From Mytilus trossulus (Eukaryota), in assembly GCF_036588685.1 (NCBI RefSeq), contig NC_086378.1:33232001-33296000 (forward strand): DNA of 64,000 nt, written 5' to 3'. The notes beneath the pieces are model-generated. The model saw nothing but the letters and a program-made list of their open reading frames with translations, made no database searches and was not told the origin of the DNA. A program made the translations under genes and the position numbers. Shown piece after piece: positions 1 through 64,000 of the stretch. How positions within the stretch are numbered: position 1 is the stretch's first letter; each line of letters begins with the position of its first letter.

Positions 1-3000
1 ATACCAGCATGTCCTCATTTTATTCAAAATATTGATACATAACAAAATTTCAGTAGTTTTGATACCTCCAGCTGACTTGTACAACAAAAATTATTTGACC
101 ACATTACCAAAACTGACCATATTTGAACTTCAAATTGTAAATCTATATACCAGCATAGTAAATCAGCCTTATTTTTAATGTCAGGATTCAATGTATAATA
201 CAATTATGACAATGGACAGCAATATTGCAATATAATAACAACAAATTTTTGTTCGCCTAAATTAAGGGTGCCAGCATGTCCTCTTTTTACTTAAAATACT
301 GATACGTAACAAAATTTCAGTAGTTTTGATGCCTCCAGTTGACTTCTACAACAAAATTATTTGACCGCATCCACCAAAACTGACCATATATGCACTTTTA
401 TTTTTAAATCTATATACCCACATAGTTAATCAGCCATATTTGTTATGTCAGGATTCAATGTATAATACAATCATGACAATGGACAGCAAAATTGCAAAAT
501 AATAACAAAAAATTTTGGTTCGCATAAATTTAGGATACCAGCATGTCCTTATTTTATTCAAAATATTGATACGTAACAAAATTTCAGTAGTTTTGATACC
601 TCCAGTTGACTTGTACAACAAAATTATTTGACCGCATCCATTAAAACTGACCATATGTGCACTTTAATTTGTAAATCTATATACCCGCATAGTTAATCAG
701 CCATATTTGTTATGCCAGAATCAATGTATATTATAATCATGACAATGGACAGCAATATTGCAATATAATAACAACAAATTTTTGTTCACATCAATTTAAG
801 TTATCAGCATGTCCTCATTTTATTCAAAATATTGATACGTAACAAAATTTCAGTAGTTTTGATACCTCCAGCTGACTTGTACAACTAAATTGTTTGACTG
901 CATCCACCAAAACTGACCATATGTGCACTTTAATTTGCAAATCTATATACCCGCATAGTAAATCAGCCATATTTTTTATGTCAGGATTCAATTTATAATA
1001 CAATCATGACAATGGACAGCAAAATTGCAATATAATAACAAAAAATTTTGGTTCGCATAAATTTAGGATACCAGCATGTCCTCATTTTATTCAAAATATT
1101 GATACATAACAAAATTTCAGTAGTTTTGATACCTCCAGCTGACTTGTACAACAAAAATTATTTGACCACATTACCAAAACTGACCATATGTGAACTTCAA
1201 ATTGTAAATCTATATACCAGCATAGTAAATCAGCCTTATTTTTAATGTCAGGATTCAATGTATAATACAATTATGACAATGGACAGCAATATTGCAATAT
1301 AATAACAACAAATTTTTGTTCGCCTAAATTAAGGGTGCCAGCATGTCCTCTTTTTACTTAAAATACTGAAACGTAACAAAATTTCAGTAGTTTTGATGCC
1401 TCCAGTTGACTTGTACAACAAAATTATTTGACCGCATCCACCAAAACTGACCATATATGCACTTTTATTTTTAAATCTATATACCCACATAGTTAATCAG
1501 CCATATTTGTTATGTCAGGATTCAATGTATAATACAATCATGACAATGGACAGCAAAATTGCAAAATAATAACAAAAAATTTTGGTTCGCATAAATTTAG
1601 GATACCAGCATGTCCTTATTTTATTCAAAATATTGATACGTAACAAAATTTCAGTAGTTTTGATACCTCCAGTTGACTTGTACAACAAAATTATTTGACC
1701 GCATCCATTAAAACTGACCATATGTGCACTTTAATTTGTAAATCTATATACCCGCATAGTTAATCAGCCATATTTGTTATGCCAGAATCAATGTATATTA
1801 TAATCATGACAATGGACAGCAATATTGCAATATAATAACAACAAATTTTTGTTCACATCAATTTAAGTTATCAGCATGTCCTCATTTTATTCAAAATATT
1901 GATACGTAACAAAATTTCAGTAGTTTTGATACCTCCAGCTGACTTGTACAACTAAATTGTTTGACTGCATCCACCAAAACTGACCATATGTGCACTTTAA
2001 TTTGCAAATCTATATACCCGCATAGTAAATCAGCCATATTTTTTATGTCAGGATTCAATTTATAATACAATCATGACAATGGACAGCAAAATTGCAATAT
2101 AATAATAAAAAATTTTGGTTCGCATAAATTTAGGATACCAGCATGTCCTCATTTTATTCAAAATATTGATACATAACAAAATTTCAGTAGTTTTGATACC
2201 TCCAGCTGACTTGTACAACAAAAATTATTTGACCACATTACCAAAACTGACCATATTTGAACTTCAAATTGTAAATCTATATACCAGCATAGTAAATCAG
2301 CCTTATTTTTAATGTCAGGATTCAATGTATAATACAATTATGACAATGGACAGCAATATTGCAATATAATAACAACAAATTTTTGTTCGCCTAAATTAAG
2401 GGTGCCAGCATGTCCTCTTTTTACTTAAAATACTGATACGTAACAAAATTTCAGTAGTTTTGATGCCTCCAGTTGACTTGTACAACAAAATTATTTGACC
2501 GCATCCACCAAAACTGACCATATATGCACTTTTATTTTTAAATCTATATACCCACATAGTTAATCAGCCATATTTGTTATGTCAGGATTCAATGTATAAT
2601 ACAATCATGACAATGGACAGCAAAATTGCAAAATAATAACAAAAAATTTTGGTTCGCATAAATTTAGGATACCAGCATGTCCTTATTTTATTCAAAATAT
2701 TGATACGTAACAAAATTTCAGTAGTTTTGATACCTCCAGTTGACTTGTACAACAAAATTATTTGACCGCATCCATTAAAACTGACCATATGTGCACTTTA
2801 ATTTGTAAATCTATATACCCGCATAGTTAATCAGCCATATTTGTTATGCCAGAATCAATGTATATTATAATCATGACAATGGACAGCAATATTGCAATAT
2901 AATAACAACAAATTTTTGTTCACATCAATTTAAGTTATCAGCATGTCCTCATTTTATTCAAAATATTGATACGTAACAAAATTTCAGTAGTTTTGATCGC

Positions 3001-3628
3001 TCCAGCTGACTTGTACAACTAAATTGTTTTACTGCATCCACCAAAACTGACCATATGTGCACTTTAATTTGCAAATCTATATACCCGCATAGTAAATCAG
3101 CCATATTTTTTATGTCAGGATTCAATGTATAATACAATCATGACAATGGACAGCAATATTGCAATATAATAACAACAAATTTTTTTCGCATAAATTTAGG
3201 ATACCAGCATGTCCTCATTTTATTCAAAATATTCATAGGTAACAAAATTTCAGTAGTTTTGATACCTCCAGCTGACTTGTACAACAAAATTATTTGACCG
3301 CATTACCAAAACTGACCATATGTGTATTTAATTTGTAAATCTATATACATCATGACGTACCCGCATAGTAGTAAATCAGCCATATTTTTTATGTCAGGAA
3401 TCAATGTATAATATAATCATGACAATGGACAGCAATATTGCAATTTAATAACAACAAATTTTTATTCGCATAAATTTAGGATACCAGCGTGTCCTCCTTT
3501 TATTCAAAATATTGATACGTAACAAAATTTCAGTAGTTTTAATACCTCATGCTGACTTGGAAAACAAAACTAGTTGACCAAAACTGATCATATGTGCACT
3601 TTTATTTGCAAATCTATATACCCGCATA
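1..3628. repeat. Tandem satellite: ~267-bp monomer organised in a 1067-bp four-monomer higher-order repeat; runs off the left edge of the window
   Basis: Anchor gtcaggattcaat/gccagaatcaat at 180, 447, 714, 980, 1247, 1514... Identical spurious ORFs at 448, 1515 and 2582 (period 1067). Confidence 0.97.
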
Positions 3629-4578
3629 CCATTGTACCGAGCGCCTTAATGTCTTCTCCTGGCGCTCCTGTTCACATTTTAGTAGGACCGTAAATGTACA
3701 CGTAATCAATAATATTGGAAAACTATTAATGCAAAAAATATTCTGATTAAATTGAGAATGTCAGAATTTCATCTCTTTATTCATTATATCAGTCAGATCA
3801 TATATAGGAGTTCATGATGGTGTACGTGTAAAACAAAACTATTGTGCCACATCATCAAAGTACCAACACTGACATGTCTGAATTCATTTGTACTATTTAC
3901 AATGATTTAATAAAAACAAATATACGAGGTTCTCTTCTTGGAATATTTTATGTCGGTTGATTGATTTTGTTTATAAATAAACGTCAAGTGGCAACTATTT
4001 CATTAGAGTGCGCATTGAGTATAATTTTAGGATGTCCCATATAAATATCGGCAATGACAAATCTCTCGATAAATCTGACGAATTTGACGAGATTGTTGAT
4101 AGTTTTGCCACACCGTATGCTTACGGACACTGTACAATTTCTGTTAGAATATTCTGCGGGAAATAGAATAGTAAATCCAATGCAAACAAGTTGAATATCA
4201 ATGAAATATCCATGCAAGTATAAATTTATGCATAAAGTAAAATTTAGGAAGGGACAGGTAAACAACGGGGAACGAAGTAACGTGAACAATGTTGCCAATA
4301 TCCCGTGATATAAGAATATTGTTCCGATGCGTTGGATAACCTTTCTATCCGTCTTCTAATAAAAAAAAAACTCTGTGTGATCGTATAGCCATTTTTTATT
4401 TATATAAGAATACAAGTATATCAAATAAAAGAGAGCATTTGTATGATATTTATTAGAGTCTAGCGAGTAAATAATAAATGATATCTGTGGAAAAACAATG
4501 CGAATGTTGTTTACATATTTTAATCATGCGGAAAGCTCAAGGCTGATATGAAAACTCTTATAACGATAATCTGTCATA

Positions 4579-4867
4579 AGCAGACCTGTCCTCAGGTCTG
4601 GTCAATAGCAGACTTGTCCACAGGTCTGGTCAAAAGCAGACCTGTCCTCAGGTCTGGTCAGGAGCAGACCTGTCCACAGGTCTGGTCTGAGGCAGACCTG
4701 TCCTCAGGACTGGTCAAAAGCAGACTTGTCCACAGGTCTGGTCTGGGGCAGACCTGTCCTTAGGACTGGTCAAAAGCAGACTTGTCCACAGGTCTGGTCT
4801 GGAGCAGACTTGTTGATAGGTCTGCAGCAGTCCTAAAAAAGCAGACCGTAGGTCTGGTCCACCAACG
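4579..4867. repeat. 28-bp minisatellite (9 units) with internal hairpin CAGACCTG-N4-CAGGTCTG
   Basis: Units start at 4579, 4607 ... 4803. Loop alternates tcct/tcca, giving a 56-bp dimer period. Confidence 0.92.
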
Positions 4868-5297
4868 ACGAAGTTAACTTGCTTGACTGCTTAAAAATTC
4901 TCAAGTTAACTTAGAAAGCAGTCAACAAGTTAACTCTAAGTTAACTTTTGTCAAGGTTAGGACCGCACCCATCTGTAGGTTAAACCTTTTTGGAAATGAG
5001 AAAAAAAAATGTTGAAAAAACTGCAAACTTAATATTAAAGACTCACAAGTACCATAATAGGTTCATTCAAAACTGATGTAATTAATAACCATTTAAACTA
5101 AACAAAAGTTTCAAAATCTTTAGACCATGACTTCGCAGGCGGGGCCATACAATTCAACTAGAACAGGGATGCCCCATTGTTAACACAAATATATTCGTAG
5201 GTATCAATGTCATATTGTTATCAGATGTTACCCTCAAACAGACATTATATCAAACTTGTCACCTCGTTGAGGCGAGACGCTAATTTGTAATGCATAC

Positions 5298-5597
5298 CTT
5301 CATTTTGTGTTGATGCTAACGTTGCAATTTGGCCAGATTCTTGTATTTCACATTTCAATGTATCTGCTAGATCTGTGTATCCACTGTTTTGCAGTGCATC
5401 CAAAAACACTGAATAAGTTACGTCTATCCTTTCTAGTATTATTTCAAGCAATACTTTATTCCTATCATCTTGCCCTGCATGTTGTTCAATACGGCGTCTG
5501 TCGTCGACTGAGATCACCAAATGTGTCATCATATGATCTAAAATCTGTTTGGTTTCAATCTCCCGTTTGATTCTGCTTTCATTATTCCTGATTATAT
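5298..5597 (-). CDS. CARD domain exon
   Basis: DIIRNNESRIKREIETKQILDHMMTHLVISVDDRRRIE...RNKVLLEIILER...YSVFLDALQNSGYTDLADTL is CARD-like. 300 nt, phase 1-1. Ends in donor gtatgc, so the gene continues. Confidence 0.85.
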
Positions 5598-8500
5598 CTG
5601 GATTTTGTTTATAAAAAAAATGAATTTCGAAACTTTAGAGATTAACATAAATGTATGTTTATTTTTATTATTCATTAAAACATGTTTTGATAATATTACA
5701 TACATTGTAATTAATCAATTATATCATTATTAAATTCTTTCACAAAACAGATTATTAGTGTTTTTATTCTATTCACAACATATACTTTACAAGTAGAGGC
5801 GGTAGATACCAATGGGATATTCAAGTTCGGAATTAAATGACGAAATGGCTTAAAACTAGAAAAACGACCAAAGACAACCAACAGTCTGCTAAACACAACA
5901 TAGAAATTCAAAAAATGAGTAACACAAACCAAATCCAAACAAGAGGATGATCGTAGGTGTACCGAAACACTAAGTAGATTCTGTATAGTGTTTCTTGCGT
6001 AAATACAATTTAACCGATAGTTTTAATTCGGCGATGTCAATTTCTAGTCAATTGATACCTTTGATAACTATTGAAACATATATGTCGTCATCTGTTTTTC
6101 TATGAAGGTCAACCAACTTGTGAGGATGTCGTATATTTTGAGAATGAATGCCTCCAACTAAACAATTTGATACCTGATTTTAAGAAGATGATTGTAAGCA
6201 GCAACCCATATCAAGTTAAGGAATTACAAGCTCTGGAATATCTATCAACTGAACGATAATTTGATTTTAAATGGAACTTTTTGATAGGGACTGATGAAAC
6301 AATTTTAAAAGATCTTGTCTATGGTTTACGATTTAATTGCGGCATCATGGTTGGCACAACATAGGTAAATTCCAGGCCGGCAAAAAATATCCACAAGTAC
6401 TGATAAATTTTAGATTTTCGTTGACAATAATTAAAGAAGCAGTTTCTACCTGACCAGTAGCTGTTAGTTATTAAATATAAAAGTGTTTCAACTAGGCACG
6501 AGGTGCAATTAAGACACACAAATTAACACGATTTTTCTGTCACAAACATTGATAGATTTAAAGCAGAATATTGAAATGATATATTGTTATAAGCAGCCAG
6601 TTCGGTTCAATTTTGTTAACAAAATATATATTAAGCACATCGTTTATGTTTTATTGGCTGATAACAATTTTACTTCATTTTAATCTATATTCGTGCACCC
6701 TATTATTACCATTCAGCAGGAGATGCTTATATGTGTGATGACTGCTGACATTGTATTTCAATATTATAAATTATGAAAAATGTACAAATTGAAAGGCGAA
6801 ACAAGGAAGACATAATCCAAACCATTTCGTTTTTACAACAAAAAGCAATGCATGTACTGTTGAAAAGATGATTTACATGAGAAATTCCCTTGTGTTCCAC
6901 AAAAAAAGTCAAACTCCTGTAAAAACTGTTGAATCATGATAAAAGTACAAAATGATCAGCTATCTATAACTGCAACCGATTCTACTGAAAATGAAAGGTT
7001 ATGGTCAAATGGTCTCCGATATGTTGTGTTCAAAAGGTATTATTGTCACAATACTAAACAAATTGACCAAAATGTTGATGACAATAAGGTCAACTACATG
7101 TACATAGGATTTTGAAAAGAAATACCAGGTATCAGAGCTTTCTGTCAGAAAGTCCCAGAGGAGATGCGTCCACAAGGTATTGATGTTACAATACTCAATA
7201 AAATTGTAAACGTGGTCAAATCTAAATGGCAGCATAATTTTGTAATAATTCTACAAAGAATGAGCGCTCAGAAGGACATAACTAGAGAATATGAGTTCAC
7301 ACTGTTTTACATGTTTTCTTACTAGAATACAATTATGGACAAACTTACGATAGAGCAGGAGAATATGTCAGCAAATATTCCTAGTATGAAGTATTGATGT
7401 CAAACGGACTCTGCGTATCGGTAAGTTAATGTGACACATACTAATGCAACATTAACGTCCGATTTACCTCTCTATGATTTGTTCAAAAACCAAATTAAAA
7501 CACAGCATATTTTGAAAGTTTAAGCAAACACTAGTATGTTAGATTGCATTTACCTTCAAGTTGTTCTTTTTCTCCTACATCATAACTTAAGTGTGACAAA
7601 ACACTACACAAATCAAGGCGATAAAGAGTTTTGGCCAAAACCTCATACGCAGCTTTTTTAGTTTTTCGCCACTTCTTAAGGACGTCCTCTGTTTGTCCAC
7701 GAAGATTTGTCACATGATTTGATTGTATCTGATGCATTTCAACAACAGATAGTCCAAGTTCTATTCCAAACTGAAATGTTTCTCTTCCAATATGATTAGG
7801 CAATAGTTTTACATCGGAACTCGATGGTTTCAGATTCAACCTGTCTGTTGGTAGACCTAAAAGTTAGATAAGATAATCATGAATACTTACTAACAAGTTA
7901 TTGTTTCAAAATGTACTATTAACTGATACTCTATTGTAATATCACATCTGCTATTAAAGTAGCCTTAGTTTTTAAAAAAACATGTCGTGTGAGGTCGTTC
8001 TTGCCAGTTGAACTACAGCAATATATATCAATTAAGTGACATTCTCTTATATATAACATTGAGAAAAAAATCAAATTATTACACACATGACAAAGTTAAA
8101 TCCGTATATACGGTCATCTTTGAGATCGGTGAAAACTTGCTAAAGCAGTTTTAACTTTGACATTAGTGTATTAGTTTAATTGTTTTTTCTCTCAATGTGT
8201 TCATTTCTATCTTTCTAAATTTCCTTTAAAACAAAAAGAAGAAGAAGTTGCAAGCGATCTAATACAAAACATAGCAATACTTGTTATAAGACAATGAAAT
8301 AAAATTACGTTCCGATTGGGAAAATTTAAATTTAAACTATAGGTAAACAGAAAATGATTAGACATTTTACACAGAACAAGACACGAAATATTTTATATAT
8401 TTGTTTTCCTCTCTGGATTTTTTTTATTGACTTTATAAAAAAAAATGTTTATGTAACAAAAAAGAAGGGAAAACAAAAGTCAATATTGTCTCCCCCTCCC

Positions 8501-10879
8501 TTATTTTGGAATGAAACATATAATAAAAAAATATAATATCATTTCCAGGGTATTCACACAAAAACGATACAATGCATTATAAAATAAACCCACATACCAA
8601 CAAACGATTAACGATCGCTGCAAATGAATGTGCGGTTTCAAGTAATTAACTAAACATCAATCTATTAAATAATACAGAGTCAAAACTGCACACTAAACAA
8701 CAAAATACTCATTGAATATAACGGAAGTTTTTAATTTTCATATTTGCTTCAAAATTTTAAGCATCATCTTAAATACAAACTTTGTTTTGAATGGATACAT
8801 GTAGACATCATTCTTGTAATACAGAACAATCCACTGACAGGACATGCACTTATTGCAACATTGAAAAATACTTTATGAAACCCAATTGCAACACTAGTTA
8901 AAACAATAAAATCCTGCAATAGAACATACTTGTATCATTGCTATCAATGAAAACCATTTGCCGTTGTCCTATAAACTTTTGTTTGTGATGTTTTCTTCGT
9001 ACGCTCTCTTAAAAAACGGATACAGATATTGCAATTATTCTGTAAAATATCTGTTAACATTCTTTTAACTATTCACCGACTGTGTACTTGTTGTAAATTA
9101 ACCTGCCTTTACATGATTGCCTTTACATGCAGTGTCAGTGTTTTCAACTCAAAAGTGTTTCGTTGAGAAATTTAGTTTTTCTGATATATGTGTCGAATGC
9201 AAAAGCAAAGACATATTATATTTAGGGAAACTTATTTGTTGAAATTGCAGTAACTCTCCATAAAGGAATCAAACATGTAGAATCCAATTCCTTGTCTGTC
9301 TATGAGATATATACGCCATATGGAACTTGAAATCCACTCTAACGTTTAATTTCCAAACATGACTTATGTTTTCCAATGTTGGTTTGCCAAAGTAATGTAT
9401 AATTTCGATTTGTCTCTTTTCATTACACTTTTGAAAGATTTGACCCCAAAAAAGAACAAAGAATTGCAACATGTAAGAGTCAAAGTATTGTAACATGTGC
9501 AATGACTCCGCCAATAGCATCGACCTAATGGAGAATCCTATCTTGCTGTTCAATTGCTTTCTGCTACTTTTTGAGATATTCAGAGATAAACATTTTCATA
9601 ACATAATTTGATGTGACTATCATAAAAGTGAAGGTGTAGCGCTATAAAACCGGGTTCAACCCACCGTTTTCTACATTTGAAAATGCCTGTACCATGTCAG
9701 GAATATGACAGTTGTTGTCCATTCGTTTGATGTGTTTTATTCTTTAATTTTGCCATTTGATTAGGGACTTTCCGTTTGAAATATTCTAGGAGTTAGTATT
9801 TTTGTGATTTTACTTTTTTCCATCATTGATAAACTATCATTGTTCATGTTATTGTGTAAGTTATCACTTACCTGCGTCTATTTGAACATCTCTTAAAATC
9901 TGTAATAACAAATGCAAAACAGTCATTTAAATATTCAAAACTACGATAAAATAAACAACAATGTATAATGCTACCATATATATTAGTGGAACTTCTTTTT
10001 AAATGAAGCTTTGTTTTGCAAATGAGTCTTGTTTCTAGTCATTGGACTTCAAGAAACATATATTTAGATAACCGTAATTAAAACTGTACATTTATTTCAT
10101 TGTACACTTATGTTGACTTGTACTTCTTATTGGATTCAACTTATGTTTACGTTTTTTTAAAACATAGACAATCAGTCCTATTACTAACAAATCCACTAAA
10201 TGTATGATTACAAATTCGAATGTTATATTGTTAACTATGTACCTGACATAATATGTGGACATTAAGATCTTCTTCTTTCAGACTCTCCTGGAGCTTCTTG
10301 AAATTAGCATGTGTTGTACTCTTCTTCCAATCATGTAGAGCATTAACTTTGATATCAAAATCCCCTCTGCTATAAGACTCAATGTTTTTCCACGACTGGG
10401 ATGGTTTTCTTTCCTTTAAATGCATATACATTTTCCATGTTTCTTCTATTGTCAATTCAGCTGCTAGGCGTCCAAGATGTTTATCTTCGGGTAGGCTGTC
10501 TAACCATGCTTTGTCTAAACCTGTTAAACATTGTTGATATACTTAACCAATGTAGAAGTTTAAATATGCCAACTAAATAAGACGATTGGAAATTATCTTA
10601 ATATGGACTATATCTTAAAAAAAAGAGTAAAGCAATCCTGCTAAATGTAATCTTCCATTGGATTAATATGGAACGCCATGACTGCCTTCTGTCCAATCGA
10701 TGATCATCATTGTATGAAGTGGTCACAGCATTATATGCAGTGGTCACAACATTACAAGCATTGGTTACAATATTATATGCAGTAGGCACAACATTATATG
10801 CAGTCGTGACGGCATAATATGCAGTTGTTACAAAATTATACGTGTTTTGCTGAAGGTGATGATCAGTTTTGATCAGTGT

Positions 10880-10916
<37 letters not shown>

Positions 10917-13900
10917 CAGTGATGATAGTGATGGTGGTGGTTCAGGTTCGGTAAACCTCGGAATTGTTTTTTAAACGAAAATTGTCAAATCCAGCCATAG
11001 TTGATAATGACCCGTAAAAAAATGAAACAGTTATTGAAGTCATGTAATTCGGGCAATTCGATGGAAAACTTTAGAAAAAGATATCACCTGCTGTTGTCTG
11101 CAAATTAGACAGTCACATTTTACCCATTCAGGGGTAGTTCATTCCGAGGAAATGATGAAATTATCAAGAGTTGAATGGATGAACTAGTTGTGTTCGTCTA
11201 AAGATATACATAATGTAAGTTTAATACTGGTTAATAATAATATATATCAAAGAATAGTTTGTATAATGTATGCTACGAATTCATTTTCTTCTGAAGAACT
11301 ATAGTTACATGTAGGTGCCACTTTATTCTTGATAAGAATAAAATAGTCAGCTAATTAGAAAGCCTGAGTCACATATCTTGCTAGCTTATATACATATCAT
11401 GACAAACCAATTATTTGGCTTCGATTTAGAATCATTCCTCTTTTACTTTTTGTTGCTTTCATTTTGACCTTAACTCAATTTTGATCACAACCATTCATGT
11501 GTAAAATACAAATTGAGTTGACTTGCGTGTTTTAAGTGTGCTTAAAGATTTATTAAGATATCATTCCTCGATGACTTTTAGTTGATTATGTTTTGTATGC
11601 TAATGCAAAACTTAACCAGAATTTTTTTTTCTATCTCTGTATTGTGCTTTTTATAATATAAGGTACAACAACAAAACATAGTTAAAATCTTTATCAATGA
11701 ACAATAACTTGTTTAAGGGAAAAAATTACTATGAAGACTGATTTGAATAACTAGTTTTGTTGGTTATACAAAAAAGAAGATGTGGTATGATTGCCAATGA
11801 GACAACTATCAACAAAAGACCAAAATTACACAGACATTATGTTTGGAATTTAAAGTTTCTCTCTTTTTATTCATTGTTATTATAGTTTTCAAAATAGAAG
11901 ACAAAAATGAAAAGAAGGGTAAAATGTTGTCATTTAAGAGCAATAACTTCTGCCATGTATGACATAATGGACAATTGCCCAACAATCTGAACATTTCTTC
12001 ACTTGTTAAACCTCCTCTATTTATAACGGTTTCAAATTAGTTATAAAAATTGCATTTCATACCTATGTTCTATTTATAGCCATGTCGGCCATGTTGGTTG
12101 GCAAGTGGGGTCATTGAACACATTTTTTAAACAAGTTACCCCAATAATGATTGTGGTCAAGTTTGGTTAAATGATGCCTATTAGTTTCAGAGTAAAAGAT
12201 TTATTCAAAAGTTATCGGACGACGGACGACTACGACGATGGACTTGGATGACGACAAACGAATAGTGATGAGAAAAGCTCACTTGAACCAGAATACCAAA
12301 GATGGAACAAATATTCAAATCATATAAAACAACGATAAGGAGGAGACTATTCGTATTGATGTTAAGTTATGGATTCCCGGTTCGACGTCGATCTGAGTCT
12401 TACATATATATATATGAAATTTGGCACTAAATATTGACTAAATACTTAAAGAGAATTATACCTTTATTATGTAATGAACTGGAGACGTGGCATACAAATG
12501 CAATTAAAATTTTCATATTGATCATTCATTAGTATTCAAGTTCATTATGCCGTGCGTATTTCTTCAGATATATAGAGCTGTAATATATGCATACAACTTT
12601 AAATTTTACCATTTCCTCAGCAGATGTTTTTTTTTTCATTTTGTTTGTGTGACATTATAAACTATGACTGGATTTGGCAATTACCGAATAAAAAAATTAC
12701 GAAGTTTACCGAATCTGAACCACCCAATCATTAGCAATAACTATCATTATCATCTTCATCCACAAAACACGTATAATGTTGTTATCAATGCATATCATGT
12801 TCCGACAACTGCATACGCTAACACGACTGCATATATTGGTGGGACCACTGCTTTTAATGTTTTAACCATTACATATGATGGACCAACAAATGCATATATA
12901 AAGTTGTCACGACTGCATACAATGTTGTGAACTCTGCATTTAATGATGTGACCTCTGCATATAATATTGTGACTACTGCATTTAATGTTGTTACCTCTGT
13001 ATATAGTGCTTTTATCACTGCATATAATGCTTCGAACACTGCATATAATGCTTTGACAACAGCATATAATGCTTTGACAACAGCATATAATGCTGTGACC
13101 ACTGTATATGATGATGATCATAAACATAAGGCATTCCATAGATAACATTTGCAAATGAAGCTAACTAAGCCTTAAGCTGCTGTTGTTCTATATGATAAAT
13201 GTGATGAAATAAAAATTAAATGTAGCAAACACAGTAATTTGAACAATATATGTTTAACTGATCAATTTGAAAAGCACTTTGTCAATATAAAGATATTTCG
13301 ACGCATATTTATAAAAAAAGAGACAAAATGTGTATATTGTAGAAATATTTACAAAGATGTGTAGATTTTGGACATGTTGGACATGTTAAAGCCCTTAGTA
13401 AAAACATTATGTTCATTCGTTATCTTTCTTATCATTTCTTGATGCATATATTGTAATTACAAGCAGTATGTGGCATTTACAGAACTGCTATTGAACTACT
13501 TTCCTGTATGCCACAAGAAATATGTATTTAAGCAAAAACTGATTATTCTTCATTCTTGTTTTAGGAAATAAATATTGATATTTTGATCTTTATCAGCCCG
13601 AATGCAGTTTCTAACGTAGCAGAAATTACAAAAATTTAAATGTTATTACACAATCATACTCTTTCAAAGATGCAAGGTTATAGTATACCAACACAACTGC
13701 AGGTATTCGACTTCAAAAAGGAAAGCGTAATATGTTGAATATATTATAATATTTGTGTTTAGCAAGTGAATTAAATCCTATATAACACGTGTCGAATAAA
13801 CTAGCACAACTATTAATACACAGGACCACAACGTCCATAAAGTAAGAATCAACACATGCGAGGTGTGTTTTCCTTTGCCTAACATTTTTTTCAAATGTAA

Positions 13901-16900
13901 ATAACAGACTTCTGAAACATTAAAAATTCTTTCGTCTTGGGTATTTTTGTCTCTGAGTATGGGACAGGGGATTTCAATTTTAAGCACATCGGTTGTTACG
14001 TGTGTAACACTTAGTTGACGTGAAGGAAGGCATTTGGTCATTTTTGGAATTCTTTTGTCATGATTTGATATGAACTTTCCGAAATTTAGTAATGTATTGA
14101 ATGAAATTTCTATCAAAATACATATTAAATAAACTCATCATAGATACCCAGAAACAATTTTGTCTAAAATTTATCAAAAGTGAGTCGCAATATTTTCCTC
14201 ACAAATGTTAGAAACAATTCTTTGAATAATGAACTTCAAGTAATTCTTTTAACAAATGTTTAATGTTAGCGACCTGTCTTGTTGAGTGGTTAATTCTTTT
14301 TTCTTTAAAGTAAAATAATTATTAAACTAAATCAAATTCAATTAAAAAGAAAGGTCTTTATTATGTATAGCCAGAAACAGATTTTAAATCGATGCGTTAC
14401 CTATCTTATTAAAATTTATTGGTTTCATACGAAGGTTGGATTATTTTTATCAGAATAAAATATAATAACTCGAATTGATATATTTGTTTCTTTTTATGGT
14501 AATTATTCTTTTTTCTGTTAATAAAAAGAAAATACTGTGAATAGTTTTACTTGTCTATGTCAAGATGTAAAACAGTTTGACGTTTTATTTCTTTCCCGGC
14601 ATTATACATCCATAGTATACGTGTTAATCATCGTTGATTGGTGGACTGATACGATAATTTTGTTCCTTGATTAACGTTCGACAGGCTTGTGCGGTCTTAA
14701 ATTTTTGAATACTAGTATAGTAGTTTCATCTATATCAATTTGTCATTTTCCCTATTATAACATTTGAATGAGTGAGGATTCGAATGATGGGTGTTAAAAG
14801 CATAGCAGGAGACGCTCATATTGTCGACTAACCCCGTCCTACTCCATTTGCAGTTCATGTATTTCCGCATTTGTTTGCAGTTAACTTGATAAGAATCCCT
14901 CTAATCGATAAACGATATATAGTATTGTCACATTAATTATAAACTGGTTGTACGCTTCCAAATGGAATTTAATTTGCTTAATAGAATAGTTATCACAGTA
15001 AAGGTTAAGGAAAAGGTGTGTGTGTGTTTTGGATTCTATTAAATCAAAAGCATATCGCAAGTGTCATTGGGTTAATGAGGTTGTTTTGGCTTTTGAGAGT
15101 TATCGTTGACACACCGGATAGGCAGTTGAAAGTTGCAAATTAGTGCTATGTTGCCAGATATGCAAGCCAGGAAAGGAATTAGCTGTGTCACTAGTTCCTC
15201 TGCAATTCCATGTAAAAGGAAAAATTACTCGAAATGTAGAAAAATAAAATAAAAGGTTAAACAATACTTACAACACCATCATTGAATGTTGCCGCCACCC
15301 ACCAGACATGCATAATATTTTGCCAACAATGTCATTTATAAAATGTAGCATGTATGGTTCTACTTTGGTAAATTGAAATTGTTAGAAGCTAAACAAATAT
15401 TTCTTACCAACACAATTGTCAGAGCATCTGTCATCTTTTGCTGGTAGCTGTGAAATAAATACATGGTTGTATAACGGACATGTGTAATCGTAATAATACA
15501 CTTTTTGAGTAAAAGGTTTTAAAATTAGTATTAGTTAAGATAAATTGCCGATATTTACCCTTATATAGTACTGCGGATTCCCCCAACAACTGAATACACG
15601 AAAATACAAGTAATATCATTGATAGAATACAATACAACATTTCTTGAACCATGTCTTTCAACGGAAAGGATCGTCAATTTCGCACGCTTTTATGACGTCA
15701 TTTACCAGATAGAGGGCCTGCCTGTTTCCTGTTATATTTAAAGTCTCTAGCTCTTTCATAATCGTCAGTATGTAGGGTAGAAGAGAAATGATTAATGTTC
15801 CGTAAGTACGTAATCTTGATTCCCATACGACTGAGGGAAGGTGACCATCTTATTAGATTTAAATTTTCCAAATATTGTGTGCAGTATAAAATCAAACCTT
15901 TTCACCCGTTTGCTCAACATGTACTGGGACTGACAATGCCTAGATCTGTTTTACAAGGTGATGGAAGTCACATGATCGATTCGTCTAAAAATCGTATCCC
16001 GGAACTGTCGTATTTGTAAACATTACAATGATTTACTTGGAAATAATAACTTAATACTAATTAGCTATTCCATATTCTTGATCTGTGTTTTGGTGAAAAT
16101 GTCTATGATCAGAAAAAGGGGAATATATATCAAAGAGATATCACAAACTAGCTGAAAAGATCCTTTATCATTTAGCAAACAACTACACATAAAAACAAAG
16201 ATAAAAAACATGAACCCTCTCAAAATCGGTTGTGAACTTGTATGCAACCGATTGTAAGCAGTTCCTTATTACTACATAAAATATGTTACAAGTCAAACAA
16301 TAAATGTACTTTGTTTTATTCCATTACGTAAACCAAATGAAGATAGAATCCCCAAACATTTAAACAGATGGCTAAATTATAACTTTTTTTATCATTGGTT
16401 CAATGACGTCCTTTCACTCAAGGACCCTATATAGGGTCATCATGATAGTAAACGCAATCCCTAAGTTATTGTATCCACTCGATATACTAGCATTCCGTAC
16501 ATTCAATGTTACCAATACAACTAAGTCGATATACTAGTATTTAAAGATGGATTGGTAGTTCCCAAAGTTTGTCAGTAGCGAAGTACTTTAATATAAATAC
16601 AAAATAGGAATTTATTGAGCTTTGTAATTTTAAAACTTTGGATTTCAACTAAAATTAAAGAATGAAGCTAGAATGACTAGCTATAAGTAATTTTCAGAGT
16701 TTGACTTTATTTATTGTCCTTTTCAGATATATAATATTGTCAAAGTTTGGACTTATTACCAAAAAGTTGCCTTGTGCATCCCTTTAAAAGACACGTTCAT
16801 CGAATTACGCATCTGGTGCATTAAGATATGCAGTAACAAATATAATTTATAAAACTGTTCGACAGTGACCCAAGGATAATCAACAACCAAGATGTTCAGC

Positions 16901-19900
16901 AATTAAGAAGTTTGGCATATATATCAAATGGTTCACTTCATAATGAAAATGTATACTAAGTATCAAATTTATGTAATCACAAACTATCTCAAACCAAAAC
17001 TTTAACATACTAGCTTCCACTATAATTTGAATCAGAAACGGTATACCAGAGGGACCACGAACTTGAAAACATACTGTATCCTTTTTATCGTAGATGGGAC
17101 ACAAAAAATATATCTCCCTCATGCATAAATCTGATTCATTGTCATATATAAACCTTTGGTCTAGTTATGTCAGCTTGACAAATTCGTATAAATATTTAGA
17201 TTTTTAAGTATGTTAGACCCAACTTTCTGGTGCTATACAATCTGTTCAGTGTATTGTTACAATAATATCAAGACAATATCAGTATTGTACATATTCAACA
17301 CTAATTATGGTGACTGAAAGCGATATTAGTTGGCACACTAAAGTGAGAACTATCAAAAGTAAAATCACACAATTTCCGAACACCGAGGACAATTGCATGC
17401 GGAAAGCCCCGAATCAAAATCAAAATCAAAATCTCAAACACACTAAACTAATTGACAACAACTGTCATATTCCTGACTTGGTACAGGCATTTTCTATATA
17501 AACAAACACATTATGAAAACACGACAAAGCATATTAGCATAAATGAAAGACAAGAATACGAAAACTATCATAGAACAAGTAAAGAGCCACGCCAATGGAT
17601 ACCACTGAAAACATACTAAACAGTAAAAGAAATATTCAAAAAGACAAACAAAAAATGAAATATTAAACAGCTTCATACCATTTTTTCAGTGATGTGACCA
17701 AGCCAATACATTTTCAACTCACATCGTCCACCCTACATTTTTGTACCTGCTGGCTAAATTTCGATCCTTTGTTTAAATTGTTTTGTGGCGTAGTCGTAGA
17801 GTCGAACACATAAGCATGTTTTGTTAACTTTGAGGACAAAGTACATTATCAGTGTTTAAGATTTTCACGAGGATTATATTACGGTCAGAAAATAATATCT
17901 GCATTATGGAATAGGAAAGGAATAAACCCTTTATGGAAGAGTTAACAATAGCAATTTATTTTAGAAACATTTCGAAAAAAAATGAAATCACCAAATTTTG
18001 ACATCAGCAGCCTACTATAGACTCTTCAGATAAAATTGCTGCAAAGTGCACAAATTTTTTGTCGAACACCTGGCTTCTCAATTTTTGATAATTGGGTTTA
18101 AACATTCGACATGATCAAAGTGGTGTCCATACTCCTTGAGTTCTATACTGTAGTATATTTGTATGTGACAATACAAGTAAAATAAAATTCGTATCGGTTT
18201 GGAAAATCAATCTGAAAATTCACTGAATTATAATATCTATTTAAAACATGTCGAAAAACGTTAAAACATTTGAATAACTGAACCAAATTACTTTACAAAT
18301 GAAGTGTGATAAGGTATAAATGAATAAGGATGAATAGAGTAAATTATAGTTTTACAATATAAATTAGCGCTGTAACTCTTTATAAAATACCAAAATTCAA
18401 GAGTTAAAAGACTGTATAAAAGGCGCAAAGGTAAATGTTTTGTTGAGTTGCTTTTTGAATGAAAAAAATCAACATTCATTTTTCTTTCCATTTTATAAAA
18501 ACGGCATTGCAGGAAATATTTACGACCGGAAAATGATACGATTATTAATAAGGTATTTGCTTTGTGGAAAAAAATGTATCTTTAGATTGCAGCCGGTCCA
18601 TTGAAGTCGTAAAATAAGCACCCTTTTCTTGATTAGTCACTCCACTACATTATTAACTTCACAGTTATAATTTGTATGGCTGTTTTCTTTGCATTAATAT
18701 TGAGCATGTTGTACATTCCGTGTACCCTATTTTGAAATTTTTGAAATGACATTCTGAGACATACAATTTGGGCTAGCATATGTAGATTATAATAAAAATG
18801 ATATCTGAAAACTAATTACGTGTCATATCGATAAATATTTGTGTATTTTGTATTTTTGAAAAGATGTATAAACATATATGAAACTGCAATTTGATAAAAC
18901 AATAATGACTTGATTATATACTATAAGTATAGAAATGGATACCTCTTTCTAGCTTAAAAAGTACGTTCTAATTTATAGGCAAAGTAGATACCTTGTCTGA
19001 AAACCATCTGGACACAACATCTGTCTTGTGTTTTCTTTTATGATCTGGACATATCCATTCATCTTTAGACGAAACTCTATGGTCAAAAAAGCAAAGATTT
19101 GTTCCACAAACTATACCAATTTGAGTTGTAAACGGCAAATCTATAGTACAAGCAGAATCCTCTGTTACTGAGAAATAAAAGTTTGAAATTTGTGTAATAG
19201 CATGTGTAAGACATTCCTGAGCCGTTGATGCAATCGTAGATACAATCGCGGTTTTTATTTTCTTGTGTGAAAGAGTAATAATTAATTTATTTCTCTGAAT
19301 GTCAAATCTCATATCATGTTGTGCATCAATGCAAACATCAGCACTGTCGGTAAAAAGCAGCAGCCCGGAGTTTTGACTGACCTGTAATTTCCATATTGTT
19401 ATGAAAGTCGCGATAAACCTGTACAGAATAGCTGGTGGTACAACTTCGTCTTTAAAAGTATAAGACAAATGAATGCTTCTGTCAAACGGCATACTTATGT
19501 TGTCTTCTCGTTTGGTACTAATCATACATGGTATTAGAAAATAGTCTGATCCATTCATATTGTCTTCTTGGCTACAGATTATATCCAAATGAACTAGCAT
19601 TTCAACCATATACTCCTTATGTTCTAAGATCGTCTTGAAGCAGTCTTGATTCCATATCTCATATAAATCCCTTTTCAGCAGTTTTCCACTTCCTTTAAGT
19701 GCTTTATAAATTTGAAGAAGATGTTGTGGCCAAAACTCTTCCTCAGTTACGATGGAGCGTAGGACATCTATCAAAAACACCGGATCTATGATAACTTTAT
19801 CTCTCAGGCCAGCTTCGTCAAAGAAAATAAGTTTTCCTAAAGCATGATTAACCTTTAGAAACAGTGTCAGCTCATCGTCATCCAATGCCATGATTTCATT

Positions 19901-22900
19901 TTGATTGTTTATGCGTTTGAGTTCATCAATAGATACTATTTTCTGCTTTTCGTCGATTTTCTTTGCTAACTGAAGTTCAAGAGGTACAAATTTGGTCGGC
20001 ATTAATTCCCCACAACGAGGATGATCCAAAGCAACTTCTACTAACTGTTTCTTTAAAACATCTATATCTTGGTCGTCCTTGTTTCTTGCGTCAACAAAAA
20101 TAAGTGGTCGGTATTTAAGATGTTTTTTCCCTCCATGGTTTTGAAAGAGTATTTCGATGGAGTTTTCTAATGAATGTCTCTGCTCCTCTATGTTACCCTG
20201 AAATATACATGTTGATCACATATACTTAGAGTTAATAATTTAAACTTTGAGAGTATGATAATAGCATTTTAATTTATGTGAATTTCATGATTTACAAATT
20301 GGTGTTTAGTGGTCTGATATTATCGCTCCAGTTGTTATCACATGCCATTCCATAACGTTATCGCATGTCATTTCGGCGTTACTCGGCAAAATCCAGATGG
20401 TACGTTTTCTTTGAAAAAGATAAAGCATTAGGATTACAACACATTTTAAGCGAAAAAAGAAACAGGAAAATATATTATGTAAAATGCAGAAAAATAAAAA
20501 TAATGATACAATAATTACATTTCAAGATTCCAGCATTGTTTGGAAAGTTAGAGTGTTCATTATGTTTTGTTGATTTTTTTATCGTCAAAATAAATATGTA
20601 TTATATTGTTGTTTTTCTTGTCTGTTGATGGATATAATAGAAATATTTCATACCGGATGCATTAGATAACTTGAGAACCACTATCAAAAGGATCAATATA
20701 TTAAACTGTTATTTCTCCATTTTGAAGTATGTAATAAAAGAGTATGCCATGTCATTTTTCATATTAGGTGTATTATAAACCCTCGATCAATACCCTGAGC
20801 TAATATTGAACCTTGGTCTGATAATAAATATGATATGAAAAATGTCATGTAATAATCGAGTAATAATAAAAGCTGCCAACCATCACATTTGGTAACTTTT
20901 AGATTTTTTAGCAGTTGCTTGTGGCTGCGCAAATCTATTTATCTCTTTTGAAACTATTATTGCAACAATAATTAAGCCTGAACGAAACTCAAACTTTATC
21001 TCTAACACCTCATGGTAGGACTGAAGTGAATTGATTCAGATGCTACAAAACTTTTTGTAAGACGGACTGCAGGATTGCTATGTTTTACTCCCATATCTGT
21101 CATGACAGCCTCCATAAAAAGGTAACTGAACAGATGTTTCCAATTACCAGCCTTTGTAAATATCACTTCACCAGAAGTATGCATGATTGCATAGTATGGT
21201 TGTACATATAACCAACATATTTTAGCGTAATAACCATGATAGATCGATTGAAATCTGTTGCACAGATACTGACGAGTATGTCCTCTCTACCTTGATAAGG
21301 ACCTACATGTGCCAAAAACGGTTAATATCCGGATTAGTTCTTACATTAGCAACATGACAGGTGTCAAATGTAAAGCTGGATCTACATATCAAACCGGAGC
21401 CCTGATATCGATTTCGTTTTTTGGTGGATTTTATGTTGTTCAGAATTTAGTTTTCAATATTTTTTTGTTCATTCTTGTATTTGTCTTTGGTCCTTTGCTT
21501 TGATCATTTTCAATTTATGAATACGAACATGATGAGTGTCACCTTTGTATCTTTCTCTTCCTTTGAGATAATATATCAACCTACTTTAACTTGATCCTTG
21601 TGAGTTGCCACAAATAGAATTTTCGGAAACTCTTCATTCTCCTTCAACGTCTTGCAATATGTAAGTACGGAATTCACCCAATGGACAAGGTATGCTACAA
21701 AACAACTACATATTTAATAAATAAGTCTTATGGCTGTATGCAGATATAACATTTACACACGAACTTAACAAATAAGTTGATTTTTGGAGATTAAAAAACA
21801 CAGATGTGCTACATAGATGATATATAGCTGATATGGTAAAAAGGTAAATCATCACCTCGAGAAGACATTGTCATGCTACATGTATGTGCTCCATAGGTTG
21901 AAATTGTTGTTTAGTGGTAAAAATCTATTCCATAAGTCTCTCAGTTTTATGTTATTCAATTTATATACTGAATGTAATGAGGGTGGTAAAAGGTTATTTT
22001 CGTGCAACGTGATCGCCGTTTTTTATTTCACGTTCAAAGTGTTTTTACTTTTTTATTTGACGTTCAGTCGTGCAAGACAGGTTCCTCAATCAACGTGTTT
22101 TGCTTATTTAATTTTACGTGCATCGTGATTTTCTAATGCTTATTTTGCGTTCTCAGTATTTTTCAAATAAAATTCAAACACTTGGCAGGAATCGTCAAGA
22201 AATACTTTTTTAAAAGCCGTAAACTATTTATATCATAAATGTGTATACTAAATCGGGAATATCAAGTAAAACAGAGAGTTTATATAAACAATTAGACAGT
22301 GACTCAGTCACAAAAGGTTCACATCAAAGTCTTTATTTTTCGTGCAACGTTCATGACAGAAATTATTTCACGTTCAACGTGAAATTATGTCTTATTTCAC
22401 GTTTTTTTTCGTGCAAGCACACCCCTTTACCACTCTCTGTAATGATTCTCTTTTGAATTTCAGATGGAAAATAATAAACCTTGAAGTTGTGAACATAACA
22501 ACTGTCTATAAGCGGAAATTTTAATAAACATATTCCTTTTTTTTTTTTAACATATTCCTAAGATTTGTAGGATTGACAAATGATTCACCGAATATGTGGT
22601 TTAACAATGCAGAGTCATTTTTCCAGAATATAAATTAGTTTTTGATTTTGAAAACAGTAAGTAATATGCATAAGCTAATACAAAATTGTTTACAAATATT
22701 TATATCTTCATTAAAATTAATTGAATCGGAGTAAAAAGTCCACTCATTTAACATACACAACAATCCAAAAAGAGTTAAGTTAATCATAAATGAATATCTC
22801 CTAATTGTCTTCTCTTTTTATGCATGCGCTTCTAAGTTAACTTTAAAAATCTTTAGTAATGATTTATTTTAACAGCACCATCATACGCAAACACGCTTTA

Positions 22901-25900
22901 ACAAGACGCTGATCATCAACTAGCTCGTTTAGTACTAGCTTTATTACCTGTTTAAATTCTCTTTTTAAGATATAAAACAAAGAAATGATTATAAAGTGAG
23001 TACAGGTGCAATTTATGCATGTATTCTTGTTCGATAAGATTAATGTTGAATATACATTTTTATAAGTGCAAAACTGAATGTTGATGTTATCCTGAAGTTC
23101 TTCTCTGATAATCACCTATCCGAAAATTATGTATTTGTAATTTAAGAATAGACGTTACATACCTCCATCCTCTTCATTAATGCTCTCGCCACCATTGAAA
23201 ATAAGAACAAAAGTGCCCCTACTTGATATAAACAATTGATGGGTTAGATGGTAAATTTTCTGTCCTCCAAAATCCCACAGGTCAATTGGCACAATTGTCA
23301 TTTCGTAGTTTCCTTTCATGCATTCCGAACGAACAAGCTTGATAATGTCGTCATCGGATATTTCAATGGTCTTTGGTGAATCATTTCTTGATGTTCCCTT
23401 CATGTTAGTACTGATATCGACTGGTGTTTTGATACTTGTGTTTTTTTTACCTGCAAAGCAACAGGTTACATTGTCTTATCACAAGTCATAATTTAAAAGG
23501 TATATGTAGGCGTAACTTCAACCAAAACATTAACACATCGATACATTTGTCTGATAATGTTACAAGTATGAATTCCTATACATGTGAAATAATCTCGTAT
23601 GCCTTAGTGAAATAATTGATTTAAATAAATAATAAGAATAAGCTATAATAGTTCTATCATAGTCCAATTCAACTATTCATTTTTAAACTTGACATGCTAA
23701 TTTACTCAGAAAGTTTTCCAGGAAAATGTTAAAAGTGAAAGTAAAAGTACATCAGACGTTGAAATGAATAAAAAAAATCTGCAGTTGGGTGCAGACCAGC
23801 AATAATATAAAGTAAACACACGTTAATCCCGCGTGCACATATTTCATTTGTTAACTCCAAATTTTGCATTTACTACAATTGCGTTAACGCGGTCAAGACA
23901 GAGATTTGTAATGTCTACTCGAGTAAATATTCATTGCGGGAGATTTGACTTGAAAAAAAAACAGACGACATAAAATGAAATTTTGTTTTCAGACAAAACA
24001 CTGATTAAAAAATAATTGCTGTAGTTCATGGTTACCTGAATTTAAAAATGATTAAGTTGTTCAACCTTTAAATATAGGAAATATAGTGTCAAGTGTATTT
24101 TATCTATCCATCCCTGCAGACATAAGGAACTGTTTAAACAATATTGTCGAAATATTTTCTTCCACGTCAGTAAACGTACAATGGTCCAAACTTTAATTCT
24201 AATTCTGCACCAATTGTAGCTGGTTTGTACAGCTGATAGACAATCTGCACACATTGGTTGTTTTGTTTAATATATACGTGTATGTTTCAGGTATGTTTGA
24301 GATTTATTTATTTGATAAACAACTAGTATGTGTTACATAATACACAAGTACCTTTAAATATTTTTAACATTCGCTTTCGGAAAGCTTTCAGCTTCGACTC
24401 CTTTTTGACCTCATTTTGAAAACCGACACTTGGGTTTGAAGCACATGCATATGGAGTCCGTAATTCTTCGCTAAGTGGCATAGCGCCTTGATTCTTTATT
24501 TCTTCACTCCTTAAGAAACTCTGTACTGATGCATTTAAAACAGTACCTGAAACATTTTAAGTCGAATTATATCTTTTGCATTAATTTATATCATTATGTG
24601 TAGCTTTAATCATGTATGTGATTATCATAATATGTGTTTAGTGATTTAAGATTTAAGATGTTAATGTACAATCCATGAATTATTATTCTTTCCCATGGTC
24701 TCGTGCTTGATAATATATGATTTCTGCTATTTTTTATTATATTTGAAGTATGGGAACTGTTTTTTTAACTTAAAAAAACACGTTTATCTTAACTAAATTG
24801 ATATAAACTTTGAGTGTTTTTGTCAAGAAGTTTCAATTTTAATAAAGAAAACAAAAAAAGAAATATCATTTACTCTAATTTTAGTATGTAAGAACTCTAA
24901 CTTATTCTTTTATATTTCATATATTTTCTTCCAAATTTTGTATTTGGTAAGTGTCAATAGTGCAACGTACTCTGGTTAAACATGGTGTTCATATACTATT
25001 TTTTTTTATAATTGATATTTGAAAGATGTTCTTTTGTTCAAAAGGATTACTCTTACATGGAAACTAATTTATCTTCATCATTTATTTGTTATCAATAGGA
25101 ACCCTTTTGTACCAGCCTCATGAACAATCAGGGAGTAAATAAAAAAAAAGATATAATTAATAAAAAAAAAAAATTTAAAACAAACTGTATTCATGCCGGA
25201 AACTAACAATTATAGTTCCTACAATTATTTGCAGATTAAAAACCTGTCAATTTCTATTTTGAGTTCTTTTCAAAAAGTATCAAGTTAAGCGTGAATGTTG
25301 TAGTTTTCTTATGCTTATATTCTGTTAATGAGAATGCTGAAATTTTTTTAATTATTTCTTGTTTTGTTTTTTTGCCCCCTTGGATTTACGAACTTCAATG
25401 AAGATACAACCTAAAATTAAAAATCAAATGTTCAGAGAATAGTTGAAAGTTTTTCCAAATCAAAGACATTATAAGAAGAAATAAGTTTCTTCATACTGAT
25501 TCAATAAATGAATGGTTTTCATATACTTTTGAGTTAAAGAACGGAGATAATGTGCTACTTCCGATGGAGTAAATGTCATTTCCAGTCTCATATGATAGCT
25601 TCTATAACAGTGATTCCAAAAATATGAAGATGCTATATACTTTTACTTGATTACAACATATATGGATTCCGATTACTCTTTAATAAAAAATGTGCAAAAT
25701 GTCTACTTCCAGTTTTCTCCAGGTCACTTTCGGTTGGAATTTTTCAAGGTCATATGTCACCCAACATTTTGGTAAAGTTCATAGGCTTATAAATGAACCA
25801 AATTGAAGTAATAATAAATAAATCTGGTAATTACACATTTCAGGGGCACTAACTCCTATAAGGTACCATTAGATTATTTCAGACCAAATTTAACATATCT

Positions 25901-28900
25901 ACATTATAATTAAGCAAACATTTTGCACTTGTTCTGTTATACATATTTTTAAAGGTGTTAGAGAAAATGCTGAAACAATGAAAAGTCACATTGAGAACTT
26001 GACCTTGACCTTTGAACTTGACCTAGATTTCCATGGTTATACGGCTAACGAATAATGAGATGAAAACACATTCCGACAAATGTATTGTGTAAAGGTAGAT
26101 AACCCCAATAAAATTGTATCGAATCGCTTCGATCCAAATTAGTCAAAAATTCCTGGAGATGTAATGAACAATTTGTTAAAAGAATTTTGTCGATATATTT
26201 TTTTGGTACGAAGGAGATGCACACAGATGATAATAGTGCATAGGGAGACTTCTTACAAAGAAAATTGTTCGGCTTAGCAGGGTGAATTTTAAAAGCGCAT
26301 TAAATATACGACACAATATGAGAAATATCTAAGCGACATATTGCGAAACAAACATTTATCGCGGGAACATGATTTGGAGGAAAAAAAATAATAATTAAAA
26401 ACCAATTGTTCAGAGAACAACTGAAGGTCTTTCCACCAAGAACCACGTTTTTTATATGGGGACAAAGTCCCCAATTACGGTAGAAAAATCAATAAATTTT
26501 ATTTTTTTTTAAATCGGGAAAATTTTCCCGAATTTTTCATTCTACTAATGAACTCAAAATCGTTAACTTTTTTTCAGATATACTTCTTGTTCCGGTTTTC
26601 CCCGCATTTGCGCAGAAATCTGTCTTGTTTGCATGAGACTTTGATTTTTTTTATATTTATCAGTCTAGTAAATCATAAGATTGAAACTCAATACAAATTC
26701 ATTTTAATAATTGTTTGAATTGAATAAAACCGTTACCTGATGAAAGCGGTTCTTTTGTTTACATCGAATATGACGTCATAACTTTAAGAACGTTACAGCT
26801 AAATCCTTAACAACAGAACAAAAATCGGGAACGTAACGTACGGTATTTCGGGTTCTTTTATTTACATGTTTGAATTAAAAATATAATACATACAGACTTC
26901 GTCCCCATTCACAGGTTATGCCTGCCTCATATTATGAAAGTAGTAAAATTAGGTTTAAAATGTCATTTCAATTTGTCAGATGATAGCTTATTGTACGCTG
27001 ATTCCAAAAGAATGTGGTTTCTATACAATATTTTTTTAAATAATGGAAATAATGTGTTACTTCCGATTTGAAAAATTGTATTTTTTGGCCTTAGTTAGTC
27101 TTGTATTATTTTCAATTTTAGTTTCTTGTGTACAATTTGGAGTTTAGTATGGCGTTCATTGTCATTGAACTAGTATATATATTTGTTTAGGGGCCAGCTG
27201 AAGAATTTCTCGCTGCATTGAAGACCTGTTGGTGACCTTATGCTGTTGTCTGCTCTATAGTCGGGTTGTTGTCTCTTTGACACCTCCCCCATTTCCATTC
27301 TCAATTTTATTTTATACTTCATATACTTTTTAAATATTACTTGACACCGATTCCAAAAATATCTGGTTTTATATGCTGTTACTTTTATATTAATAAATTA
27401 CCAAAATTGCAACTTCCGGTTTACACAACGTAATTTTCGGTTGTTTTTTTCAAGGTTAAATGATTTGGAACCTATTGCTAAAAGTCTCATGGCTTTATCA
27501 TGAAAACATATGAGGAAAACGCAAAGGTCGAAATCTACAACGTCAAATTAAAGCCCCCAGTCCCACTAGACCACGATCGCACCACGCTCACCGCGAACTA
27601 AAATAAATTCAGATCGTGGTGAGGTCGCGGTATGAGCGGCATACATTTTCGTTGCTTCCACATTGCTACTACGTCCTCATTACGCTTCTACAACAATCCT
27701 GCTTCGATTATACCGCGTTCTCACCGCGCTTATTTTGCGACCTCACTACGGTTGTCAAAATCTTTCTACGCTCATCACGTTCTCACTACGACCATACCAT
27801 GAGTTAACCGATTGCAACACGATCTTACCACGCTTCTACTGCGATCATAGGACGTTCGTACCACGATTTTACTTCATGTGCGTTCATGAATACCGATCTT
27901 ACGACGTTCTAAGCCATAACGTCAACATCGTGTTCAATATCAATACAGTTCAATTACTTCTATTTCTGATTAAACGTAGATTTCTGGGAAACAATAGTCA
28001 TGCCACCAAAATCTACTAGAACACGTGGGCGTGGTGGTAGGGGTTGATGTAGAGGCAGAGGGAGCTCTCAAAGTTACGAATCCTGATCAAGCAGAGATGT
28101 CGGACCAACCAATCCAACCTAAATTACAACCTATTGCTGGTTCATCAAGCTCAAATGACGATATTTTAGTGAACGATAGCAGAGATGACACAGATGCGTG
28201 ACGCTTGGTTGAGCCGTTAGAGAAAATGGACAAGAAGTCCTAATAACATACAGACAAACAAAACCTGGAGAGCTTTTATATACCGGTATTTCATGTGAAA
28301 ATGACAATGAGCATGATGGTCGTAGTATGAACGTAGCCAGGTCATAAGGAGAGCGTGACGAGGACGGCAAGGGCGTGCTCGAATCGTACTATGGTCTTGA
28401 ACAGCGTGGTGTAAACGTGGTATAGTCGTAGTGGAAGCGCAGATGGGTCGTGGTGAGAACGTAATGGTCGTAGTGCGATCGTAGTAACGGCGCTGAGGGA
28501 TCGTTGTGCAGTCTCTCTGAATAGAATCACGCTCTCGCTACGATGGTACAGCGCCCTTTGCAATCTTTCCACGACCTACATTTAACTGCGCTCTAAAGCC
28601 CCAGTTCAACTAGACCACGATCGCACCACGCTCACCGCGATCTACAATAAATTTAGATCGTGGTGTGGTCGCGGTATGAGCGGTATGAAAATGTAAATTT
28701 TCGTTGCTCTCACGATGCTACTACGTCCTCTCTGCGCTTCTACAAAGATCCCACTACGATTAAACCACGTTCTCACCGCGCTTATTCTGCGACCTCACTA
28801 CGCTTATCAGAGCTTTCTTACAAATTGACGAAAGGTACGTATGCTTGACGAATCATACGTAAGACTCGTTTTAGGGATCCTTTATTTTGACATATTTAAA

Positions 28901-31900
28901 TAATAGTCGTGGACCTTCGTAAAATTATTCTACATGCAACGACACTTATTAAATTTGATTTTTCTTGAGATATGTTTAGGATTTCGGGACGTACGATAAG
29001 TTAACTTATGATACCACCAGGTCGGAGGAGATAACACTACAAAATATCCGAATTATAGAGTAGTCAGACGGACAAAATGCCTCTAAAAGACCAAAAACCG
29101 GCCCTCCCCACTCTTCAATATAACAGTGTTGCACTATTTAACCTAAGAAAATGTCAAAGCAAATACATTGTCGTCCTCCCTTACAGCAAAATACGAAAAA
29201 TCAAAACACAGATACTTCCTTGATTCAACATTTGCAACGCTCAAAATAATAAAATGAAAATGAAGGAAAAAAGATGATCTTCATACTATGCCATATACTG
29301 GTGCTCGTTTAATAACTTTTGATTCATAGGCGCCTCTCTCCTGGTAATATTGGTTGCCCCCCCCCTTAATGTGTATATATGATACATCGGAGCAATGGAA
29401 CGGTTATTTTTGCGTATAATTGCGTTTTGCTTATAGTCCTGAACATTCATGAAATATTAGCCACTGGACGATAAGTGACAACTTCGCGTCTATCTTCCAA
29501 ACATGTGTACTGTTAAATCGTCATTTTAAGATCCACAATATATACGGTGCAAAATTTTAGATTTATTTTCTTAATATACAAATTCTGTTTTTTTCTAGAT
29601 GATTTATTCAACATCACTTTTTAAAAACATTGTAGCATCATTTTTTTAGCAAATTTCGAAGTTCCACTTTGACAATTTGCTAAAAGTGTACTATAAAAAA
29701 TAAAAATAAATGTGAAACTTGTCGTTAAATTCAGACTAACGACTTTCAATAATGCCTTTGAAATGTGAATCGTGAAACTCGTGCTTAAAAAATTCCCGCG
29801 GAAATGTGTGTACTCGTGGTTTACGTAATTAACGTATCGGACGTAAGTGTATTTGACACTATTTTTCTCTGTTTGATTATATTAAAATAGTGTATATTTG
29901 CGATATTATTATTATTGAAAAATAAACTTGTTTTAGAAAAGAATGATTTTTTACTAGATAAAACAAAGACTCTTTTAACTGTTATTGTGGAAATGAAATA
30001 CATGCTCCCTTTACGTTCATTCGTTCCTTTCGTCAATTTGCTACTAAGATCTGTCTACGCTCTTCACGTTCTCACTACGACCATACCACGAGTTATCCGA
30101 TTGCAACACGATCTTACTGCGATTATAACACGTTCTTACCACGATTATACTACGTTCATAGCGCGATCTTACTACGTTCTCAGCAATAACGTCAACATCG
30201 AGTTCAATATCAATACAGTTCATGACATAGATGTATCAATATATATAGGAAGATGTGGTATGAGTGCCAATGAGACAACTCTCAATCCAAGTAACAATTT
30301 ATAAAAGTAAACCATTATAGGCCAAGGTACGGTCTTCAACACGCAGCCTTGGCTCACATCAATCAGCACGCTATAAAGGACCCAAAATATTACTAGTTTT
30401 AAACCATTTAAACGGGAAAACCAACGATCTAATCTATATAAAAACGAGAAGCATGGTTGAGCCGTTAGAGCAAATGGATAATTACATTCAAACAAACAAA
30501 ATCTAGGGAGCCTTTTTATATATTTTATATGAAAATGACAATGAGAATGATGGTCGTAGTGTGAACGTAGTCAGGTCGTGAGAAGAGCGTGATGAGGACG
30601 GCAAGGGCGTGCTAGAATCGTACTATGGTCGTGAACAGCGTGGTATAGCCATAGTGGAAGCGTAGTAGGGTCGCAGTGAGAACGTGATGGTCGTAGTGAG
30701 GTCGTGATAACGTCGCTGTGCGATCGTAGCGCAGTCTCTCCGAATAGAAACACGCTCTCGCTACGATTGTACAGCGACCTATGCGATCTTACAACGATCC
30801 TAGTGCGCTCTCACTACGCTTTTACTACGACTTGATTTCGCTACGACCCCACCACGATTGTTTTGAACATGTTCAAAGTTGGCCACGCTCTACACGATCT
30901 AGAAGACCTCACCACGACCTTACTGCGATCTACACGATCGCACTACGATCATCAAAATTTGCATTTTTTTCACAGATCGTAGTGCGATCGTGGCCTAGTG
31001 GCACTGGGGTATAAGCTATGACCAATTTCAAGGTCATAAACCAAGGACCTCAAATCAAAAGAGCATAGGTCTAAATTATATTTGGTAAATGAGTTATATC
31101 ACCATACACGTATTTTTAAATACAAGAGGAGGAAAAATATCCCTTTTATGTTCATCGTACCCTTGCAATAAAAATTAACGTGTTACGGCATGTCACAACT
31201 AACAATTTAGTAATAATAATTTTTCGATAACCTATATGGTTTTCGGAAATAAGCCAAAATAAAACAAATTAGAATATGACCTTGACCTTTGACCTTGACA
31301 TTATTTTCACATTTTTGTACTAAGGATCTCAAATCAAAAATTCCTTGGTCTCTATCAATTATGGTTTACAAGATAGAAATGCATATCACTTATATCAAAT
31401 GAATAAGGGGAAATAACTCTCATATAGAGTGTTCATATCGATTCGGTCAAAATACAACAAATCATGCGAAAGATATAACGAGCAATTTTATCAAATAAAT
31501 TTTCCGTAATCTTTAACGGTTGTGAAGTAGTAGTAGAAACAAGGAGAACAGTGTTTGGGGAGACAACTCCTAGAAAGAAAAGTATTCGGCTACGCAGGGT
31601 AAATTTCAAAGGCGTATAAACTGTTCGATATCATATACCAAGTATCTAAGCGACATATTGCAAGACAAATATTTATCACAAGACCAAAATTAGGCGGAAG
31701 AAAAAAATAAAAAAATCAGAAGAAATACAATAGGTTTTTCCACAGAAAAGTGGAAAGACCTTATAATCAGATAAAATACAATAGTTCTATCCACATAAAA
31801 GTGGAAAGACCTAATAATAATAATAATAATAATTAGAACAAATACTAGGTCTTTCAACAGAAAAGTGGAAAGACCTAATAATCAGAACAAATACAATAAG

Positions 31901-34900
31901 TCTTTCCACAGAAAAGTGGAAAGAGATAATTACCAAAGAAAAAATATAGATTTTCAAAAAATATCAGTGTGTGCCTCATCTATTTTGAATTCACCCAATA
32001 AAAGCCATACCTACATTTTGTACCAAATTATTATCATTAATGATGTGCGTAGTTGAAAATTGTTTATCATGTAATATGCTAATCTTATTCAAACGTCAGG
32101 TGAATTATTTTATTGTATTTGATTATTTCGCCAGATACACATTATTTGTAACATATTAATTAGTAAATCACGTGACTGTCTAAATGTGTATTACACCATT
32201 GCACTACAAAATGAATGTTGTGGCCACTGAATACACTTTTCTGGCATCTTCTTATTTCATGTCCATTACAATATTTGCTGTTCATTAGTTATAAGTGAAT
32301 TGAATTGGATTTAAAGTACTTGTACTGTTTGAGGATTGTTTCCAACAATATGCATAGATGAGCTAGAGATACATGCATTTTCTTTTTGCATGTTTGTAAA
32401 GCTGTGTGTTGGAATGTGCAAGTCATTACATTCAAGCAATTTAGCAGAACAATAAAATAAATAAACTATAGGTTTGTAATAGAATGCGTCTCCCTGCAAC
32501 AATTGTGGTTTTGAAATCCAAATCATTGATCTAATTGTATTTTGTCAAATCGCATTACTGACCTTTTGCAATCGAATTGTACGGAAAAGCATTTCGTAGT
32601 TTCCAAGAGGGGTCTGCTTCTAATGCAACACTGCTTTCAATGTTTTAGTGTAATATTTGCTCAAGGTTATTTATCAGTAACGAATTTTACACTAATTAGT
32701 ATCTATGAATAATGAAGAATCTTGTGTAAACGATTCAAGAAAAAAAAGTTAAGATGGCTTTAAAATTTTAACATACAACTCCACATTTTAACTACAATAA
32801 GCATGATAAGTGTCGCTAAAGAGCCTGTTTCACAAAACAAGAGACGATCAAGAGCCTGAATCGTTTACCTGTAATTGCTTGCTTAAATATGTTATTAATG
32901 ATAATTTTTGCTTTTCAATACATATAATTGTGTGGCTTAAAAATGCCATTTAAATGTTCTTTGTATCTGTCATATTTCAAAAAACTACAAAATTTCCTTA
33001 AAATAACAAAGTTACTGGCAGCAACCCAACAATTGGTTGTTCGGTTCGTCTGAAAATTTCAGGGCTAGTAGATCTTCACCTATTAGACATTTTTACCCGT
33101 TTTAGATTATCGAAAAAAGCTTTAGTTTTAAAGATATAAGCCAAAAATTGCATTTGACCCCAATTCTAGTTTTACCCAAGACGGCCATCTTTGTCGATAA
33201 ATCTCACAAATTCGGATACAATTTATAAACTTGACTACTAGAGGAACATTCAGTTAAAGCTTAGAAGAATTTGGCCTAGTAGTTTCATTGGAGAAGATTT
33301 TTAAATGTTAGCAAAAATGATAAACAAATTGTGTAAAAACAAAAATAAAAGGGCAATAACTTATAAATGGGTCAATTGACCATTTTGGTCTTTTAATTTT
33401 TTTGTAGATTTTACTTCTCTGAACATTATTGTTGTTTACAGTTTACAACTCTTTAAATAATAATACTGAAAATAATAATAACCAAAAACTGCAAAATTTC
33501 CTTAAAACTACCAATTAAGTAGCAACAACCCAACAATAGGTTGTTTGATTCGTCTGAAAATTTCATGGCTGATAGATTTGACCTGTTGAAAGATTTAACT
33601 CATGTTTAATTTGCTCTAAATACTTTGGTTTTTGAGATATAAGCTAAAAAGTACATTTGACCCCTATGTTCTATTTTTAGCCTTGGTAGCCATGTTTGTA
33701 GATGGACCAAAAAAACAAAAAAGATGGATACAATTGATAAACTAAGTATTTTAAAGAATATTCAGGAAAAATTTGAAGGAATTTGGTCTAGTAGTTTCAG
33801 AGGAGAAGATTTTTTAAATAGTTTACGACGACGGACGACGACAGACGACAAAGACGATGGCAGACGACGGATGACGACAGACACCAAGTGATGGCATAAG
33901 CTCACATGGGGTTCTTCGAGCCCGGTGAGCTAAACAAGATCCCCGTGCATCCTCAACAATGGATGCTCTTTAACATTGTAAATGAAATATAATTCAGAAG
34001 TAAAACATTCTACTTTTGTTTTATTAGTATCTAAGAAATAATTCTTTCAAGCAGTTCTCAATGCTCATTTTACTACTGATAGACATTATAATTATCAATA
34101 TCTCTAAACCTAGAAAATAAAATGTCATGGTAGAATGCTGATATTTGTTTTAATGTTTATTTCATCTCTATCTTCTATCGAAAAAAAAATGCAAAATAAC
34201 ATTCAAAGGCAATATTTCCTACACTCAGTCTAAAAAGACTTATTTGTTGATATCATCTTGATTGGCAATCTTTTTTACAGTTTCTATATATTTAATAAAT
34301 CGTTTTCAATATGATAGGCAAAACTTAAGATATTGATGATTATTATCATTTGAGAAGAACAACTCCCTTTTTTATTAGTCGTATGACAATTTTTGCCATC
34401 GTGACTTTTTGGTAGAAAATGTTTTGTTTTTGCTATATAAAGTGTAAACATGTATATATCTATTATCATGAAAATAGACTAAGATGCAAAAAAAATGGAT
34501 TTTTTTTATTAATGGCGACTACGCCTATGACATGTATAACAAGCTGTCTGACATTTAGATGTAAATAGACAGTTGAAGTATAAATATGCCACTATTTTAA
34601 CATTTTCGCCATATTCAGATTTCTGTATACATAGCGCTTTTAAAGAACATAGACATGAAGAGGCTATGATATTAAAGGGACATTCAAATTCATAATTCGA
34701 AAATAAAGTGAAAACACCATAGCTAAAAATGAAAAAGATAAACAGTCAATATACAGTACACAAAACTACTTAGAAACGCAAATAAAGCAAAGCAACCAAA
34801 ACCCAACCAAAAATTGGGGGTAATCTCAGATGCTCAGGGACGGTAACCAGATCCTGCTCTACATGTTGCACTTTTCGTGTTGCTCATACAAGTACATGCA

Positions 34901-37900
34901 TTTGAATTAAACCCATATGTTCTAAGTTTACCGAAGTCGACCATGTTTGTTGGTTGAAGTATCATCGGCCATATTTTATAACAAGCTACAACAATTATGT
35001 TTATAGTCAGGTTTTGTTCAAATACATTTTGCGGAGAAGGTTTCCTGATGGTTAAATAATGTGATCGATGTCTAAAAGCTTCAACTAAAGACAGTTGTTA
35101 CTTGTAAATTGCAAAGCAAGACCATTTATCAGTATAACTATAAAAAAAACGATGCAATTTATTATCATAATTCTTTGACACCAGACTGTATATTATTATA
35201 TTTTCTAGAATTTCACGGAGGATTAACGTGATAGATTATGTTTAAATATATCATAATCAATTATTCTGAACAATATTTTGTAGTCAATAAAAATGAGAAT
35301 AGTCCAGCAGCTAAGCCCAGTATATTAAAATGTTTGATCACGTTATCGTAAAAGCATGATGAAACCTTAAACAGTGTAAGTCTTGATGCCAATACACATT
35401 TATGGATCTTGAGCAACGTACATAAAAATCTATCATGGGATGCCAAATTAAAGATGGCTGACATTAGTCACTGTGCTTGTACAACACATACACTTAATGT
35501 TGTTTAGCAATTACAAGAACTCAGAAAATATTCAGGACTTACGTATCAACTGAAAGACCAGGGTAGCTTTTTTTTAAATATACGCATCTATTATGTAAAC
35601 AAATGCTAAAACAAACGTGTTTTCTTTATTCACAAAAAAATTTAAAATACATACAGTAGTTGAAAATGTAATGTCTTCTGATAGTTACATGTATTGTTAA
35701 AATGTATATATTTGACAGCATTTGACTTTCTTGAATAATTTGTTTTTGTCAGTTAACAAGGAAGATTGGAAATGTTCAGATTTTTCAGATTTTCAAACAT
35801 TCGTTTGACTTGCTTTTATTTTTCCATTGCTGTAGTTTGCGTTTTGAAAAAAAAATATTTACAGAAATTCCATCTTTTGTTCCTTAGAAATAAATAAAAA
35901 CAAAGAATATTTTGACTCAACTCATTTGGTTTTCTCGCATGCAACAATGCATATGACGTCTTATGAACATCAGTAAATGTTAATTTGCTAGTACAAATTT
36001 TATGGCAATGGGAAAAAGTACTCCTACCCTTCTCATCAAACAGGAAAACATTACCCTTGCCAATGCAAATTTTAGCGTAAATGTATATGTTTGACAGAGA
36101 ATGACTTGAAATTCTCAAACTAAGTATCAAAATTGTTCATATTCCACTCATTCTTATAAACTACTTTTATTCGAAGTATCCCAGATTGTTTAAATCCATT
36201 TCTGTAATGGCAGATTAAAAAAAAAACGGAAAGGATGGAAGTAACGGTTTATCACAATATACAACCCGTTCAGTGATTTCGTACATATTTTGACATGCAA
36301 ATTCGTCATTTGCATTTTATGTCTTATTTTAAAAGTAAAGTTATAGCGCGTTTGCTTATACTTATTGATTTAAACTTCGACAACTATTGTTTATTTTGAC
36401 TATTTCCTTTATATCAAATGTGATACCTGTTGAAAATTGTATAAGATATAAAAGAAAATCTTATTTGATTGCCAATGAGACAACTATTCACAAGAAACCA
36501 AACAACACAGAAATTAAACATTGTAGGTCACTATACGGCCTTCAGCAATGAGGAAAGCCCATACCAAATGGTCAGCTTTAAATTGCCTCTCAAAATGACA
36601 AATTTGAAACAATTTAAGCGAGAAAACTAATAACAAAACTACTTTACAAAAATTGAACGAAAAACAAATATGTAGCATAGCAACAAACGACAACCACTGA
36701 ATTACACGCTCCTGACTTGGTATAGGCACAAACCTACATAATGTGGCGGGTTTAACATGCAAGCGGGATCCCAACCTTCCACCTTACCTGAGTCGTCTCA
36801 TTGTTAGATATAAAATCCTCACAATTGATTCGTAGAAATGTTAACTAGAGATAGCAAATTTGTATTTGGGAATACAATTTATGTGTAGGAATTTAATGAT
36901 ACTGTATCATGAGGTAGTATTTTTATAACGGTAAAAACATGAAAAAGTATACTGTAAACAAACCACTTTACTATCAAATAAGCATAGGTTCAAACCATCT
37001 AATAAGGAATGAAAGCATCTAAACACATGACATCAAAAAAGAAGTATTCACTGGTGTCACTATTCGACTAAATATTTCTGATTTCTATAATTTCACATTA
37101 GTCAAATCTAATTTGTAGTGTAGGATATCACCTATCAACGATGAGAAACAATGATACTACGTTTAAAGGTTTTGACAATTTCGGATAATTCAGTAAATAG
37201 GGAATATTTATGATGTAGTAGGTTAACAGTAGTCCAGGTATACAATACTTTGTTTTCAGATACTAATATTAAATGGTCAACTCAACATGATGCTTAAGTA
37301 TGAGAGCTTTTAAAAATATAAATTGAAATGTTAAACTTTGTATTCATTAAACTTCCGAAAAACAAAAAATATTCAATCTAATAATCTAGCAGAAAAGAAA
37401 ACCTCCTTTCATTACAGCAGTCATGACAGCCGTTTGAAATATCGAATTTGAAAATGCATGCATTCAATTAGACTTTCAAGAGTAGAAGAATTAGTAATTT
37501 ACATTTTGTTTTCAAATTGCTTAATTTTTACCTTTCTCTAAGAAGATCCAAACTCTCTTCTTTATATTCATGCCCGCCCTTCCAAGATATATCCATATAC
37601 CATCCGTAGATTCACGTTCAATTGGAGCTTCGTCCCCCACCAAAATCTTAGTTAGTGTTGTCTTGCCAACTGCGAACTTGCCCGTCAAAAATACCCTGTT
37701 CCAGTAGCATTTATACGATCCAGTCTTTAGAAGATTATCAAATTGCTTATCAGAAAGCTTCGTCAATTCATCTTCGAGGCCTGTAATCAAAATTATTATT
37801 AATAGAATATAATGAATCTTTTATGGTAAAATTCACTTGTTTTGGTCTAAATGATGTGAAAATAATGCAGATACAAATTTCAGCATGCGAACCAGAATAT

Positions 37901-40900
37901 GCTACTATTTGGATGGTTTCACGATGAACCAACGTACATCTTTTTAGGTTGTCGAGCAGCCAGAGCTGTTTTTTTTGTTAATAAAACATATCACATAGAA
38001 TAATATTTCATCTTGATTTGATTCTCTAAATCCTGAAAATTTCATTGCAAAACCCTGTAACCACTATTTGTTGAATTAAAATGAACATTTTGACATATTT
38101 TAAGTACAAGTAATGCGCCTTTAAGACTGATTTATTTAAAATTTTCAAAAATAAAGTGTCTCTGTTCATACCTGAAATAGTAAAAAAAATATTTTACTTT
38201 AAATTGTTACGTTACTGTGCATGGCATCACCAACAAGAGTTTTATTGTCTACCTTTATTTGCAAAACGTCAAAGTAAACTTGAAACAGGACCTGTGTTGT
38301 TCAGTCAATGGCTTGTCTAATTATTAAAGAAAAAGTGTCATCGATTTTCATAATGTTAAATGTAACTGATAGCTAAACGTATAATTCTATACTATTGCAG
38401 GTTTTTTTACTGAAGCCGGCTAATGTCATGAGGTAGTTTTTTTTTAAGTCAATATCACAACTCAGTAACTTTCTTTAACGATTTAGATAATGAAAGATTG
38501 AGACTTAGCTCAATCATAATTATGCCTTAGATACATATTATTACGCCTAAGCATACATCGCATAGCAGATACAGTAAGCTCACTCGATACGAACGATTGA
38601 GACTAAACTAATTCTTTGTCACAACTAACTAACTCATTATAAAGAAAAAAGTCAATTCGTTATACATGTTAAAACGGTTTCAGTTAATTGTGTATACCGT
38701 GTGATAGTAAAGTCGCGATACCGCGGTTGCTTAGTCTTTAAAATGCGTAAACTAATGTGTAGATCGTTTGATTTACTTGTTAGACTAACTGTTATTACGT
38801 GTTACTTTTAATTACGTTGTTACGAATTTCTTAAAAGTGATAACGGATTAAAATAAAACTATATCCGGAACTGAACTAACTACTGTAGATTACTTTGAAT
38901 TTACATAATCTCTGAATAAAACTATTGTTATTTCAGAAATTGTTGCGAGGTTTTTATAAATGATATTAATGCGACATGGTGATTATCACAAAAATGCGCA
39001 CTCGCATTTTTATATCTGATAGATATATATATACCTTTATGCCGATTTTGAATGATAACGTGTTGCGTGTGTTAATATAAAAATGAAGATGTGGTAGTAT
39101 TACCAATGAGACAATTTATCAAAAGAGACAAAATGACACAGGAGATAACAAATGACAACTTGTCCAGCTTGCATCAATATATATATATTACATAGAAGAT
39201 TCAATTTTAAATGTGTTTACAGTTAAGAACAGCCATTTACAATCATATAGAAATCAAAGGTATCATAACTTCAACATTATACTAAATTATGAAAGCTCGT
39301 CAGTAATCGCAAAGATGACAAATAATTTCTGCTTGCTGTTCATTTATTAAGAGATTTGTAAGTGTGTCAAAATCAGGTCTATTTAATTTATTTTTTCGAC
39401 TTAAATATCACATTTATCATTTTCTTCCTTTAGATCAAACAATAGACTCTTGTTTTATATTATACTTTAATTTTTCAGAAAATTTTGTTTTCGTACTGAT
39501 TTGGTTTTGTAAATTTCATTTCGTTTTATACCGTTCTAATTCCGTTTCGGACATGTAACAGGCATCCACTTTTTAGTGCTATCCCCTTTTCCAATTTTTA
39601 ATTAAAAATCAAAACATTCAAACTTTCAAAAAACGAAATGATCAAAACCATACGTTCAGTTTAGCATTATAAAAGTTCCTTAAAATAACTGAAGGTTGGT
39701 ATTTATTAAAACATTTAAATTGCACCTGATGTTCAGTGGTTGTCGTTTGTTGATGCAGTTCATAAGTGTTTCTCGTTTCTCGTTTTGAAAATAGATTAGA
39801 CCGTTGGTTTTCCCGTTTCAATGTTTTTTTAACACTGGTAATTTTTGGGGCCCAACATAGCTTTATTGTTCGGTGTGAGAAAAGGCTCCGTGTTGAAGAC
39901 CGTACTTTGACCTATAATGGTTTGCTTTTACAAATTATAATTTGGATGAAGATTTGTCTCATTTGCACTCATGCCACATCATCTTATATCTATTAAATTT
40001 TAAAACGGACTTTACAATTTTATAATTCTTATTGTTTGGTGAAATTTTCAAAATTAAAGAAAAAAAAATCCAAATTTCAAAACTTTAATTAATAATCCTA
40101 AAAACTGAAATTTTAAAACTTTAAAATTTTGAATTGACAAGTGTTACACGGACCGAGATCTTCTTGTTTCTTCAATTAAGATATATTGACAATTTTCATG
40201 CATCCTTTCAGATTTGGCGATTGGTATAAGGGAAAAGAATATTTAGTTGATAAATGTATGTCAGGAACATGTAACTTAGTGATTGTCGTCTGTTGCTTTG
40301 TAAGATATTGTTATTCCTTCTTTATGTTGTACATAAGGTAGGCCGTTAGTTTTTTCGCCTGAACTTTTGTACATAATTATGTCATATTGGGGTCTTTCAT
40401 AGCTGACAATAGTAATAGTAATAATAAAAGTCTTTATTTAACGAAGGTAACACATTTAACAATGCGGTATGGGGTTTGCCAATTGTTGAAGGCTGTACGG
40501 TTACATAAATTTGTTAATGTCTTAGTCATTCGGTCTATTGTGGAGAGTTTATTACATTAACAATCATACCACACGTCTTTGTATACATGTATATCAGTTT
40601 TGAATAGTGAAACTCAATGCTATTTGGAAAGCAATAACGGTCATATAAAATACGAATAAACGTATATTCATAACTCTGATGCCGATAAATTTTTCCAAAT
40701 ACAACTTAGTTAATACTGGAATTTGATTTAAACTCTAAATTATTCTTTCGTAACATGCAGAAATAAATATTGAATAAAGAATAAAACAAATCAAATATTA
40801 AGAAAACCATTCATCATGTGACCGTAAAACTCATTAATTCATGAAAACTCAAAAAACTTTTGACTTGACATTATATAGTGGAAAAAAGTATGTAACGTGT

Positions 40901-43900
40901 AGTTAAACCTAGATATCTTACAAATCATAAGTTTTATTGATAACTGCATAAAATCTCTGATATGAAAAACAGTAAACTATCCCTGTTGTTTGGTCACGAG
41001 TTGCAAATATTGATATTTGTATTCTTAGATTCATTTTTATCAATACAGTGTCATATAATGAAAGTATATAACACATTGTAAGAAACAATGTCTTTCTTTC
41101 CGCGTCAATAGTTCGTTTTTAGCAACGACGTTGATAACCTTTTGAAAAAACCTATCATTGTATGATTTCTTTCATTTGGATATAACTTTTAAAGTTTTTT
41201 AACAAGAAATAGTGTTTCATTTCTAACCATGCTTACATTTATGAAAACAATTATCTAATTTGTAAAGTCATTTCTACATGTGCATGTACGCTAATCAATA
41301 TACATTTTGTATTTCAACACAAAGGATCGAACACTTTACTATCACTCAGTGACAAATAGTTAGCAACTGGTCTTATTTAAGGAGGCTCACGGGTATAAGA
41401 TTTTCAGAAAAAAATTAAACATTATTTTTCATTACAAGTTTTATTGATTACCTTTCGTAGTTGTTACTTTATCATATGGTGCAAAAATCATTCCAAAAAA
41501 TCAATTCGTGTTGGCCCTAGATGACTTTTAAAATGTACATATCATTGAAAAAGTTCTAAATTTTCTCCCTTTGATGCAAAAATGCCATTTTTTTGAGAAA
41601 ATATACGCATTTCTAATGTTCCAGAAGCAGATGGAGAAGACTTGACTAATATTTTAATTGAAATTGCTGGTTCGATAGGGGTAGTCATAAAGCCAGACAA
41701 CATTAACGCCATACATAAAATTGGTCCGAAGCGCGAGGGGAAGGCACGCCAAGTCATTGCTAGATTCGTCCACCGTAAGCCCCGATTTCTGTTGTTGAAG
41801 AATCGTGCCGAGCTGAGAAAAAATGAACGTTTTAAGAACATTTTTATAGCTGAAGACCTTACAAAGCTGAAATTAAAGCTACTCTTTTACATTAAAAAGC
41901 AGACCAATGTAAAATCAGCATTTACAAAAGAGGGAAGGATTCACTGTACGCTAAATAACGATTCAAAGGTTACAATTGATAGTCCGGATGACTTGTTTAA
42001 AATTGGAATGGATACCGTGGATTATAAAGCTTTAGGATTGCCCGAATTTTAGGGGTGCGAAGGAAGTCAAAAGGAGCACAGTGTTGAAATAAATTCAAAA
42101 TCTGAAAATCTGCCCATATTCATAAGTGAAAGTGATCGTCAAAATTGTGAAATTCAAAATGTGAAAGGCCAGCTAAAAGTTCTGTCGTTAAATGTGTGTG
42201 GGTTGGTTTCAAAAAGTAAAATCCCCGATTTTGTGGAGTTAATTTCATCATATGATATATTGTGTTTTACTGAATCAAAATTTGATGCATATGATGATGT
42301 TCATTTATCTGGTTATGAATTACTACCACCTATAATACGTGATAAATGTAGAGATAAGTCTGGTGGTATAGCAGTATTTGTAAAAAGTTCTATTTACAAA
42401 TATGTGAAAGTTATAGTCAATGTATATATTTGTTCTCTATTGTGAATTTGTTGCCAAGTGATTTGTTGTTTGGGATAGTATATATCCCCCCCTGAAAATA
42501 GTGTTTATGGTTCAGTTGATATATTTGATGAGATTTTAGAAAAAATAATTGATATCACTGTTGATAAAAATACCAAGTGTGCCTACTATGGGACTTTAAT
42601 GCCCATACAGGGACTCATGATGACTTTATTATTGTAAATGATACAATCCTAGACAGCCTGCTGATCGACGAGAATTCCAGAAAATATATGAACAGTATTA
42701 ATGCTCTGTATGAATTGGGTATCCCAATTAAGCGTTCTTCGAAGGACATTTCGAATATAAATAATTATGGACACAAATTATTGGAATTTTGTAAAAATTT
42801 AGATCTATATATTGTTAATGGTAGAATTAGTAATGATCAATTAGTAGGGGCTGTTACAACAAGTAAAACACACGTATTGATTATGCTATTGTTTCACCTA
42901 TGTTATTTAAATTGTTTTTCATACTTCAATATTGAAAATGTTGATCCAATTTTGAGTGATATTCATTGTCCAGTTGTCATACATTTTGATACTTCTGTAA
43001 TACTTGAACATGTTGAATCTGTTGATACTCTGTCACATGATGATAAAAGCAATGTTGTATACAAATCAAAATGGAAGAATAATAATGCAAATGTATTTTT
43101 AGAAAATTTGAATGATGAAAATATTCATGATTTAGTTGAAAAACTTGAAAATCTAGATGTCAATAATATTAATGTTGAAACTGTCAACAATTTAATATTG
43201 AATTGTAATTCAATTATTAAAAATGCTGCTGATAAAGCTGACATGATTGTAGAATTCAAACCCAAGAACAGTCGACTTGGTGTCAGGTCAAAAAAATGTT
43301 AACCTTATTTTAATCAAGATTGTTATTTAAAACGTAAAGCATATCGTAAATGTAAAAATCTCCACTGGAGATTACAAAGGGCTGAAACAAAAGAAAATAT
43401 AATTGCTAGTAGTAGAGAGTATAAACGTACGCTTAACAAGCAGTTTAGAGAATATCAGAAGTCTGTTATAGACAAATTGAAAAATTTGCGTAAATCTGAT
43501 TCAAAAGCATACTGGTCTCTTTTGAACAAATGTGATACAAAAGGTAACAAAGCTGTAAACAAAACTGCTATGGATGTATTATATGATCATTGCAAAAATC
43601 TTAATGCTCTTGATGAGCAGGATGATAACGATATTATATTACCTAATAATATTACTGATTATAATATTGAATTAAATCGAGATATTACTGAAGACGAAGT
43701 ATTGCATGCTGTCAAATCATTGAAAAATAATAAAGCATGTGGTGGTGATCTTATATTGAATGAAATTTTGAAATATGGTACAGTAAAGTTGATGCCTGTT
43801 TTTGTAAGAATATTTAATATTGTATTTCATAGTGGTATTATACCTGATAGTTGGTCAGAAGGTTATATATGTCCTATATTTAAGAATAAAGGTAATCCAA

Positions 43901-46900
43901 ATGATGTGGATAATTATCGTGGTATTACTATTTTAAGTTGTTATGGTAAATTATGTACTTGCATTTTGAATAATAGGCTTCATACATATTTAGAAAATTC
44001 TGGTTTATTGTGTGAAGAACAAGCAGGGTTCAGAAAAGGTTATAGTACGACAGATCATATTTTTAATTTGAAATGCTTGATTGATTCATACTTACATAGA
44101 GGTAGGAAATTGTATTGTGTATTTGTTGACTATCGAAAAGCTTTTGACTCTGTCAGAAGAGTATATTTGTGGCAAAAACTGTTAAAATGTACCATTGATG
44201 GCAAAATGTTTAAGATTATCAACAATATGTATAACAATGCAAAGTCTTGTGTGAGACAAGGCAACTCTTGTTCAAACTTTTTTAAATCCAATGTTGGTGT
44301 ACGCCAAAAAGAAAATCTATCACCTGTATTATTTGCCATTTTCTTAAATGACTAGGTTGAATTTATGTCACATTCATATAATGGTTTAGTTGATATGAGT
44401 ATTGCAGCACGTCTTCTTGATACTGATGAAGTCGCTGTATATTTTCGTTTATATTTGTTATTGTATGCAGATGATACTGTAATTTTAGCCGAATCGGCAG
44501 CAGAGTTACAAGCCTCATTAAATGCCATGTATTTATATTGTCAAACTTGGAAAATGCAAGTTAACATATCTAATACAAAAGTTGTAATATTTTCAAGATC
44601 TAGACTTAACACAGATAATATGAACTTTAAATATAGTGGTGAAAGCCTCAATATTGTTACAAATTTTCAAAACATTGGTATTATATTTTCATGTAAGGGT
44701 AATTTTAATGACGCCAAAGCACATCTTGTACAGCAAGCAAGAAAAGCCATAATTATAGTCTTAAGAAAGGCTAGGAAGTTGAATTTACCAATTGATATGC
44801 AATTATAGCTATTTGATACAATGGTTGTACCTATTTTGTTATATGGTGCAGAAGTATGGGGTTTTGAAAATTGTAATATTATAGAAAACTTGCATATGCA
44901 ATTTTGTAAAATAATTTTGAAAGTTAAAAAAAGTACTGCTCATTGTATGATTTATGGAGAATTGGGTAGAATACCATTACATATTCTTATTAAAGCTGGA
45001 ATGGTTGGTTTCTGGCAACGTATCATGTGTGGTAAAAGAGAAAAAAAATCATATACACTGTATTCTTTATTGTATCAGCTTATTAAAAGGGGTATCTACC
45101 ACTCTAAATGGTTGTTAGAAATTAAAAATACTTTTTATGAATGTGGATTTAATTTGATGTGGGATGATCAAATAATTGCTAAATCTGATAATATTAGTAA
45201 GAATGTCAAGAAATGTTTAAGTGATAAATTTATGTTGAACTGGAGTAATAATGTTATGAATTCTGCAAAATGTCTTAACTACAGAATATACAAGTCTGAT
45301 TTTTGTTTTGAGAAATATTTATCGGTGTTACCATCTGATCTAAGAATGTATTTATGTAAATTCCGTTGCCTTAGCAATAAATTGCCCATTGAAACGGGCA
45401 GATTTTTTAATATTGACAGATCTGAAAGACAGTGTAATCTTTGTAATGCTAATGAACTTGGTGATGAGTTACTTATTCAAATGTACCTTTATCTGTATTA
45501 ATTATATACTATTATTGCACATTTGTTAACCATGTTGTTCTAATGTAAATATGTTCACACTTTTATTGTTTGTTAAAACAATGTTGTACTTGCATACCCC
45601 ATGTGCGGGCTTTAGTGAAATAAAATGTCTTATGTCTTACATTGTCTTATGTCTTATGGCATTAAAATTAAAATATCTTTTTTAACTCATCGGTGACCTA
45701 TATTTTTTATTGTTGTTTTCGAATAAGCTGTACAAAAACTAAATAATTGTAAAATTTAAGCGATTTCTGTAATTAAGTTCTTTTTATATTTCGATATTAC
45801 CGCTTTTTCTCCTATTATTTCAACAGAAAAAAAGGACATTAACAAAATTGTATGCTTCTTTCGACGCCAGATTGTGAGCGTAAATGAACGGTGACCCATT
45901 TTTTAATTTCATTTTTCTATTAAGTATAAGATAAAGTTCATTTATAGAAAGATATAGCGAAATCCTATATTAAATAAAAAAGTGATTTAGACCCGCTAGC
46001 CCCCTTAAACGTATAATCTGCAATTTAACTCATATAATAGAAAACTAGCCCGTGAATGATCTAAGTTAAAAGTGAATAATCAGCAATAACATTTATGCTG
46101 ATGGTGATGACTGATGACGTTTAATGTCCAGCGGCAAATGTATTGCATACACCTATATGATGTGTAGGCATATTTACATGATAGATAAGTTGACGTATAT
46201 TGAAAGTCTTATTAATTGACAAGAATGATAAAAATAAAGACATGAGGTATATTCCCCACGAGACAACTATTAAAATACGAACAGATGTAGATATAAACCA
46301 TTACAAGTCATAGTAGAACCTTAACAAAAACAAACAAAAACATACTATTTAGACATGTGTGATCTTGAAACTCAACAAAATGTAAAATAATTCAAAAGAA
46401 AAATAAAAGGGGCCAAAGAGCTTTAATCGTTCACCGGGATATATTTTGTAGATCTACCATACATAATGTTTTGCTGTTCAAAGTTTATTGTGTCTATTGT
46501 TGTTTTCGATAAAAGATAAAAGGTGTAGATCACGGGGCTTTTATCAAGCTATACTTGCTATAGGATGTGCAGAAATTTCAGACAGTACATACATTAAACA
46601 TGGGGAAAAAATATGTTGTTTGATAGTGAGAAAACTAAACGCAAGAATTTTAAGATAAAATATGAAAAAAATAGCTCTGTAAATAAGAAGAATAAATACA
46701 TACATGGGACTCGTTTTCTTACTGTAAATCAAAATAGGTAAATCTACAATAAATTCTGTTACAAAAGTTACAATATCTGAGTTATTTTTATCTTACATTA
46801 TTAATTAAAAGAAATTTCAATTGAAATTGAAACATTCTGTTTTTGTTGAAATAGTCCAAAATAATAAGATGACATATATTGTCGAGTTTACTGAGCGGGG

Positions 46901-49900
46901 ATACAAACTAGAATATAAAAAAATGCCAGATCATTTAATTAGATACCCAGATATATTGATGGTGTTCGTTCAATAAACAATCCAAACTTTGCTGATTGGG
47001 TTCCATCAATATACCCTCAACCACTAGAAATTAAAGGAACAACAGACACGGCTTCCTCCGCCTCAGTTTTATACTTATATCTCGAATTTTATATAACCGG
47101 TTATCTCTGTACCAGAATCTATGACAAACGAGACGACTTTAATTTTTAAATAATCAATTTCCCCCACCTAAGTAGCAATAAACCAACTTCACCTACATTT
47201 CGAATATACATTTCCCAACTCATTCGGTATTGAAGAGCTTGCTGCTGCAACTCAGTTTTTTGTAAAACATTACCAATGTCTAAGCAGAGAGTTGGTGAAC
47301 CAGTGTTATATCAAAGAACGTCTCGTCCTTATTCAAAAAAGTTCATCAAAAGATACAAATACCTTGTTGATAAATATTGTAGTGTTCTTTTATTTTTCTT
47401 TGTAAATTATTAACGTTTACTGTTTGGTACATTTTTGAAAATACCATTTAAGCATGGCTCGGTACTTGTATATCCCACCATTGCGTTGTTGTGCTCTAGT
47501 CGTTTTTTTGTACTCTTGTTTTCATTCTTGCGTATGTGCGTTGTCTATATGTCATTTTCTTTATCTTTGTTGACATATTTGTTTGATTTTGAGATTAGAA
47601 CACAATGTTGATTGCTGTACCCTTATTTTTGACATTTTCACCTATCATGTCTGTTTGTTTTGTTCACATATTGTTATCAATATAATGGAATTATTAGCGA
47701 CTGTCATACAAGTGAGAGGTTAAACTAGCTTTAAAACCAGGTTTAATTCACCATTTTGCACATGAGGAAATGCCTGTACCAAGTCAGGAATATGACAGCT
47801 GTTTTTTATTCTTTTGATGTGTTTGAGCTTTGACTTTGTAAATTGTTAAGGGATATTCCGTTTTGAATTGTCCTTGGAGTTTGGAATGTTTGTTGTTTTA
47901 CTTTTTTCAATAAGGGTTGGTTGGCAGTATCGTTCATGTCGATGTATTTGCCAATCTTACTTTGCTGAAGATGTTTTTTATTTGGTGATTCTCTCTTAGT
48001 ATATATATTAACGTTCCTCTAAAAAATGAAACAAATGGGTTTGTTTTAAGTTTATAAAGTGTCAGTTAACGATGTTGGTCATTTGACATATTTGTACATC
48101 TTACTTTGATTAAGTGTTTTGCTGTTTACGGTTAATGTCTACAATTTACATTTAAAAAGGTACAACATGATCATTTCAAGGGTAACAAATCTGATATAGG
48201 TCATGCCATTCGTCTGAAAATTACATGGCAGTTACATGTATATCTTACTTGCAACTCAATTTTTATTTTTCTAGAACTGCATTTTTAAAGAGAAATCAAA
48301 AGGGGCATTTTAACCCGATGGTCTATTTTGTTAACAGCAGTCATATTTAGCGATGGCTCAAATAAACGGATACAATCTTAAACTATATAATATGAGAAAT
48401 GTTCAGATAAAGTTTGAAAGTATTTGGATTAGTAGAGTCAGGGGTGGTAAAAGTATTTTATGAAGAAAGACGACGGATATAAGGGATGGTAAATTCACAT
48501 GACCCTTTGAGCTCAAAAACAAATGCCAGGTTTATACTACAACAATCAAGAAAAAACATATATGGCAAAGAAAAATCAACGACAATCTCAGATTGCAGAT
48601 AACAGACCTGAGACAGGCATATGGCGTGGTTTTGCAGAACATGATTGTTAGCCTACAAGACTTTTCTTAGCCTGGGACAGAAGCGAAACACGCAACACAC
48701 GTACTCCGTGTCAAGGACATCATAATTGTTGTGGAGACAAGGAATATCGTATCGACTGTGTATGAAAATGCACAGAGAGGAAATACATTTTGTATCAGGA
48801 GTTAATATGTATAGTGTTTTATCCTAAGACCTCAGTATAAAGGATATATATACTTATCTTACCTCCTATACATTTCTAGGAATATGCTTTGTAAAAAGCA
48901 TCCGCGTGGAGACCGTGTATATTCCATATTAGACTAGTATGGAGGCGTGGATTATTTAAATACACGGTTAGTAGTGGAGTTACGACTTTGGCATTATTTG
49001 ATTATTTAAATGTATTGAAAGTTCTGTATAATATTGTTATATCAAGGTTGTTGATATTAAATTGTCATTATTGACATAAGTTTTTTTTGTGTGCAGATAA
49101 ATGGAAGTAGGTTCTTAAAATTGAACACTTGAACACTTTAGTATACAGCAGTCAGGGGCGTTACTTAAACAAGTTATTTTTTTTTAATTATTTATATAAG
49201 TAATTTTTGTTTTTAAAAATAATAAAATTACTTAGTTATTTTAATTTTCAATAGAAACATAGTTAAAATGTAGTTTTCATGATTTTAAACATCATTTTAT
49301 ATCATAGAATAACGGATTTATCAGATTTTAGAGGAGTATAGAGATGAAGGGTTACTTTAAAAATAATGACAAAAATATTACTTGAATAAGTTATTTTATA
49401 CATTTTTGAAAAAAATGGCAATTACACTTATCTAATGCACATATGGAATTGATTTGGGTTACAAATTATAAACAACTTCAGGTCTTAATTAATTCACAAG
49501 TATCTATCTATTTATATCAGTCTACCTTCAAGATTTTAGAGGAAAATGATAATTTGATAGTCCCAAGAGACCAATCTTTGACCCAGAAGCGTCGGTATGA
49601 AAGATAAGTGCGTCAGAAAATTAATTAGTGTTTCGAAAGAATTAGTTTTTATATATCAAGGGAAAAATAACCAGATGACTGTGAAAATTATTTAAAGCTA
49701 GTAAAATCTGTATTATTGGACACCTATAAAAATAATATTCAGAAAAATAACTTATATAAGTTATATTTAAATTAGCCTCGTTTTCAACAATACTTGTATA
49801 GGTAATTTTAATAGTTACCTGTTTAAGTAATGCCCCTGACTGTACAGAGAAGAATATGTGGTATAATTGCAAATGAGAGAACTTCTTACACTATGTAACT

Positions 49901-52900
49901 AATAATACTTAACGCTCTGTTGAATTCAGTCAGGACTTTTCATATTTCAAATGATTTAGAACTTTGAACTTTGAACATAGTATAGACAATTGTAGATGTC
50001 GAACTTTGTATGTTGTGAGGTAGTTTCCTCATTGCAGAACCCACCCAATATCTACATCTATCTATATATATATCTAAAGTTCTACCTCTAACAACTGGTG
50101 ATGCGTCTTTCTGCTGAGATACAAGGGTTGCTTCTTGTTCTTCTTTTGACATGAAAGTCTAAAACACAAAGGAAAAAAAAACTTGTTAGTACCTTTATAT
50201 TACATAAAATATTGATGAAATTGTAATTTGATATACAGATTTGCAAAATGAGAGGCTCCAAAGCATGTAATCAATATATAATGAAGTATCATAACAGACG
50301 ATTCTGGTGAGTAGGGTCAAGTAAATTTAACTAATAGCATTGCCATCTGTTATTCAAACTAGATTGGTGATATAGAATTCCAAGATATATTAATCCGCAG
50401 CAACTGCGAGACAATGCATTTGTTTCAAACAAGCAAAACAAACTGCAAGTATTTATATCTTCCTTGAGCGATATTGAAAATTAAATTATTTTTGATTAAG
50501 GCGTGTAACTGTGGTAATTTTTAAACAGTTTAATTCGAAACCTGCTTCTGTCCCAAACTTTCTATTAACCTCAAACAATTTAAAAACAAATGAATTTTGG
50601 CAACAATCAAGTACCATCATTCTAGAACGAAAAAAATCAGAAAGACAAAAATCGTATTTCGGTTGAGTTTTGTGATCAAACACATTTTTATTGAATGTCT
50701 TCTCTGGCAACAAAAAAAAATATAATTGTTCCAACCATTAGTACCATAGTAATAAGTAATTTGTGAAAAATTGCCGTACATTGACCTATAATGGTTTACT
50801 TTTATAAATTGTTATTTGGATGGAGAGTTGTGTCATTGGCACTCATACCACATCTTCCTATACCTATTAAACTCTACTATATAGTCAATGTAGGCCATGC
50901 GTGGGTTAAGTGTACATACAACTTATTATTCAAAACTTAACTTTCATTAAGAGTATTAAAGGGGAAAACACATGTTGAATGAAAAAAAAAGACAATAATA
51001 TAATAAATCAATGTATTTTCTAATTGTTTGGTTTAACATTCAAAATATAGCTCATTTATAAAATAAAACCTGTGTTCAGACTTCCCTTCCCAAAAATGTC
51101 TCCCGAATTGATAGTAATAACCAAGAAACATGCATGACAGCAGGATAATGTGCAGAAGAAAAAAAAACAATACGGGAGGACATTTAAATTAAAAGTGCAG
51201 TAATCCTGATTGCTGAAATTATCTTAAAATGTACTTCTTTTTTTAGCTTATAGTTACGCTGCCATAGCATAAGGCACCGACTGTTCTTCATTATGGGAGG
51301 AGGGTAAGATCATGTTTATTTTCTTGGGATCAATTAAAATTCTGTTTTCAATGATATGCGGCGGAATAAGATTTTAGTTTTCGGACGACGATGATGAATT
51401 TATTCCTCCTTATTTCAAATGGTAACAAACAAGGTATCACCTCACTTCTGAAAAAATCCTTTTTCCAAGAAATTTGGAATAAAGAAACTTATGTGATTCC
51501 CTCCTACACACACACACACACACAAGAAAAAATGGTCTGTACTTCACTGGTACCGTAGTTTATAGACAATTATTCGATTAAATTATATTGATAAGAGCAG
51601 TTCCAAGTAAGATCAATAAATAAAAATATAAACCGACCGGACTCGTGGCTTATTTTGGTTCAATTTTAAAGAATTTTAAACATAATTCCCTTCTAATAAA
51701 CGATGTCGTTAAGTACCAAAGTTGTAATAAGGTTCAAATACTAGAAGGAAGTACCCTTTAATTTTGAAAGCCTTCATAACAAATAAACAATTCATTCAAA
51801 TCACTCACTGCAAATGCTGTTGAAATTAAGTTCGTTGAAACATGAACGACTAATGAACAGTCAAACTGTTTTTGTATAGCTTATGAACGTATAATTTGTG
51901 TGTTCTGTCAAACTTGTGTATACTAGAATAAAACTTTTACAGCATTGATTTTTCCGCCTTTGTTGTAAGAATTTATCCAGTAGCAATATGTAAGAAATTC
52001 ATTTTTACTCAAACAGACATTTAGAGTGAAAAAGGTGCCACATGCATTCAAAATAGTTAAATTCATTGAACAAAATGTACATTTCTATAATTTATATTCA
52101 ATGTGGTATAAATGCTGATAGATTGTGGTTTGATTCTAATTTATAGCAAAATGTTTCTAATTTTTTTATCGTAAATTAAAATTATTATAATTAATCCCTC
52201 TTCAAATAGATAATGAAATAAAAACAACAATCGGAAAGTCACACTTTATCGCAGTTTTACAAAAAACCACACCATGGGATAACTCTACGACAGAGCTAAC
52301 GTTATTAGTCCGGCGGCTACAAGCATATTTCAGACGAATTGTGCACATCCTGTTACAAGCATGAAATTTGGCATGGACCTTCCTCAACTATTACTCTTTT
52401 ATTTCAGATAGGGAGGCATTTGAAAAAAATGTCTCATTTCCGGTAAAATCCAAAATGGCGGACGTCATACTTAAATCAGTCCAACATCGAAGGCTAGCGT
52501 GTAAAAATGTGTTATTATCATGTTCCTATCATAATATTTGGTACTGCCCTTTGTTTTTACTACTTTTGGATAAATTAAATAGATAAGGTGTCTTCAGAAA
52601 CCCCACTTCCGGTTTAAATCCAACGTGGCGGACATTGTACTAAAATAAGCCTAATTTTTAGGGAGGGTAACTGAAATGTGTTTTAACGTATTGCTACTAT
52701 CATTACATTGTGTAGGAACCTTTCTTTGGTGCTTCTGATGGATACAATGTATAAGACATATGTCTTAAAAAAAAACTTACTTCCGGTAACACCAAAATGG
52801 CGGACATAGAAATATTATTTTTTTATTCAAATTTTCAACTTTTTTCAAAATGTAAAGAAAATGATTTTATTTTGTGCTGGTCCTTAAACTTTTGGCTTTA

Positions 52901-55900
52901 AGTTATCCTCAAAACCACTTATTCTAGCATGTTGTAAATATTTAGATATAAAAGTTGACACTTCCGGTAAAAATATGACGTAAATTTCAAAGATGAGTCC
53001 TCAATTTATGTTTTCTTCGATGAAGAGTTTTGGATAGATTGATTAAAACAAAATAAAATCACTATAGTACTAAAAAATATTTAAACTTACCACAATTTGG
53101 CCAAGAATACATGTTTATTCACAATCACCATGACATGCACACATTGCAGTGCACGGGATACCCGATTTTCCATATCAAAAATGACCGCGATATCCTTTCT
53201 TACATCCACAATGTACAAGCTTTTGACAAAATGATGAGGCCTCAAAAAGAGTTTTAAAAAGATATCCTCTTTGTCCCCGCCTGGAGTGGGTAGCATAAGA
53301 GCCAATCCCAAGCTCGTCTCCCTAAACACCTATCGAAGTATATTGCATGATTTACATGCTGGAAAAGACTAGACCAAGTTGAGGGAATAGCCTCTAAAAG
53401 CCTTCCCTTTTGCGCAAATAGTTATTTTCTTGCTTCGTTAACCATGTTATACCCATCTGTTAACTTTGTGCGAACTTACAGTAAAATCCCGGTGATTTAG
53501 TCTGATTAATCATCATTCTTTTTGTTAAAGTCACATCTTCAAATGCAATCAATGTCTCCCACAATTTCCTTTTCCCCTTTCAAGCAAAGAGAGAACCATA
53601 TCACAACAGGTAAAGGCATGGATAACAATAAGTGTGTCAGATCACTCAGATCACTCATTGCCTAGTGCATTTGAAAGGCCATTACTAGATATTAATCCAA
53701 AGTCTTTTGCTCTCCCAAACACAATCCATAGTTCGTCTACCCCTATGTCACGGAAAAGCGAAACAGTAGTGATAGCATCATCATTAACGACTGCTCGAAT
53801 CATGACTCGTTTAAGTTCGTGTTTCACTGCATCAGACACATGTACCATGATTTTAGTGTCTGCCTCTAAATGTGAACTTGGTGCTGAACTTGAAATACAT
53901 CACGTGGTGGATAAGATAGAATATGTGTTGTTATAACTACCATACGCATCCAAGACTTCATCCACTCGTATTTTAGTTTCAAGGTATTTTATTAAGGTAA
54001 GGACATAATACCCCATCAGCATACTCGTTAGGCCGCAATTCACAATCGGAGAGCTGATTTCCAACATTTACAAAGAGAGTGGTATTTTTTCTCACATCCA
54101 TAAATTCTGCAAAAACACATATTTTCTTGCCTTGTTAACCCAATCTGTTTCTTTTTTTTCTATCTTACAACAAAACCACGTATCGTTTTTAATGACATTA
54201 AACTTATCAAATCCATATGGTGATGTTGGCTGGTCAATCATCATTCTAAATGCTATAGTCACATCTTCAAACTCCATTTATGTCACCAACGCATTTCCTT
54301 TCCCAGCAAACGTGTTATCTTTTAATGCCTAGTGCATTTGAAAGGTCATTGATAGATATATATCTTATACTTTTCCCCCTTCCAAATGCAAACTAAAGTT
54401 TGTCTGTCCCTATGTCACGGAATAGCGAAACAGCAATGACATCATTATCGACTGTATGAGTCATGACTCAGTTAAGTCTGTGCTTCAACTACCTTGTACT
54501 CAAAATTGTATTGAGCAAGCTCCTGTGAATGAAAACTTAAAAGTTCTTTCTTACTGTCGTTATCTCTTTGAAAACTTTGCCAATTTTGAGGATGGTTTTA
54601 ATCCTGGATTCGTCTGTGTATTCCCTTTCCCCTTAATGTTGCTCTTGCTTCTTTTAGCAACTTTCAAACTACCAGTATTGTCTATGTTCACACCAAACAC
54701 TACATCCACTGTTGTTACAGTTTCAAGGTGTTTCATAACGAGTATGATGATTGGGTATTATGTCCTTACCTTAAAAAAATACCTTGAAACTGTAACAAGA
54801 GTGGATGAAGTCTTTGATGGGTATGGTAGTTGTAGCAACAAATGCTCAGGATATTCTATCTTATCCACCACGTGATGTATTTTAAGTGTAGCACCATGTT
54901 CACATAAAGAGACTGACCCTTAAATCATAGTGCATGTGTCTGATGCAGTGAAACACGAACTAAAACGAGTCATGATTAACAGTCACTGATGATGCTGTCA
55001 ACACTTTTTCGCTATTCCGTGACATAGGGGCAGACGAACTATTGATTGTGTTTGGGGAGGCAAAAATCTTTGGATTAATATCTATCAATGGCCTTTCACA
55101 TGCACTAGGCAATGAGTGAACAAACACTTTTAAGTCTGACCCATACCTTATTACCGGTTGTGATACTGTTCTCTCTTTGCTTGAAAATGAAAAAAAAAGA
55201 CTGCGTGGGAGGCATTGATGGTATTTGAAGATGTAACTTTACATTAAGAATGACGATTGATCAGCCTAAATCACCGGGGTTTTACTGTAAAATCGCACAA
55301 ACTTATCAGATCTAATATGATTAACGAAGCAAGAAAGTCAATTTTTGCACAAAAGGGAAAGCGTATTTCAAGTGCGGCTATTCCCACGACTTGTTCTAGT
55401 TTTTTCAAGCATGTAAAACGTGCAATATACTAATGCAGGATTTTAGTGAGACGAGCTTGGGGGGATTGACTCTTATTCTACCTAGTCTTGTCACTAATCG
55501 ATAGCGAAGGGACAAAGAGGGTCGTTTTTAAAAAAAAATCTTTCTGAGACCTCATCATTTTTTCAGAAGCTTGTACATTATGAATGTAAGAAAGGATGCC
55601 GCGGTTATTTTTAATGTGTAAAATCGGGTCTCCCGTGCACTGCTTTGTATGCATGTGATGGTGACTGTGAATAAACATGTATTCTTGGCCAAATAGTAGT
55701 AATTTTAAATATCTTTTAGTACTATAGTGGTTTTATTTTGTTTAAATCAATGTATCCAAAACTCTACATCGAAGAAATAGATTGAGGACTCATCTTTGAA
55801 ATTTACGTCATATTTTTACCGGAAGTGTCAACTTTATATCTTAACATTTACAACATGCTAGAATAAGTGGTTTTGGAGATAACTTAAAGCCAAAAGTTTA

Positions 55901-58900
55901 AGGACCAGCACAAAATAAAATCATTTTCTTTACATTTTAAAAAAATTGAAAATTTGAATAAAAAATTGATATTTCTATGTCCGCCATTTTGGATACTACG
56001 AAAGTAAGGGTTTTAAGACATAAGTCTTATACATTGTATCCATCAGTAGCATCTAAGAAAGGTTCCTACACAATGCAATGATAGTAGCAATACGTTAAAA
56101 CACATTTCAATTACCCTCACTGAAAATAAGCTTATTTAAGAATAATGTCCGCCATGTTGGATTTTAACCGGAAGTGGGGTTTCTGAAAACATCTAATCTA
56201 TTTAATTTATCCAAAAGTAGTAAAAAACAAAGGTCAATACCAAATATTATGATAGTAGCATGCTAATAGCCAATTTTTACACGCTAGCCTTCGATATTGG
56301 GCTGATTTAAGTATGACGTCCGCCATTTTGGATTTTACCGGAAGTGAGACATTTTTTTCAAATGCCTCCCTACCTGAAATATAAGAGTAATAGTTGAGGA
56401 AGGTCTAAGCCAAATTTCATGCTTGTAACAGGATGTGCACAATTTTTCACAAAGCCGCCGGACTATATAGTATAATTTTTACTCCTTTTGTGAATTTTCA
56501 ACCTTAAGGTTGGTCTATTCATTAAACTTTTAAATTTGCAATCGTTTATTTTAATTAATTCTTATCAGTTTTCTCTTCTGAAAATGATCATGTGCACGTA
56601 GTTGAGACCGAAGTACAGATGAGAACAAATTAAATGTGAAACCAGTGTTCATTACATGGAACTAATTGTACAATGGTTTACAATATAAAATTGAGAATTG
56701 AAACAGGGAATGTGTCATATAGACAACAACCCGACCAAAGAGCAGAAAACAGCCCAAGGTCACCAATGGGTATGAAACACAACGAGAAAATCCCGCACCT
56801 TGCGATGGGCTTCAGCTGGTCACTAGACAAAAATGTGTACTAGTTAGGCGAAAATGAACGTCACACTAAACCCCGAAACATATAAATGAACCAAAATTAA
56901 AAAAAACAACATAAAAGATTAACAAAGGACAGATGCTTCTGACTTGGAACAGGCACAAAACTGCAACGGGGTTGAACATGTTTTGTGAGATCTAAACCCT
57001 CCCACTATACATCTTGCCAATGTAGAATAAACAAATACATACAGTAAAACTCAGTTTAAAAGAAGTCCGAGTACATGGAGTAAGATGTTAGAATAGATAA
57101 TAGAAGAAACTAATCAAAATGACAATGATACATAAATTAACAAAGGACTACTAGCAGTTACTGTCGTGCCATCTCCAGACCTCAATTAAACTGATTGAAA
57201 GAATTATGTCTTCATCATACATTGTATTAAAATCAAGCACACTAATTCCAAAAAAATGTACGCGATATTTTGCATGAACACGCCATAATTTTCAAATATC
57301 GTTTGCATCTACAATGGACCTTAAAGTTTCTTAATATGTTCAGCTCATTCATATATTCTTGCATATATCCATCTGATCTTTTATATTATCGTCGTTTATC
57401 GAAGACTTTTGTTTTAAATTTACATTCTGCCTTTGGAATTTCTCTGTCTGATAATCTTATATAGCTGTTATTTGTATCTTATGCGACAGTTAGTATACAA
57501 ACACTATACTAATTATGTTCACAATACATATCTATCCAAGTTATAGTCGAAATAGTATTTTTTTTCAAACATCTTAAACATGTACAAGCACAAATACACA
57601 AATCACTACAATACGTGACGCATGCGTATTCCACGTAAATTATTGTTTTGTTAGAATTGAATGGCGCCCTGGCACTAACAAGCTCTTTAAATGCAGAAAT
57701 GTTTGCTATACCGTAACTGAATGTTCCATGCTGCTATGAAAATGAGGAATACACTGTTTTGTATAATATAGAGTTGTACAAACAACAATATTGATTTCGT
57801 TAAAAAAGTAAATGTGATGTTAGAGAATAGGCTTTAAACTGGATTTCTTATTATGAAATGGAAAAACGAGAAATACACATGTCAATTGATTTCAAAACGC
57901 AATTGGGCAGGTTTCTGAGTAAGATATTTTGTAGTCAAGCTAACAGTTTATTTAAATGATTAGACGTTCAGAAATAATATTAGTTTATGGGACACAAATC
58001 CCTGCTTGCACTAACTATTGTATGTCCACGTTAAACTCGTAATTTGGAATAAGATTCTAAAAATTCAATTCAGAGACAAGATAACATACCATTCCTTACT
58101 ACCGTAGGCAGGTAAAAGAAACATTCGGTGTATGGGACAGAAAAGATGCGTGTTTGATATTCACTTAAATCATTTGAAGTGAAAAGTCCAATAAAAAATG
58201 ACAGTACAGTATGACCAACTACACTTGATGCGAACAATCTTACCAAGTAAAAGATCTCTCTGTTTAACGGTCTCAGAGGGGTTACAGTCACAAGTTATAG
58301 TTATTGACCAAGCAAGTCGGTATATGTGATTTAATCTGCACAGCTCGGGTGACCCTAATTAACCCAAACGACGTAGGAGTTCGGGTTAATGGGTCACCCG
58401 AGCCGTGCAGATTAAATCATATATGCCGATGGATTCGCCAATAACTGTTTAAACACCTGACGCCACCAATTTACGTAATGAACGTTTTAGAACTTGAATA
58501 TCAATCCACGGCTCCTGGGAAAGTTTCTTGTAGGGAAATACGCCTTTATATAGTAAAAGGTTGGTAAGTTTTAAATTATTAACTTTTTTTATATTTAGGC
58601 TTCTTCCTAAATTGTTACATTATTTGAAGAATTGCGATTTAATGGTAGATTTTTTTTAATCGTTTCTGTTAAATTTTTTTCACAATTTTTTTTAAATTAG
58701 TGACGATTAAGACTTTGACACATTGTGTTCTTTCAAATCGGTGTTTGAAAAAGTCATAACTGAAAGGGTTTTTGAGTATAGATTAATTGCGTTTCTTTCC
58801 CTCAATGATATGCCTAGAGAAAGATGAACCGAGGAAGATCTAAGTACCTAAATCTAGAATGTTAAATAAACAGAAAAAAACCGTTTCTCTTTCCAATCTT

Positions 58901-61900
58901 TTACTCCCCCCCCCCCCAATTTCTTTTATCTACTGTATTAATATTTGAAGACATGTCCATCTAAACAAAGTCTTATTGATCTGCAGCTAAACCCCCATAA
59001 ATATGATCCACATTAAATTCGATCCCCAAATAGTCACTTTATAGGAATAAATATTCAAAAAGTCGTAATATATTCCATCGATTTTACATATACATTGTAC
59101 ACAAAATATAATAAAATATTTTATGTCCCAGTTTAGATTAAAAATAAAAAGGAATGAGAAACCTTTCTTTTTTCTACGATGTCTGTACAAAGTTGTTAGT
59201 TTATCAACTTGATCCTAACTTCAAGGCAGATGGCGGATTCGGGGGTTGGGGCGAATAGGTCGTCCACCCTTGGATTGGACAACGTATCGTGTTTAAGTAT
59301 AACATTTAAAAAAAAAATTTAGTCTCGCTACATTCGTTGAAATTTTTGTAATTTTATAGAAAACTCCCCTTTCAAAATTCAGTAAACGCCCTAAAGGTAA
59401 AAAATATATTTAGCTGTGCAGTATATCTGAGGTAGTTAATGCACACCTAAGCTGTGCATTATTCGGATTATAGCACCTATGTATGTCATGTGTTAAGTTG
59501 TCATTGTGATATATTATTCCAAACAAATCATCAAAGTCTCATTTTAAAATATATTGTATTTGAAATACTCTGAATCTTGCAGTATCATATTTTAAAACTT
59601 ACTAAAATATTGCTGTTTTAATTGAAATCTTCGCCTGTCATTTGTTACTCAGTCTTGAAAAAATGGGTGGAATTTAGCAAACGTGCGATTTTGCCTATTA
59701 TATGTTAACTTATATCACATATGTGAACAAGAACTAAGAGAAAAAGTAATAGAATGCCTCTAAAGAGATTTACACACTCGTGGCGTTTTTTCTACATTTA
59801 TCTACAGATATAAATCAGTAAATTCCACGTTTGTGCTCTTTAGTCATTTAGCCAAAAATATCAATAGCAATGTTTTTCACACACGAATATGCAATATTAA
59901 CAAGAATGAAAAAAATAATCCAACCATTACGGGACAGCTTTTGGTATGAAAAAGCCCAAACGAAATGAATAACTGTTTTAAAAGTGGTGTTAAATCGAAA
60001 ATGAATATCATCAATAGTAAATGAAAACTTGCTATATTTTCCATGAATGCAAAAGTGTGCATTGCATTTTAGAATATCCCAAAATCGATCGTTTTCCAAT
60101 TTGAAATTGCTGAGGGCAAGCTGAATGCATACCAAGTGACATGGTCAGTTTTGCACACATCACAAAACAGATCATTTCTATGTTCAGTGGACTGTGAAAT
60201 TGGAATCAAAATTCTAATTTGGCATTAAAATTAGAAATATCATAGCATAGGGAATATGTAAACTAAGTTTTCAAGTTCATTGGACTTTAACTTCATCAAA
60301 ACCTACCTCGACCAAAACCTTTAACCTGAAGCAGGACAGAAGGACGAACGGACGGATGGACGGACGGATGGATGGACAGATGGACGAACGAACGGAAGTA
60401 CAGACCGAAAACATAATGCCCATAGTTACTCTTCTAGGTCAATACTTAAATTTAATCACATGTTTAAACTTATAGTCATTGAATTCATTCCCGTATCTTT
60501 GCTCGTCAGCCCCCCTCCACCCTATTTTTTTTTTCATTTTTTCAATGGGCATAAATTCCATAAAAAATGTCAAGATTTTGTTGACATAAACCTTATCAAT
60601 CATTTTAATCAAAGTTCTTCATGAATTGCAAGGGTCGGAGACTTGAAATACTATTTTCCTATAATTTATGTCGTATTGAAAACGGAATAAACCCTATAAA
60701 AATAAAAATAACAGATCTGTTGTTGCTTTTGTTGTTTATTTATGCTTTTCAAACTTGGCGATTCAGAGTTAAACCTAACGGTATAGACATTTGTATACTG
60801 CGTGAAACCGTATTTAGACCTTTATGTCATTGATCTAATTTGAAAAAAAAAATATGTTTTTTTGTCTTCCTTTACGTCGGTATTTTAGTATTTAGAGCTT
60901 TCCCTTTACTGATGTGCATTGTATGTACTTCTATGTACATTTTCCTGGACCGTTGATAGCTATTAAAAAAGTAGTGGGTTCAAATGGCAAACAAATAGTA
61001 AATGAATGTGCATGTCCTAAGTCAAAACGGTGTAAGTAATTGTCTTGCCATATCAGGTTATTCCACGACAAAACAGAGTCTCTGGTGCACATCATAGAAA
61101 TTCATGACGACACATTTTTGGTATATTCATTTTTTTAATAATGGTAACGTATATCTGCAGATCTAACATTAAGACGAGGTATATACAAATTGCGATGATA
61201 GCTCGGTATAAACACAGGTTATCCGATGGAGAACGTCTGTCGTAAAGTTGTCACACAAATAGACCTATATATATATATCTGTGTGATTTTCTATGTGATG
61301 CCATGTGCACTTGGGCATATGCTTTTATACTGTCCTGTTGTGTCGACTGCTCTCAGGTCAAATAACAAGATGTATTGACCATCTGTACAAAGTACGATGA
61401 CATATCAGTAATGGTCATTCATCTCATCATAATATCTAACCAAATTACTGGTGTCTATCCCCATGCATATACCATGTGCGTCTATAACCCACATTTCAAT
61501 TTACAACGTTCCCTTGTGCCTTTTGCTATAAGATTACAAATCTTCTCGATTATATATTAAAAATGAATAACTTTTTATGTGTAGGCTGTGATTGGGATAG
61601 AGATTTTAAACTGCAGTTAAACTTTCATATACTCAGGCAAAGTTGACCCCGACGGATTAGACTTTTTATGCATGTTTTTATATCCTAGAGTTTGTTGTCT
61701 CAACTTTAATGTCAAATAATGTACTTTTATTCCTGTGAGCCCAGTTAATAGAAATCATCTTGTTCTTTTTCTTCTCCTTCCTTACCTTTTTGTGATACAG
61801 TTGTTATACGGGTAAATAAAAGATAACATGTACCTTGAGGTAGTCCATTACTTCTTTCTTATATTTTTTTTTGTATTCCGAGTCATCCCTGTCTTCTTTT

Positions 61901-61926
61901 GCTGCCAGATGGTATGGGGTCTCACC
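5298..61926 (-). CDS. Multi-exon Roco-family gene (ANK...Roc-COR-Death-like-Death-CARD), partial at both ends. Exons in transcript order: 61834-61926, 50086-50158, 37532-37780, 24352-24546, 23163-23450, 21585-21694, 18992-20197, 15408-15447, 10243-10520, 9872-9899, 7554-7856, 5298-5597
   Basis: All 12 exons have AG/GT borders. Phases chain 0-0, 0-1, 1-1, 1-1, 1-1, 1-0, 0-0, 0-1, 1-0, 0-1, 1-1, 1-1 with no stop. Roc G1-G5 motifs occur in order, followed by COR and death-fold domains. Additional phase-preserving exons could have been missed. Confidence 0.88.
7554..7856 (-). CDS. Death domain exon
   Basis: IGRETFQFGIELGLSVVEMHQIQSNH...QTEDVLKKWR...AYEVLAKTL is a classic Death pattern. 303 nt, phase 1-1. 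Confidence 0.88.
9872..9899 (-). CDS. 28-nt micro-exon (ILRDVQIDA-G)
   Basis: attacag|...CAG|gtaagt (consensus donor). Phase 0-1 restores the frame between the two death exons. Confidence 0.78.
10243..10520 (-). CDS. Death-like domain exon (LDKAWLDSLPEDKHLGRLAAEL...ALHDWKK...FKKLQESLKEEDL)
   Basis: 278 nt, taacag|...CAG|gtacat. Phase 1-0. Helical death-fold pattern with LxxW in the expected position. Confidence 0.78.
10675..11035 (-). repeat. Non-autonomous repeat with a 21-bp tandem array and (GAT)n; inverted copy of 12625-13145
   Basis: The reverse complement matches 12640-13140 (aactatggctggatttgacaat..., caaaacacgtataat, actgcatataatg units). Confidence 0.8.
12060..12290 (+). mobile_element. 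Truncated Helentron/HINE-like (pearl-type) element, 3' part
   Basis: cctatgttctattt...(GACG)n...gtgatgagaaaagctcact; homologous to 33660-33934 and, in reverse, 63251-63500. Confidence 0.65.
12625..13145 (+). repeat. Same family, with a longer 21-bp array (actgcatataatgctgtgacc-type units)
   Basis: The 21-bp period gives TTAYNA(L/V) heptad pseudo-ORFs on both strands. Confidence 0.85.
15408..15447 (-). CDS. 40-nt micro-exon (LPAKDDRCSDNCV-G)
   Basis: tttcacag|...G|gtaaga. Phase 0-1 is exactly what is needed to join the COR exon to the next exon. Confidence 0.78.
18992..20197 (-). CDS. Large exon: end of Roc (G5-like FVDAR) plus COR domain
   Basis: 1206 nt, phase 0-0; extends ORF 18968..20029 upstream. 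FLKVNHALGKLIFF...VIIDPVFLIDVLR and YFLIPCMI are COR-like motifs. Confidence 0.92.
20748..20849. repeat. Short palindromic element
   Basis: catgtcatttttcatat ... atatgaaaaatgtcatg (16/17 inverted match), with weaker inner symmetry. Confidence 0.6.
21585..21694 (-). CDS. Roc exon with G4 motif (AYLVHWVNSVLTYC...PKILFVATHKDQVK)
   Basis: 110 nt, ttgtag|...AAA|gtaggt. Phase 1-0. THKD is the Roc G4 motif. Not in the ORF track. Confidence 0.9.
21979..22437. mobile_element. 459-bp MITE with GAG...CTC termini and 6-bp TSD TGTAAT
   Basis: TIR gagggtggtaaaagg / ccctttaccactctc. tgtaat on both flanks (21973-78, 22438-43). Internal cgtgcaacgt/ttcacgttc motifs repeated. Confidence 0.8.
23163..23450 (-). 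CDS. Roc exon with G3 motif
   Basis: IDLWDFGGQKIYHLTHQLFISSRGTFVLIFNG matches the Roc WDFxGQxxYxxTHxxF motif. 288 nt, ttgcag|...G|gtatgt. Phase 1-1. Confidence 0.95.
24352..24546 (-). CDS. Exon encoding an insertion within Roc (GTVLNASVQSFLRSEE...KAFRKRMLKIFK)
   Basis: 195 nt open frame, tttcag|...AAG|gtac. Phase 1-1. Not in the ORF track. Confidence 0.75.
26455..26931 (+). mobile_element. 477-bp non-autonomous element with asymmetric sub-terminal inverted repeat and 3' hairpin, flanked by TTA/TTA
   Basis: atggggacaaagtc at the left end matches gacttcgtccccat at 26895-26908, followed by the small hairpin cagg-N6-cctg. This layout resembles Helentron-associated elements. Confidence 0.6.
28821..30040. 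mobile_element. 1.22-kb TIR element nested in the second Harbinger-like copy
   Basis: Perfect 15-bp TIR caaattgacgaaagg / cctttcgtcaatttg. Host sequence resumes after 30040. TSD ambiguous. Confidence 0.78.
30240..30452 (+). repeat. SINE-like dispersed repeat (gaagatgtggtatgagtgccaatgagacaact family)
   Basis: Related copies at about 11775, 36445-36790, 39080, 39725-39995(-), 40270-40580(-) and 50780-50865(-). Confidence 0.7.
32836..33934 (+). mobile_element. Helentron/HINE-like (pearl/CvA-type) element, apparently complete
   Basis: 5' aacaagag, internal ~500-bp duplication, (GACG/GACA)n microsatellite at 33825-33880, 3' hairpin agctcac...gtgagct followed by aaa. Confidence 0.75.
37532..37780 (-). 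CDS. Roc GTPase exon: P-loop and switch I
   Basis: RVFLTGKFAVGKTTL (G1, GxxxxGKT) and ERESTDGI (G2). 249 nt, ttacag|...G|gtaaa. Phase 1-1. Confidence 0.92.
41597..42052 (+). pseudogene. LINE ORF1 C-terminal part (L1/Tnp22-type RRM and C-terminal domain)
   Basis: ENIRISNVPEADGEDL...HKIG...RQVIARF...IFIAEDLT. Confidence 0.8.
42053..45501 (+). pseudogene. LINE ORF2 (endonuclease + reverse transcriptase), disrupted
   Basis: Frameshift(s) near 42420-42590. In-frame stops at 43300, 44353 and 44806. Confidence 0.92.
46880..47380 (+). pseudogene. Penelope-like element RT/thumb relic
   Basis: From 46949: RYIDGVRSINNPNFADWVPSIYPQPLEIKGTTDTASSAS...TRIYDKRDDFNF*IINFPHLSSN...YISQLIRY*RAC. Not in the ORF track. 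Confidence 0.85.
47580..47905 (+). repeat. Dispersed repeat (aaatgcctgtaccaagtcaggaatatgacag family)
   Basis: Other copies at about 9625-9820(+) and 17340-17495(-). Confidence 0.7.
49149..49842. mobile_element. 694-bp MITE with 5-bp flanking duplication TACAG
   Basis: TIR cagtcaggggcgttacttaaac / gtttaagtaatgcccctgactg. tacag at 49144-48 and 49843-47. Confidence 0.82.
50086..50158 (-). CDS. Linker exon (TFMSKEEQEATLVSQQKDASPVVR-G)
   Basis: 73 nt, gttttag|...AG|gtag. Phase 0-1 bridges the ANK exon (phase 0) and the Roc exon (phase 1). Overlaps ORF 49940..50152. Confidence 0.7.
52306..56465. mobile_element. Academ-like DNA transposon derivative with ~1.7-kb inverted arms; TAG...CTA termini, 3-bp TSD TAT
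   Basis: tat|tagtccggcggct ... agccgccggacta|tat. Decayed transposase motifs (HLEADTKIMVH, HAFTCCD/TGCDTV, GKRK.W, C-terminal Cys cluster) are present in both arms. Confidence 0.85.
56685..57240 (+). repeat. Dispersed repeat (ataaaattgagaat...agacaacaacccgacc family); inverted partial copy at 27085-27310
   Basis: The two copies match directly in reverse complement. Confidence 0.7.
58297..58448. repeat. 152-bp GC-enriched palindrome
   Basis: tcggtatatgtgatttaatctgcacagctcgggtgaccc ... gggtcacccgagccgtgcagattaaatcatatatgccga; outer gttattg/caataac. Confidence 0.9.
60170..60425 (+). mobile_element. 3' fragment of a HINE-like element with (GGAC/GGAT)n microsatellite
   Basis: gacggacggatggacgg... 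followed by gaaaacataatgccc. Confidence 0.55.
61834..61926 (-). CDS. Exon encoding an ankyrin repeat (GETPYHLAAKEDRDDSEYKKKYKKEVMDYLK)
   Basis: 93 nt, ttgcag|...AAG|gtac. GxTPxHxAA ankyrin signature. Phase 0-0. Not in the ORF track. Confidence 0.8.
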
Positions 61927-63250
61927 CTGCAATATAATTAAGGAGAATGATCTATCAAATCATATTATTGCTCCACATTATGTAATCAGAATAAAGCAGA
62001 TATTGACATGCATATATAGTGTTAAGTATCTTTTTTACAGACAAGTCCTTGTGAAATTGAAATAAAATAAAATACTATACATGAACAAAGATGATCAACA
62101 TCACACAAATAATCATATTACCTTGACCTAAAACTCAAAAGACTAAACTGCCTCATATGTAGCAGATGTCAATTTACAATCTAAAAGCTCTATGATGTTG
62201 GTACTCTGCGTGTCCCCCCTCCTCCCCCCCAAAAAAAAATAAAAAAACGAAAAAAAAAAACAACCTCATTACAGTGTCCCAATTTGCACATTTCATCGAT
62301 TCACATACGATGTACTCAGTAAAATGACATTTTGTCAACAAAAACTGAGGATAAGTGTAAAAAAAAATTCGAAACTGGCTTTGTTGCAACACAAAAAGCT
62401 TTTATAAAAACTTAAATTACAATTTTAAATGAACATTGTTTAAATCAGAAACTTGATGTCTTTGTTATTTGAATTGTTAAGTTAATGACTGCCGTACACC
62501 ATCATGAACATTGTACGTAATGTCGATGAAGTAGCCTTTATAATTTTTTTGTTAACTTTATTCCAGAACAATATGCTGGTAATATGACAGCAAAACGTGT
62601 TTTCTGATATTAATTCGTGTCATTGATTCCGCAATGAACTGTGGAACTCCTCAACGGCAGTAGAAAAATGGTCAACACCAACTCCACTGTTGTAGTGAGA
62701 AACAGTTAATTAGAATATAAAAGTGTTACGATTTAGCATTCTTACATTATCACACTGACTCATTTAAAAGTACCATTTTCCAATCAATCAAGGATGATAA
62801 CTCCTGATACCAAAAGTGAAAATCATCAATATCGGAAAAAACCTGTATTCATTTGTTTATATGAATTGTTTCCCTTTATTGAAAAAGCTGATGATTTAAA
62901 ATAATTAATTTGCTCTCATGAACCAGATATAAAATTATCAACTAGATTGATTGATTTATTGATTTGTCTATTTTCTACTAATGTATATCGTTTATATGAA
63001 TATACAACGTTGATTTACATAGCTTTTTGGAACTTACATAATTGTTATTGTATAGCTTTTATTAATTAAGTATTCAGTTGTTGTTTCCTTTTGACGACAT
63101 ATGGATAAGTTTTAGTAACTAAGCTGGTTTTATGCTTTATTGCCTTTACGGAATATTACTTAATCTCCTGGAAGTGAATGGCTGTCGTTTTTTTAGCTCA
63201 CCTGGCCCGAATATTACTTGATCTCCTGGAAATGAATGGCTGTCGTTTTT

Positions 63251-64000
63251 TTAGCTCACCTGGCCCGAAGGGCCAAGTGAGTTTTTCTCATCACTTGGCG
63301 TCCGTCGTCCGTCGTCTGTCGTCGTTAACTTTTACAAAAATCTTCTCCTCTGAAACTACTGGGCCAAATTTAACCAAACTTGGCCAAAATCATCATTGGG
63401 GTATCTAGTTTAAAAAAATGTGTCCGATGACCTGGCCAACCATCCAAAATGGCCGCCATGGCTAAAAATAGAACATAGGGGTAAAATGCAGTTTTGGCTT
63501 ATAACTCAAAAATCAAAGCATTTAGAGCAAATCTGACATGGGGTAAAATTGTTATTCAGGTCAAGATCTATCTACCCTGAAATTTTTCAAATGAATCGGG
63601 CAACCTGTTGTTAGGTTGCTGCCCTTGAATTGGTAATTTTAAGGAAATTTTGCTGTTTTTGGTTAATATCTTGAATATTATTAAACAGCAATATTGTTCA
63701 GCTGAGTAAGATTTACAATTAAGTTAATATGACCAAAATGGTCAATTGACCTCCTAAGGAGTTATTGCCCTTTATAGTCAATTTTTAACAATTTTCTTAA
63801 AATTTGTAAATTTTCACTATAATTTTCCACTGAAACTAACTGGACGTAGTTCATTACAGATACAGATAATTGTAAGCAGCAAGAATGTTTAGTAAAGTAA
63901 GATCTACGAACACATCACTATCACCAAAACACAATTTTGTCATGAATCCATCTGTGTCCTTTGTTTAATATTCACATAGACCAAGGTGAGCGACACAGGC
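63251..64000 (-). mobile_element. HINE-like element of the same family as 32836-33934, reverse orientation, runs off the right edge
   Basis: tttagctcacctggcccgaagggccaagtgag hairpin, (CGTC)n, and body homologous to 32950-33930. Confidence 0.78.

Follow-up and report, generated by a model that had tools for sequence, protein, structure and literature searches.

LOC134721151 of the mussel Mytilus trossulus is probably an intact gene for a kinase-less ROCO protein, in which ankyrin repeats, Roc, COR, two death domains (DD) and two CARDs follow one another and which would work as a GTP-gated death-fold scaffold. The window, i.e. the 64,000-nucleotide stretch of contig NC_086378.1 that was analyzed (positions 33,232,001 to 33,296,000 of the forward strand), contains 12 exons of this gene, all on the minus strand, out of a total of at least 16 (Table 1). 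Inspection of these exons reveals AG acceptors, GT donors, consistent phases and the absence of internal stops throughout, in agreement with the first-pass annotation of this DNA, which had assembled the 12 exons from the letters alone; the five donors that it had placed off the open reading frame track (exons 1, 4, 6, 8, and 10) and the two outer ends of its gene model are all exact. Exons 6–13 translate to exact consecutive substrings of the RefSeq protein XP_063440026.1 with agreement of the junction residues (exon 13 being situated outside the window), and exons 1–5 show 76–100% identity with the M. galloprovincialis orthologue XP_076111057.1. The description of the gene as hidden does not hold: it is already present in RefSeq under the above identifier and the label "uncharacterized," although the model is N-terminally truncated, beginning at a Met within exon 5 and leaving out the P-loop exons. 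Because the RefSeq model starts inside exon 5, the mature M. trossulus transcript may omit exons 1–4, and a product without the P-loop would be incapable of normal GTP binding. At the other end, the expectation that further domains follow the last donor of the window proved right: exon 13, located 5.9 kb past the window start (contig positions 33225778–33226118), encodes a second CARD and the stop codon. All exons from 1 to 13 are open and bordered by canonical splice sites. The introns are large, with satellite and LINE insertions.

Table 1. Exons of LOC134721151 within the window (window coordinates; phases given as start>end).
Exon	Content	Coordinates	Strand	Phase	Sequence evidence
1	C-terminal ankyrin half-repeat or cap (GETPYHLAA...)	61834..61926	-	0>0	Aligns to residues 79-111 of XP_076111057.1, within the Pfam Ank_2 stretch of that protein
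2	73-bp linker	50086..50158	-	0>1	Acceptor ttttag, donor AGAG/gtag (slash, splice site); 100% identical to XP_076111057.1 residues 114-136
3	Roc start, P-loop GKFAVGKT (37659-37682), switch-I STDG (37599-37610)	37532..37780	-	1>1	Weak Pfam Roc/P-loop match
4	Variable insertion inside Roc	24352..24546	-	1>1	97% identical to XP_076111057.1; no Pfam match, and undetected with the M. californianus orthologue as comparison
5	Insertion end and Roc G3 DFGGQ (23260-23274)	23163..23450	-	1>1	Pfam Roc E 2e-6
6	Roc G4 THKD (21594-21605)	21585..21694	-	1>0	Exact XP_063440026.1 substring from residue 82
7	Roc end, COR-A and COR-B, 402 codons	18992..20197	-	0>0	Pfam COR-A E 7e-12; exact XP_063440026.1 substring from residue 118
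8	40-bp micro-exon, disordered COR-to-death-domain linker	15408..15447	-	0>1	Exact XP_063440026.1 substring from residue 520
9	Death domain 1, divergent	10243..10520	-	1>0
10	28-bp micro-exon restoring phase 1	9872..9899	-	0>1	Exact XP_063440026.1 substring from residue 626
11	Death domain 2 cassette	7554..7856	-	1>1	Pfam Death E 1.5e-8
12	CARD 1 cassette, ends in donor	5298..5597	-	1>1	Pfam CARD E 6e-12

Within the window, the evidence for the ankyrin repeats that had been proposed to precede Roc is limited to the terminal half-repeat of exon 1, which on its own yields no Pfam match; full ankyrin exons, which may belong to the same transcript, are situated upstream. Further exons of one ankyrin repeat each are found on the same strand 15–39 kb upstream of the window part, those at 15 kb and 39 kb being Pfam-positive, and exons of this kind are joined in the orthologue models of M. 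galloprovincialis and M. californianus. The domain searches were run exon by exon, and the architecture of the whole protein was taken from database proteins, namely XP_063440026.1, XP_076111057.1, and the M. californianus orthologue. Pfam also matches Roc and COR-A in adjacent exons, with an E-value for Roc of 6e-10 on the M. galloprovincialis orthologue XP_076111057.1, where the order of Pfam domains is ANK-Roc-COR-CARD-CARD. The G1, switch-I, G3, and G4 motifs, read from the sequence, are all intact, and the G motifs, G3 and G4 among them, hardly vary in 52 members of the family. Together, the Pfam matches and motifs confirm the intact Roc-COR unit initially described, and the predicted protein, judged by its sequence, is a ROCO protein, Roc being followed directly by COR and the nucleotide-binding motifs being present. 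A variable insertion of about 120 residues is situated in Roc between switch I and G3 and the distance from the switch-I Thr to the G3 Asp, covered by exon 4 and the start of exon 5, reaches an unusual 148 residues; this gap could alter or abolish normal switching. A Foldseek search with the whole-protein model matches the Roc-COR part to LRRK1, LRRK2, and the Roco protein of Chlorobium tepidum. The COR exon displays dN/dS values of 0.26–0.29 against its paralogues, and values of about 0.25 are found in the COR and death-domain exons, which are under purifying selection.

Two death-like domains and a CARD had been predicted to follow COR in the window, and all three are recovered. The last exons, tested against the death-fold profiles, lie above the curated Pfam cut-offs: exon 11 with 35.1 bits against PF00531 (cut-off 22.6) and exon 12, which encodes CARD 1, with 45.8 bits against PF00619 (cut-off 23.9). 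CARD 2 of exon 13 scores 41.6 bits against the latter profile (same cut-off, E 1.2e-10). Exon 9, the first of the death-like domains, gives no Pfam match on its own. A profile built from 22 paralogous exon-9 sequences, five of which match PF00531, finds the death domain of CRADD (E 5e-6) and then those of Fas, FADD, and RIPK1, and exon 9, modeled by AlphaFold with a pLDDT of 90.7, fits the RAIDD death domain (2o71) with a TM-score of 0.85 and an rmsd of 1.4 Å. Exon 9 is a true but divergent death domain. Among solved sequences, the nearest to exon 11 is likewise the CRADD death domain (E 2e-5) and the nearest to CARD 1 is the CARD of Apaf-1 (E 4e-7; TMt 0.86–0.90 for the structure). In the full-length model the four tail domains have pLDDT values of 82–92, and two linkers fall below 50, including residues 503–526 that lead from COR to the death domain. 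Foldseek matches of the tail comprise the Apaf-1 CARD, the RAIDD death domain, and the tandem CARDs of RIG-I and MDA5, and in the ESM Atlas the tail points only weakly to a CRADD-like cluster (score 0.77). Comparison by BLASTP of the two death domains with each other, and of the two CARDs with each other, gives no significant similarity, and the tail therefore does not derive from a recent internal duplication.

The scaffold that the first-pass annotation envisaged does not stand alone: its family numbers a hundred genes or more. The M. trossulus genome contains at least 150 P-loop exons related to that of LOC134721151, at least 37 intact COR exons, 39 exons resembling the first death domain and 138 resembling the second, and at least 150 CARD1-like exons; at 12 or more loci the COR, DD1, DD2, and CARD exons are found in the same order on one strand. 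A '1 TAG' flag on many paralogous COR exons, which had raised the suspicion of pseudogenes, corresponds to the TAG of the intron acceptor at the edge of the alignment and not to a nonsense codon. The same architecture is found in five Mytilus species, from which about 75 protein clusters carry a DD/CARD tail of this type. Orthologues with 86–96% identity are present in M. galloprovincialis, M. californianus, and M. coruscus, and the models of the first two include the P-loop. Tail modules vary and are shuffled between family members. The nearest paralogue, on contig C11, has a P-loop exon that is 99% identical to exon 3, and dS between the two genes rises from 0.00 in this exon to 0.21 in COR and 0.93–0.97 in the death domains; no CARD exon was found within 10 kb downstream of the second death domain of this paralogue. 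LOC134721151 is a head-tail chimera, with a P-loop and COR head close to one paralogue lineage and a much older death-fold tail whose composition is unlike that of the C11 paralogue, and the family to which this mosaic gene belongs is a very large Mytilus/bivalve lineage-specific expansion.

According to an unlikely alternative, LOC134721151 is a recent recombinant with little or no expression, or has as its real product the RefSeq protein without the P-loop, i.e. a decaying or regulatory by-product of a fast-changing family. The start of the RefSeq model at the exon 5 Met, the gradient in dS along one and the same paralogue, and the large introns with their insertions are all in line with this. 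It has to be set against the 13 open exons with canonical splice sites and consistent phases, a dN/dS of about 0.25 in COR and death-domain exons alike, and the retention of orthologues in three Mytilus species, two of them with P-loop-containing models.

DAPK1, which is linked to apoptosis, resembles the mussel protein as it probably looks in full: ankyrin repeats come first, Roc-COR next, and a death domain lies at the C-terminal end. The two differ in that DAPK1 has an N-terminal Ca2+/calmodulin-regulated kinase, a single death domain and no CARD. In the mussel protein, whose family numbers 100 genes or more, the kinase is absent and there are two death domains and two CARDs. Pfam finds no Pkinase domain in the 1248-residue orthologue XP_076111057.1, and the upstream exons that similarity reveals, over a distance of about 50 kb, encode ankyrin repeats. 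Orthology with DAPK was rejected because of the absent kinase and the very large family. LRRK1, LRRK2, and the C. tepidum Roco protein, which give the best sequence and structure matches for the mussel Roc-COR, have the same G motifs and share the logic of repeats followed by Roc-COR; they differ in that the LRRK proteins have a kinase and a WD40 output and the C. tepidum protein an LRR input, death-fold domains being found in none of them. RAIDD/CRADD, which supplies the nearest death domain for both mussel death domains, is a small CARD-DD adaptor without an NTPase, and Apaf-1, which supplies the nearest CARD for CARD 1, combines an NB-ARC (STAND) ATPase with WD40 repeats; in the mussel protein the Roc-COR GTPase occupies the switch position and the death-fold domains form two tandem pairs. 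The presence of both domain types suggests a possible role of the mussel protein as a link from DD and CARD assemblies to CARD caspases.

The layout is indeed similar to that of NLR receptors, as the first-pass annotation had pointed out in reading Roc-COR as an NLR-like switch, but the idea has already been put forward for Trichoplax, Aplysia, and bacterial systems (PMC4104024, PMC9334734, PMC8195603). Neither XP_063440026.1 nor XP_076111057.1 has a Pfam match to NACHT, NB-ARC, or nSTAND, and the resemblance to NLR/STAND receptors is one of layout only. A 2014 study described ROCO proteins of Trichoplax adhaerens that carry CARD or death domains (Civiero et al. 2014, PMC4104024), and ROCO-TIR or ROCO-MyD88-like proteins are on record from Aplysia (PMC9334734), in both cases in silico only. 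As in the mussel protein, an animal Roc-COR unit without a kinase is joined to signaling domains, in their case of the death-fold or TIR type, which does not imply orthology to the mussel family; the domain order from ankyrin repeats to DD-DD-CARD-CARD, the Roc insertion and the expansion in mussels are undescribed in these two papers. The bacterial AP-GTPase (Roc-COR) conflict systems, in which Roc-COR is regarded as an NLR-like switch (PMC8195603), and the LRR-ROCO candidate immune receptors of brown algae, a family diversified by exon shuffling (PMC11378527), share with the proposed layout of the mussel protein a variable repeat sensor, a Roc-COR switch and a variable effector or adaptor module. 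They belong to other kingdoms and have LRR instead of ankyrin sensors, and the homology recognized is that of the Roc-COR core; the shuffled part in the mussel family appears to be the effector tail. Bivalves have an expanded set of CARD-bearing caspase-2-like caspases and no clear caspase-9, and the oyster Apaf-1 has been reported to be without a CARD (PMC7836458). In our literature search, no paper was found on the mussel family described here, functional data on the family were absent from the papers searched, and where 'ROCO' occurs in the text of Mytilus papers, it is part of an author name or an incidental entry in a table.

Taken by analogy with LRRK, DAPK, and bacterial Roco proteins, Roc-COR would act as a nucleotide-dependent conformational or dimerization switch, with the ankyrin array as a ligand- or partner-binding input and the four flexibly linked death-fold domains as output. 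The 'on' state would nucleate homotypic death-domain and CARD assemblies, which would draw in adaptors with death domains or CARDs, or else the CARD-bearing caspase-2-like caspases expanded in bivalves, following a logic that resembles the PIDDosome, the apoptosome, or a NOD platform. Tails would be swappable between family members by way of death-fold cassettes that are each the size of an exon and preserve phase 1. A role of the family in cell-death or immune signaling is probable. A wider and on the whole rather doubtful proposal is that this large recombining Roc-COR family provides cytosolic platforms for death-fold signalosomes, that its DD-DD-CARD-CARD members are GTP-gated activators of CARD-bearing caspase-2-like caspases, thereby standing in for a CARD-bearing Apaf-1 and a caspase-9, both apparently missing from bivalves, and that swapping of phase-1 cassettes gives combinatorial output tails.

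The opposite sign of action, that of a negative regulator or decoy with death domains and CARDs that tie up adaptors or caspases in the manner of CARD-only or DD-only inhibitors, the GTPase controlling release rather than assembly, is improbable: the tail is without an enzymatic effector, its composition varies between close paralogues, and tandem death-fold proteins can inhibit (vFLIP, an example, is among the Foldseek matches of exon 9), but nothing specific points to inhibition and the nearest solved relatives of the tail, the Apaf-1 CARD and the RAIDD death domain, come from activating platforms and adaptors. Equally improbable is a DAPK- or LRRK-type housekeeping ROCO protein with a lineage-specific tail, engaged in cytoskeletal, trafficking or autophagy regulation and not in defense or cell death, for which the DAPK1 core minus its kinase (ANK-Roc-COR-DD) and the structural matches of Roc-COR to LRRK1 and LRRK2 could be cited, since the kinase is absent from the full-length orthologues and the upstream exons found, and the at least 150 paralogous Roc exons in the genome and the variable, shuffled tail modules are features of a lineage-specific expansion that argue against a conserved single-copy housekeeping gene.

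ROCO proteins have been studied mainly through LRRK2 and DAPK1. If the mussel family is functional as a GTP-gated death-fold scaffold, it would offer a naturally occurring Roc-COR switch connected straight to oligomerization modules of the DD and CARD type, and with it a tractable system for how the conformational change of Roc-COR reaches the output. The RefSeq model of LOC134721151, without the P-loop exons, could be extended. Moreover, the chimerism measured between head and tail is concrete evidence of the exchange of effector tails between paralogues, which bears on the diversification of innate-immune and cell-death genes in marine invertebrates. The mussel ROCO family may help to explain how CARD caspases are triggered in bivalves without a canonical Apaf-1/caspase-9 axis.

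The window (C6:33232001-33296000) has a G+C content of 30–38%, no N runs and only short ORFs of bacterial style, and is accordingly eukaryotic DNA. Analysis of its minus strand places stop-free segments with recognisable motifs where a first-pass annotation had proposed a hidden 12-exon gene encoding ankyrin, Roc, COR, death-like, death and CARD domains. Splice-site and phase analysis bears out the 12 phase-consistent exons, with AG acceptors, GT donors and no internal stop in any of them (0/12), and the donors previously listed are all exact to the base. The DD2 and CARD 1 exons are phase 1>1 cassettes; the DD1 exon is 1>0, phase 1 being regained through the 28-bp exon 10.

Features of the M. 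trossulus gene LOC134721151, its surroundings and its introns. Positions are those of the window unless a contig (C6) or another stretch of the assembly (L016, L017, L050) is named; exons are in transcript order.
Feature	Position	Strand	Phase	Content
Ankyrin exons	about L050:8907-8996 and 9195-9302			single-repeat; upstream
Ankyrin exon	L017:4675-4779			single-repeat; upstream; Pfam Ank 1.5e-7
Exon 1	61926-61834	-	0>0	ankyrin half-repeat
Exon 2	50158-50086	-	0>1	linker
Exon 3	37780-37532	-	1>1	Roc P-loop, switch I
Exon 4	24546-24352	-	1>1	Roc insertion
Exon 5	23450-23163	-	1>1	insertion end, Roc G3
Exon 6	21694-21585	-	1>0	Roc G4
Exon 7	20197-18992	-	0>0	Roc end, COR
Exon 8	15447-15408	-	0>1	linker micro-exon
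Exon 9	10520-10243	-	1>0	death domain 1 (DD1)
Exon 10	9899-9872	-	0>1	micro-exon
Exon 11	7856-7554	-	1>1	death domain 2 (DD2)
Exon 12	5597-5298	-	1>1	CARD 1
Exon 13	L016:3778-4118 = C6:33225778-33226118			CARD 2; 5.9 kb past window start; Pfam CARD 1.2e-10; ends TAG
Roc insertion	23275-24546 and 37532-37598			poorly conserved across the family
Satellite array	1-3628			267-bp unit, 13.6 copies, 89% matches
Short tandem array	4573-4824			28/56/84-bp periods, GTCAAAAGCAGACCTGTCCACAGGTCTG-like units
Non-LTR retrotransposon	41642-45501	+		degraded; opposite strand to gene, in intron 2
RVT_1 ORFs	43477-44355 and 44365-44808			Pfam RVT_1 1.5e-17 and 3.7e-6

The gene is already annotated, though uncharacterised. 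Among 1.84 billion representative proteins searched by phmmer, the COR exon matched, at 100% identity, XP_063440026.1 (949 aa), named "uncharacterized protein LOC134721151 [Mytilus trossulus]" in RefSeq. Exons 6–12 are exact consecutive substrings of this protein (at residues 82, 118, 520, 534, 626, 636 and 737) with agreeing split codons, and are thus not hidden, but exons 1–4 (ankyrin cap, linker, P-loop and insertion) are indeed missing from the model: as the protein begins at a Met within exon 5, the RefSeq model omits them. They are intact and phase-compatible in the window and match at 76–100% the M. galloprovincialis orthologue XP_076111057.1 (1248 aa), which shares a 90% cluster with XP_063440026.1; the RefSeq annotation is probably N-terminally truncated. 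The further domains anticipated beyond the last donor were recovered as a second CARD exon with a TAG stop, an exact substring of the RefSeq protein from residue 837. If all these exons belong to the gene, including the upstream ankyrin ones, it would span 85–110 kb. The order of domains in the whole protein was taken from the database proteins (Roc (partial)-COR-Death-CARD-CARD for XP_063440026.1 and ANK-Roc-COR-CARD-CARD for the orthologue by Pfam), the window exons having been searched one at a time.

The satellite array takes up a large part of the last intron, which separates the two CARD exons, and the short tandem array follows a little way downstream of CARD 1. Retention of the last intron would extend the frame by 17 codons (window 5245-5297), up to a stop at 5245-5247, and would yield a putative single-CARD isoform. 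The reading frame of the retrotransposon is split into at least four pieces, and the ORFs flanking its RVT_1 ORFs gave no Pfam match.

Pfam identifies Roc in exon 5 (E 2e-6) and COR-A in exon 7 (7e-12), with a weak Roc/P-loop match in exon 3; the Roc motifs read from the sequence are GKFAVGKT, STDG, DFGGQ and THKD. Between the Thr of switch I and the Asp of G3 lie 148 residues, against about 21 between the same points in Ras (T35 to D57), so that exon 4, together with the first half of exon 5, makes up an insertion of ~120 residues. This insertion diverges quickly, since the M. californianus orthologue did not detect exon 4. XP_063440026.1 was modelled with a 52-sequence family alignment (mean pLDDT 68.9); confidence is low in COR-B and in the truncated Roc, and Foldseek matches the Roc-COR region to LRRK1, LRRK2 and the C. 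tepidum and M. barkeri Roco proteins. In the tail, each of the four domains is confidently modelled as a helical bundle (pLDDT 82–92), with disordered linkers at residues 503–526 (COR to DD1, including micro-exon 8) and 821–841 (CARD 1 to CARD 2).

Within the tail, exon 11 matches Death (1.5e-8) and exon 12 CARD (6e-12), and exon 9, previously called death-like, gave no Pfam match when searched alone. A profile built from 22 aligned exons, out of 39 relatives found in the same genome, gives a full-length match to the CRADD/RAIDD death domain (E 5e-6), followed by those of Fas, FADD and RIPK1, and 5 of the 22 match PF00531 directly. The AlphaFold model of exon 9 (pLDDT 90.7) has a helical-bundle fold whose best Foldseek match is the RAIDD death domain 2o71 (TM 0.85, rmsd 1.4 Å), the next being the TRADD, Fas-FADD, p84, RIPK1 and TNFR1 death domains. 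Exon 9 is thus a genuine but divergent death domain. By sequence, DD2 is nearest to the CRADD death domain (2e-5) and CARD 1 to the Apaf-1 CARD (4e-7); by structure, the tail matches the tandem CARDs of MDA5 and RIG-I, the Apaf-1 CARD (TMt 0.86–0.90, 25% identity) and the RAIDD death domain. The tandem pairs are old, as no significant similarity was detected in pairwise comparison of DD1 with DD2 or of CARD 1 with CARD 2.

The tail of XP_063440026.1 matches some 75 clusters (90% identity), which all come from Mytilus (M. trossulus, M. edulis, M. galloprovincialis, M. californianus and M. coruscus) and all named "uncharacterized" or "... domain-containing"; most carry Roc, COR, Death and CARD, often also Ank. 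The M. trossulus genome holds at least 37 COR, 39 DD1-like, 138 DD2-like, 150 CARD1-like and 150 P-loop exons, all counts being lower bounds. The TAG flagged in many paralogous COR exons was rejected as a nonsense codon, being the intron acceptor. At 12 or more loci COR, DD1, DD2 and CARD1 exons are consecutive on a single strand, in a stretch of about 15 kb at most, an arrangement that supports a putative single transcription unit.

We compared synonymous divergence exon by exon with the two nearest paralogues, C11 (COR exon at C11:63784220) and C6b (COR exon at C6:33546924, on the contig of the window gene).

Synonymous divergence (dS) per exon.
Exon	Window vs C11	Window vs C6b	C11 vs C6b
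P-loop	0.00 (0/52 synonymous sites)	0.235	0.235
COR	0.21	0.21	0.056
DD1	0.93	0.74	0.135
DD2	0.97	0.86	0.071
CARD1	exon not found	0.91	

For the COR exon and the DD1 exon alike, dN/dS is about 0.25. No CARD exon lies within 10 kb after DD2 of the C11 paralogue, in agreement with a Roc-COR-Death protein in the database (P0211), and the closest CARD1 relatives (57–63% identity) belong to different clusters, located on contigs C5, C9 and C19. Together with the contrast in dS, the missing CARD shows the window gene to combine a young head with an old tail of different composition, joined through recombination or gene conversion among family members. Identity at synonymous sites of the P-loop exon (window 37533-37778 compared with C11:63756773-63757018) suggests either very recent interchromosomal gene conversion or an assembly duplication.

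Most likely, the putative function is that of a signalling relay in which ankyrin repeats would serve as input, Roc-COR as nucleotide switch and the death-fold tail as output, nucleating DD and CARD assemblies. Alternatively, the locus may be an unexpressed or P-loop-less recombinant. The protein could also be a decoy or inhibitor, or have a DAPK/LRRK-like housekeeping role. For the relay, the likeness of the tail to the RAIDD death domain and the Apaf-1 CARD makes CARD caspases possible candidate partners; in bivalves, an expansion of CARD-bearing caspase-2-like caspases and the lack of a clear caspase-9 have been reported, as has an oyster Apaf-1 without a CARD (PMC7836458). Literature searches found no description of a mussel ANK-Roc-COR-DD-DD-CARD-CARD family. 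In Trichoplax, ROCO proteins with flanking CARD and death domains have been described (PMC4104024), and in Aplysia ROCO-TIR and ROCO-MyD88-like proteins (PMC9334734); the arrangement of sensor, Roc-COR and effector has been reported both in bacterial AP-GTPase systems (PMC8195603) and in the ROCOs of brown algae (PMC11378527).

Oysters, scallops and freshwater mussels also have COR relatives, at a greater distance. A 1632-aa M. galloprovincialis gene model (VDI03767.1) joins an N-terminal nSTAND3 NTPase to Roc-COR and a death domain; these two NTPase switches could reflect a true fusion or two genes merged into one model. Among 43 long bivalve Roc-COR proteins, 42 of which contain COR-A, the further domains are Death (19), HEPN_DZIP3 (9), Ank (6), SH2 (5), TIR (2) and CARD (2), and EH, EF-hand, NHL, OTU or RhoGAP modules also occur. 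The bivalve COR-family expansion samples many outputs beyond the death fold.
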